DNA of 64,000 nt from positions 505,508 through 569,507 of the forward strand of contig JBNZDD010013553.1 of NCBI GenBank assembly GCA_050575255.1, written 5' to 3'. Source of the DNA: Harriotta raleighana. Its lineage: Eukaryota. Position numbers and translations under genes: made by a program. A model generated the notes under the pieces. That model did not search any database. It saw only the letters and a list, made by a program, of their open reading frames with translations, and was not told where the DNA came from. Each line of letters starts with the position of its first letter. The first letter of the stretch is position 1. Positions 1 to 64,000 of the stretch are shown here, in pieces.

Positions 1-477
1 GAGAGGGGGGGGGGGGGGAGAGGAGGGGAGGGAGGGTGCCTTGAAACTCTTTTTAATCAGTGTGAGTTAAGATACCAAAACTGCCTGTTAAGTGTAAGTG
101 TGTGTATGTATGTGTGTGTGTATGTATGTGGAGAGGGGAGGGAGGGGGAAAGCACTTATCAGTTCCTTGACTTTTGCTGCACTGTGAACTTAACGATTCC
201 TGGACGGGTGGTTTGGAGGGAGGAGAGTGCTAATGGGAGAGTTTCCTCACGCCAAGCAATGAGGAAGTGCTTTGTGTGTAACTGCCAGATGCATTGAGTG
301 ATGGCAAGCCAAAAGAGGAAGTTTTGCTGAAAGCATTGGCTTCAAGGGAGGGGAGGTGTGGGGGATCTCCACTGGAAGTGATTTATCTGTGCGCTGGCTG
401 TATCTCTGCCATGGTGGTTGGATGAGGCGTAATTGGGGTCCATAAATCTGCGGAAGCAGGAATAATAATGATAAAAA

Positions 478-792
478 TCATCATCTTTGCCTTTGATTTA
501 GTGCTTTGCGCGTCTTCTAGTTGTCTTGGAGCGCTTCACAATACAGTCTGCTGTACAGTGAATGAATTGTACATTTGTGGGTGAAACGTGGCAACCAATT
601 GCACGCAGACAGCGGTGTCCCACAAACAGTTGTGAATTGAAATCACCAATTTATTATTGTTTTTTTCAAGGGATTATTATCAGGCATGTGGAGTAAGGAA
701 ACTTGCCCAAGGTTTCGCCCTACCTGGGAATTGAACCCAGTTCTCTCGCTTGCAAGGCGAGTGCTCTTAACCACTGAGCTACAGGACTCCAC
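478..792 (-). mobile_element. tRNA-derived SINE with Deu-like core and L2-type tail
   Basis: Reverse complement shows A box (tagctcagtgg), B box (ggttcaattcc), tgtttgtggga...aattggttgcc core and tail; similar to 10554-10872 and 44940-45080. Confidence 0.85.
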
Positions 793-1289
793 ATTTTGGA
801 GTTGGAACATGTCTTACGTCACCAGATGTAAAAATCAAGTAAAGATGGTGATGTGTGTGAGCATGGGGGGAATAACGTAATGTGAAACCGTAAATCTCTC
901 GAAAATCCCCTGTTGTCATAATGCTCCCTTACAATTTTGCTTTGTTGTTTTACTCTCACAGTCAGGGTAAAATACCCCTGATGTGTCTATTTGTATCTAG
1001 GTCATTGTTAAAATTACTGCTACAGTATGTGCTTTGAACGACACTGGGAAATTATAATACAATAGAAGATCTGCAAAATTAATGTATGTATTAACATTGA
1101 TACAAAGAATCTATTTCCTGAGACTTGTCGATCGTGGAATTATCACTAAACTTCCTTCTTCCACTAGAAAAAAAAACTGAAGTTGTGGCTTACACCCTTT
1201 AGAAATACAGTATTGTGCACTTAAAGACTGGATGCCTGAAAATGACTCCACTTTTTTTTTAAATCCTTGTTTATGCAGATATACCTTTC

Positions 1290-1760
1290 CAGCGCCTTGG
1301 GACGTCCTCCTGACGTGAAACGCGCTCTATAAGTGTAATTTTGTTGTTGTTGTTGTTGCTTAAAGTAGGGGAGGTGGAAGGAGAGTGGGAAGAGTTAGGG
1401 GGGGATCTGAAGGCGCTGTCGAAGAGGAAGCTCTTTAGACTGGCCTTGAAGGAGGAAAGGGAGGAAGCAAGGCGGAGGGACTTCGGGATGGAGTTCCAGA
1501 GTGTCGGGGCAGAGAGACTGAAAGCCCGGTTGGGCGGTTAGGACTGTGGATGCGGAGCAGGCCTGAGTGCTGAACGGAAGGTACGGGCAGGCTAGTAGAG
1601 AGACAGCAGGTCAGAAAGATAGGTGGGGGCAAGGCCGTGAATGGCCTTGAAAGTGAGGACGAGGATCTTGAATTCGATCCTCTGGGGGATGGGGAGCCAG
1701 TGGAGACAGGCGAGGGTGGGAGTGATGTGGTCACGAACCCTGTTGCGGGAGGATTTACTT
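1290..1760 (-). mobile_element. L2-clade LINE 3' fragment (tail at 1290-1360 in opposite orientation)
   Basis: Minus-strand ORF HITPTLACLHWLPIPQRIEFKILVLTFKAIHGLAPTYL, typical of the L2 ORF2 C-terminus. Confidence 0.85.
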
Positions 1761-2371
1761 TTAAGACTGAGAAAAGTTGTGTCACTGTGAAACTTTTTTG
1801 TAATTGTTCTTAATCCTTGGCGCTGTCTGTCCTGACATAACAAGCATTTCCTAACTGCAAAAAAAATTGGCTCCTGTCGTGGTTGAGTGGTTATGCATGA
1901 TATTATTTATAGCTATCAAAGCTTCTCCATGTCATGGTCCCAATGTTTACTGACTTACTGTATTTGTATAAAGACAGTAAATGGAACATTAGTCATTGGC
2001 TATGACAGCTGTTTGTGATTCAGCTGTTGCTCACTGCATTAATATCGTTGTGCAGTCTGTAAAGCTGATACCTTTGGTTAGTTCTATTTGTTTTAATATG
2101 TCCCTAGAAATAACTGTGAATCTGTTCTTTCAGCATGATTGTTCTTTGCTTTCAAGTTTGGGTCAAAGTGCCCTTGTCCAGGCATTGGAACTGGTTACGC
2201 TCTGTTTGATTGAAATGTAGGTGTGGTACATTGGAGAGGCTGCTATGGAAAATGTCTAGATAGTGATGTTAACTTGACACAAATGCTTCCCTAGTAGCCA
2301 CATCCAGGATTACTGCAACTGTTATTTTTATCATTTCTTGCACCTGACTCCTGATTCTTAATATTTCTCAG

Positions 2372-2491
2372 GTAGATGCTCGCGAAGGTATTCTACGGGC
2401 TTACAGCAATGAGACTGCAGGTTTATCAAAGGACTTCTGTATTCTGTACAATCCTGAATGGACAGCACTTCCATCGTCTCTGGGCAATGCT
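2372..2491 (+). CDS. SPPL2A: SPPL2A exon 2 (VDAREGIL...DFCILYNPEWTALPSSLGNA)
   Basis: ctcag|...|gtaagt, 120 nt; resembles human DYCMLYNPYWTALP. Confidence 0.92.
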
Positions 2492-5400
2492 GTAAGTAAC
2501 AATTAATGGGTAGCAATTAAGCAAGGAAGCCCTTGAAGCAAATTGTATGCAATATTTTGTGAAAGGTTACATAAGGAAGGCGTAGATTTGAAGTATTAGC
2601 CTTGAATCCAAAGTCCTAAGGCGGGTTGTAAACTTGCAACCTTTTGACTCAGACGAGTACTACCAACTGAGCCAGGCTGAGGCTTAATATCGCTTGTGGT
2701 TTACAAGGTTTACTGTCGGTCTCCAAAAGATCTTACACAATAAGTGTTTGACTGTGTAGTTAAGGTGGTTTCATGTGGATCCTATCAGAGATGCTTCAAA
2801 CTAGAAGTTTTTGTTCTGGGATGGGTCATCTGTCATATTTAATGTTCGACTGTTCAACTGATCAACATCTGTGGGCATGTGCCTTAAATGGAGCTGTATT
2901 CTGTGTTTCCAGTGGCATCTTGAGTGAGGGACTTGGCTGTATTATTGGAAGGTGGAGATGGCCTTGTCTGTGTCGGTGATAACCAGGCATCCACAACAAA
3001 AAAATTGTATTTCTATAATGCCTTTCACATCAGAAGGATGTCCCAAGGTGCTGGACCAGTTAAGGGTATTGGAATCAATGGGCAGGGTGGGGCGTAGCCA
3101 AAGGCATAGCCAAAAAGGAAGGCTTGAGATAAGCCTTGAGGGAGTGGGGGGTGGTATGGAGTTCCAGAAGGTGGTGGCAAAAAGGTTGAAGGCTCGACTA
3201 CCAATTGAGTGGGGGGGGAAGTAAACCATGCAGGCCTGTGTCCATTGAGTGGAGGGAACTGACAGATGGGAAAGTGCTACTAGGTCACAGGGTGACCTAG
3301 GAGCAAGACTGTGAAGGTTTATCCTCAACAAACTTGTGCAGGTTGATTCATTTTTTTTTGTCTTTCCTAGACTGTGTATCGGCTGCAAATGCTGCCCTCG
3401 ACATTGCTGTGCAGCACAACTGACGTACCTCCGGAGCACCTGCACGGCATTGTTGTGGTGGAGAGAGGGAACTGCACGTTCACAACTAAAGCTAGGATTG
3501 CCCAGCAATATGGTGCCAAAGCTCTTTTGATTGCCAGCAAAGAAACTCTAGTGAGTCCAATTACAACTAATCCAGCTTCGCTTTAACAAACTTCCATTTT
3601 GTTCTATCACTTTATCTGTAAACAATGATCAACTGGAAGCCATAATATTCCCCTCTTCCACCAAACAGCATTGACATTCAATACCTTGTCAAAGGATGTT
3701 GCTGAACTTGGGTAGCTTTGTGCCCAATCTGTAATAGGTGTTTGCTAACTCGTCCAGTTAGACTGACCATACTCCTTAGCCACTTACTTTGGTTTCTATT
3801 TATTCTCATTTCTCTTGACAGTTATTTTTTCTCCTGGTGGGACAGGGTTGTCTTCCATTCTTCTAATCCTGGGTTCAATCTGAATAAATGCACCACTCGT
3901 CAAGTATATGTGATTTTTAAAAAGTTACAACTGAAGGCTTCATTTGTAAATGACTGCTTAATCAGTGCGGGCATAAATCTATTTCTGAATATAGCCCAAG
4001 TAGAGCAGATCAAGGCTTTTTTTTCAAAGGAGAGAAACTAATTCATAGGTTTATTACCTTGTGAAGATGCCCGTCATATTGAGCCTAAAATAGAAAGGAA
4101 TACAGGGTGTGGGGTAGTCAAAGAAACTTATGTGATTGATGATAGCCTTACAGTCTAGTAGATGCATTCTGCTTATCTGACCCGGGGAGGGGCTACCATT
4201 TGGAGGTGGCGGTAAATGGTTGAGTGAGTAAGGTCTGAACCTGGGCTTGATGCATTCTAGATTGATTTTTGTAGTTTGATAAGATTTGTGTTTTTGTAAG
4301 ATCTTATAAATTTGAACTGTGTTTATGAAACTGAGACTTATCTATTTTCCAGATTCCTCCCAGTGGTAATAAGTCTGACTATGAGGAAATCAATATTCCA
4401 GTGGCTCTCTTGCGGAATAATGATGTTGTAAACATGAAAAAGGTACCAGACTCTCACTATTTTATAATGTAATTTGGGTTTACTAGTTTTCATAAATACT
4501 CAATACCTCTTTCCCATGTGTTTTTAGGTGCTTGGAGGCAGCATTTCAGGAGTACTTTATTCACCTCCCGTGCCCTCTCTGGATTACAGCATTCTCGTAA
4601 TCTTTTTTATTGCTGTGACCACTGTAGCAGTTGGAGCCTATTGGAGCGGTTCTGAAGATTCTGGAAGGTGAAGTGCAGGTTCAGCCTCTCTTAAGATTGA
4701 AAACTGCCAAGTGTTAATTTTCAGTATTCTTTAATTTCCAGAACTATTGACAAATGTTCCCTTGTCTATTGCAATTCCTTATCAGAAGAGCACTGACATT
4801 ACAAAGATTGACACCTCGTATTAAGTCGATGTTTTCGTTTCATCTGTTTCTCCTTAGTCTGTTTGCAATGATTTGCTCTGTTTGCCCTGATTTGAATGAT
4901 CAGATTACCTGTCTTTGCCTGTTCCAATGTCTGGACAACGTTCACACATTGGTAAATTGGCCTTTCGCTTCATGTTTGTGGAATGTTGCTCTGCAAAAAA
5001 TAACTACTACAACATAGTCTCTGCATTCTACAGAAGTTTCTAACCGGTCGATTGCCGCTAGGTGGAGCTCTTGCGCACAATCAAAAAGACGAGAGGAATG
5101 AATTGTTGAGTCCAATTTAAAAACTAAGCCAGAAGCACAAAAGATTTCATGCCTCTCAAATTAAAACTATTAACTTTAATGTTTAAACTGTGGTAAACAT
5201 TGCTCCTTCCTCTTGCTTTTATTGAGCATGTACGAGATGCCACTTAGTGGCGACCAACTGTTTGGAAAACCCTGTTCCTCAGTATATCTTGTGGGGTACT
5301 TTTAGAGACTTCTCGACATTGCGATATGGCACTATTAAAGGCAACTCACGCAAACGCACACTCCTATTTCCTTGGGAACAGGCACAAACCTGGCAGCTCA

Positions 5401-8400
5401 CCGTCTGACTCTGGAAGGCGGCCTGAAGAATCAGACAGGAACAAGGACCAAACATTAATTCTCTCGCCACTCACAGTGGTGGTATTTGTTGCTATCTGTT
5501 GTGTGATGATTGTGCTGCTGTACTTCTTCTACAAATGGTTAGGTGAGTACGTCTGCGCAGCACAAGGTTATTGTATCAAACTGTTTCACAATTCAACACA
5601 TTAATAACACATCTACAACTTGGAATGCATGGTATAATTGTTACTTGTGATTATAGAATATTTTAGTTTTTTATTTGTCCTGACTACTCTGAACCAAATG
5701 TGTCATAACATCTGCCAATTTATTGGGGGAGGGGGAAATTATAATACGCTTAATTCTGAGACTCTGGGTAAATCATCAGCTATAGAGGGATGGGGGTAGA
5801 CTATATTAGGGTAGACTGATTGGGTGCAAAGGTTTCTGTGCTGTGGCACATTGTAATATCTCGACATGTGTCTTGGAACTTCTGATGCCTTCTCATCTTC
5901 ATGCTTTCTTCTCTCAGTGTATGTGGTAATCGCCATCTTTTGCTTGGCATCAGCAACCAGCCTATACAACTGTATGTCTGCAGTGATGGATAAAATACCA
6001 TATTGTAAATGCAGGTGAGCAGTGCCTTTTATCCTAATAATGTATACTGCTTTTTTATCTAGTTCTGTCCTGACCAACAATTGTCCAGATAAATTGAGTC
6101 ATTTCTTTTCTTGTGGTGTTTTTTGGGCATTGCTGAAGGGAAATGTTTGGCCGCGACTGACAGCAATTGGTTTTGATACTCTTGAGTATTATGGTGTGGG
6201 TTTCCACATGTGTCAAGATACCCAAGTGACCAAAACCCCCCCAAAATTGACAACAATTATTTCTGAAGATTTTCAGTGTGAATGATGCTATGGCAAACTC
6301 GTTTACTAAAAAAGTGATTGTTAATAATTGTCGACACCTTATTTTTGGGGGGCAGACTATCCTGTGGTCAGAGAAGCTTTGAGGTTCGATTGCTTTTCCT
6401 CGCTGCAATCTGTGCAGCTATCGCCGCGGTGTGGGTGGTATTCCGCAATGATGATCGGTAGGTATTGTGACTGATATTGCTCTCTTAATTCCTCACTCTC
6501 TACAAGTCCAATGCTGTCATAGGGGCCAAGAATGTAATACCCTCCTAATCTTCAAACTGTAGTGTTCCAATGAGTTTATTTAACTGGGGGGTGGGAAGAG
6601 TCTATTTCTACCTTTTTATAGACTAAAGATAACGCACTTTTGTAGCAAAAATTTTAAATTATGTCACACGTTTCAGTTGAACGTGTAGTTGACATTCTGG
6701 GAAAGTATCCATTGTTTTTAGAATTGTTATTATCTTGAGTGGCTTTAATATCAATGGAGTTGGAAAGCCAAGCATTTGAGTTACTGGGTTGTATTCCTCT
6801 ATTTCAGCTGGGTATGGATTCTGCATGACTTTTTGGGAGTTGCTTTCTGCCTCAACTTCCTGAAAACTGTGAAAATGCCTCATTTCAAGGTACCATGTAT
6901 ACAAGCAATGCAGCCACTTTTTCTTGATGCTATCAATATTAATGACATTGGAGTAATTGTGCACCGCTTTAGGCCACTTTTAAATTTTATTCCCTCCCTG
7001 CCACTTTGACATTGAATTCAATTTTTAAAAAATGTCATGCTATCTTAAAGTTTCAACACAAGTCTGCAGTTGCATCTTATTAATACTTTATTTCCTTCTT
7101 GTTCACAGTCGTGTCTTATTCTTCTGGGACTCCTCCTGATATATGATGTGTTCTTTGTGTTTATAACTCCATACATCACACCGGTGAGTAACTGCACACT
7201 TTCCGTAGTCATTCATTCTACTTGTGTTGGCTGCACAACAGATATCTAGTGTTTGCCTTAGAACAAGTACAATTGTATGGTGCTTTTTACATCACGACGA
7301 TAGACATACAGGTTCAGAACAGACAGTAATATTTCATGACATGATAAGGCCGTGCAAGTGTGTGTGGAGATGCAGATCTTTACCTTTAACTGATTGATTT
7401 GGTTGGTTTCCCTCTTAGAAAGGTGACAGCATAATGGTCGAAGTGGCCACTGGATCAGGAGCTGGCACAAGTGAAAAGGTGAAATAGAAACATTATCTTA
7501 AATGTGGACCTGGGTTTAAATTTTCTCTTACTAAAATTGTGCAGATGTGCTATGTCTTCAGACAAAACCCCTTAAATATTGGGTTTGATTCCAGAGTGAT
7601 GGAATGGGTTTGATTCCAGAGTGGTGGGACAAACCCAATGGAAGTTCTGTTGAGCCATCATCCTACTCCCACCATGAAAAAGTAAGAATTAAAATGCATC
7701 TTTCTGTGGGCCAGCAATTGATTATGAACCAGCTCTTGGTCGTTTTTCAGATCATACCTCCCAACTGGTCCTTGTGAAATTTGGGCCATGTTTGAAGTGG
7801 CTGCTTGTCCATATTACAATGGCATGCTCTATCCATCTGTTTTAACGGGGAGGAGAGATTCTAAATCCTCATTTTATGGAAAGAAGTGAATCGGGGAGAT
7901 GTACTCCATGAAATTAATTATTCTTTGGAGTTTTTTGTCGGCAGGCAGGTAAACTTGTTTGCTCGGGAAAAATATGTTGCTGTTGGGGGTAACATTTATA
8001 CCAATCTTTACTATACAATCCTTGTCATCTAGAGCTATTTTTTTGAGCTGCCAACTAAAGCTCACTTTGACTTTGCCATTTCTATGGAAATAGGACTCAA
8101 CAAAATAGGGCACATTTGTGATCATACCCCCAACTCTTTTCAGAAAAAAAACTGCAAGCCAGTAGAGAAATCCTTCATCCAGTCACCTTAGATTGAATAT
8201 GAACCCATGCCTCAGAGGTAAAAAGCAGTGTGGCACACTTGCCACATGTGGGAATTTCGCTTGGGCACTCAAAGCTGCCTTTTAGAGTGGGAGAGAAAGA
8301 GGAGCATGGGACAGTTGAGAGGTATTCTCTGGATTGGTTCATGATTTACTTGTATGAGTTATTCTTATAAAATTCTCAACTCATTCATTGCTTACATAAT

Positions 8401-11400
8401 ACCCAAAGCTTCACAAAGAGGTAACAGTTAATTTGGTGGCATCTATCATCAAGTAGTTGCAAAAGGTACTCCGAAATCTGCCTTGTATATTGATGCCAAA
8501 TGGGGGAGATTTTTGCTACTTTGCTTCTGCAACTATTTTCTATTCCTCGGCCAAAGCATGCTAGCCCAAAAATAAATGATGGGCTGTCGATAACCCCAAT
8601 CCTTTACATGGTGAATATAATTTCCTCCTGGACCCCATTTTCATACTGGTTTCATAATCGTGATTAGCTAGAAAGTTTTGCTCAGCTTTTCGGCTATATT
8701 TTTTTGCAGCATCGCCTCTTGTTAGTGTGCAACAAGAGCTCCCATCTTTCTCTTCCCCCCCACCCCAACCCTCACCACCTCTTATGATATGCTGTTTGAG
8801 CCCGAGTAAATCAAGGATTTGTTTATCCGTTGTTTATTGCTCCTTGATTCCATGCCATGCTATCACTTTCAAAAAGGAATATTAATTACAGTATTAAATT
8901 GAAGAATATTTACTTATTTCTTCTTTCAAAATTGATAAGATATTTGAAGTATTTCAGATTTAAATACTATTTTCATCCTTTTTTCAATTGGATTGTATAC
9001 CCTCACTCTGCACTGAAGTGTGGCATTGAATTGCTCTCTTATACCAGCTCTCTGATTCAAATGTCTGTTCTGTAGTTGCCAGTGGTTGTCCGAGTTCCAA
9101 GACTCATACCTTCAGCGATTACGTTGTGTGGAATGACCTTTTCTCTGCTAGGATTTGGGGATATTATTGTGCCAGGTGAACAACTTTTTAAAACTCTCCT
9201 AACTTGCATGTTCTATATCTTTTTTAAATATGTCATTTCATGTTAATTTTCACACAAGACTGTTCCAATTTAATGCATCTTGCTTTGTGTTAAACTTTAA
9301 ACAGATGTAAAATTTAGTGCTGTCTATAACCGTTGAGTAATGGAATAGGATTTACATAGCTGTTGAAAGAGGGGTAGTATTGGTTAAATGAAATACACAT
9401 TTTTCCAACAGCTGAAGTTTTTTTTATGCTTCACTGTCTGATCCCACTTGACATTTACACAGCTTTTGTTTGACCTTCGAATGTGTGTTCTTGCAGGATT
9501 GTTGGTGGCCTATTGCCGACGATTTGATGTACAGAGAAACTCCTCCAACATCTATTTTGTATCATGTACTATTGGTAAGTGCTTCCTAAAATCTGGTACG
9601 AAGTTCACATATACTACCTGTGTGAAGGGCGCTGTACAAATGCAAGTTGTTGTGGTAACTAATAGGATGGTAGTACACCATCAGGGACTGTTATGTTAAT
9701 ATAATCACCCACTCATCAGCGTACAGGCTCAATGTTCAAGAGGTGTTGTGGAATTATATGAATGAGTGGCAGATGGAAAGCCTTGTTGAGCCAGATGTGA
9801 GGGAAGATGCAACTACCTAATACATCATTGAAACATTATGCTCAAATTTAATGCTCCCATATCATGTGCTATCTTAATTATTAGTATATTTAGAAGAAAC
9901 CAATTTAAAAACCTGCCTCTGTTTCCCTCCCTACCACCTGTACAGCTCATGGCAAACCTTTTCAGCTTTGCAGTGGTTGCCATTTCCTTGTAATTTAATT
10001 ATCTAGTCTTCTATCGAAGTACCACAAAATGGGAATTTGCCTCCTACTTTACAGGAATCTGTGCAAAGGTGCAGGTTGATTTACACTCAAACTGGTTACA
10101 ATGTGTGCTCATCCAGTTAAACATCCTACTTTGAGGCTAGGATTTTCACTAAAGATCGTTTTAGAAGTTTCAATGTTTCAACTCTCAAATAAAGTGGCCT
10201 ATCAAGAACCTTTCTGTACAGTATTTCTGAAGTTTGGTTATAAGGATTTGTATTTTGGTGATGCTAACAAAGATAGATGTTGAAGCTACTTTAATTTTGC
10301 TTTCATGTATTTTGCAGCATATGCAGTGGGTATGATTTTGACATTTGTTGTTCTGATCCTGACCAAGATGGCACAACCCGCCTTGCTCTACCTTGTGCCT
10401 TGTACTCTCCTAACCAGTGCTGTAGTTGCCTGGACACGTAAGGAAATGCGAACATTCTGGAGTGGACACGGCTATGAGGTTAGCAGATTTCCTTAATGTT
10501 CAGGATTTGTATGGAACATAACTTTGTCCAGTTATCTCTTACTATCTAATGATGTGGAGCTCTGTAGCTCAGTGGTTAGAGCGCTCGCCTTGTTAGTGTG
10601 AGACCTGTATTCGAATCCAGGCAGATCAGGGTGAAACCTTGGGCAAGTTTCCTTACTCCTCACACCTAATAATAATCCGTCCCCAAAAAAACCCACAATA
10701 ATAAAAATTGGTCATTTTTAATCCACGACTGTTTGTGGGATACTGGTGTGCGCTATTGGCTGTCATGTTTTGCCCACAAATATACAGTCAATTCACTTTA
10801 CAGTATATTCTGTGCAGTGCTTTTAGATGTCAATATGATATTAAAAACACTGTATCAAATGCAAAAATTATTATGCAACTTGCTGAAATCTCTGGATTGA
10901 CTTCTAAATTTTCTTTTTTGAGTAGCATTTACAGACGTTTATACAGTAATTCATGTACTGCAGCAAGTGTTGCATACTAATGGTAGACATGACGCTTACT
11001 ATGCTAGATTTTTTAAAATCTGATTTTTTGGAGGGGGGGTTGGGAGGGGCTTGTACTCTTTCATTTGCTGTCTGATATTGTGATGGTGGGTTCTGCAAAC
11101 AGAATACCTTCCTCTTTGATTAGATCTTTATGAATCTAAAGACTAATGGAAACTTGCATGATAACTTCATGATTTTTCTTTCAACACAAACAATACCATT
11201 TGGTGTACACTTTGCCTCGTGCATTTCTTTTTTGTGACTTGAATCTCATTTTTTCAATGTTTCGGAATGATACAGTAGGATCAGCATAATGTCATTCCAC
11301 CTTTAGGACCCTGAATTCAGTACCTTGGGACGTTCTCGTGACGTGAAACGCGCTCTATAAATGCAAATTTGTTGTTGTTGAATTGACTCAAGCCCAGAAT

Positions 11401-13571
11401 TGAGTGGAGATCCTGTGTTGTGGCTGAAGGGTTCCATGAAGTCTTGACCAATTATTTTTGGGGGTGGATGCAATTCATCAGTTATTGGCACTTGATGTTG
11501 TATGCTTTCAATGTATTGTTGCTTGGTACAGAGTATTCGGATGGGCGGTGCATTCAGAAAGTCTTGTCACATCAGATGATATTACCTCCGCCTAAAAGGG
11601 ATAACTAAGCCATCCTTTGCCATGATTCCAGGGGATTTGGAGCAAGTTACAAGTCTACACTGTTGTAGCAGATATTTGTTCAACACAGATTACGGAGTAA
11701 AGAAGTAATGTGTGTAGGGATAATGTGTGTGGAAGGAGAATTGTTTATGTAATTCAATTGCTAATGTAACTGATTTTTTTAGGTTTTGGATGATACAGTG
11801 GAACATTTATCACCAGGTGGGAAAGCTGATGCTTTTGCAATATGCAGTTGGTTGCAAATCATTCTTTACTCTTTAAACTGAGATTCTGCAACACCTCTTT
11901 TTGTTCTCTCTCTTCTTACACTTGCCCTGTTAACCACTATCCAACATCCATTGCAGAGAAACATATACAGTAAAACCTCTATAATCTGACATTCAGAAAG
12001 GCGACAACTCCCTAAAACTTGCAAGATTTCAAAATACATAAGGCATTAGATTTTGTTCCGATGTCCGTCAAATCTCCTGAAGTTCGGAACAGGTACCTGT
12101 AGTTCTCGGCATAGCTACTCTCCCATCCAGTGCTGTTATTCGGAACTTGGGCATTTTTTGGCTTCAGTATTTATTTATTTACTTATTTATTGTATTTATA
12201 TAGCGCCTTTCACGTCAGGAGGACGTCCCAAGGCGCTGCACAGTCAAGTGGGGGGAGGGGTCGGGGGAAGAAAAGCAGGAAAATACTGACTGTATATTTG
12301 TGGGCGAAACGCGGCAGTACTGTGTTTACCACACAGTGGCGTATGGGGTGGAGCTTCCCCAGCCATTTCTGGGTTGGTTTCCAAATATCGGCGAAATCTG
12401 AGAGGTGGATGTGCCCAACCGTGCTGGATTATCAAGGTTTTACTGTACAAAACTGGCACATTGCTTCAGTTTACTGTATCATTCTTATAGAAAAATAATG
12501 AGTAGAAACCATCAAAGCAATTTTAAGAATTAAAATGTTTAATTTTCCATTTGAAGTCACAATTTTAATGAAAGCTAAGCATTAGACATTTGAAGGGCTC
12601 TTGTTGTCTTATAAGAAACTTGCTTTTAATTCAGGTGCTTCGAGGTCAAGATGCTAAATTTTCACAATCACCTACTAATTAGCCTTTTGCAATTATCATA
12701 AATCTTGGCATAATTTTATCTGAAAAGGTGTGCTTCTCATGCAATATTACTTTTATCACTTTTATAATCTGCCATTCATTGGGAGGATTGTATAGTCAGA
12801 TTTTGATAAACATCTCAGACAAATGAATAATCCAATACCACTAAGGCTGCTAAAATAATTTCTCTACTGCCTTTTACTGCCTAGAATTAGAGAGGAATTG
12901 CTTGAAATTGCTTGTATTGTAAACTTTAAAATTTCATTTGGTGCTTGACAAATCATGGGCACTAGTTTCAAGCAAATATCAACATTTTCAAACTGATTTG
13001 GGTCAGTGTGATTAACCTTTTTTGTACTCTGTAAATTTTTTTATGCAATTTATAAATGTTCAAAGGGGCTCTGATCTTCACTCCTAATACTATTTATACA
13101 CCATGTTGGGAGTTATTTGACAATGAGGTTGGAGCCATTTATTTTACCACTTGCTCGTTTGGGAGGTTATATTGAGGGCGGAGTCAGACCTTTAATTCCA
13201 TTGTGATCTACAAAACTCTTTACAATGATTGCATTTTTTAGAACAATGTCAACGTAGTACTGCACATCAGGAGATGAAGCTTTGAAGGATTATATTGTAG
13301 TATTTCTGCATCAAAATCAAACCTGAGTTTCTAAACTCACTATGAATTAAACTCTGCCCTGTGCGAAGCTTGCATTATACAGTATGTATTTTTGAATGCT
13401 ACATTGCTTTTCAGTATTCTTTTCTGAAGAATGAAGCTCGTTTAAATATTATCCAGGTCTAATTGTGCTCTTAAGTGTTCATTTTTCCCTCCCCAGATGA
13501 TGAGCCCAGGTGGTATACTTAATCCAGAGAACAGTGAAGGTGTTCGTGAACAGCCTTCTGAGCAACCCTGA
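2372..13571 (+). CDS. SPPL2A: Signal peptide peptidase-like 2A, multi-exon gene span (exons 2-15; exon 1 upstream of window)
   Basis: 14 phase-compatible AG/GT exons encode a PA domain, TM helices, catalytic YD and LGFGD motifs and QPALLY. It lies directly upstream of TRPM7, as in human. Confidence 0.96.
2990..3335 (-). mobile_element. Degraded L2 LINE 3' fragment
   Basis: Similar to other L2 ends (ggagttccag..., cctttcacatcagaaggatgtcccaagg tail). Confidence 0.65.
3371..3550 (+). CDS. SPPL2A: SPPL2A exon 3, PA domain (RGNCTFTTKARIAQ)
   Basis: cctag|...|gtgagt, 180 nt. Confidence 0.95.
4353..4442 (+). CDS. SPPL2A: SPPL2A exon 4 (IPPSGNKSDYEEINIPVALL)
   Basis: tccag|...|gtacca, 90 nt. Confidence 0.93.
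4528..4667 (+). CDS. SPPL2A: SPPL2A exon 5, TM1 (DYSILVIFFIAVTTVAVGAYWSG)
   Basis: tttag|...|gtgaag, 140 nt, ends phase 2. Confidence 0.92.
5382..5542 (+). CDS. SPPL2A: SPPL2A exon 6 (SPLTVVVFVAICCVMIVLLYFFYKWL)
   Basis: aacag|...|gtgagt, 161 nt, phase 2 to 1. Confidence 0.9.
5918..6014 (+). CDS. SPPL2A: SPPL2A exon 7 (YVVIAIFCLASATSLYNC)
   Basis: ctcag|...|gtgagc, 97 nt. Confidence 0.94.
6356..6457 (+). CDS. SPPL2A: SPPL2A exon 8 (EVRLLFLAAICAAIAAVWVVFRNDDR)
   Basis: ggcag|...|gtaggt, 102 nt; acceptor preceded by a G run. Confidence 0.9.
6808..6889 (+). CDS. SPPL2A: SPPL2A exon 9 (WVWILHDFLGVAFCLNFLKTVKMPHFK)
   Basis: ttcag|...|gtacca, 82 nt. Confidence 0.95.
7109..7183 (+). CDS. SPPL2A: SPPL2A exon 10, first catalytic Asp (YDVFFVFITP)
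   Basis: cacag|...|gtgagt, 75 nt. Confidence 0.96.
7419..7478 (+). CDS. SPPL2A: SPPL2A exon 11 (KGDSIMVEVATGSGAGTSEK)
   Basis: cttag|...|gtgaaa, 60 nt; matches the NGESIMVELA motif. Confidence 0.93.
9076..9175 (+). CDS. SPPL2A: SPPL2A exon 12, second catalytic Asp (LLGFGDIIVP)
   Basis: tgtag|...|gtgaac, 100 nt, GxGD motif. Confidence 0.96.
9497..9574 (+). CDS. SPPL2A: SPPL2A exon 13 (GLLVAYCRRFDVQ)
   Basis: tgcag|...|gtaagt, 78 nt. Confidence 0.96.
10318..10478 (+). CDS. SPPL2A: SPPL2A exon 14 (QPALLYLVP...WSGHGYE)
   Basis: tgcag|...|gttagc, 161 nt, PAL motif, ends phase 0. Confidence 0.96.
10554..10872 (+). mobile_element. tRNA-derived SINE (same family as 478-792)
   Basis: gtggagctctgtagctcagtggttagagcg head, B box, Deu-like core, ...tatcaaatgcaaaaattatt tail. 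Confidence 0.85.
11783..11816 (+). CDS. SPPL2A: Candidate SPPL2A alternative 34-nt cassette exon (VLDDTVEHLSP)
   Basis: Branch-like ctaat/ctgat, ttttttag acceptor and CAG|gtggga donor; not transcript-verified. Confidence 0.5.
11968..12445. mobile_element. Tc1/mariner (pogo/Tigger-like) MITE carrying a nested SINE fragment (~12168-12330)
   Basis: TA|cagtaaaacct ... aggttttactg|TA terminal inverted repeats with TA target duplication. Confidence 0.8.
13497..13571 (+). CDS. SPPL2A: SPPL2A terminal coding exon 15 (MMSPGGILNPENSEGVREQPSEQP*)
   Basis: Strong acceptor tttttccctccccag. Joined to exon 14 it gives YEMM, equivalent to the human YQMM sorting motif. TGA at 13569-13571. Confidence 0.85.
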   Translation: MMSPGGILNPENSEGVREQPSEQP

Positions 13572-14031
13572 AAACTTGTTTTCTTGCCTTCGAGCTTTCT
13601 ATATGTATTGATTTATTTTTTGAAAAGATTGGGTTGGAAGGAAAACCTGAAGACTACATTGCTCATACAACTGATGACTGTAAAATCACCTGCAACTGTT
13701 CTGAGAAGCAGAAATAACTTAAAGAATAATTGCCAAAGATTTCCTGGATCTGTGGATCCATTATGCAATTTTTAATACTGCTTTAATTCACTATCTTTTG
13801 TAATCCATAAGTAGTTTAATTGGTAAAAGTACACAACACCTGGCCATGTTTATAAACATAGTCACTTTATTTGTTAGAAATCTCCTTTATAGTAATCATC
13901 TCGGACCATGATCACTGGTCAGTTAAAGTTCGCATTGTCTTCTGCAAATTTACCTTTTGATACTGATTTGGGAAGTTTAATACATTCAATTGCTAAAGTT
14001 AACTCCCCTAATATGGTGTGTATTGTTCCAA

Positions 14032-14322
14032 AATAAATTTTCATTTACTGGACAGGTTTGACATTAACTTTATATTTTAGTGCCTCTGTGTGTATGATTA
14101 AAGATTTAATATGATTTGTGGTAGTCTTGCATTTAATTGAAAGTTATAGGATGGGATTTGATCTGAACCAAATTTGGTTAATGCTGTGGTGAAGTGCCAG
14201 ATATATGATCAAATGAAGAACTTAGATTTTTTTTTCCCAAAACAATTTGTAACTTGTATATTTTGGCAGATTTTTTTTCTATTAAAAAGTTTGCAAACAT
14301 CCCCAGTTTTGTCATTGTTTTT
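14032..14322 (+). terminator. Candidate SPPL2A polyadenylation signals
   Basis: AATAAA 14032-14037, ATTAAA 14097-14102, and ATTAAA 14281-14286 followed by a GT/T-rich tract. Confidence 0.55.
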
Positions 14323-15350
14323 AAGCAGCATAGAGTGATTCACTAATAATAATCCGTGCATTTGATATAGCTTTGCAAACATATCAAGACAATGGATATC
14401 CTTGCACGATACATATTTGGCCACTAGTGGCAGCTGCTGCTGATGAACAGCGAGAGAGAAAAAAAATTAAGAGTACAATACTGTTCACAGATTTATGTAT
14501 GTACTCACATGTTGCTGTTGTTTCCATATCTCCTATTCCCCCTCTCACCCCTGCCCCCCCCACCCACCCCATGACAGCCCCCGATGACGCTCTACCCCAG
14601 GACCCGCCCACTCGCTGACCGCACACACGTGACCCCCCCATCATCACCGCACGGCCTAGTGTGCCCCGCCCCCTGCGCTCGCGCGCACACCCGCGCTCCT
14701 CCCCCCTCTCCCACTCCGCGCGAAAAGCTCAACCGTCGCCTTTTATTCCCCTCGCACTCGGAGCGCACTCTCCCTCCCAAACCGCCTCCCTCACCAGCTT
14801 CTCCTGTAAGAGAAGGCAGGGTCACCCCCTAAACCCTACACCCACTCACCTCGTCACGCGCCTTAATAACGTGATAATTCTTAATAAGAATTATAAGATG
14901 ATGTCGCTGCTACTGGCCGCCGCGTCGTGCCGCCTTCCACCTTTCTCTTCCCCGTCGTCTACCCTTTGCGTACGTGGGTTTCCTCTCTCTCTCTCTCTCT
15001 GCCATCGTCTCGCAAAGACGACGAGACGGTTAAAGACGGCCGGGTTCGGTAGCGCGCGCAGGCGGCCGTTGCCGCTCACGCGCCCGCACCGCACCGCACG
15101 CCCCGCGCCCGCACCGCCGCACGGCCCCGCCCCCGCCCCCGCCCGCCCCGCCCGCCCAGCCACAGACTGGCGCGCACGGGCCCGTCACGTGACTGCCGCT
15201 GGCCGCTGACCCGTCTCGAGCGTCAGTTGGGAGTCGCACAATTATGAAAAAGGCAGCTTCCGCTGGAGCGGCGGCACTCTGCAGCATCCAACTCGCGCCG
15301 CCAGCCGCCCGCCGCGCACTGCCGCCAACAACCCCACCAACACCACGTCG

Positions 15351-15395
15351 ATGGCTAGAAGCCACGCGGATCTTCGCCCTCAACCTCGCCCGTGA
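15351..15395 (+). other. TRPM7 uORF2 (MARSHADLRPQPRP*)
   Basis: ATG at 15351, TGA at 15393-15395, ending 5 nt before the main ATG at 15401. Confidence 0.85.
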
Positions 15396-15400
15396 AGAGA

Positions 15401-15403
15401 ATG
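15401..15403 (+). CDS. TRPM7: TRPM7 exon 1 coding part (start codon only)
   Basis: gagaATG|gtaaga within the CpG island; phase 0 to exon 2. Confidence 0.9.
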
Positions 15404-18400
15404 GTAAGAGAGAGGGGGCGGCGGGGGGGGAGGAGGAGGGGGTGGGGAGAGCGGATGGGGTGTGAGGTGTGGGGAGGGTGCGGGAAGGTTTCGTCAACAT
15501 CACATTTATAGAGAGAGCGCCTTTCACGTCGGGAAAGACGTCCCATTCCCAAGGCGCTGGCTGGCGTGGCTGGCTGAGGAGGAGAAGAAAACAACACTGA
15601 ATGTTCAGTCTCTTGGCCTTTTATCTTATTTGAGGAGGAGGAGAGGGTGAGGGAGTGGGGGGAGGAGGGGGCGAAGAGGTTGTCTGTAGTCCGCGGAAAC
15701 GTGGTGGTGGTGGTGCTGCTGCTGCTGACGCTGTTTTGAGGCGAGTCGAGCCCCCTCCCCTCATTCCGGGCTGGCAGCGTGTTGGAAACACGTTGCTTTG
15801 ATGTGAGAGGGAAGAGGGAGTTGGGGGAGTGCTAAAGGGCGAGAAAGGACGGGGTTTAGTCGTGACATACAGGTCAGGGGCTGGGAGGGAGGCTGCACAG
15901 GTTCGCTCGGGCCGTCTCTCGCACCGCGTGGGGGTGGCGGGGTATATATATATATATATATATATAGGTGGGAGTGAGGGAGGGAGGACTGCACCGACTT
16001 GCTGTAAAAGAGTGTGGAAAATAATGCTCGACGCAGCCTAGACTAGCCTGACTGGAACTGCTTACCAGAATGTTTCCGCTCATCGCGGTGTTTGATGTCA
16101 TTGGGAATGATCACTGCACTCGGCGGGCAGGCAGGCAGGCGGAGTGTGCAATGTCACCTGCCGATCACCACAGATCTGAATGTCACTGATCAGCGGCCCT
16201 GATCGCTGCCTCATCTCGGCAAGTTTGATATCATTAACTAGTGCTGATGTTTGCTCACGTGAAATAGTCGGAGCTTTATTGCAGTGCTCTTAACACAACC
16301 GGGAATAGGCATCGCAAACTAAACTGTCTTTGATGCCGCGATTTACTCGCGCTCGGAGCTCATTATGACAGTTGTTTAATTTTGTGATTTCGACTAAATC
16401 TTAGGTATGCGCTTGCTGGAGAGTCATCGCAGTATTTAATACTACAAAGTAACGTTATTCAAAAGTGTTAGCATTACTTTGAATACAATTACTTTGAATA
16501 CGAACAAACAACGTCAGATGCAACTTACAATGTTTAATTATATTTAGTGACCAGTCGATAATCTTTGGGAAGAGTAAGGAGATGAACTTTATCTGGTGGC
16601 CTTCAGTATCACCGAGGAATGCCTCTAGAGGGATCTGACTAATGTCCCTTTGGGTAATAATGCTCACTGCAAAGTTTAGTCACTGTAACATCCATAAAGT
16701 GATTTTGAATTTAATATTATACAGTGTACATGTAATATTTATCTGAAAAGAGACAATTATTAGTCTAACTGACATCACTGAGAGAAATACTGATTAAACT
16801 GTTCACTCTCCTTTTAAAGTGGTTTGACATGGAAAGGAATGATGCATTAGAAGTCTTGTGCTGAGTAGTTGGTGGTAACCTTCTACAAGTGATGATATTG
16901 ACAAACATGCTGCATCATTAAGGTTAAAGGATTCATTGGAAGTATTTTATGTAGCACCCTTTAATATCATTTGGTAATGATTAGAGTAGCATAATCTAAC
17001 TTTTATAGTGATGGTAAATTGTGGGAATATCTCAAATTAAATGGCAACACTGTTTTATAGAGGGTTGGAAGCCTAACGTGCATGAGGGAAACTGAAAAGA
17101 CAGAAAATTATGTAGTTCTGAAAGAATAAAAAGTTAAATAAATAGTTGAAAAGAAACTATAAAAGAATCTCTAATTACAACTCATGGGTTAGCCAGGTTC
17201 AGTCGTAGCACTCTTATCTCTTGAATTAAAAGTTTGTGAGTTCAAGCCCTACGTCATGACTTTAATCATATAGTCTCAGTTGGCAATTCACTGCAGCACT
17301 GGGGAAATTTGCATTGTTTGAGGGGCTGTCAGTTGAGACGTTAAATTGAATTCCCGGCTTCAGGGGGATGATCAAGATGAAATGGAACTGTTCAAAACAA
17401 GAGGGAAGGTTCTTCTAGTTTTCTGACCAAGGATTCCCCCAAATAAAATTGGTCACTCACTCCATGACTGTTTGTGGAATACTGTGCGCAAACTGGCTGC
17501 ACCGTTTCACCCCAAAAAAAAGTCAATCCATTTTACAGTATATACTGTGAAGAGCTTTGCATGTCTCAATGTTGTGATAAGGCATTATATGAAATACAAG
17601 GATACTGACGACTTGTCATTATGTTATTACAATTCAAATCACTCTGTATAGGTACTGTAGTTTCTAAGCGGCTTTGAATGATGGGTCAGCCAGATCAATA
17701 ACACTGCCATGTTACATATGAATGGATGTTACTTTTCTTAGTAGACCGGGTGACCGGGTCGCAGACCGGATTCACCTCCAGCTACAAGGAATTATTGTAC
17801 AAATTAATACAAATTCGGAAACTTTGGGGTTCAGAAAAATATGGTTTCTCCTTTTATTGCTTTGTCAGGGGATAGTTACTTTTTAATTGCAATTAGTTTG
17901 ATTAACTCACCCAACAAATTGTTGATGACAGAATTTACAAACTAAAAATGCTTTTGTCTTAAAGTTGTGGTTGTTTTGTTCTGAGTTCAACTTTATGTAC
18001 AGTCTATTTTAAAAGGAGAAGCTACTGTATTACTTTAAAGAGAGACTATACCAAAAGGTTCATAGATTCTTCCAGCCAGTATTAAAATAGTTTGGTTAGG
18101 TAAGCGTGTAAACTTGCTGATGATAGTTTTTTTTATCCTTCTTTAAAATTATTCCTACTTTTTTTCTTTTTTAAAATTATTGTTTATAGACTATCTGTGG
18201 AGTGGAGTTGACAGTTTTGTTATTTTGATGTGTAATTGTAGAGCAGTTTGGCGTGATTATAATCCATTAAATATGATTATGATTGTTTCATCCTCATGAG
18301 TCATGTCTTTGGGTGCAGTGTTACGTACTTGCTTTTATTTAAAGAGGAACAGTAGAAGAACTTATATAGCAGTCTTAGTTGCTCTAGTGCTTTTGGCATG

Positions 18401-21400
18401 ACTGTTCAAAGTGCTGTTAAGAGATCCATCGCTTTTGTTTTAAACTTTGGACTAGCTCATATTGCTTGCTCTTAGTGGGTAGATATCCTCAACAAATGAC
18501 TCTAGACCTGTTTAAATTACATGAGGTTCTTTTACAAAAAACAATTGTGCATGAATCGGCTTCTGTGCAGAGTAGGATTTTACCCTGAGGAATAATCGAT
18601 TTGAAAACCCTGAACTGGAATGATTTTAGCTTGAAGTTTGGTTACATTAATGAGATTGCCATGATTGTAAGTAGATGCTACTTTTTTTTCAACATAACTT
18701 GTTCAGTTTAATTAAAACTATTTTCGAATGTTCAAAACTTGTATCATAATTTTTCCGTAACTGTATATTCACAAAGTCTACCTGATTTAACTAGTCAGAA
18801 AGTAGCTGTATCTGTTTCTTCTGGCATTCACTTCAGTGTTTTTAAATTAGAATTTCAGTCAGAAGTTATATGCTAGATAGAATAATAATATTGGATTTTT
18901 AAACTGTAAAAAATTATTACAGTAAAAATATATTTAGTATAGATTAACATTTAACAACAAATTTTATGTACTTGTAAGTATAATTGTTATTTGTATGTTT
19001 CAATAGTAATTTTAAAACTACAACTATAAGTATACTTTTATTTTCCAGTTTACATGATGTATTCTTTATTTTCTTTCCCTCTTTGCAGTTCAAGTTTTCT
19101 TTTCTGACTGAGCAGGAGGAGGTATGGTCTGTTCAATCCTAATGGGAGTAATTACCATAGAATATTCTGATGTATCGAAATTGGTGCTTGGTCCCTGTTT
19201 TCTTTCTTCCTGGAGTAGTGAATTTTGTTATAAGCAGTTGAGAATGGGCAGCTCTACCATACAACTTTTGTGGCTGCTCAATCTAATTCTGTATAAGAGG
19301 ATTCCACTATATTAAAATAACTTTGTCGTGAAGTATTTTGGCATCAGTTGTTTAACTATGCGTAATCCACAATCAAATGACTGATTGTTTATGCCCTATT
19401 TTGCTTGACGGCCATGGGTCTATTTAGACGATTAGGTGAACAGTGTGTTTATGTATGTGTGTCTCTCTCTCCCTCTCCTATGTCTCTCTCTCTCCTCTCT
19501 CGTGTGCTTTCATTTCAAGTCCTAGTTTGTTTAGAACCTTCTTGATGTTAAGGGTATAGTGTGTAGAAACAGCTCAAGGTCACTTTGCTGTTGTGTCATT
19601 ATGCAACAAGAGATGGGCATGTTTAGAACAAAGGTTTAAGAGCAGAATACGTCAGTAAAGCAAAGTTTTAAAAGGATGTGGAGTACTTAATACAATAACT
19701 TGCACTTGTATAGCACCCACCCCATGCAGGGCAGCATCTCAAAGCGCTTTAACAGTGTCGGAGTCGGAGGTGGGGAAGGGATGAAGGAGGGGTAAGCTTG
19801 GTTGAAGAGGAAGGCTTTCAGGCAGGACTTGAAAAAGGTGGAGAGAGAGTGTTCCAGAGTTTTAGAGCATTTAGGCTGAAAATATGACCTCCAATTGTGG
19901 GGGCAGAGAGTAAGTGGGATAAGCAGGAGGCTGGTGCCAGTTGAACAGAGGCACTGGGTGGTGGATTGGGGAGTGAGGAAGTAGGGGAGTGCCACAGTGA
20001 AGGGATTTGAAGTTGATCCACTTGGTGTTGGGGAGCCAGTGGAGCCTGACCAGAACTGGTGAGATGTGGGTACGGAGTTTGGTCCGGGTAAGTATGCAGG
20101 CGGTAGAGTTCTGAATGAGCTGGATCTTTTAAATAGTGGAGCTGGAGAGACTGGTGAGGATTGCGTTTGAATAATTCAGGTAACACATAGTTTGCAATGT
20201 AAGCACTATACTTGGATGACACTTTTCTAAATTGTGAAATGATATTGAGAAGATTACTAACTAAGCATTTCATAGGTTTTGAAGTGATGGCCATTTCCTT
20301 GAGATCTGTGTGTGTGGTAGAAATGTGAATCAAAAGAACAGCCTGGTGTGTGTTCTGGAAGCTCCTGGCAACAATTTTTTGTTGTATCTGATTAGAATTG
20401 ATGCACAGCAGTGGAGCTATTTTATCTGTGCTTATCCCAAATATGCTTTTGTATTGTTGTGCAAGATTGATGTTGATCTTTTCTGGGAGAATCACTTCTG
20501 AGACTGAATCACTCAGTATAGGCAAGCAATTTTTTGCTGCAGCAGCTTTACATTCAAAGCTAAACTTAGAGTCCAGATGCTGTCTTTTATTGCACCTCTG
20601 AGGAGAGCATAGCATCAAAGATGGAACAATTGAAGCATTCGGTGAATTGTAATTTTTTAAAAAGGAATCTGGTTCTGTAACTTGGTTTGAACCAAGTTGC
20701 AAAAATTGCAAATCTTCTTTCAAAAGATTGTAGATTTGTGAATTTTATGTGTAGAGAAATTCCTGATTAATTTTTAAAAATCTATAGTATTAAAATCATT
20801 ATATTATGGCACAGTCAGCCAGTTTGAGCATGTTTCATAACAAATTACTGTCTTAAACAATGTCCAATATTGATGTCTTGAACATTGTAGGAAAATTTGT
20901 GTAGATTGATTGACTGGATGTTACACAACACAGGTGTAATAAAAGTCTGATGATTTAATCAGTTGCTTTGATGTTAAATTTTTTTGGGGGGGAAATCAGC
21001 TGGATGTCTTGACACATGTAGAAACCTATCACTGTTCTTAAGATTTTCGCAACTAAACTGTGTTTCAAGCATCCCACCTTATTCATTGAAATTCCAGAGA
21101 TATTTGTTGGAATGGATGAATCATTTTAAGATATGTGTACTAAGTTCAAACTGTGCATGTGTTGGGAGTCAGAGAAAGAGAAGTCTTTCTTTAGGCTTAT
21201 AGCAGGAGGGGATTGGTCCACTTCAATGATGGGAAATGTTAGGAATCTTGTAGCTTTTAATTGTATTATTCTCCATGTTTTATAGCTTTCAGCTTTATTC
21301 TCCCTAATTGGCAACCTGACAAAGTGTTAAGACCTGGAAAAGCTATAGGTGAAACTCCTATTAATCTTCACCCTTGTTCATCCATTTTGGTTGTAGATCT

Positions 21401-24400
21401 TGCCTCTGATTGCTGCAGCAAATTAAGACCCAGCTGAGTCTTCGGGGTGGGGGAGGGAGGGAGTTTGAATATAAATGTTGCTGCCACTGGGCCAGCTGGC
21501 AGTCAGCATGTTCTCAGTAGTAACTAGTTGAAATAGCAATATGCACATTGTAGATACAAGGAGCAGGATTAGATTCTGACATAGAACTGCAGTTAATAAT
21601 TTTGCTGAAGCTAACACTTTTGCAAAAATCGATAGTTCTGTCTACAACTGCTCCTGAAATAAATGTCCTTTCATCTTATCTAATGTAAGAAAGTGATCAA
21701 AATTATTTTAATGATTATAAATTGAATTGGAGCAATCAGCCAATGCTCATTCATTGCAAAACAGATTTCAATTCTTTTGGCTGTATTCTGTGTGAAGGGT
21801 GGGAGAAATGTATAAGCAGCAATTTTATGACTAGCTCCCATGTTTGTGATGTGTGGCCCTGGCCAGATAGCCAAGGTCTGAATTCAAATTGAGATTTTTG
21901 CTATTTTAAATGAGCTTAATCAATAAATGGGCTGAACAATAATCCATGTGTTTGATATATTGCTTTCATGTTGCTTCAAGGACTCGTAAGGTAGAGTAAC
22001 TGCATTTTGTAAGCATAATGCCGGCATGCTGAGGTACACTAACCAGGAAAGTAGCAAGTTCAATCTTTAATTTGCCGAATCACCTGATCTTTGTCAAAAG
22101 TAACTTTTAATACCCATTGTAGAGAGGAAATTGGGTCTGCATTTTTACTGTGTTGATGGTTATTGACTGACCTCTGCTGGAAAGTGGCAGTGTGTGAACA
22201 TTGAATGAATCTATCTCTTCTGTGATGACCTTGATGTGTGATAGCCTGCTGATACCGGAATGGTATTTGGTTGAGCTATTGGTGGGCTGCTGGTAATGTG
22301 GGCTATACAACAACATCAATGTTGATTTATATAGCGCCCTCCATGCTGGATGGCGTCTCAGAGCGCTTAACAACAATGGATCCCGGGACACAGGCAGGGG
22401 TCGAAAGGTGACCAAAGGTCTTAGGTGGGACCTGAAACTGGGAAAAGAGGGGATGAGGCAAAGGGAGTGAGGAAGGGAGTTCCAGAGCCTCGGGGCTTAG
22501 TGGCTGAAAGCACGGCCGCCGTGGATGGAGCGGAGGATTCGGGGTACACGGACGAGGCCAGATCCAATCAAGCGGTCACCACGGGTGCTGGTTTGAGGAG
22601 AGAGGAGGTCGGAGAAGTAGTGGGTGCAGAGATGTGGAGGGATTTGAAGACAAGGGTGAGGATCTTGCAATCAATCCTCTCTGGGGTAGGGAGCCAGTGA
22701 AGTCTGGCAAATGGGGTAATGGGGGAGCGAAGTTTGGTGTGGGTGAGAATGCGGGAAGCAGAGTTTTGAATTAGTTGGGATTTTATGGATTGTGGTAGAG
22801 GGAGACCGGCGAGGATGGCATTGCAATAGTCCAGCTGAGAGGTATCAAAGGCATGGACCAGGGTTTCAGTGGCTTTTGGAGCAAGATATTGCCGGAGACG
22901 GGCAATCCGACGGAGGTGGAAGAAAGTGGTGCTGGTGAGGGACCGGATGTGGTGGAGGAAGGACAGTTGGAGGTCGAACCTGATGCCTAGGTTGCGCATG
23001 GGTTTGGAGAGTTTTAGGGCCAGGTGGAGGAGGTGAGAGTCGTGAGATTGGAGACCTTGACGAGAGCCAAAGAGTATGGTTTCTGTCTTGTAAATATTCA
23101 GCTGTAGGAAGTTCGCGCTCNCAGCATGTTCTCAGTAGTAACTAGTTGAAATAGCAATATGCACATTGTAGATACAAGGAGCAGGATTAGATTCTGACAT
23201 AGAACTGCAGTTAATAATTTTGCTGAAGCTAACACTTTTGCAAAAATCGATAGTTCTGTCTACAACTGCTCCTGAAATAAATGTCCTTTCATCTTATCTA
23301 ATGTAAGAAAGTGATCAAAATTATTTTAATGATTATAAATTGAATTGGAGCAATCAGCCAATGCTCATTCATTGCAAAACAGATTTCAATTCTTTTGGCT
23401 GTATTCTGTGTGAAGGGTGGGAGAAATGTATAAGCAGCAATTTTATGACTAGCTCCCATGTTTGTGATGTGTGGCCCTGGCCAGATAGCCAAGGTCTGAA
23501 TTCAAATTGAGATTTTTGCTATTTTAAATGAGCTTAATCAATAAATGGGCTGAACAATAATCCATGTGTTTGATATATTGCTTTCATGTTGCTTCAAGGA
23601 CTCGTAAGGTAGAGTAACTGCATTTTGTAAGCATAATGCCGGCATGCTGAGGTACACTAACCAGGAAAGTAGCAAGTTCAATCTTTAATTTGCCGAATCA
23701 CCTGATCTTTGTCAAAAGTAACTTTTAATACCCATTGTAGAGAGGAAATTGGGTCTGCATTTTTACTGTGTTGATGGTTATTGACTGACCTCTGCTGGAA
23801 AGTGGCAGTGTGTGAACATTGAATGAATCTATCTCTTCTGTGATGACCTTGATGTGTGATAGCCTGCTGATACCGGAATGGTATTTGGTTGAGCTATTGG
23901 TGGGCTGCTGGTAATGTGGGCTATACAACAACATCAATGTTGATTTATATAGCGCCCTCCATGCTGGATGGCGTCTCAGAGCGCTTAACAACAATGGATC
24001 CCGGGACACAGGCAGGGGTCGAAAGGTGACCAAAGGTCTTAGGTGGGACCTGAAACTGGGAAAAGAGGGGATGAGGCAAAGGGAGTGAGGAAGGGAGTTC
24101 CAGAGCCTCGGGGCTTAGTGGCTGAAAGCACGGCCGCCGTGGATGGAGCGGAGGATTCGGGGTACACGGACGAGGCCAGATCCAATCAAGCGGTCACCAC
24201 GGGTGCTGGTTTGAGGAGAGAGGAGGTCGGAGAAGTAGTGGGTGCAGAGATGTGGAGGGATTTGAAGACAAGGGTGAGGATCTTGCAATCAATCCTCTCT
24301 GGGGTAGGGAGCCAGTGAAGTCTGGCAAATGGGGTAATGGGGGAGCGAAGTTTGGTGTGGGTGAGAATGCGGGAAGCAGAGTTTTGAATTAGTTGGGATT

Positions 24401-27400
24401 TTATGGATTGTGGTAGAGGGAGACCGGCGAGGATGGCATTGCAATAGTCCAGCTGAGAGGTATCAAAGGCATGGACCAGGGTTTCAGTGGCTTTTGGAGC
24501 AAGATATTGCCGGAGACGGGCAATCCGACGGAGGTGGAAGAAAGTGGTGCTGGTGAGGGACCGGATGTGGTGGAGGAAGGACAGTTGGAGGTCGAACCTG
24601 ATGCCTAGGTTGCGCATGGGTTTGGAGAGTTTTAGGGCCAGGTGGAGGAGGTGAGAGTCGTGAGATTGGAGACCTTGACGAGAGCCAAAGAGTATGGTTT
24701 CTGTCTTGTAAATATTCAGCTGTAGGAAGTTCGCGCTCATCCAGCTCCTGATGTCTGACAGGCAGGCTGACAGAACATCAGGGGATTGGGGGGTCGAAAA
24801 GTGAGGTGGAGAAATAGAGTTGGGTGTCATCTGCATACATGTGAAAGAGGATCCTATATGTCTGTGGATGACGTCCCCAAGAGGGAGCATATAGATGAGG
24901 AAGAGGAGTGGGCTAAGGATGGATCCTTGGGGTGCCCTGCAGGTAACCCGGGTGAGAGCGGGAGGAAAAGCCGTTTGTTGAGATGTACTGCTGGCAGTTT
25001 GTGAGGTAGGACTCGAACCAGGCAAGTGCGGTGGATGACAGGCGGTGGAGGAGGATGGCGTGGTCGACTGTCGATCGCAGATAACGGGTCCAGGCAGATA
25101 AGGAGGCAGAGGGAACCCTGGTCACAGATAGAGAAGACATTATTTGTGACTTTCACAAGCACAGTCTCTATACTGTGGGCAGGGCGGAAACGGGACTGGA
25201 GGGTTCGAAGGGAGTGGGAAGAGAGGTGAGCGCAGAATTGGTTGGCAACAACTCGTTCGAGTGCTTTGGCAAGGAAAGGCAGGTTTGAAATAGAGCGGTA
25301 ATGGCTGGGGTTTGAGGAATCTAGGGAAGGTTTTTTGAGGAGGTGGATGTTAGCAGCAATTTTGAGGGGTGCAGGGACCGTGTGAGTTGCATCTTCAGAA
25401 TATTGTAGAGAGAAAAAGGAAGATTGGTGGAGAAAAATTGTCAAGTCACAGAAAGAATACATTGACAATCCCTTTGCCATTTCTGTTGGTGGTTTCCATG
25501 GGATTGTGTTCTTTTCCTATTAAACTATAACCAGTGCTGAGAAATGTTAAGATCATTTTGCATTGTATGTCAGTTTCGATTTCCCTGAGAATTCAATGCA
25601 AATGATAGCCTTGTGTTCAAGGTTTGTTTTAGCTAATTTTTGTGGGACGAAATATAGAGACAACTGAAAATTGCTGATATCAACGATGAAGAATTTTTAA
25701 AAATGAGTTACTTGCAGTGATTTATTTTTAAAGATTCCAGTTAGGCAGGTGGCATGATTGATCTCAGTCCAAATAAGAGGCTAGTTGTTAATTTGGCAGA
25801 AGCTGGGATGCAAAGTGCGTCCATTTTAAATATTAACAATGGACATTGAACTTCTTTTTAGGCCCAGTAAAATTGTTCCACTACCCACTCTCCCACTGCA
25901 ATATATTCTTCATAAGGGTTTCTATTATAATGGTTTGTTTTAATTCTTTCATAACTAGTGTTTGAGTATAAACTGAAGGGAGCATCAATCGTAACAGATG
26001 TAAAAATCTGTCACGATTGATGTTAACATGGTGCCTTACGTAGGAGTCAAAGTAATCCCAGGTTTAACATTGAAGGAAATCTCTTCACTGTCATACCTTG
26101 TGGAAGGAAAAGTGGACTTTGTTTTATAATCAGGCCAAAAGGTGTTGTCAACCTTACTATCAGATCCAGAAATTTTTAACAATATAGTATTCTAAAGGTA
26201 GTACTGTAACTGTTGCCTATCCTTGGGGCATTTTATGTAAATGTTTTGTTTTTGTTTGTTTGTTATGCTGGTGTTGTTGGATGTATTTTCGGAATCTTGT
26301 TTCCTCTAAATCAGTCAGTCTGCTGGATGTGAACTTTACGATAATTTATTTTTTATGTCTTATGGAGGGGATGTATAGGAGGGGATGACTAGCGGCTTTG
26401 GACTTTTCATTGAATGCTAACACATTCCAGTTGGTTGATCCTGGAAGAGGATCACATCTTCTCAATCAGGGGCAACGATCCCCTCAAATTCAAGTACGGA
26501 ATGGGGGGGGGGGGGGGGGGGGGGGGAGACGACGACGAGGAAACGGGAAAGAGGGAGGGGTAAAGACANCAGTAATGAACTATTATCATGAAAACTCTTT
26601 AAAATGATTGGTTTTGAAAACCCAATGCAGATGGATCCTGATATAGTCAAACTCCTCTTGTTATGAAATTGAAATATAGGTATTTCAAAAGGCATCTTCT
26701 GGTTTTGATAGAGTAATATGTAAGTAAAATTTGGTAAGCTTTAGTTTCTGCAGGATTTGGTCTTTGTCTTATTATAATATATTTGTATACTATTTCCCTT
26801 TAGATAAGTCAGTAATGCCTTACCTGGCTGCTTCCTGTTTTGGAAAGCTTAGGACTGATATGTTTTGTGTTGAGGGCTGAAGATCTGTTGCAAGGAACAA
26901 AATTTGCGCCTAGTTTGATCTAAGTATCATTCATTAATGCTAACCTATTGGTTTACTTATTTGCTTGGCTAGTTTGTAAAGATAGGACTTTGAACTTATT
27001 AATGAAAAAGGTAGATGGCATCGATACTTTTAACTTCTTAATTGTACCTTGTCCCAGAAACACATATTTGTATGAGTAGGTTACTTTCTAATAGGATAAA
27101 TGCAGCTATTATCTGTGTCTCTGTATTGTTTTGCTGATCACAAACTTGCCAAATCATTATTATCCTACAGTAAATAAGTTTATTCCTTTCCCTGCACAGC
27201 TCTGCACTTTATTCTAGTACAGTATCCAGAATTTCACCTTCCTTACATTGTTTCATTTTTACAGCAAAACAGATAGTAGAGATATTTAGTACAATAAAAG
27301 CTTCGTTATCCGGCACCCTCGGGACCTGACCAATCAAATATGCCAGATATTCGAGCGGCTAGTTGCCGAAAATCCTAAACAAAAAATTTACTTTAAAATG

Positions 27401-30400
27401 TACCATATTAATAATTGACTAAATAATAACAGAATATTGTATGGGTATTTACCAATGAAGCATTCCAGCACACTCGGTAAAATGATCGTTAAAACAAAAT
27501 TTGCAGCATTCGTTATAAATAAGTTTAATAAGTTCGCATGCACACGCATGTGCAAAATGAGCATACCATGAGCGTCCTGGATGGCTCCTGTATGAGATCC
27601 AGTTGTTGGAATGGTGAATTGTATTGGGAGATACCGGTTGGTTGGGTGTTGGATAACTAAGTTTTTTTTACTGTATCTTCAAACTACAACTTGCAGTGCA
27701 GCAACAGTGGGCACTAATTGGTGTATTTATGAGCCCTAATAGTAATAAATATTCAATAAACCTTGCATTTGATATAGTACTTTTCACAACTTCTGGACAT
27801 CTCAAAGCACTTTACAAAATATACTTTTAAAGTGAATTGAATGTATATTTGTGGGAAAAACACAGCAGCCAATTGCACGCAGCAGCCAATTGCACACAGC
27901 AGTGATCCACAAACAAGTGACCAATTTAAAAAACATTTTTCCCATAGAATTCTTTATAAACAATGCCAGCCTTGCTCAGTGTTAGCACTCTCGCCTCTGA
28001 GTCAGAAGGTTGTGGGTTCAAGCCCCATGAGGAGTAGAAATTTGATTGCAGTTGGTTATGAACCAGTCTACATGTGAAAGCAGGAGTTCTGTAACTTTTG
28101 CCTTTCCTAAGATACTATGTTCAACTGTAGCGCTCTTTACCACTGAGATTGGTTATGTCAGTTTCATATTGGGAATGAAAAACAAAAAACTGCTTGATGC
28201 TGTGATGGGATATTAGAAGTGTGAGGTATTTTTGGAAGGATGAGATCAAATCATCCGAAGTTCCTTCTTCACCCAAACCACTCTTCTGATATTGTGCTGT
28301 CAGATGGTGCATATGCAACAACAAAATTACATTTATAGAGTGCCTTTTATGTCAGGAGGACATCCCAATGCACTGTTGAGCCAAAAGGGCCACTTCCCAA
28401 CTTAATGGATGCGTGCATCAAATCTGTGTTGCATTGAAACCTTATATCTGTGGGGTTGTAATACAGACAATAAATGTTCCACTTAAAAAGTTTCCCAAGC
28501 TCTGTAAAGCATTAAAGTTACTGAAATATTCAGAGATTTATTTTATGTATGATGAAGTTCACTTGTGGGACATTATAATGATGGTACTGAATTGCCAGTT
28601 AATGCCCTTCTCCTATTTCACTGGTTGATAAAATTATCAGTTAGTTATTTCTGTGACTGCCTTGGATAGCAGACTGTAAGAATAGATCTATACATTTTAT
28701 TTAAAAAACTGCATGTGAGGGCAAAAGATAAGGCCAAACAAATTCTACCCATGTAAGATCTGTGAATGAAATGTAACATTAAATAAACCATAAAGCCTAA
28801 ACTCGATAATCTATAAATCTGTATTTGTCTGTTTTCACAGTATAGCCGGGAGCCTGTGTGTTGCATTATGTTGTGAAGATATTTGTGTATTCAAGCCACT
28901 AGCCTTGCCTGGCATCTTGCTAACCGCAGATTGTGGGGTGGAAAGGAAGTCTGTGACATGAATGCGTAAACTACTTTCTCCTGTAGTTCCTGCAATAGCC
29001 TGTTATGTTAATAATTGGAGTGCGAAGAACATTTTCAACTTCAACTGTTGCAGGAATGGTGGAGGTAGAGGAAAGGGGGAGATATGTGGGAGGCTGAGTG
29101 TTTGTAGTTTCATAGGAAGTAACTAAACAGATTGCCTGTAGGATTGCCCAAACAGATTGCCCAGGAAACACTTGTGAAAGTCTTCCTTCTTAGTTTTTTT
29201 CACTATATTTTTTTCACTACACTGTTGATGTAGAGATCAATCTGGTTAAGGATGATGATTACTGTCTGTTGGACTAACTTAATATTAATAATAATAAACT
29301 GCAGTGTTATTGTATTCCCGAGCACAGTAAGATTGTACTTTTAATTTGATAATATTACGAAAGCTGTCTTTTGGCTAAGCTGGAAAACTCCTGTGGTTTA
29401 TCAAATGAACTGACATTTCCACCTTTCTTGCAATCTTTTGTATACTGGTTGTTTTTAAAAGGATCATAAAGTTTGCAAGGCAGATCTGGTCTGAAAATGC
29501 TCTGAGCGAGATAAGTGCAGGGGCCCATTTTATTGCTGTTAATAGCAGAACATTTGAAGAACACAAGCATTTACTAACAATGCCAAAGCTAAAATTCGTA
29601 CCAGGTTTTACTGCCAATGTACATCAGTACCAAAATAATGTGGATTCAATTTTGTAAACCGAATATGTCCTTGTTTCACTGAAAGAAACCACTATGTTGG
29701 AGTTCTAACCTTGTTGCATGCTGATACAGTAGTTTGATCAAGTTAAATGATAGTTGGTTTAAGGTTTTCATTGTAGAGCTAAAGTGTTTTAAGGGCTAGC
29801 TTCGATAAGGGGAAAATATGTCTTCCTTTTGTATATACAGTAATATGCATTCACTGAGTAGACCTTCCTTTTTCATATAGGACAGTGATGAATGTTGTTT
29901 GTTCAGACTATGAGTTGTGTAAATACCACTTAATGGCTGCATACTTTTTGATCAGCTGCTTCAGGAATTTATCTGAGTTATACAGACCAGGAGTGTCCTT
30001 GAAGATGATTAATAATAATCCTTGGTATATCGCCTGTAATGTTGGAACGTCTCAAAACACTTCACAGGAAATTCCTGTCAAGTGCACTGACTGTATTTGT
30101 AGGAAAACTAGCAATCATTTTGCACACAGTATGGTCCCACAAATAACAATGAAGTGAGTGACTAATTCATCTGTTGCCTAGGATACCGGGACACTCCCAT
30201 TTATTTTCCGAAATACATCTCTGGGATCTTTAATACCCATTTAAAGAATAGCAGGTGGTGCATTGGTTTTAATGTCTCACCTGTATGATATCACCTCCAG
30301 TAATATTCTGTGAAACGCTTTGGGACGTCGATAAGATGTGAAAAGCGCTATATCAAATGCAATGATTATTATCATTATTATGTAGCACTCTGAATTTTAC

Positions 30401-33400
30401 GGCACAAAAGGCCATTCGGCCCATTGAGTCTGTGCCAGCTCTTTAAAAAGAGCAATTTAATCCCACTCCCCAGCTCTCTCCCCATAACCTCGCAAACCCT
30501 TCCTCCCCAAATAAATGTCTACCTCTCTATACTCACTCTATACTTTGCTGGAGTTCCAGACTAGATTATAGGCTCCCAGATTTTAATGCAGTGTTTGAAC
30601 CCACAACCTTCTGACTTAGAAGTGTGAGTTCTACCAACTAAACCAAGCTGGATGGTTATGTTTAATCTTTCTTCTATGTGGTTGTGAGAGAAACGTAATA
30701 AGTTTTCTTCTGGGCTAGGAAGAAAGAGATAAAATAAATGATGCTTTGTGCCGTACACCCTATGTTGCAGGAACTTTTTCATGGGAATACTTTAGGTCTG
30801 CATAGAGAAGTACAATGTGAGTGAAGGGTGGATTCTGAAAACAGTTCTAGGAAATGATAAAATCATAGGGGGAGGAGACCCATTTTTTCACCTTCAACTC
30901 TAGTTAACCCCGTATGCACCACTCAGCTTTCAACATTTACATTGCTTCTGAAGGGTCTACAATTGAAGAAATGTTTAGAACTATGTAATATAACTATCAA
31001 ATGTTCACCCAAGTTTTTTTTAAAATAACAAGTTTTGAAATTATTTCATGATCAAAGGTTTAAATCCTTCAGCTTTCCCTGCACAACCTTGCACATATTG
31101 GCCTTCAAGATGTTCTGCACTGTTAGGATCATCTGGTTCTGCAAGTGTTCGTCTTAGCAAAGCTTACTTAAAAACCCTACTCCTTTAGAAATCTAAAGAT
31201 CTATGTAAATGGACTGAATTCGCAGTTGTGCAGAACAATACGAATTGTTTGCATTGCAGAAATATTGATGTTTTCTGCTAGAGTACTAGAAAAGCGCAAT
31301 GATGGGTGTGTGCCCTTTTGTTGTAGGTTCATTTGATCTGTGAAAACCACCCAATACTCCAGTTTATGCAACTGTGTGCCTGGAGAGAGCATTTTCAGAA
31401 ATACTCTAGGGTGAAGGACAGGTGATAGGAGCAATTTGAGATGAGGAATTAGGAGAATTGCACAAGAAGTGTGTTGGCACAACATAAAAGCAGGTTGGCT
31501 TAAGTGTAATATTTTTTCCAATCTGAATACTCAGGTCAACTTGGTGCTGGTTACTTATATGCTATATAAGCTATATGACCACTGAGTTGCTCTACTTGTT
31601 AGATGACATGATCAGCAGTCAGACTGCTGTATTTGAGCACAGTTTTCGAGATGATGAGAAAAATGTCATCATCATTTTGAGATTGTACTTTTTAATTTGA
31701 CATTATTACAAAAGCTGGCTTTTGGCTAAGCTGGAAAACTCCTGTGGTTTATCAAATGAACTTGACATTTCCACCTTGCAGCCTTTTGTATACTGGTTGT
31801 TTTTGAAAGGATTATAAAGTTTGCAAGGCAGATCTGGTATGCAAGTGCTATGAGCGAGATAAATGTGGGGGCCCACTCTATGGGTGTTAATAGCAGAATA
31901 TTTGAAGAACACAAGCATTTACTAACAGAATGCCAAAGCCAAAATTCGTACCATGTTTTACTGCCGTTGTACATCAGTACCGAAATAATGTGGATTCAAT
32001 TTTGTAAACTGAGTATGTCATTGATTCACTGAAAGAAACCACTATGTTGCAGTTCTAACATTGTTGCATGCTGATACAGTAGTTTGATCAAGTTAAATGA
32101 TAGTTGGTTTAAGGTTTTCATTGTAGAGCTGAAGTGTTTTAAGGGTTAGCTTTGATAAGGGGAAAACATGTTTATATACAGTAATATGTACAGTATTCAC
32201 TGAGTAGACCTTCCTGTTTCATAAAGGACAGTGATGAATGTTGTTTGTTCAGTCTATGAGTTGTGTAAATACCACTTAATAGCAGCATACGTTTTGATCA
32301 GCTGCTTTAGAAATTTATCTGAGCGAAACAGACCAGGAGTGTCCTTAAAAATTATTATTAATAATCCTTGGTATAACGTCTGTAATATTGGAACATCTCA
32401 AGTACTTCACAGGAAATTCCTGTCAACTGCACTGACTGTATTTGTAGGGAAACTAGCAATCATTTTGCACACAGCATGGTCCCACAAACAACGATGAAGT
32501 GAGCGACTAATTCACCTGAAGGATTGTTGGCTAGGATACTGTACCATCCACTGGTACCCAGCCCACTGATGATGGTGCTTTTGCTGCCAGTAAATCCAGA
32601 ACAACTCAATTATACTTTCTCTGTTTCCTTTCTTGAGGTAAATAAAGTATCTATATGAGTATGTATTTGCTGGTGCAAGTTCTCATTGCTCATATTGTTG
32701 GTCTTCTGCGGAACCCAATTTCTCCATCCCCTGTACCCTTGGCATGTAGTTGTCACCCAGGGGGAGCATATAGAGGGTGAAGAGCAGGGGGCCAAGGACA
32801 GAGCCCTGGGGAACGCCGCATGTGACTCTCCCGGGCCTGGAGGAAAAGCTGTAGGAAGAGACAAAGTGAAGGTGGTGGGAGAGATATGACTGGAACCAGT
32901 TAAAGACGGAGCCTTGAAGGTTGAGGAGGGAGAAGAGGCGGTGGAGGAGGATTGTGTGGTCGACAGTGTCGAAGATAGGTCTTGAGTTTAGCTTAGAGAT
33001 CTTGATGTGTTGATTTTATTAATTGTGCAGACAACAAAATCTTTCCAGCCTGGTATTTTACAGGATCAATATGGTCACATTTTATGAGCTAATAAGATCC
33101 ATGAGCTGTGGAGCTTGATGGTGTGATAATAAGCTGTAGGGCTCAAATACATGTGGTTTCAGGATTGCATGACGCGTTTGCTTAAAATTCGATGGCACAG
33201 ATCACAGGCAAGTCCCATGGCACATCACATGCTGAAAGCTTAGTAGGTTAAATTAACATTGGTGGAAGAGGTTGGCTTGGAGAGTAGTGTATCTAACTAG
33301 GAAAGTTTAATTTTATTTCTATTTTAAAGGGGGCCTCTGCAGAAGTAATTGGATTAGGAGTTTCAGGACTCTTGTGCCTGAGTCAGATGGTTATGGGATT

Positions 33401-36400
33401 CAAACTCTATGTCAAATCACATTGTCTTAAGATGACACTCCAATGTAGTGCTGAAAGTAGGTTGCATTGTCAGAATTTGTTGTTTCCTCGCAAATTGTTT
33501 CACTTTCAGACATTTATCCTATCCTTTCCTTACCACCCCACCTCCATAAGACGTTCTTTGCTGTTCATGAGAGGAAATGGTGGAATTGCACTGCACTATT
33601 GCGTCAAGGGACTGTTTTCTGACCAGTTCTGTGTATGCATGTGTGTCTTTCTGTTTCTCTCCCATGCATTTCCCTGTAACAGGGAAATTGATCTGTGAAC
33701 AATCTCATTTAAGTTCAAGGTGTAACAATTTAGGAGAGGAACAGAAAAAAATCTCAGCATTACTATGTGCACCCATCCTTTGACCAAGGTATGGTTAGAA
33801 TGTTGAGGGGGAAGGAAAGCAACCACCTAGAAGCAGCATGCGTAATGTAAAGGAACAATACAAGATCTTAGCCAGTTCCATTTTCTTTTGATGTTTGATT
33901 TTTAAATTGTAAATTGTCATGGTTCACATTATGGCTGGAGGTGTAATTTTGATACCAAATTGTATATTGCACAATAGTTTTTTTATTTAGGCTTCAAACG
34001 GTAGAAAATGTATCTTAGTAAACAATTCTTGTCTGATGGAGACTCATTTATGGGCAAGAATTGACTAGTTTAACCTTAATGTATTCCTTTGGTAAAGGGT
34101 GTGGTTGAGAATCAGTGAGACTGATTGTTAATTTTTAATATTTATTTTAACAGAACAAGTTGTATTTACAGTGAGGTTCTGACATTTGGTAGGTGTATTT
34201 CCTTTTATTTCTTAGTGAAATGGCTTGAATTTGTGATTTCATAAAGCCAGAAAAATGGAATAGGTGTAGAATATGTTTTTGTTCGATATTATGTAGTTAT
34301 ATATGCTGTTTGTATAAAATATATATAGGCCATGGTTGTGATTTTTTTTCCCATAAATATTTATTGTAGTTTATTTCCTTTAACAGTACCAGAAAACCTG
34401 GATAGAAAATACTTTTACAAAGAGGGAATGTGTATATATAATTCCAAGTTCAAAAGATCCCCACAGGTAAAGATTTTTATTGTTCAATTCTGACCTTGTA
34501 TGTGCTTTTATACAAATGTAATTTTGATGTTACTTTTGTATTTTGGACAGTGGAGAAGATTGAATAGATTGAAAGAACCAAAATAAGTTGTTACACTGTT
34601 TCATTCTTTACTACCTGTTACTGTATGATATATCCATATATCCATACTTCAAACTTGATTCTTTGATGAGCATACGTCTGTGGTTCATTCTTCAACAACT
34701 ACGTTATATAAGAGGGTTGTTGTGCTGCCATGTATAGGTATTTGTAAGAACCAGAACAAAAGGGATAAGGACAAATGTGGATAACTACTGCTTCATGAAA
34801 GGGTTCCTTTGTTAATGGTACCACAATTGTCATCTATGGAATTTTGTGGGTGTATCAATCAATCAATCAAAATTACATTTATGTAGCGCCTTTCACATCG
34901 GGAGGACGTCCCAAGGCACTGTACAGTCAAATAGGGATCAGAGAAGGGTGGGGGGTTCGGGGAAGGAAAGTAGGAAAAATTGACTGTATATTTGTGGGTA
35001 TAAGTTTAGATAAGTCTGGGAATTTGTTTTGATAATCTTTAAGATCAAGGAAACATTTTACAAATCTTACCTGGAAGGCTTGCTATCACGTTTAGAGTTG
35101 GGGACAGTCCGCAAAGGGCATATTGCATGTGATCTGAGGAGAGAAAGGGCATTATCATGCGATAAATAAGATTATCTCATTGCATGCTTTAAATCGCAGT
35201 ACGTTAAAATGATGTTTTTTGTGTTATTTTGAAATAATATTAAATTTGTCTTCTTCATTGACCATCTCCAAAAATGTTTGATCTTGGCAGATTAGCTTTA
35301 ACCTTGTATAGTGATCCACTGACTTTGCTCTGCACAAATATAGTGATTCCATCAATTGAGTTTCTTTTTCTTGTTTCCAGATGCCTTCCAGGATGTCAGA
35401 TATGCCAACAGTTGGTCAGGTAAGTTGCTTTTAATGTAATCCAGTAAGGTGACCAAAACAATCTTTTGATGACTAACTACTACCCTTCATCAAATTGACT
35501 TGCAGTAAACCTTGCTGCCAGTAACCGCTTAAAATTGTTTTCAAGATGCTGATTTGGTGGATTATAACTAGTCTAAAATAAATTATAGAAATTTCATTCT
35601 GAACTATTCTGTAAGAAACATCTTATCCTGATGGCTAAGAAAGTGCCAGATTTGTTTATATGGCCAGTACAAATGGAGATTTCTTGAAGACCAATATCTG
35701 CTAATTTACAATAACAATAATCCCTTATCATACATACAGACACTTTCATGGGAATTACAATAAAGTGTATAAACTGTGTACCTAGATAAATGGCAGATAA
35801 TTTGTAACATGTCCCACCAACAGCCTAGGAAGGAATGCCTAATATTGTTTGAGGGATTGTTAACCATGACAACAGGAAAAACTATCTTCTCTTTTGCAAA
35901 TAATAATCCCTCTATAAAAAACACAATAATAAAATTGATCATTTCAATCCACAACTATTTATGTGACACTGCTGTGCACAATTAGCTGCCGCATTTCACC
36001 CACAAATATACAGTCAATTCACTTTACAGTATATTCTGTGAAGAGCTTTGAGACGTCTAGAAAATGTGAAAAGCACTATATCAAATGGAAGACTTATTAT
36101 TATCTTTAATGTCCACCCGTACAAACAGATGGGCATTCAGTTTAACTTCTTATCCAAAGTATGGCACTTTACAATGCTGTGCACTCTCAGTGTCAGCCTA
36201 GATTGTGAGTTCAAAGTCCCAACGTGGGGTTTGACACCACAATCTTTTGAATCAAGCGAGAGTCAACTAAGCAAGGCTGATACTGTAATTTCTATTGATT
36301 ACTATTAGTCACCTCTATTTTTTCGTGCCACAAATTCACAATGACATTTTGATCATGACTTCAGGCAACCTTTTCTTCGGGATTAGAAGGAAAGGAAAGC

Positions 36401-39400
36401 TGGGAAGTTTCAGGATAATAAAATAATAATAGCAACCTATTTTCATTGGTAATCCAGCTCTGAAAATTGCTGATAATTTAGTATTTGGCATTTGAGTTCC
36501 TTGAAGATATGGCAACCATCCAAGTGGCATGAGACCAATAACGTTCAGTTCACGTGAACAAAGTATCAAGCAAGGCTTTAATTAAACATTGGTAGAGCCT
36601 AATTCTATAATTATATGTCCAAATTTCTCTGTTGAATAATTATTTGATAGCAAATAAGTGAGAATCATCTTATTGAGCAATGTTAGGACTGTATTTATTC
36701 ATGATCGTTAAATTTGATATAGCTTCTCTGAGGTCTCGAAGCACCAAAAGATTTATTGAAAAGGATAATGCCTGTATTTTGCCAATTTTGTCTGTAGCAA
36801 TTTGCACACAGCATTAAACAGACATGAATTGCGTGACTAGATTTTTTGGGGGTGAGGGGGTTCGGGGGATTATTGGCCAGGGCACAGGGGGAATCCATCC
36901 TTCTGAGATTTTAACATCCATCTATCTCAGATGCATTCAGCAGGTCATTTTAATTGAAGAATATTCAAAGTTGGATGCATTTTTAAGTTAAATCTACATT
37001 TTTCTTTTCCCCTTCTTTCTCTCCCACCCCCCCGCCCCCACCCTCTTTCAAAACCTATATTTTAAAATTCCAATTGGTAGATACCTTCTGAAAATGCATC
37101 GTGTGTATCAGAATTCTCCTTTCCCTTCCACTTTCTCCCCTCCATCTCACTGCCACCCACAGGCCTAAATGGTAAAGTTGATTCCCACCGGGGAGCACTT
37201 GTTATCAAGAATTTGTAATCATGTGGATGGTCTGTTACCAATTTAGAAGCAATCTTTTTTGTTTTTTTTCAAAACTTTATCCCTGCCAACATTTTGCTAG
37301 ATTCCTATCCTTGAAATTGTCCAGATGCTCTGAGCTGGCAGTTTCAGAGGGAGGCCAATCTGAGGGCAGGTCTACCCACACACCTCTTAGTGGTCAGACA
37401 ACTAGCGACAGCGGCCTGGGAACAAATTACTATACTTCTTTACCCATTTTCAAAAAAAAAGGGCTGTTGCGAATCCACTGGTCCATTGGCTTCAAAAGAG
37501 AAAGGTAGGCCAATATTTTGGGCTCCTTTCTCGATCCTATCAGATCAAGCTGCAGTAAATTTTCAGCTTCTTATGTTTTTGTTTCCTCGCAAAATGAGAT
37601 TATAGGGAAGGGTAGGTATGCGAGGGAGACTTAGGATGGGAAGGTCTTATCAAATTAAGGGGGAGATGAACAAGATGTACAAATTCACAGAAATGTCAGG
37701 AAACACGTGTGTTTTAAGCAGTAACTAGCCCTTTGCTGCTCAGCAATTTTTGGTGAGTTTTCTAGCTGATTGTGAGACTGATTTTTATTGTTTCACGTTC
37801 CACTGACAAAAAGTTTCATTAGTGGTCTCAAAATCTTGCTCTGTAATATAAGCAGGTGCATGTGCAGAAAGCAGGCTGTGTACTTCACCTGCAATGATAA
37901 TATCCAACCACATGTTTCTCAGTGTGATGTAGTATTTGATGAGAGATAGTGGAGGGAGAAAGCAATAGGAGTAGCCTCTAACATGGGATTAGTGCAGGGA
38001 GTCATCACAATCCCACCTATACACAGAACATAATATAAGAAAGGCACCCAAAAGTGCCCAAATGTATCTGAGACAACCAAAAAGAGTAAATCATCCTATC
38101 ATGGCTATCTTCCAAAACCTTTTGACCCAGATCGTGGGATGCAAAAATATGCTACAAATAGTAGGAGGTCATAAAATGGGTCTCTGTTGGAAGTCGAGGA
38201 GCCCATCCAGCCACAGTGACTTACTTCATGGTCCAATAGTAATGTGCCAACAGACCATCCACAGAATTATGTGAGAAGTACTGATTTGTTCTTGGCTAAG
38301 TGCAACATTGTAAGTGCTCTTGAGTAGAATAGGTCTGTGGAAATTTATTTGCTGATCTTTCATAGGCCATTGCTAGTTGATATTTTTGAGGCAGCCTGCC
38401 AGAGAGCGTTCCATTACTTCTTTTAATCTTTTCCGAGATTTCAATATTGAATTTTCATATTCCACGCTGTGGGAAAGGGATGCAAGGCTCACTGCATATC
38501 TACAAAATTGTCCATTGCACCTGGAGAGATCACAGGATTGTTCCAAAAGGGTAATCTGGCAGCAAAGACTATTGCTAAATATGGGAATATTGGCAGCATT
38601 CTTATTAGATGTGACTTAAATGTCTTTAATTAGGTAGTAGCTTTAATCATGTGGAACTTGGTTCCCTGTCATACACTGCACCATTCGGCATCTGTAAAAT
38701 GATGTTGTGCATCAGAAAACAATTATCAATCTGAATTCACCTCAGTGCAATCCACCTCAATATCTGCTTTCTGCAGTGTTAGCTTGTTTTTATTTCTGTA
38801 GTAATAAGTTATTGATTTGGATGCCTGAAATGTTTATTATTGTTTGTCTCATTCTCAATACAAATATTTTGGTAGAAATCCACAAACTTGACAAACTTCC
38901 TCCAAGGCAACTCTAGTATGTGATTTTTGGACACTTGTTTCCCCCTCAAGCCTGGTTGTTCGCAAAATTGGAAGTTTTAGCACACACTACCCACGAGTAG
39001 ATGCTCTACTTTCAACATAAAATTTGAAGTAGAGAAGAAAATTCTTTATGCTGTAATATGAATATCCTTCTAATAATTTTACTTGAACTATGTGACTTCC
39101 AGTGGATTTTGATGTTCATACACCAGGCTTGGACAGTTGTCAATTGCATTTCTGGGCTTATATGATCCAGAGAAACACATCTGGCAATGGCCCATGTCTG
39201 CTTATCAACCTGAGGCGGAAATACTTTACAATGCCTTCCAGATCCAAAGAAGGCATGATGTGTAGCCCTCCCTTATTTGAGAAGAATAGATGTTTATATT
39301 CCTAACTTCTCCAATGGAATCCAAATAAAGCCGTATGTTAGCATTTGCTGAATCGATTTCCAGTCGCTTAAGTGTGCCTGTTCCTCTGTACAGGTGCTGC

Positions 39401-42400
39401 TGTGGGCGGTTAGTGAGGCAGCATCTTGGCTTCACTGCAAGCCTGGCAGTCAAGTACTCCGATGTGAAATTGGGTGAGACTGAAAACTTGGAGCAAGAAG
39501 AATGGTCGGTGGAGAAACATACCAGCGAGAGTCCAACAGATGCTTATGGAGTCATTAATTTTCAGGGCGGGTCCCATTCATACAGGGCCAAGGTTTGTTT
39601 GATTCAAATTCTGTCTCTGGGGTGGTTCTACTAATCTCCAGTGCTGAGTTTACTGGTCTTCTTCCAACTTTAGGAATCATTCATAAGATTCCTAATTTGT
39701 CTGCAGTTTAAAATACTGAACAAGGGTTGGTTGGAAAAACTAAATTGAAATGCATAAATTGTGTGTTGCTGAATGCTCTTGTTAAAAATAACCTATTGAT
39801 CCACTAGAAAATTGTGTGTATGTCCTACAAGCCTGAAATGAGAATAACAGGCTGATGCTCCACTTTGCTGGAGTGCTTTTTTCCCTTCTGTAAAACAATT
39901 GACTTTTGCAATATAATTGCCGGAGTACTTTTGCAGTGATTTATAAAGAGCAGTACAATTAACCCTTTTGAAGAGTGCTGCAAATAGTTAAATCTGATGG
40001 GTTTGATGAGAGAGAAATATACATTGTAATCTTCCAAAAGCAGAAAACTTTCAAGTGTCATTGTGTCAAATTAAAACTAGATGCACTATTTTTGTGCGAA
40101 CACATTTGTGGGCCAAATGTGTTCACACATCTACGACCAGGTGAATTTCTAATGATGGAAGTTTTTTTTGATTAAATGTCCCTAAACGAAGATCGCCTCT
40201 TCATATCTTTCATCAGCCTTCACAATCATCTGCTCGGTAGCTTTTTACAAGTATCACTCCATAACTAACTATTTGTATGTGGCTGTTCTCTTCCCCTCCT
40301 TACTGGAAAAGTATTTAGTCTTTCTGAGGGCCTTCTAAAAGCCTGGATGTGTGAAGAGGTGGGATAGTCCTATAGCAGTCAGGTTGATGGAGTGTGATGA
40401 CTGAAATCTGCAGTTTTGTCAGAAACTGCAAGAACTAATTGTCTTTTCTATTCAAACTAGTATGTTAGATTATCCTATGATACTAAACCTGAAGCTGCTT
40501 TAAGACTTATGCTGAAAGAGTGGCAGATAGAACTGCCTAAACTCGTCATCTCTGTCCATGGAGGAATGCAAAACTTTGAACTCCATCCACGCATCAAGCA
40601 GGTTGTTGGCAAAGGGTTAATCAAAGCAGCTGTAACCACAGGGGCCTGGATTTTAACTGGAGGAGTGAATGCAGGTAATGTGAACCAATTTCTGTCAACC
40701 ATTGGATTTGTGCTGTATATCTAGCTGGTCGGTGAAGACTGTTCATATGAACCTGTCACCACTTTGTTCACTGTTTGACTACAAGGATGGCCATGTTGAG
40801 CATTTTTATTTGTTTGTATGTTGACCAGTTTGTACTGCTTAGTTTTTTTTTAACCAACTTATTTTTAAAAAAAATTCTGAACCTACTTGAACTCTTTGCC
40901 CTCTTCTTCCTCTGTCACGCCACCCCTCTTTCCCCCCCCCCCACCCACCCCCATTGAATTAAACACTCCTGATTTATGCACCCACAACTTTGTTATTCCT
41001 AAAGCTAGGTGATCAAGGAAATTGTTTATTACCCATATTGCTTGTCGATTTGAATTGAGCACAACAAAGTTTACTGGCAACCAAAGCTAAACAAAGACAC
41101 TACTGTTGTAGCATTGGAAACTAGTGAATGTAGTTCTGACTGGAAGTCAAACCATTGTTCAATCAGTTTTTAATAATGAGATCGCCAATGTATTTTACAT
41201 GAATTTACTTGAACTCTTCAGCCAAAATGTTTCTGTGAAAGTATAATAATAATAATCCTCAAGTTTCATATATGCTTTTGTGTATATTGTAGCATGTTAC
41301 AACAGAGAAACAGCCAGTCTTTGGCCCATCAAGTCTGCACTAATGTTTTTTGCCACATAAATCACTTGATCTCATCCCACTGACCCTTTTCAAGCATCTT
41401 AAATCAGTTTCTAGTTTAAAGCATGCTCTTGTCTTGAATATTTAATAGCACATGTTCTGCATTTCAATCATTCTCTGTGCAAAAACATTTGTTTGCTAAC
41501 TTTATTTTTCTAAATTAAATTACGCCATCAAATGATTTTGATCTATGATTCACTCATTTTTGTCGGACAAGATTCATCTGTCCTCACTATTATTGGTTGA
41601 TGTGGGGATGATGTTATTGCTCTATTTACTAGGTGTGGTGAAACATGTTGGTGATGCAATGAAAGAACATATTTCACGTTCATCTCGGAAGATTTGCACA
41701 ATTGGAATCGCACCCTGGGGTGTGATTGAAAATAGGAATGACCTTATTGGAAGAGATGTAAGCATGTTATTAACCTTCAATTTAGCTGTTGTTGAATTTT
41801 TTTTAGTGGGTGGGAAAGCTTGAAAATGAAAATAACCAAATGAATACCTTTTGTTTTGCAGTTTGTTGCCCCATACCAGACTTTGTTGAATCCCTTGAGT
41901 AAGTTGAACGTCTTAAATAATTTGCATTCCCATTTCATCTTGGTGGATGATGGAACAGTCGGGAAGTACGGCGCCGAAGTCAAGTTCCGGAGAGAACTGG
42001 AAAAACACATCAATCTTCAGAAGATTCATGCAAGTGAGTTCTGTGGTTATTGTGCAAGTTGTGGAATGACTGATGCATATAAGAGAATCTATATATAAAC
42101 CAGAAACATCATACACAGTTGGTGTAGCGTTCTTTGGCAAAAAAAAAAAAGATTTAGAGATGGCTAGTGATTATATGGTAAAATATCTGTTGAGTAATTT
42201 TTTCAGGGTACAAGGTTAATCAAGTGATGGAATGACAAGTTGACTTGTTTAATTGAACTCTTGTGTAACTAATTTTGGCAATGCTTGGAGTATAGTTTTG
42301 AGCATCCTATTTTCTAAATAGCATTAATTCTCTTGAGTCCAGAGAAGAATTAAATATAATTCTGGAACTTCAAAAAGGTTTCCAAACCAGAAGCTCACAG

Positions 42401-45400
42401 ATTTTAAGTTATTCAAATAGAAATACAGTAAAAGCCCGTTTATCCGGCACCCATGGGACCTGGCCAGTGCTGGTTAAAAGGCTTTCTAGTTGAATTTTTA
42501 AAAATGAATTATTTGAACACATACCATATTAATAATAGACTAAATAATAACAGACAATAACAATATTGTATGGGTATTTTATTGTAAATGTTGAACAATA
42601 CTATGTAAATAATAGACTAAATACACTAATGACATATAATAACAGAATATTGTATTAGTACTTTATTATTTATATTTAATTTTTGCAAGGCCCCCACGGG
42701 AGGAAAACAAAATGGCAGCACGATTTAAAAAAAAAAACGGCAGTAGAGCGCCTTTAGGCTCGACTAGAGGCCAGCCGAAATACCTACATAGTAATCACGT
42801 GCGACAATCGATTCATTAAATGCCTCATCACTATTCTGCCGGATAACTTCCGGTTCATCAAATCAAGACTTTTTTTTTGAGGTCTGGTTCAACGGGTTTT
42901 CCGATTCATCGAGTCACGGATAAACAAGCTTTTACTGTAGGATATAACATTGACAATATTCTTGCCAATCCAATTGAAATCATTAATCCAACAGATCAAT
43001 CCGAAATCCTTCTGGCTGCTCTTTGAACCTTTTCTAGTTTCTTCTGTGTCCTTTTTTTTGTTCAGTTACGAACAGTTTGTCGATTATATCACAGAATTAG
43101 TCTGTTATAACCAAGTACTTCAATGCTCTCCAAATGTTGTTCCGTTTTCAGCATGTCATTTGCTTTGTTGGCATCTGCTTCAGATTGACTTAATTTATTC
43201 ACCATGCGATCATTGATCACAGCCAAATCCTTTCCTTACCAAATGCTGCGAGTTACCACCCTCGCTTTGTATATGTATGTTTACCATTTATTTTCCTAAA
43301 ATCATTTATCTAACATTTATCCACATTAAAATTTATTCTCAGCTCATCTACTTAATGGGTCCAGATCCCTCTGAATATTATTGAACTTCTTATTCCATCA
43401 TCTGGCCACATATCTTTGTGTCTCTGTGAATGTTATACTGGCGTATTCACTCTAGTGCCCCATTTTTGTCATTTTGCCTATATAAGAGTTGCTATTTTTG
43501 CAAGTCTCATTGTATAAAGTCCTTACTAATGTTCTGACATAGTACTATTATCAATTCGAAGTGTTTATTTTTATTTTTTGATTAATTTATATTTATTTTA
43601 TGCTTTTCTTCCTCTTTGTAGGCAGCTCTGGTCTATGCATCATTCCTAGCCAAGGGAATGGGCATTACTGGTAAATATTTCAATAAAAAAAAACAACTAC
43701 AGTTTTTAAAAATCTGGACCCATATGTCTGTGCATGTTAAGCTTTCGCATAGACTTTTTCTACCTACTGCCCTTGTGTGGATTGAAGTATTTAGGTTCTC
43801 TTGTCTCTTTCTCCTCATCTTCCCTTCCTTCCCATTTAACTTTAACTTCAGAAGTGTTTGTCGCAGTTGTGGAGCATGTGAATTCCTCAATTTCACCCTG
43901 TTTTTTTTTACAAAGTGGGGTTTTGATTGTGATGGTGAGGAATGCTCAGAGGTGCAATTTAAAGTCAAATTCCTTCCCCTATCTACTTTAATGGGGGTCT
44001 AACATGTGCTGATTCAAACCGGATTCCTGACGGGAACACTGCTTTTCAAAGCACTCTGCTGGGAATATCAAGATGGTATACTTTTTTGGTATACTTTGTA
44101 TGATGTGCATCAACAGGAAAAATTAGACACCTCAGGTCCTGTTTTTAATCTTGAGTCCTCATCTAATTGACATCCAAGTCAGGCCTGGATGTTGTTTGCC
44201 AGAGTACCTTGTTTTAAATACTAAGAGTGTGAGAAGCAACTCCAAAAGGAGCAATTTTCCTTGGTATCAGGGATTAATATCGAAAATGATAGAATGCTTC
44301 AGAAAAACTGAGATTTCTACTCTGTTGTTTTGCCCATTAGCTCGATGATGGAGCTGAAGCGTGTTATAGTGAAAGCAGTTCTCTTTTTTTCCCACCCATT
44401 CCAATTTCTACTGAGTTTTCAGTAAAAACTTTGGTGCTTGGTACTGTGTTAAGATATTTTGCTTCTTTTTTTTCCTTATAGGAATTGGCCAGGGAGTGCC
44501 AGTAGTAGCTTTGATATTTGAAGGTGGTCCTAATGTGATCCCCACCGTGCTAGACTATCTGCTGGAGAGCCCCCCTGTGCCTGTCGTGGTGTGTGAAGGA
44601 ACTGGTCGTGCTGCAGACCTACTAGCCTATGTGCACAAACAGACTGAGGAAGAAGGGTAAGAAAACTCATGTGTTCTTTATTTTACATCTTATTGATACT
44701 TTCATCTCCCAATTATTAAAGCCCATGCAATATTAACACAAGCACAGCTTTTCTTTACCCAGAGGATAATGAATGACCTGGAACAGGTTCCTAGGATGGT
44801 GGCTAAAAGAGGAAATAGCAACTTGTGCTATGATGGAGGATGATGCTGTGGAAGGATGAAGTTGGCTGAAGAGCCTTCTTCATCTGACCTAATCTTGAGA
44901 TCGTTATTATTATGTGAAAATTGTATTATTGTTATTATTGTGGAGTCCTGTAGTTCAGTGGTTAGACCACTTGCCTTGCAAGTGAGAGACTTGGGTTCAA
45001 TTCCCAGCAGGGTGAAATCTTGGGCAAGTTTCTTTACTCAACATGCCTAATAATATTCTCTCAAAAATAAATAAATAACACTGAGGATCATCTTTGTTGC
45101 TCTCCTCTGCACTGTTTAATAATTTCCTCAGCTTTCATATAAATTTATATGCAGTGGAGACCCATTATAAAGCAGGTGGACTCACACTTGGTTTCATGTG
45201 TTACACGTGAACAGGAAGTGATAATGCACAACTTAACAATCCGTGCTAGTATTTTACATTGTTACAAATATTTTAAACATACCTCGTAAACCTCTGGAAA
45301 TGTTTGCCTTTCACCCAATGGTTGTTGAACTTTCCTTTGAAAAATTTGGTTTCAAGATTCAGTCTTTATCTGTAAATAAAACTTTTGTCCTTGCTGTCTG

Positions 45401-48400
45401 ACGTGTTTATTGTTCTCTGTTACATAATTTTAATGGAACCTTGGAATTATGGAACGTAATTTTAATGGAACCTTGTTTGAAGTGTTTTATGAGCCATTGC
45501 GTTCAGCTGGTCTGCTTTGCGTTACATTTCCGTAGAATACTTCCAGATGGATTGGAATTGGAAATCATCACAACAATCAAAAAAACCTTCAACTTTAGCC
45601 AAAGCGAGGCACAGCATCTATTCCAGACTTTGATGGAATGTATGAAGGCTCGAGAACTTGTAAGTTCTATCATAAAATTACACTGCAGGAACGGAAAGGT
45701 GTAATAGGTTACCCTGCCAGTGTATTACCTTTTTGTCAATCTGTGTTTGAACGTGTCTCATACTGATGGAATATATGTATCCACTCTCTGTTTGTGGGGC
45801 AGGATAGTCAGAAATAAAGTATCAAGGAAAGAGAAAATTGCTTTGCAATTTGGCACAAATGTACTTTAAAATTGATAGTCTCATGAAGAAGCTTTAAGGA
45901 TGATAAGCATTGAGAATAGAAATGTTGAAACTAGTTCAGTAATTCACTTTTTAAGATTTAAGTATCTTATTTGGAATGGAGCGCAAATACTTTTTTCTTA
46001 CACCTATTTTGTGCTGGAATTGTGAACATTTTTATACCCTGAACTAGTGCTGTCTTTCCACCCTTTGACTAACACTGAGGATTCACCTCTATATTGCCTG
46101 AAAGTGCTTCATTACGGTTTCATTATTTGTGTGATAAATGATCATTGCATCTCTTCAGACTTGGGTAAAAAATGAAAACAAATGTTTAAAGTCAAATAAT
46201 TTGAAGTGCTGCAAAACCACAATAGATCAATCTCCAATGATGTTTTTATTTTACTAAAATAATTTTTTTTTCCTGACTTTCTCTCCCCGCCTCCCCCCAC
46301 CAGCCAAGAGTAATGTTAAATGAAAATAGTAAAGTCCAAATTTTGAGTGGCAAGTAACTTAATGTGTGTTCTCAGATTACAGTGTATCACATTGGATCAG
46401 AGGAGCATCAGGACATAGATGTGGCCATTCTAACGGCATTGTTAAAGGGTAAGCGTTGCTGCTTTAAATGTTGTAACAGTCCTTAACTGTAGTTGGCCAT
46501 AAAGTTTGGCCTACAAAATTCCCACCAATTTATAATCTTCAATATTAAAAAAGCAGATAATATTTCACCAAGCGAACGATCAAGCCAGTCCTGTCAGGTC
46601 AAGTAACTTGTAAACTTGTGGACCAGAGTTATGTGATAATAAAACTGGTAAATGCAACTGTCACTGACTCTTAAGTGCTAATTAATAAATGTTGGTCAAA
46701 CTTTCATCCATTGCAGATGCATTTTTCAGTGCAGAGAGGAGCGAGTCCAGTGCATGTCTGAGAATGAGTGATGCCCGGGACCAGGAATCCTGCATTCCAA
46801 GCTTCTGCTCTGAACACTATAGTGTTCAGATCAGGAATTGAGACATTGGAAAGGCCCAGAGTGAGGCATGATAGTCGGAAATAAAGTATTGAAGAAAGAG
46901 AAAATGGCTTGTGTACTATATATCCAACAGCTGAATTCAGTGATAGCAGAGAGAGAGAGAGAGCTAGATTGCCAAGTTCAACAAAAAGAGTAGTGTACTC
47001 GACAGTTTGGTAAGAATTAAAGAAAGTGAGAACTAGTGAGAAAAATATTCCTTTTCTAATATACTAAGTTGTATTTAGTTTAACCTCTCATGTGTAAGAG
47101 AGGTTGGTGTAGAATTTCAACAAAGTTGTGGTTACAGTACAGATCCTACATTCTGACGTGCAGAAGCATTTTAAATGTCTCACTCCACCCTTAGCCCCCG
47201 GTGTGAGTTCAGCAGACGTCACAAGAAGACCCAGTGGAGTGATAGTGCCAATACAAGAAAGATATAGTGTTATCCAGGCAGTATCCTTGACCTGCATACC
47301 TTTAAATAAATGATTGTTGATTATCTCATTCATACACCAATTAACTTTAACAGATTAAGTATTTCCAACAGCATTTTGGACTTTTTTTGTTCATTTAAAT
47401 CCAGGTACCAGCTTGTCTGCATTTGACCAGTTGATCTTGACTCTTGCCTGGGATAGAGTGGACATTGCCAAGAATCACACATTTGTTTATGGGCAACAAT
47501 GGCTGGTATGTAAATATTGACTCCCAGTACAGCCTCTGAAATGGGTAATGTTCAAATCGGAGTGAGTGTATGGCATGGACACAATGTAGCTTGTGCTGTT
47601 CACTGATTTGATCTTCAATGCGCTATCAGGAATTTGACAGATCAACTTTACAGTATGTTAAGCTGCATCAAAAATAGGTATCCTACTCAATATTCATGAT
47701 TTGCGCTGATCACGAGGTGGGTTTGGGTTGAGAGGAGGGAATTCCAGCCTTCCTTGGAATACACAGATATTTTTTCTTTATAGCTATCTGCTTATACATT
47801 TTCCCCCCAGAAACAAAAATGCAAGTCAAGTTTTTTAATTTATTAATTGGTCCATTTTCTATTTTGTGACTTGACCTTAGTTTGCAGTTCCTGTACAAAA
47901 CACTTCCTTGTTAAGTTCGGGTCCCGACCTGAATGTTCAGTGCCTTAGGACATCCTCCCAACATGAAAGGCGCTCTAAAATGTAATTCTGTTTTGATTGT
48001 TGTTGATTATTGACAAAGGTAAATGTGAAGCTGCATCATACACTAAAATCTTTTAGAAACGGAAAATTATTCAGATGCTTTTATTTTCAGTGAAAATATG
48101 GTCAAACTTGTAAAATTGTAGCCATTTGGCCTTGCCTGTTGTTATTTGTATGGTCGTGGCATTTTGAAACCAACTACATTTTGTTTTTTGCTGCAGGTTG
48201 GGTCATTGGAACAAGCAATGTTAGAGGCGCTTGTCATGGACCGAGTGGAATTCGTGAAACTTCTTATTGAGAATGGAGTGAGCATGCACAAGTTCCTTAC
48301 AATCCCTAGGCTAGAAGAACTGTACAATACAGTAAGTGTGGAACTGTTATTCACTGTTTGAAAACCCAGGTGGATGAAGAAAGATGTGCGCTATAGTATT

Positions 48401-51400
48401 TTGATTGAATATGGGGAGCTTGATATTGCTAAATTTCTTATTTGATACTTATATTCACTGGGTGTATTTGGCAATTTTGCCATATGTAACACCAAGCGTA
48501 TGGCCTTTATTTTATTCGAGTGGGTTAGTATTTGCACCACATATTAATAAAAACATTAGGACTGCTAAGTGCAAGTCAGATGTACTTTGTTGTTTCTCGT
48601 ATTTTAATATCCTGTGTTTTTGCGTAAATAATACAGTAAAAACCTCGTTTATCCAGTCCGCTCGGGGGGGGGGTTGACTAATTGACTGTGCCAGATAAAC
48701 GGGGGATAAGTTGCCGAAAACCCAACATAAAAAATTAACTTATTTTAAAACATACCATGTTAATAATACAATAAATAGTAGCAGAATAATGTATAGATAC
48801 TTACCAATAAAGCATTCCAGCACAGTCGGGAAAAATCGGTAAAACAGCATTTTTTACTGATTTAAAAACACACAAAAAAAAAAAAGTTCGTAAGTTTACT
48901 AAGTGCGCATGTGCAAAGTGAGTAAACTCGCGATTCTGGAATGGGGAATTGCCCCGGGAGGGGGTCGAGCAATCCGATTGATCGGGTCATGGATGAACAA
49001 GGTTTTACTGTACTATTGTGTCTTCACAGAAACAAGGACCGACTAACCCAACATTGCTTCATTTAGTGAGAGATGTGAAACAGGTAATTTTCCTTGTGAT
49101 TGCCTTCACATTGTATGTTCTCATGCTGTGGTTTATGAATGATTTAATTACACTGGAGGGCTTCACACTAGTAGTTACTTCACTGCCAGTAGAGTTTTGA
49201 CTGCCTGAAAGCAATGTGGAAAATGCTCGGGACCACATTGCAGATTCTTTGGGCTGTTGGTAACTCCTTGATTTTCTCAGTGGTATAATTACTGCTAAAC
49301 TGAACTATTGAGCCAGAAATATTTCCACAATGATGGGGTTAATTGTTATCAATTAACATATACTGGATTAAAAACAAAATGATTATAAGAGAACAAATCA
49401 TGATCACGTTAGCACCTAATAAAATGCACCTTGAAAGGAGTGGTCCCAATAACTTGCTTTTAACAAACTGCTACCCCATTCATGTCCCCATATACAGTCT
49501 CTGTGCATTATCAGAAGATGAGGCTGATAAAATCGGTACAGTTTTTCTGACTTTATTCTGGGGCTTCATTTTGTCTATCGCTCCCCCATTGCAGAAAATT
49601 CTGACATAATGGTATGGATGATTGGTTTGCATTGGCCAGAGCCAGATTCTCCTTGATGTCACTAGAGTAAAATGTCAATAGACTCTGAAGGTTTCTTCCA
49701 AGCTGCCTCTAGCTGTTAGAAATCCTGAACCACAAGAGTTAGCGCTGCCGCCCATTGACGTAAAAGAGTGATACCTCTGGGATTGTGTGGAATTTATGAG
49801 GAAGAGAAACGCATTTTGCCTTTTAAGATAATGTGTTACAAGACTCAAACCTTGTCACTTTCAAGACCATTTTCAATTTCTATCTATTTTCCCAGGGAAA
49901 TCTTCCTCCAGATTATAAAATCACTTTAATTGATGTGGGTCTTATTATTGAATACCTTATGGGTGGAACCTATCGGTGTACATATACAAGGAAACGCTTT
50001 AGAATTATATACAACAACCTCCACGGAAACAATCGGGTAAGTCCTTTTTATGCATTAGACCACACAATTCTGCCCTCTAGTCTTTTTTGAAATAAGTATC
50101 CGTACAGTCTGAATGAAGAAAGCAATCCAGAATATTTTCCCTCCAACAACCTACATCCTTTCCGATTTTTCCAAAAAATGTCAGAGATCTGGACGACATT
50201 CGACAAGTAGCGGACCTCAGCTGCGAAAGCACTCGGATTCATTGACTAACCGAGCAGACAAAAAGGAGAAAACTCGACATAATCACTTCATCAAGACTGC
50301 CCAGCCTTATAAACCCAAGGTATTGTGAATTTAATTGACTTCAAATGCATGAACGACACATTTCTGTTGCTGTAATCTTTTGAAGTTTTTCAGGAACTTA
50401 GTTCTGATTGGAACTTGTTGTTGGATGCTCATGATTGTGTCGCTCTCAGGCAAATTGCAGATATTGACTCACTGAGTTACAGCCTGTGATAAATGCCAGA
50501 GGGAATGCTGACTTTCCATATCTGCTCTTTCAGCTTGAATCCTCTGTTGATCAGGGGAAGAAAAGGAAAACCAAAGATGAAATTGTGGACATTGATGACC
50601 CAGAGACCAAGCGTTTTCCGTATCCGTTCAATGAGCTGCTCATGTGGGCTGTCCTAATGAAGAGGCAGAAGATGGCAATGTTCTTCTGGCAACACGGAGA
50701 AGAGTCCATGGCTAAGGCTTTAGTTGCCTGCAAGCTGAATCGATCCATGTCTTATGAGGCAAAGCAGAGTGATGTAGTTGATGATACATCAGAAGAGTTA
50801 AAACTGTACTCAAGGTAAAAGTAATAAACTTCAACCTGGGGCATTGCTTTCACACAACGACAACAAAATTACATTTGTATAGCGCCTTTCGCATTGGGAA
50901 GACATAATAGAATACAAGCTATTTTGTCCAGGAATGGTACTCTCCCCTCATTCTTCTATTAAAATATGTGCATATTAATTAACCTTATTAAGAAACTCAA
51001 GAACATTCTTTTGCACTGCCTTCTGTCCATTCTGCATATAATATCCCTGCAGGATAGATTACTGCCACAATCCTCCAATATAGCAAACCATTATCGTGTT
51101 TAAGAATGACTATTCCCTAGTAAGCAATGACATGGCATTCTGTTTAATTTTACAGTCTAATTTTAAAAGAATCAAAGCAAAGCACCGCATCTACTGCCCT
51201 AGTAAACACTGATGTAGGCAGAGTAAAGGGACTGCAGATGTCTATTGCAGGTCAATCCAATTTTGTTATGACCCACCTGAGTTAGAGATGTCTCAGCAGG
51301 AAATAGTTTGCGTACAAACAATTATTACACACTTTTAACAAGGCTGGGCTGAATCTGTTCGGATGTTCAGGGCTGCTGTCTATGTTTCAGTGAATTTGGA

Positions 51401-54400
51401 CAGCTAGCAGTAGATCTACTGGATCAGTCCTTCAGAAACGATGAGACAATGGCCATGAAGTTGCTGACTTATGAACTGAAGAACTGGAGCAACTCCACAT
51501 GCCTTAAATTGGCCGTTAACTCTAGGCTTCGTCCCTTTGTGGCACACACCTGTACCCAAATGCTGCTTTCAGATATGTGGATGGGAAGGCTGAATATGAG
51601 AAAGAATTCCTGGTATAAGGTAAATACTTTCCTGAATATTTTTAATAAAGGCCTCTAGTGTTTCAAATCTTATCTCCAAAACTCCAAATCCGGTGCAGAG
51701 AGCAGTTTTAAACCAGAAACCTAACATATAGTAGATCGTTGTCACATTTTATTGCCTGTTTATTTTTCAAAGTGCATAATTTGGGATTTAATTATCTGCT
51801 AAAGCATTAAAATATAATGCAGGTAGTACATTGACCCGGAAAGCTTTCAATGGGCCATAGGAGATTGATCCCAGTTTATTGGCAGTAAGAATGGCATTGT
51901 TTCTGAAACTACAGCAGTAAGATTCCTACTTGCTCAACCCTAATTTACACTGGTTGTTTGGGGGCAAAACACAGTATTTGCAAGTTTTAAAAAAGGCAGA
52001 CAAAGCGATTCATATAGAGTCCTGGATTTGGTCAAGAACTCAACTGGTAGTTTCCATTACAGGGCATCATTGTTTTTGTGGGTTCAGTGAGCGAAATGAT
52101 TAAAAAACAAAGCAATCTGAAGAATGTACTTTTAGGTGTTGACACAGCAGACAGTGATTTCATTACTATTTTCTCTGGTTTGACGATCCATCTACTCTAT
52201 GCTATGGAGAGTGCGGGAAAGATTGTAATCTTTTTAACAAAAGATTTTTTTTTAAATAGGTTATTCTGAGTATTCTGTTCCCACCCACTATCCTAATGCT
52301 GGAGTTTAAAACCAAGGCAGAAATGTCTCATATTCCTCAATCTGAAGATGCTCATCAGATGAACATGGAGGACAGTGAACACAACTTTCAGATCCCGAGT
52401 GATCAGATATCCATGGTAAGAATGGGTTTGTAAACCAATCTTCACCTTTAAAGCCCTCCATGGCTCTGCTCCATCCTACCTCTGTAACCTCCTATCAACC
52501 TGTCTGCTCCCTATGCTCAGTTGCCTCCTGCCTGCTCCATGTCCCCTGACCCACCAGCCCCACCAGAGCCTTCACCCACTCTGCCCCCAAGCTCTGGAAT
52601 TTTATCCCGCAATCCCTCCACCTCACCCCTCCTTCAAGTATTGCCTCAAGACCCTCCTCTTCAATGGTGCCATCAGCCCCCCCCTTTCCCTCCACCTTCC
52701 CTGACCCAGCTCGTATTGAAACACTGACTGTCCAGTGCCTTGTGACGTACCTCCGACGTGAAAGGGGCTACAGAAATGTAATTTTGTTGTTGTTTGCTTA
52801 ATTCTCAATAAGTTGTACAGCTTTGTATTTCATGCTCTTGCCATAAACAGTAGTGTGTAACCCTATCACAATTTATTTTTGATGTAATCCAGGATGTGTT
52901 CAAGGAAGAGGGCATCTGTGACCTCCATGAGATGAAGCAAGAAGATGTGCCTCTGACTAAACAGAGGAGACTACCTATCACCAGGAAGTTCTACTACTTC
53001 TACCATGCACCAATTGCAAAGTTCTGGTTTAACACAGTAAGTTAGAAGCACATAAGTGCATATGTGCACGTGTTTGTGCTTGCGCTTTCTTTCCTGGCCA
53101 AGATTTTCTAATTCATTGTCTGCAGGGTAATATTGCTGGGACCTATGTATTTGTATAGTGACATTTCAATTGCATCTGTATTAAGTTGATTTAAAGACAA
53201 CTGGATCAAGTGGGACAGTATATTGCACGGGAGAGGAGCTGCAAACAAGACAATTAGTGATGGATGCAATGCTAAATCATGAGAATCATTATAGAGAAAA
53301 GGGCAAAGTGGACTGAAAAACAGAAGTAGTGTAATAACGTCACACTTTCCATCAGAGAACAAGTAAACTGGAGGGTAGAGAAGGCTTGTGCATGACTGAA
53401 TCTTATCAGCTCAGAATGTTTGCGGAAAGTAAAATGTTCCTGCAGCATTAGGCTCTCTATAAATCAACGCTAATCGAACTTGTTTATGTATTTGTAAATC
53501 AGAGATTTATTGATCTGTTTTGAGGTTAAATATCACATGAAATGTTTGATCTGGACCCAAAATAAATGAATAATGAGCACCTTTGCAGTTTTTAACAATT
53601 TACATCAGTGGGTTGAAATTGTAATGCAATTTGTTGTTTTTTTAAAAAATCTATCAGCTGGCCAGTTAAGGATAACAAACTTTGCTATTGTCAGGTATGG
53701 ATAATGGAAACCCTATATTTTACTTGTGTTCCTAAAAGACATGTATTCAGGAAAAACTGACAACTTTTTTCAATTTGTTCCTGAGAAGCAAAGTGGATTC
53801 AAGACCTATTCCTCCATTCTTTCACTTTCTTTCTAAACTCTCCCCTGTCTTGTGTTTTCCAGTTGGCGTATTTGGGATTCCTTATGCTTTATACATACGT
53901 TGTTCTGGTAATTATGGGAAACATACCTTCCATTCAAGAGTGGATTGTGATATCCTTCATCTTTACCTTAGCCATAGAGAAAATTAGAGAGGTGGGAATT
54001 AGTCTTATTATTGTATATTCTGTTTGTGGGACCCTGCTGTGTACAATTGGCTGCCAATTCAATTCAAATTAATCAATTCACTATACAGTATATTCTGTGG
54101 TACACTTTGAGAAGTCTTGAAGACCTCATAAGGCATTATATCAAATGCAATTATTATTAAAGAAAAAAGTTCCAACTCATAGCATAGATAAATAAATAAA
54201 TAAATAATATAATAATAAATAGATATTCTAAAAACTACAGAATTCTCGTTGCAAAAAAAAATTAAGTACCACTCACAATGATTTAGGTGTAATCTTGGGA
54301 GTGATGAAAATATTGAAGTTGGATTTAGTATTATTATTGAACAACCAATGTTAAGTAAAGCTAATATTTATTATAGGTTCTAATTTTTTTTTAAAAAGCA

Positions 54401-57400
54401 TTGTCAAGAGGTTGTGGCTGGTCCATATATAATATCATTTTGCCTCACAATCTTGTTTTTGGTTTGTCAAAACGTGGATTCATTTTCTAATCTAAAAAAA
54501 AATTCTTCCCGTCTAGATTTTCATGTCAGAAGCCGGAAAGATCAATCAGAAGATCAAGGTCTATTTCAGCGATTATTTCAACATCACTGATACAATTGCA
54601 ATTATTATGTTTTTTGTTGGTTTCGGACTACGGTTTGGAATTGGGAGCATTTTAACAGCCGGCAGAATAACTTATTGCCTCAACATTATATTTTGGTACG
54701 TGCGTCTCCTGGATTTCCTTGCGGTGAATCAGCATGCTGGACCTTATGTTACAATGATAGGTAAAATGGTAAGTGGATCATTGGGCAATTATTTTATTTA
54801 ATTTTTAACAAAATCTGTTTAAGATCTCCATCAGCGATCTCAAATTTTATCTAAACAAAGCATTAGTGAAACTTCTCAATAATTTTGATGTGATTAAGTT
54901 TTATTGTCATTGATGTGAAATGTGCAACTTTTTTTAGTAATTCCTTTGCCTTTTCCCTCGAATGCTAGGTGGCAAACATGTTTTACATAGTGGTGATCAT
55001 GGCAGTTGTCCTACTGAGCTTTGGAGTTCCAAGGAAGGCAATTCTTTATCAGTCAGAAACCCCATCATGGAACCTAGCAAAAGACATAGTCTTTCAGCCT
55101 TACTGGATGATCTATGGTGAAGTATATGCATATGAAATTGATCGTAAGTAACTTACTTTCTAAATTGATTCCTTAGATTTCTGGGGAGGTTATCCCATTA
55201 CTGGAACTCCTCGCTGTACATCATCCTGGTGTACATTGTTTCATTTATACGTTGTTGAATTAATAAATATTTGAAAAAATAATTTGAAAATTGGATTAAT
55301 TGAAGGGATATTAGCAGATTACATGTTATACTTGTTGTTTAGTAAATATATAAATAAGATAATAAATACAATTAAGAGAACACTTACTGGAGATGGTTGA
55401 TGTGGTCAGTGGGCAGGAGTCATTCAGATGATGGGGCGGAATTACCAGAGAGGCCCCTCCCTCCCTGGTACGAAAATGTTCTCTTAATTGTATTTTGACC
55501 TTATTTATATATTTATTAAACATTTATTTTAATTTTCAATGCTAGTAGTGTTTTTGCACTTTAATATTAGTGTAAGAAAATTTAGACCGGAAATGTACAA
55601 AGGAATGTAATCCCTATTTATATAATTAGGGCCTATGGTAATTTAGGTTTCACTATGCGTCGTTTCAATTAAAGTCATGCTTTTCAAGAACACATTCCCA
55701 ACGTTAATTGAGGAATCCCAGTATGTATATTGTTGCGGACTGAACAATTCATATTCTCCTCACTTAAATTTTAATACAATTTTTTTAAAAAAAAATTAAA
55801 AAATTGGTCACTCAGTCTACTACTGTTTATGGGACACTGGAGTGTGCAATCTGCTGTCAAGTTTTGCCCCCAAACTAGACTTTGCAGTAATGACTGTGCA
55901 GCACTTAGAGACCTCTCATTGCCGTGATAAAGAGCTACTGGAACTCCCTGATATACGTTGTTTCGCTAATATGTTTTTGATGAAATAATTACAAAATGCG
56001 GTAATTTTACGACAACTGTAGTGGGGACGCAACATCAATCTAGGCAATCATTGAACAGATTGTTAAAAGACCATCAGAATAATTCTGCCCCCGCCACTCC
56101 ACCTTCGCCCACTAATACATTAAATTGCTCAAGTAAGTGTTCTCTTATAGTTGTATTTATTATCTCATTGACATACTGGTATTTATTAAACATTTATTTC
56201 AATTTTCAACAGTAGTAATGTTTTTGCTCTTTATTTAATATTCGTGAGAGAAAATTTAGACCATAAATGTTCCAAAGGAACGTAACTCCTATTTATATCA
56301 TTAGGGCTACGTTAATTTAGGTTTCACTATATGTTGTTTCACTTAAAGTCACACTTTTCAAGAGTGCATTCCCCGACGTTAATCGAGGAGTCCCAGTATA
56401 TCAAATGCGAGGATTATTTTTAGTAATCTTAATAGATAAAGCTGTTTGTACTACTTTTAAAACAAAACTATAGTGGATAATAAAAAGGTCTTTGTCTTTT
56501 TTTCTTCGCCTTATCCCCCAAGCCTGCGCCGAATCTACTGATCCAAATATACAGAACCGTTGTGTTGTTGGTTCTTGGATAACACCATTTCTACAAGCAG
56601 TCTACCTCTTTGTACAGTATATCCTCATGGTGAATCTTCTCATTGCGTTTTTCAAGTGAGTGCATTTTTAGATGTATTGAGAGTCTTTGTCCACTCACCA
56701 TTCATTTGGTTTTTCAAAATTTTAGGTATTTAAATCAACCTGACGTCCCAAACAAAAAAGCAATGTTTCTGGTAAGCTGCCTTTGGCTCTATAGATGGGA
56801 GGTTGCTGATACTTTCTTCTGAAATTGATAGGATGTTTTATAGCACGTTGCTGCTGGGTGCCAGTAACTTTTACACTGAACTAATACAAACTGCTGACAA
56901 CGCAAGTATTAATTTGCAAACTTTTAGTTACAGCCCAACTATATTAACGGGTGGGTTTCATATTAAGGAAATGAGATAAAGATTAAGATAAGAGGTTAAA
57001 AGAAAATTCATATCCTTGAGATAATATCTCATAATACAAAGTTCACATATGTTACCTTATGCCTATTATATTACAGCATTGGAAATGTTTCTGAGAGTGG
57101 CAGGTGAACTGGTGTTGTTGCATTGTACAGTTGCAGGACTCTGTTCTTAAGTGCATGTACGGAACTCTGCTCCCCAGCCTCTAACAGTCTGTGAAATTCG
57201 AGTCAGCATTATACCTGTTGAAACTATCAGAATCCTAATATCTAAGAGGTCAGTAGATAGATATAATGCAATGTTGGCCTTGGTGCAGTTGTGCAATGTC
57301 TGTGCCAAATATGGAATATCCATAATAGCTGGAACAATAAATTACAGTACAGAGTTTAATATTTAATAAATCAGTTTGATTAGTCACCTAATATTTAACC

Positions 57401-60400
57401 TTCAAAGGTTTTAAGCAGAGTACATTTTTGCTGTAACTTCAATTCATGTATTTGGATTCACAGAGCAGTTATTGCCCCAGTTGTGTAGAATGAAAAAAGT
57501 TAAGAGACCTAATGTCCAGTTTCAAACATCAGAAACAGCAATCCATCTACAGTATTTAGAAAGATGAGGTCACTATTTAGTAGTGTAATAACCATTTGGT
57601 GTTGGCTCATATTCTGCACCAAAGTTTTATTTGCTCGTGCATTGAACTTGGATGAAAGAGGGAGAATTGGCTGAGGGAAGCAAAATTTAGAGGCAGTGGG
57701 GAAAGTTTAAACGCTGGAAGCTCCAAACGTTTTGTCTCTTAACAAAAATTGTGCAAATTGTTTCTTGAAGTTAAATGGGTGGGTGTTGTATCATACTCTG
57801 AAACCACATAAATTACAGCAATTTTTTTTTCTCTCTTTTAGTAACGTGTACTTCCAAGTAAAAGCCATTTCGAACATTGTATGGAAGTATCAACGGTATT
57901 ATTTTATCATGGCATATCATGAAAAACCTGTCCTCCCGCCTCCTCTCATCATACTCAGCCACTTTGCTTTGTTAATCTCTCATATCTGCCGACAAGGAAG
58001 GAAACGTGACCGAGGTCAAGGTGGACCAAGTAAGTAGACTTCGGTCACCTTTTTCTCCCTCCACCTGGCTTGGCCCTGGGATCCGTTATTGGGAAGCGTT
58101 CTGAGACAGCGTGGAGTGAGGGTGCTATATAAATCCAAGTTGTTGTTGTAGACAAAATACCATCTTAAACAAGTGGGTGAATTTTCTATAACATAGTGAT
58201 TTTTAATAATATTCCTTAATAAATAATCTGATTTATATGAATGAGGATTCTTAGAATTCCAAAGTAGATTGAAAAAGTATTTATCAAACAAAATTTGCAG
58301 GTGCAAGCCTTGCTACTGAACAATTATATTCTACCAACAAAACACAAAATACTACAGATGCTGGAGATCTGAAACAAAAACAGAAGTTGCTGGGAAAACT
58401 TAGCAGGTCTATGGAGAAAGGAAAGTGAGTCAATGTTTCAAAACGTTCTGACGAATGGTCGTGGACCCGAAATGTGGTCTCACTTTCCTTTCTCCATGGA
58501 TGCTACTTGACCTGCTGAGTTTTCTCAGCAACTTCTGTTTTTAAATTATATGATACCGTTGCACTATATTGCAGAAGGTATTACCCTTCCACATTCACAC
58601 TCTGGGTTCTTTAAATCCTGACTCAGTTTTCAGTATGTTCCTCTGGACTGCAAAGCACAGTAAATGTCAGAGTCAGCGGACAAAAGTTTTGTTACAGGTG
58701 ACTGATTGCATCTTATCCCTTTTTGGATTTGACTATCTGCAATCTTCCGAGTGTGTTCTTCTCGACCCCTGCATTCCCTGAGCAGTAATTCCATTCCATG
58801 ACAATTGTCAGGCTTTTTCCACTGATCATCATTTCGCTCAAGAGTGGAGTAGGTGACTTGCGCTCCATTATTCCAGTCTTTTTCTGTTTCATTGAAGATG
58901 TTGTGTGAATCAAACGCCATTTATTTTATACATTTTCATTTATACATAGCTAAACTCATAGTCTCGGGATTAAAGGTCAACTTTTTAAAACTGAACTGAG
59001 AAAACACTTCTTCACTCAGAGGGTGGTGAATTTATGGAATTCCCTGCTCCAGAAGGCTGTGGTTGCTCAGTCATTGAACACATTTAAGATCAAGTTTGGC
59101 ATTTTTTAAAAACATGAATAGATTAAGGGATATGGCGATAGGGCGGGTAAATGGAATTAGGATAGAAGATCCTACATGATCTTATTAAATGGCGGGGTAG
59201 GCTTGAGGGACCAAATAGCCTATTTCTCTTAATTTTTATGTTCTTGTGTAAAGATATTATGATTAGCCTCATCTCGTTGAAGGTTTTTAACTGGCTGTAT
59301 TTGAAAATGTTCTCAAAACCATTAAATTTTCGCTTCAGTAAGCAAAACCTCTAGATCACATCCTTTTTTTTTAAAATTGTTGTCCTCTTCAGAATTATTT
59401 TTAAGTGAGGAAGACCAGAAAAAATTGCATGACTTTGAAGAACAGTGTGTGGAGAAGTACTTCCATGAAAAAGAAGATCGGTTCCATTCAGGTAGTGAGG
59501 AAAGAATTCGGGTGACCTCTGAAAGGTACAATCAATTTTAAATTACTGAAATATTGTATAATATATAGCTCCCCTTGGGGAATGAGAGCATTGCTTTTGT
59601 TTCTATCAGTAAAAGGCATCTTTGAGATCAGGGTGGTCCAAATGGCGGCAGGCGGACTGATTTAATCTTGGCCCACCCTCCCTATAAACCTGTAAATGTG
59701 ATGTTTCGAGTAGGGAAACGGAAAATATTGCGTATGCTGTGGACATTTCTCAAATAGGGCATTGTTAATAAAGCAGCCACATTGAAATGTACTGCATCTT
59801 GCCTCCAAAATACAGTTAATTCGACTTGTAGTGTATTCTGTGAAGCGCTTAAGCGACGTCTCAAAAGATGCGATAAGATAAATGAAAGATGCTTTATCAA
59901 ATGCAAGCATTATTTTAACTTGTAGAGATAACTCTAAATTGGTTGATGGGCTCTTTGGTTTTTAGGGTTGAAAATATGTCCATCCAGCTGAAAGAAGTGG
60001 GTGATCGTGTGAATTACATCAAACGGTCACTGCAGTCACTGGATTGTCAAATTGGTCATCTACAGGACTTGTCTGCTCTCACAGTGGACACCTTGAAAGC
60101 ACTGACTGCCCAAAAAGCCTCTGAAGCCGCCAAGGTTCACAAGGAGATCTCCCGCGAGCTGAGTATTTCAAGAAATCTGGGGGAGAACCTCGCTGATGCC
60201 CCACTGAAATCTTCACTTCGCAAAAAGCACAGCATCGGCGCCTACTTTGGCTCCTCTTTCCCTCAACGAGGGGTGGATTCTGGGGGCTCTATCGGTGCTG
60301 GTGGTTCCCTCAAAGACAACACTGACGCTTCTCAAAGAGACGTGCTGGGCCGGAACTTAGGTCAGGATTCACTTCCAACTTGGCAGGGAAATATACTGAA

Positions 60401-62591
60401 TGTTCCGGAGGCTGTGTCCTCAGGCTGTGCCTTATTGTCAAATTCAAGATCGCCTTCTGAACTGCGGCGTAGAAGCCACTTAGGACTAGGGAAAACCCAG
60501 TCCCTCAACTGTGATCAAATACCAGGACGTTCATTCCACAGCATACCAAACCTCTCCACCCCATCTGCCCAGTTCTTTGTTAGTACCCCGTCTCAGTCCA
60601 GCAGCAAAAGCCAATTGGAGTTTGCATCGGACGGTGATTCAGCTGACCCGCCTAAAAAGGGTTTAGATGATGATGACAGTTCTGTTGAATTCGGGGCCTT
60701 TGTTGGTAAGTGTAGTAAAGTTCTTTCTGCTTCACCTAAAGGTGTTTGCTGCTATTTTTCCCATCCTGCTCGCTGCTTCTGTTGCCCTGCTACTTCCATA
60801 GCTTGCACTGTGAATGAAGGATACTTCAACCGTGCATTCATTGAGGCTGAGAGTAGGTCAGGTACTGGCACCACTAAGAGCCGTGGCTCTGAACATAATC
60901 CCAGCAAATGGAACGACTTTGAAAACCGCTGTCAAAATGCAAGACAAGACAAGTTGTTTTCAGCCACCGCATCAAAAACAATGTCAGGAAGCCAGAGACG
61001 GACAAAGAAATTGGGTTGATATGCTCACACCGGCTGTGGAAATGTGTGCTCCACACACAACTGTTGGGAACTCGGCAAGACTACTGAGTGACCTGTGGAA
61101 CAAATTCCAGCTGAGAGATTTGAGCTCATAAAGCACTGTACCTTTGCGTAACTTCACCTGGTTGCGGATCACATCACTGTCAGTGCATTGCATAGGTCTT
61201 CGCTTTATTTATCTCTCTGTTGCCACAATTGGTCACCACAGGTGTGCTCCACACCCCCCCATCCCCACCTCCACTTTCTTAGTAATGTATTTAATTTGAT
61301 ATTGTCTGATTTGGACTGATTGACATTTTAACATTTTATTAATTATTTGACTTGCTCACTCTGAAATGCTGTGTGTTAAGTCTTGTGGGAAAGGGTGCTT
61401 GTATAATGTGCCTGAGATTCTTTTTTAGCATCTTATTTCAAACTATTTTGTGCTAAATCAAAACCTCAAACCTAATTTTTTCAATTCAGCCTTGTTTTTA
61501 ATACAAAATCAAATGACTTTAGTGCATCTAGCTCTACTTACTGTACTATTAATGCCTGAACGCTGATGCATTCTCCAGGCTTTGGATTTGACAACGGAAA
61601 GAGTTTGGAAGGTATAAAAAAAATCGCAACAGGTTAGTTAGACAGACAGATCAGAAGAAGTATCAGATTTTTTTTTAAAAAGAGTTAAAATCCAGCTATC
61701 TACTGTAGACTTGAAATGTCATCACCTTATGCAAAATGAATTGAAATAGATCTTGATTTGCACTGTTGTAACATGCTGGTGTATCAACAACAGAAACAAA
61801 CTGAATTGATAAGGTGCCTTTAACAATGCTAAAATGGATCCAAAACTTTCAACAAAAAAAACAAATACACTCCTTAAATTTAACATTTGCTCTATACTGA
61901 GTAATCGCAACGTGAAAGTTGCCATGCAAATGTAATTTTATTGTTGTTGTTGTTGCTGTGCCTGAGGCAAGATTATTAACTTAAGTTATGTCTTGTTTAG
62001 GTCACAAAGACAACTTGGAGCTACCAAAATCTGGGACCAGGGAAGCCATCACATTAAAAGAAAAAGCAGCAGTGGGAACCGTTCAGAACTTGGTATAGTT
62101 TGAGAATGTTCACTATTTTAGTTTCATTTGGTGAATTTTATAAACTTTACATTATAATCTCCCTCTTGACTTCGCCTAGGATTCTCTTCACCCTGAATAT
62201 CAGTTGAGAACAGTGAATTCCTACGGTGGATTTGCTGAGCTTTACCGTGATCATTTAACGTCTGTTGCATCTGTTCAAGCAGTTTCTTGTAAGTGTTTAT
62301 TTTATATATATACATACTTTAATGTGATCAAGGTGATTTTTGAATCGAATGACCTGGATTCTCGATATACGTGGAGTGTGCCGTGTGTGGGTAAAGTGCG
62401 TTAGCTACACCTATCACTATTGTACAGGATGTTCACTGTTGACTTTGTACAGTATCCAGAGACCGTTCTATTTGTTTCGCTGAAGGAAAGGTCACTGAAG
62501 TACTTTGACATTAGGAAGTATATTACCATGTGAAGTGCCTGGAAATGTGCCAGCTCATCCCTGCATAAGGATTCCTTCCTTTGTAAAATAT

Positions 62592-62642
<51 letters not shown>

Positions 62643-62827
62643 AAGGAGTGAATGTTAGTGATAATACAGTTGGCTGATTACAGTAAGAATATCATGTCAT
62701 TTTCTCAGCATTGACTTTGAATTCATTGTCTATTTCAGTACAAGTGAAGAGCAGCAAAAGCTGGATCAGGGGCTCAGCTGAAGACATCCAATTTCACCGT
62801 GAGGATTCAAAGGCTTCCCTCCTGATG
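15401..62827 (+). CDS. TRPM7: TRPM7 channel-kinase, multi-exon gene span (exons 1-29; alpha-kinase exons lie beyond the window)
   Basis: Phase-compatible exons encode MHR1-4, S1-S6, pore [11 protein letters not shown] box WKYQR, coiled coil and Ser/Thr-rich linker. TRPM7-type features: ATG-only exon 1, EFGAFVG and synteny with SPPL2A. Confidence 0.97.
15943..15966. repeat. (TA)n microsatellite
   Basis: Directly visible. Confidence 0.95.
17185..17610 (+). mobile_element. Older Deu-type SINE copy
   Basis: Degenerate tRNA-like head, tgtttgtggaatactgtgcgcaaactggctgc core, gtgataaggcattatatgaaat tail. Confidence 0.65.
19089..19121 (+). CDS. TRPM7: Candidate in-frame 33-nt micro-exon in TRPM7 intron 1 ([11 protein letters not shown])
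   Basis: Long pyrimidine tract plus tgcag acceptor, GAG|gtatgg donor, phase 0-0, no stop in the TRPM7 frame; unverified. Confidence 0.45.
19690..20150 (-). mobile_element. Degraded L2 LINE 3' fragment
   Basis: gggagccagtggagc (LHWLP), KSCLKAFLF and L2-type tail on the minus strand. Confidence 0.75.
21504..24738. repeat. Exact 1617-bp tandem duplication (21504-23120 = 23122-24738) around a single N; probable unmerged contig overlap
   Basis: Identical ORFs offset by 1618 nt; the junction is exactly the N at 23121. Confidence 0.9.
23925..25390 (-). mobile_element. 5'-truncated, frameshifted L2-clade LINE (RT domain and 3' end); part repeated at 22308-23120
   Basis: Minus-strand motifs [37 protein letters not shown] (~24822-24840), [15 protein letters not shown] and LHWLP across several frames. 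Confidence 0.93.
27292..27673. mobile_element. pogo/Tigger-like MITE
   Basis: TA|caataaaagcttcgttatccgg ... ggataactaagttttttttactg|TA; internal similarity to the 42426 and 48634 copies. Confidence 0.75.
29310..32540. repeat. Diverged local direct duplication (~29310-30187 and ~31628-32540)
   Basis: ~0.87-kb blocks alignable by eye with scattered substitutions and indels; paired ORF translations are similar. Confidence 0.9.
32745..32975 (-). mobile_element. L2 LINE RT fragment
   Basis: Minus strand encodes [11 protein letters not shown]; similar to 24870-25075. Confidence 0.8.
34387..34466 (+). CDS. TRPM7: TRPM7 exon 2 ([27 protein letters not shown])
   Basis: aacag|...|gtaaag, 80 nt. Confidence 0.96.
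35381..35419 (+). CDS. TRPM7: TRPM7 exon 3 ([13 protein letters not shown])
   Basis: tccag|...|gtaagt, 39 nt. Confidence 0.95.
39394..39592 (+). CDS. TRPM7: TRPM7 exon 4 ([10 protein letters not shown]...[20 protein letters not shown])
   Basis: tacag|...|gtttgt, 199 nt. Confidence 0.96.
40461..40674 (+). CDS. TRPM7: TRPM7 exon 5 (YVRLSYD...[13 protein letters not shown])
   Basis: actag|...|gtaatg, 214 nt. Confidence 0.96.
41633..41757 (+). CDS. TRPM7: TRPM7 exon 6 (KHVGDA...TIGIAPWG)
   Basis: actag|...|gtaagc, 125 nt. Confidence 0.96.
41862..42033 (+). CDS. TRPM7: TRPM7 exon 7 ([20 protein letters not shown])
   Basis: tgcag|...|gtgagt, 172 nt. Confidence 0.96.
42426..42937. mobile_element. 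pogo/Tigger-like MITE
   Basis: TA|cagtaaaagcccgtttatccg ... cggataaacaagcttttactg|TA. Confidence 0.85.
44482..44656 (+). CDS. TRPM7: TRPM7 exon 8 ([15 protein letters not shown]...EGTGRAAD)
   Basis: tatag|...|gtaaga, 175 nt. Confidence 0.96.
44940..45080 (+). mobile_element. tRNA-derived SINE head (3'-truncated)
   Basis: gtggagtcctgtagttcagtggttagacc...gggttcaattccc; same family as 478-792. Confidence 0.8.
45536..45659 (+). CDS. TRPM7: TRPM7 exon 9 ([23 protein letters not shown])
   Basis: cgtag|...|gtaagt, 124 nt. Confidence 0.95.
46376..46448 (+). CDS. TRPM7: TRPM7 exon 10 ([24 protein letters not shown])
   Basis: ctcag|...|gtaagc, 73 nt. Confidence 0.95.
47405..47505 (+). CDS. TRPM7: TRPM7 exon 11 ([16 protein letters not shown])
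   Basis: tccag|...|gtatgt, 101 nt. Confidence 0.95.
48197..48331 (+). CDS. TRPM7: TRPM7 exon 12 ([17 protein letters not shown]...RLEELYNT)
   Basis: tgcag|...|gtaagt, 135 nt. Confidence 0.96.
48634..49010. mobile_element. pogo/Tigger-like MITE abutting the TRPM7 exon 13 acceptor
   Basis: TA|cagtaaaaacctcgtttatcca ... tggatgaacaaggttttactg|TA. Confidence 0.85.
49030..49083 (+). CDS. TRPM7: TRPM7 exon 13 ([18 protein letters not shown])
   Basis: cacag|...|gtaatt, 54 nt. Confidence 0.95.
49896..50036 (+). CDS. TRPM7: TRPM7 exon 14 ([16 protein letters not shown]...YTRKRFR)
   Basis: cccag|...|gtaagt, 141 nt. Confidence 0.96.
50185..50319 (+). CDS. TRPM7: TRPM7 exon 15 ([15 protein letters not shown]...[14 protein letters not shown])
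   Basis: gtcag|...|gtattg, 135 nt. Confidence 0.93.
50534..50814 (+). CDS. TRPM7: TRPM7 exon 16 ([11 protein letters not shown]...[12 protein letters not shown])
   Basis: ttcag|...|gtaaaa, 281 nt. Confidence 0.96.
51391..51619 (+). CDS. TRPM7: TRPM7 exon 17 ([18 protein letters not shown]...DMWMGRL)
   Basis: ttcag|...|gtaaat, 229 nt. Confidence 0.96.
52260..52415 (+). CDS. TRPM7: TRPM7 exon 18 ([27 protein letters not shown])
   Basis: aatag|...|gtaaga, 156 nt. Confidence 0.95.
52428..52795 (+). mobile_element. L2 LINE 3' fragment with (TTG)n tail
   Basis: tttaaagccctccatggctctgctccatcctacc ([11 protein letters not shown]), aagaccctcctcttc and gacgtgaaagg...ttgttgttg tail. Confidence 0.8.
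52893..53036 (+). CDS. TRPM7: TRPM7 exon 19 ([22 protein letters not shown])
   Basis: tccag|...|gtaagt, 144 nt. Confidence 0.95.
53863..53991 (+). CDS. TRPM7: TRPM7 exon 20, S1-S2
   Basis: tccag|LAYLGFLML...AIEKIRE|gtggga, 129 nt. Confidence 0.96.
54517..54768 (+). CDS. TRPM7: TRPM7 exon 21, S3-S4
   Basis: tctag|IFMSEAGK...[10 protein letters not shown]|gtaagt, 252 nt. Confidence 0.96.
54969..55143 (+). CDS. TRPM7: TRPM7 exon 22, S5 and pore ([15 protein letters not shown])
   Basis: gctag|...|gtaagt, 175 nt. Confidence 0.97.
55201..55721. mobile_element. Tc1/mariner-type MITE, second family
   Basis: TA|ctggaactcctc ... gaggaatcccag|TA; homologous to 55938-56396. Confidence 0.8.
55938..56396. 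mobile_element. Tc1/mariner-type MITE, second family, inserted in a SINE tail
   Basis: TA|ctggaactccc ... gaggagtcccag|TA; flanks rejoin to the SINE tail gtgataaagagcTAtatcaaatgc. Confidence 0.8.
56523..56655 (+). CDS. TRPM7: TRPM7 exon 23, pore loop and S6 (CAEST...[33 protein letters not shown])
   Basis: ccaag|...|gtgagt, 133 nt; both pore-loop Cys retained. Confidence 0.95.
57842..58029 (+). CDS. TRPM7: TRPM7 exon 24, TRP box (VWKYQR...LPPPL)
   Basis: tttag|...|gtaagt, 188 nt. Confidence 0.96.
58340..58542. mobile_element. Palindromic short repeat, probably Penelope-like-derived
   Basis: Long inverted arms (58376-58440 / 58468-58542) enclosing CTGACGA...GAAA. Confidence 0.65.
58955..59250 (+). 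mobile_element. CR1-type LINE 3' end
   Basis: ttcttcactcagagggtggtgaatttatggaattccctgc ([13 protein letters not shown]) followed by a CR1-type 3' UTR hairpin and ttatgttctt end. Confidence 0.85.
59393..59525 (+). CDS. TRPM7: TRPM7 exon 25 ([18 protein letters not shown]...[10 protein letters not shown])
   Basis: ttcag|...|gtacaa, 133 nt. Confidence 0.96.
59966..60705 (+). CDS. TRPM7: TRPM7 exon 26, coiled coil and Ser/Thr-rich region (...EFGAFV)
   Basis: tttag|...|gtaagt, 740 nt, ends phase 1. Confidence 0.95.
61579..61632 (+). CDS. TRPM7: Candidate in-frame 54-nt TRPM7 cassette exon ([18 protein letters not shown])
   Basis: ctgat branch-like site, ctccag acceptor, CAG|gttagt donor, phase 1-1, open. 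Confidence 0.55.
62001..62092 (+). CDS. TRPM7: TRPM7 exon 27 ([10 protein letters not shown]...)
   Basis: tttag|...|gtatag, 92 nt; resembles human GHRDSMDL. Confidence 0.85.
62180..62288 (+). CDS. TRPM7: TRPM7 exon 28 ([12 protein letters not shown])
   Basis: cctag|...|gtaagt, 109 nt; resembles human LKRVSSLAGFTD. Confidence 0.85.
62592..62636. repeat. (CA)n(TA)n microsatellite
   Basis: Directly visible. Confidence 0.95.
62739..62827 (+). CDS. TRPM7: TRPM7 exon 29 ([18 protein letters not shown])
   Basis: ttcag|...|gtcagt, 89 nt; resembles human STEDTHEVDSKAAL. Confidence 0.82.
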
Positions 62828-64000
62828 GTCAGTCTGCTCCGCGTCCACTCGTATCATTGACTTTTCTTTGTATGAAACAACATTTAAATGTCCACTTGTG
62901 AGTGGTGAGGTACCTTGTTGGATCTGTGGTGAGTGTCAGACCTTGACACTCAAGTGGAATTGCACCTCAGCTCTTTGTCAGTCAATTCACTATACGGTAT
63001 ATTCTGTGAAACACTTTGAGACATCTAGAAGATGTGAAAAGCGCTACATCAAATGCAAGGATTATTATTATTGTTATCATTATTTTCTCTGTTCTCAGCA
63101 ATGTTTGATACATTGCTACCACACAAGGAAATGTGTTTGTGTTGTTGATGTGGCTTCTCCAAGGTCTAATTATCTTTAACAGTCTTCCTACAATTTGTTC
63201 AGATTCCAATGTTTGTTTTAGATTTCCTGCAGTTCTCTGACGTTTATGATTAGTCATCAAGACTTGGTTTCTGGCTTTGCACCATATTCTCCTTTTAAAC
63301 TTTTGTTTGAAGCTGCTGATCATTTTAAATCAGTTCCGTTTGTCCAGCGTCAGCAGTACTTTGTATTTGAATCCAGCAGCTGGATCAGAATAGTCAACCA
63401 GAATAGTTACCTTGTTTATAGTGGATAACTAGCATCCAGGAAAGCCCTAGTTGTGTGCCAAGTTTTGGAGGCTGGGTGACCTTACGGGCTTGCTTGTGTG
63501 GTAGCAACATGGACAAGGTTCATCTGTTGCCAAGATAACCATTTCAGCTCTTTTTTTAATGCGACGTTGCAGCTGTTTTTTTCTAGATACAGACATTGCT
63601 TTTCCAAGGTTTCTTGTGTAGTTCAAGAGGCCTTGTGGAGCCATCCCAACCTTTTCTAAAGAAGACAATCACTGTTTTATCTGCTCCATGAGTGATTGTT
63701 CCAGTCGTTGAAAGCTAGCACACTTGCCCTCACATCTGCTACAGTTTAAATTAGTTTTATGCCTTATTAATCGATCCAGTTCTGTATCTGGCTTTTGGAT
63801 ACAACCATCCAAAAAACACATCTGAAATGTTTTGCCTTTGAGCCGCCTTCATCTCAGGAAATCACAGCACTGATATATTCATCTGTCATCACAGGCTTCC
63901 TTTCGGGGAAGAGAGCTGACTGCAGAGGCTTGGCTTTTAGCCAGGGCCCTGCATCAGTCTAAGAAGTTTGTTTCGCTTGGAAACAAAATCATAGTTAAAC

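Follow-up and report, generated by a model that had tools for sequence, protein, structure and literature searches.

The closest described system is the leader of the mouse and human TRPM7 mRNA, in which both the leader and the channel ATG lie in exon 1, with two out-of-frame upstream AUGs (Nikonorova et al. 2014, PMC4227784). In the mouse, uORF1 has 390 nt and overlaps the coding sequence by 206 nt, and uORF2 has 63 nt and ends 5 nt before the start; uORF1 represses at least 2-fold, the Mg2+ shift acts through uAUG2, and a mouse reporter in which the overlap had been shortened to 23 nt already showed the repression (PMC4227784). According to its text and Fig S5 legend, translation often begins at uAUG1 in ribosome profiling of human and mouse; the same work described conservation of the TRPM7 uAUGs across vertebrates, and peptides that are not conserved across classes. 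The position of the uORF1 stop receives no comment in its text and may be shown in its Fig S1A, and no test of the native 206-nt overlap was found in the TRPM7 leader literature examined. A uORF-based Mg2+ control of a magnesium-homeostasis gene is likewise found in PRL-1/2 (PTP4A), unrelated in sequence to TRPM7. Its Mg2+-sensitive uORF is the subject of Hardy et al. 2019. The PRL control is reported to work through a conserved peptide and stalling, whereas for TRPM7 it is leaky scanning that has been reported. In POLGARF and altSLC35A4, too, an upstream frame that is long and conserved runs into the main coding sequence; in cases of this type the protein has been detected or synonymous constraint is clear, whereas what the sequences show here for TRPM7 uORF1 is an open frame.

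The window, that is, the whole stretch of 64,000 nt of Harriotta raleighana DNA that was analysed, contains the TRPM7 gene on the + strand, with 25 tblastn segments matching TRPM7 spread along it. Its exon 4 is 100% identical to the TRPM7 of Callorhinchus milii and 92-94% identical to that of sharks and rays, and is nearer to TRPM7 proteins than to three paralogs (49-68%), which identifies the gene as the TRPM7 ortholog; the other exons are a few percent off Callorhinchus milii TRPM7, so that a holocephalan relative is the likely source. The three paralogs sit on other contigs of the same genome. Upstream and on the same strand lie peptidase A22B exons (~7028-7198 and 10269-10469), which fit the expected SPPL2A, and the order SPPL2A then TRPM7 is also that of the human genes.

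The first four exons carry the following features, given with their coordinates and strand:

15184..15193, + strand: palindromic E-box GTCACGTGAC, inside a block shared, by eye, with the mouse cDNA leader at its 5' end
15244..15403, + strand: exon 1 part of uORF1, 53 codons and one base, ATG context A-3/A+4
15351..15395, + strand: uORF2, 14 aa, ATG context T-3/G+4
15396..15400, + strand: spacer of 5 nt, as in mouse, from the uORF2 stop to the main ATG
15401..15403, + strand: TRPM7 start codon, the last codon of exon 1, with the GT donor next, arranged as in mouse
34387..34466, + strand: exon 2, 80 nt, open in the TRPM7 and uORF1 frames
35381..35419, + strand: exon 3, 39 nt, open in the TRPM7 and uORF1 frames
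39394..39477, + strand: dual-read part of exon 4, in which the uORF1 TGA at 39475-39477 spans TRPM7 codons 68/69
39458..39463, + strand: TRPM7 codons 63-64, with a CpG; its decay would bring uORF1 to a stop five codons sooner
39478..39592, + strand: remainder of exon 4, TRPM7 frame only

The earlier note on this DNA had described three ATGs in three frames (15244, 15351 and 15401), with a 14-aa uORF2 ending 5 nt before a main ATG that closes exon 1, and this holds to the base: uAUG1, uAUG2 and the main ATG each have a frame of their own, and the GT donor comes directly after the main ATG. From DNA signals together with protein homology, we infer the splice pattern of exons 1-4: exons 2, 3 and 4 (the last in full 39394-39592, 199 nt) are bounded by AG and GT and align by tblastn with TRPM7 protein (P0005), and among the 24 candidate exons that splice-site scoring gave between exons 1 and 4, two, at 34387-34466 and 35381-35419, encode the uORF1 peptides of the earlier note. 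Joined by coordinate, uORF1 comprises 120 aa in 363 nt, including its stop at 39475-39477, and runs into the channel frame for 67 sense codons, or 206 nt counting the stop, the 120 aa and the ~67 codons being those of the earlier note; no exon-skipping join fuses uORF1 to the channel frame.

The transcript would start near 15175, judging from the block at ~15176-15199 that, compared by eye, resembles the 5' end of the mouse cDNA. The E-box GTCACGTGAC in this block occurs once in the window against 0.02 matches expected, and is CLEAR-like. The ATGs at 14898/14901, which open a 103-aa frame ending at 15209, were set aside as probably lying upstream of the transcript start, on the model of the mouse 5' end. 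Searches of RNA runs X1-X3 with 14700-15600 gave low-complexity partial matches only and are uninformative on expression.

Compared with the mouse leader (PMC4227784), the leader in the window has the same -3/+4 contexts (A/A at uAUG1, U/G at uAUG2), the same 5-nt spacer, the same 206-nt overlap and a similar GC content (66% vs 67.5%), with no unusual folding (z 0.92). It is shorter than the mouse leader from uAUG1 to the main ATG (157 vs 184 nt), in uORF2 (45 vs 63 nt) and in uORF1 (363 vs 390 nt), with the frames kept. The leader blocks that the earlier note had named as common with human, which surround the two uAUGs and the stop of uORF2, can be seen by eye in the mouse leader of the PMC4227784 supplement, and the two conserved Mg2+-related uORFs to which it pointed are those already published in that paper for the mouse leader. 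In the single row that PMC10032668 gives to TRPM7, human uORF2 appears as c15norep49 and is labelled 'primatomorpha - young', although this fish has a uORF whose context and stop position are the same.

The uORF1 product is itself in the databases. In human it is NP_001401876.1, the uncharacterized LOC128092252 (UniProt A0A6Q8PGL7 by cluster look-up, 129 aa), and in mouse the uncharacterized UniProt entry A0ABJ3HNX4 (128 aa); both have the frame, the 67 overlap codons and the last codon of the 120-aa window product. There are also models in cat, beaver, porcupine, dugong, two whales, bat and catfish, which are annotation and not proof of function, and none from a cartilaginous fish among the 50 and 12 matches of two protein searches. 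The window leader is, then, a member of the published TRPM7 two-uORF type, largely known and with its product already annotated in human and mouse. Finding the same contexts, spacer and overlap in a cartilaginous fish would make the design at least as old as the jawed vertebrates, and parsimony agrees with the earlier note on that age, given this fish and the same-frame uORF1 of catfish, amphibian-like, bird-like and mammalian sequences; this part is not new.

The remaining question concerns the long open frame. In the uORF1 frame, a TRPM7 codon with T in third position yields a stop if AA, AG or GA opens the codon after it. Before codon 68, 11 junctions in the window are at risk in this way, and T stands at 0/11 (site-specific P 0.0185), while further down the gene 76 stops at 1153 same-frame junctions give a P of ~0.010 for 67 clear codons under a geometric model; both single-species probabilities are post hoc, the uORF1 frame having been chosen for being open. 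Downstream, none of 75 stop-free runs reaches 67 codons, the longest being 61. The three paralogs are all closed in this frame within exon 2 (4, 1 and 2 stops).

Two further loci, the one nearest to bird TRPM7 (L005) and the one nearest to teleost TRPM7 (L006), were found through the main frame, from whose search these 2 of 3 loci were kept, L007 being spurious. Both are open over the part of exon 4 compared, with the uORF1 stop at the window's codon. Their at-risk junctions carry T in 0/4 and 0/3 cases in the overlap, and downstream in 10/23 (L005) and 7/36 (L006), compared with 14/34 in the window. Pooled, this amounts to 0/18 in the overlap versus 31/93 downstream, with a p of 0.003 that is overstated because the T and non-T states are correlated among lineages by shared ancestry: at downstream junctions that are non-T in the window, T occurs at only 3/12 in L005 and 2/23 in L006. 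With ancestry considered, L005 and L006 alone give ~0.24 (hand arithmetic), which is not significant, and adding mouse (~10 junctions, at a borrowed bird rate) brings the joint chance to roughly 0.01-0.06, again by hand arithmetic.

Twenty-nine spliced uORF1 proteins, from mammals, bird-like, amphibian-like and catfish sequences, were assembled from profile-search matches and cluster members, a set with an ascertainment bias since its members were found because the frame is open. Among them, 26 have 67 overlap codons and end at the window's codon, two bird-like ones have 62, and one model enters intron 3. The profile search itself spanned 14-275 aa, so that early-stop forms were in range and matchable through exon 1; its 50 proteins comprise 10 spliced products (overlap of 62 or 67 codons), 36 that read on from exon 1 into intron 1, three exon-2-only pieces and one that leaves the frame after 21 codons, and none of its spliced matches ends at an at-risk junction before codon 63. 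The out-of-frame one (P0195) departs after 21 overlap codons with many changes, is probably a retrocopy or an odd splice, and was excluded from the 29. Seven exon-4-only pieces add four that end at the window's codon, two with W there, and one catfish model with 27 further residues. The two with W (P0123/P0124) were not counted as extended forms of uORF1: they have W at both TGA sites of other species, presumably a TGA misread by the gene caller, and the TRPM7 residues at these two sites are E/D69 and D90 in 82/82 N-termini. From the 12-match protein search, three matches with 7-13 repeated stretches were dropped, judged from P0125. Early stops in the uORF1 frame of other species, which the earlier note had named as evidence against its proposal, are accordingly not frequent in L005, in L006 or among the uORF1 proteins.

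These observations have to be weighed against a simpler account, namely that nothing counts beyond the start codons and a short overlap and that the long open frame is inherited luck, helped by splice-related or RNA-level constraint on the first small exons. At-risk junctions number only 11, two of them at exon ends, where CAG before GT is what donors usually have; lineages tend to agree on T or non-T, a clear run of 61 codons exists downstream, and the 23-nt overlap suffices in the mouse reporter (PMC4227784). The mouse TRPM7 5'UTR is also classed as hyperconserved (bioRxiv 10.1101/2020.06.29.165878). Against this, residues vary at codons 12, 23, 40, 48, 56 and 63 across five lineage representatives, so the at-risk sites are not frozen, and their wobble bases switch among A, C and G by lineage with T never seen before codon 63. 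The sole early stop observed, at which P0132/P0148 end, falls at the CpG of codons 63/64, which is retained in the window and L005, even though C is rare at comparable downstream junctions (5/85, with T at 48/85, before GA). Identity between lineages at downstream four-fold sites is just 25/56, 25/71 and 21/55, and this low identity means that there was enough time to have lost the uORF1 frame; all three paralogs have it closed in exon 2. We hold this account of luck to be unlikely. The evidence for stop avoidance, which this comparison of sequences provides up to about codon 63, is moderate, and the uORF1 frame seems to be kept open by selection; the common stop at codon 68 would be in part a mutational default, because T is the commonest base before GA.

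A frame kept open could be kept for its peptide, and uORF1 might also encode a working microprotein, perhaps only or mainly in amniotes and through a small Cys-containing C-terminal part. Its start, frame and stop are common across lineages, and it is open in all five lineages seen, with the proteins ascertained by the open frame; it has entries or models in human, mouse, other mammals and catfish, and its uAUG1 is the frequent initiation site of the human and mouse ribosome profiling in PMC4227784. The residues tell less in its favour. Among the five lineage representatives, identity in the overlap is 30-39/67, the exception being mammal versus bird-like (55/67), and in the alternative frame of the DNA the overlap and the downstream stretch compare as 16/36 vs 64/136, 15/25 vs 69/187 and 10/25 vs 53/136. 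Conditioned on unchanged TRPM7 codons, alternative-frame identity is 34/54 vs 49/87, 27/47 vs 57/117 and 35/56 vs 45/91 (p 0.27, 0.20 and 0.085), figures for which the main-frame codons of other species were inferred from the alternative peptides and the downstream values taken from L005/L006, other species. All three cross-lineage tests thus show a small excess in the same direction, and over the whole overlap the conditioned excess is 5-13 points and leans positive in all four comparisons, but it is not significant in any of them (p 0.085-0.35). The human entry and the window overlap have a conditioned identity of 32/53. There is no excess of four-fold site identity in the overlap in 3/3 pairs, and one of six wobble tests, an all-wobble test (one of three), gave p 0.019. 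Of the 15 residues that do not vary in the five lineages, 12 are at most 7 codons away from a splice junction, and a TRPM6-like paralog has several exon-3 wobble bases in common despite its frame being closed upstream.

Within amniotes, the conditioned identity of human versus bird-like (50/61) is level with that of human versus mouse (55/66), both figures uncalibrated against downstream, and any constraint on the uORF1 peptide may be confined to this group. But the CxxC motif of amniotes does not occur in the peptides of the window, the amphibian-like sequence and catfish, and the exon-1 part ranges from 51 to 91 residues among the lineage representatives. AlphaFold2 on 10 sequences gave a mean pLDDT of 44.9 with no residue at 70 or above, which is weak evidence given the shallow alignment, and disordered microproteins exist, so that a low-confidence fold is compatible with function; Pfam had no family above cut-off in five of five uORF1 queries, the ESM Atlas had no usable match for the uORF1 product, which is neutral, and with the exon-1 part as protein query 0/469 candidates scored. 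Prokaryote and viral matches (L015, L016) were short and spurious. The database names are 'uncharacterized', a literature search by the product ids found no paper, and no paper on the product or its conserved stop was found by title or opening of the abstract, in a library with few subscription papers; TRPM7 goes unmentioned among the nonsense-mediated decay matches listed. Residues of the alternative frame appear to drift about as much as those of the same frame downstream, in line with the conclusion of PMC4227784 on the peptides, and the microprotein constrained in sequence across jawed vertebrates that the earlier note had proposed finds no significant support here. A working microprotein of some kind seems to us rather doubtful, and the broadest version of it quite improbable, namely that dual coding of the TRPM7 mRNA goes back to the jawed-vertebrate ancestor and yields a protein of 120-158 residues, probably made more often than the channel and with its own job, for example in metal or Mg2+ homeostasis; if dual coding were true, lesions in TRPM7 exons 2-4 would strike two products.

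We consider it fairly probable instead that the overlapping uORF1 is a translational brake, whose frame selection keeps open while caring little for the peptide, and we take the 120-residue product for a probable by-product, not a functional protein. By analogy with mouse (PMC4227784), the strong uAUG1 would capture the bulk of the scanning ribosomes, which would then pass the channel start in the wrong frame, whereas those that leak through would use the weak uAUG2 more often when Mg2+ is high and get to the channel start more often when it is low, so that uORF1 likely serves as the brake and uORF2 as the Mg2+-dependent gate, by leaky scanning. Of the three possible frames for uAUG1, we infer that the third is used because in either of the others uORF1 would extend the channel protein at its N terminus or terminate at the uORF2 stop; since only the third frame gives an overlap, its conservation needs no peptide. 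The end point of uORF1 appears tolerant, one lineage being five codons shorter and one 27 longer. Since a reporter overlap of 23 nt already represses, the upkeep of ~200 nt calls for a further reason; our best guess is that termination far from the channel start most likely bars the ribosome from returning and re-starting there, alternative reasons being the tuning of decay or a working peptide.

In summary, what is added here to a largely known leader type is a cartilaginous-fish instance and evidence of stop avoidance with paralog controls. The published Mg2+-responsive leader control, for which only the mouse leader has been tested, would by its contexts, spacer and overlap be placed in cartilaginous fish as well, and 'synonymous' TRPM7 variants at a handful of wobble bases could change TRPM7 output.

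Upstream of TRPM7 and on its strand, exons of a peptidase A22B gene, likely SPPL2A, were found in the window, and downstream of them there is an additional open frame, with the following positions:

7028-7198, same strand as TRPM7: peptidase A22B exon
10269-10469, same strand as TRPM7: peptidase A22B exon
14898-15209: open frame of 103 aa with two neighbouring ATGs at its start, spanning the CpG island

The 103-aa frame likely lies 5' of the transcript start, and in the gene models of catfish (P0129) and bichir (P0038) a peptidase A22B gene, likely SPPL2A as well, is joined to TRPM7 sequence. Near the probable 5' end of the leader, a perfect palindromic, CLEAR-like E-box (15184-15193), the sole match in the window against 0.02 expected, lies inside the block shared with the 5' end of the mouse leader, where the mouse version differs by one base. 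A literature search for TRPM7, TFEB and “CLEAR element” together found no paper. Further on, intron 1 contains a strongly skewed G-rich stretch (22001-26000, GC skew up to 0.445), which probably consists of simple repeats.

At the beginning of exon 2 (34387-34398), the window encodes Tyr at TRPM7 residue 2 and Thr at residue 5, and in the other TRPM7 N-termini residue 2 is Ser in all 64 of 64, with Ser or Pro at residue 5. An additional AG 6 bases inside this exon is a candidate alternative acceptor, and its use would preserve both the TRPM7 and uORF1 frames, giving a uORF1 of 118 aa. In exon 4 (39395-39477), comparison of 82 N-termini showed TRPM7 residues to be near-invariant through codon 69 and variable at 70-75, and this switch falls directly past the uORF1 stop. 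The TRPM6-like paralog L002 also has 27 codons of exon 4 before the first stop in the uORF1 frame, as in the window, probably by chance.

The supplement of PMC10032668 tags the human uORF2 counterpart as “primatomorpha - young”. Despite this label, the fish window carries at 15351-15395 a uORF that shares its start-codon context and the position of its stop with that human counterpart; positional conservation escapes peptide-based dating.
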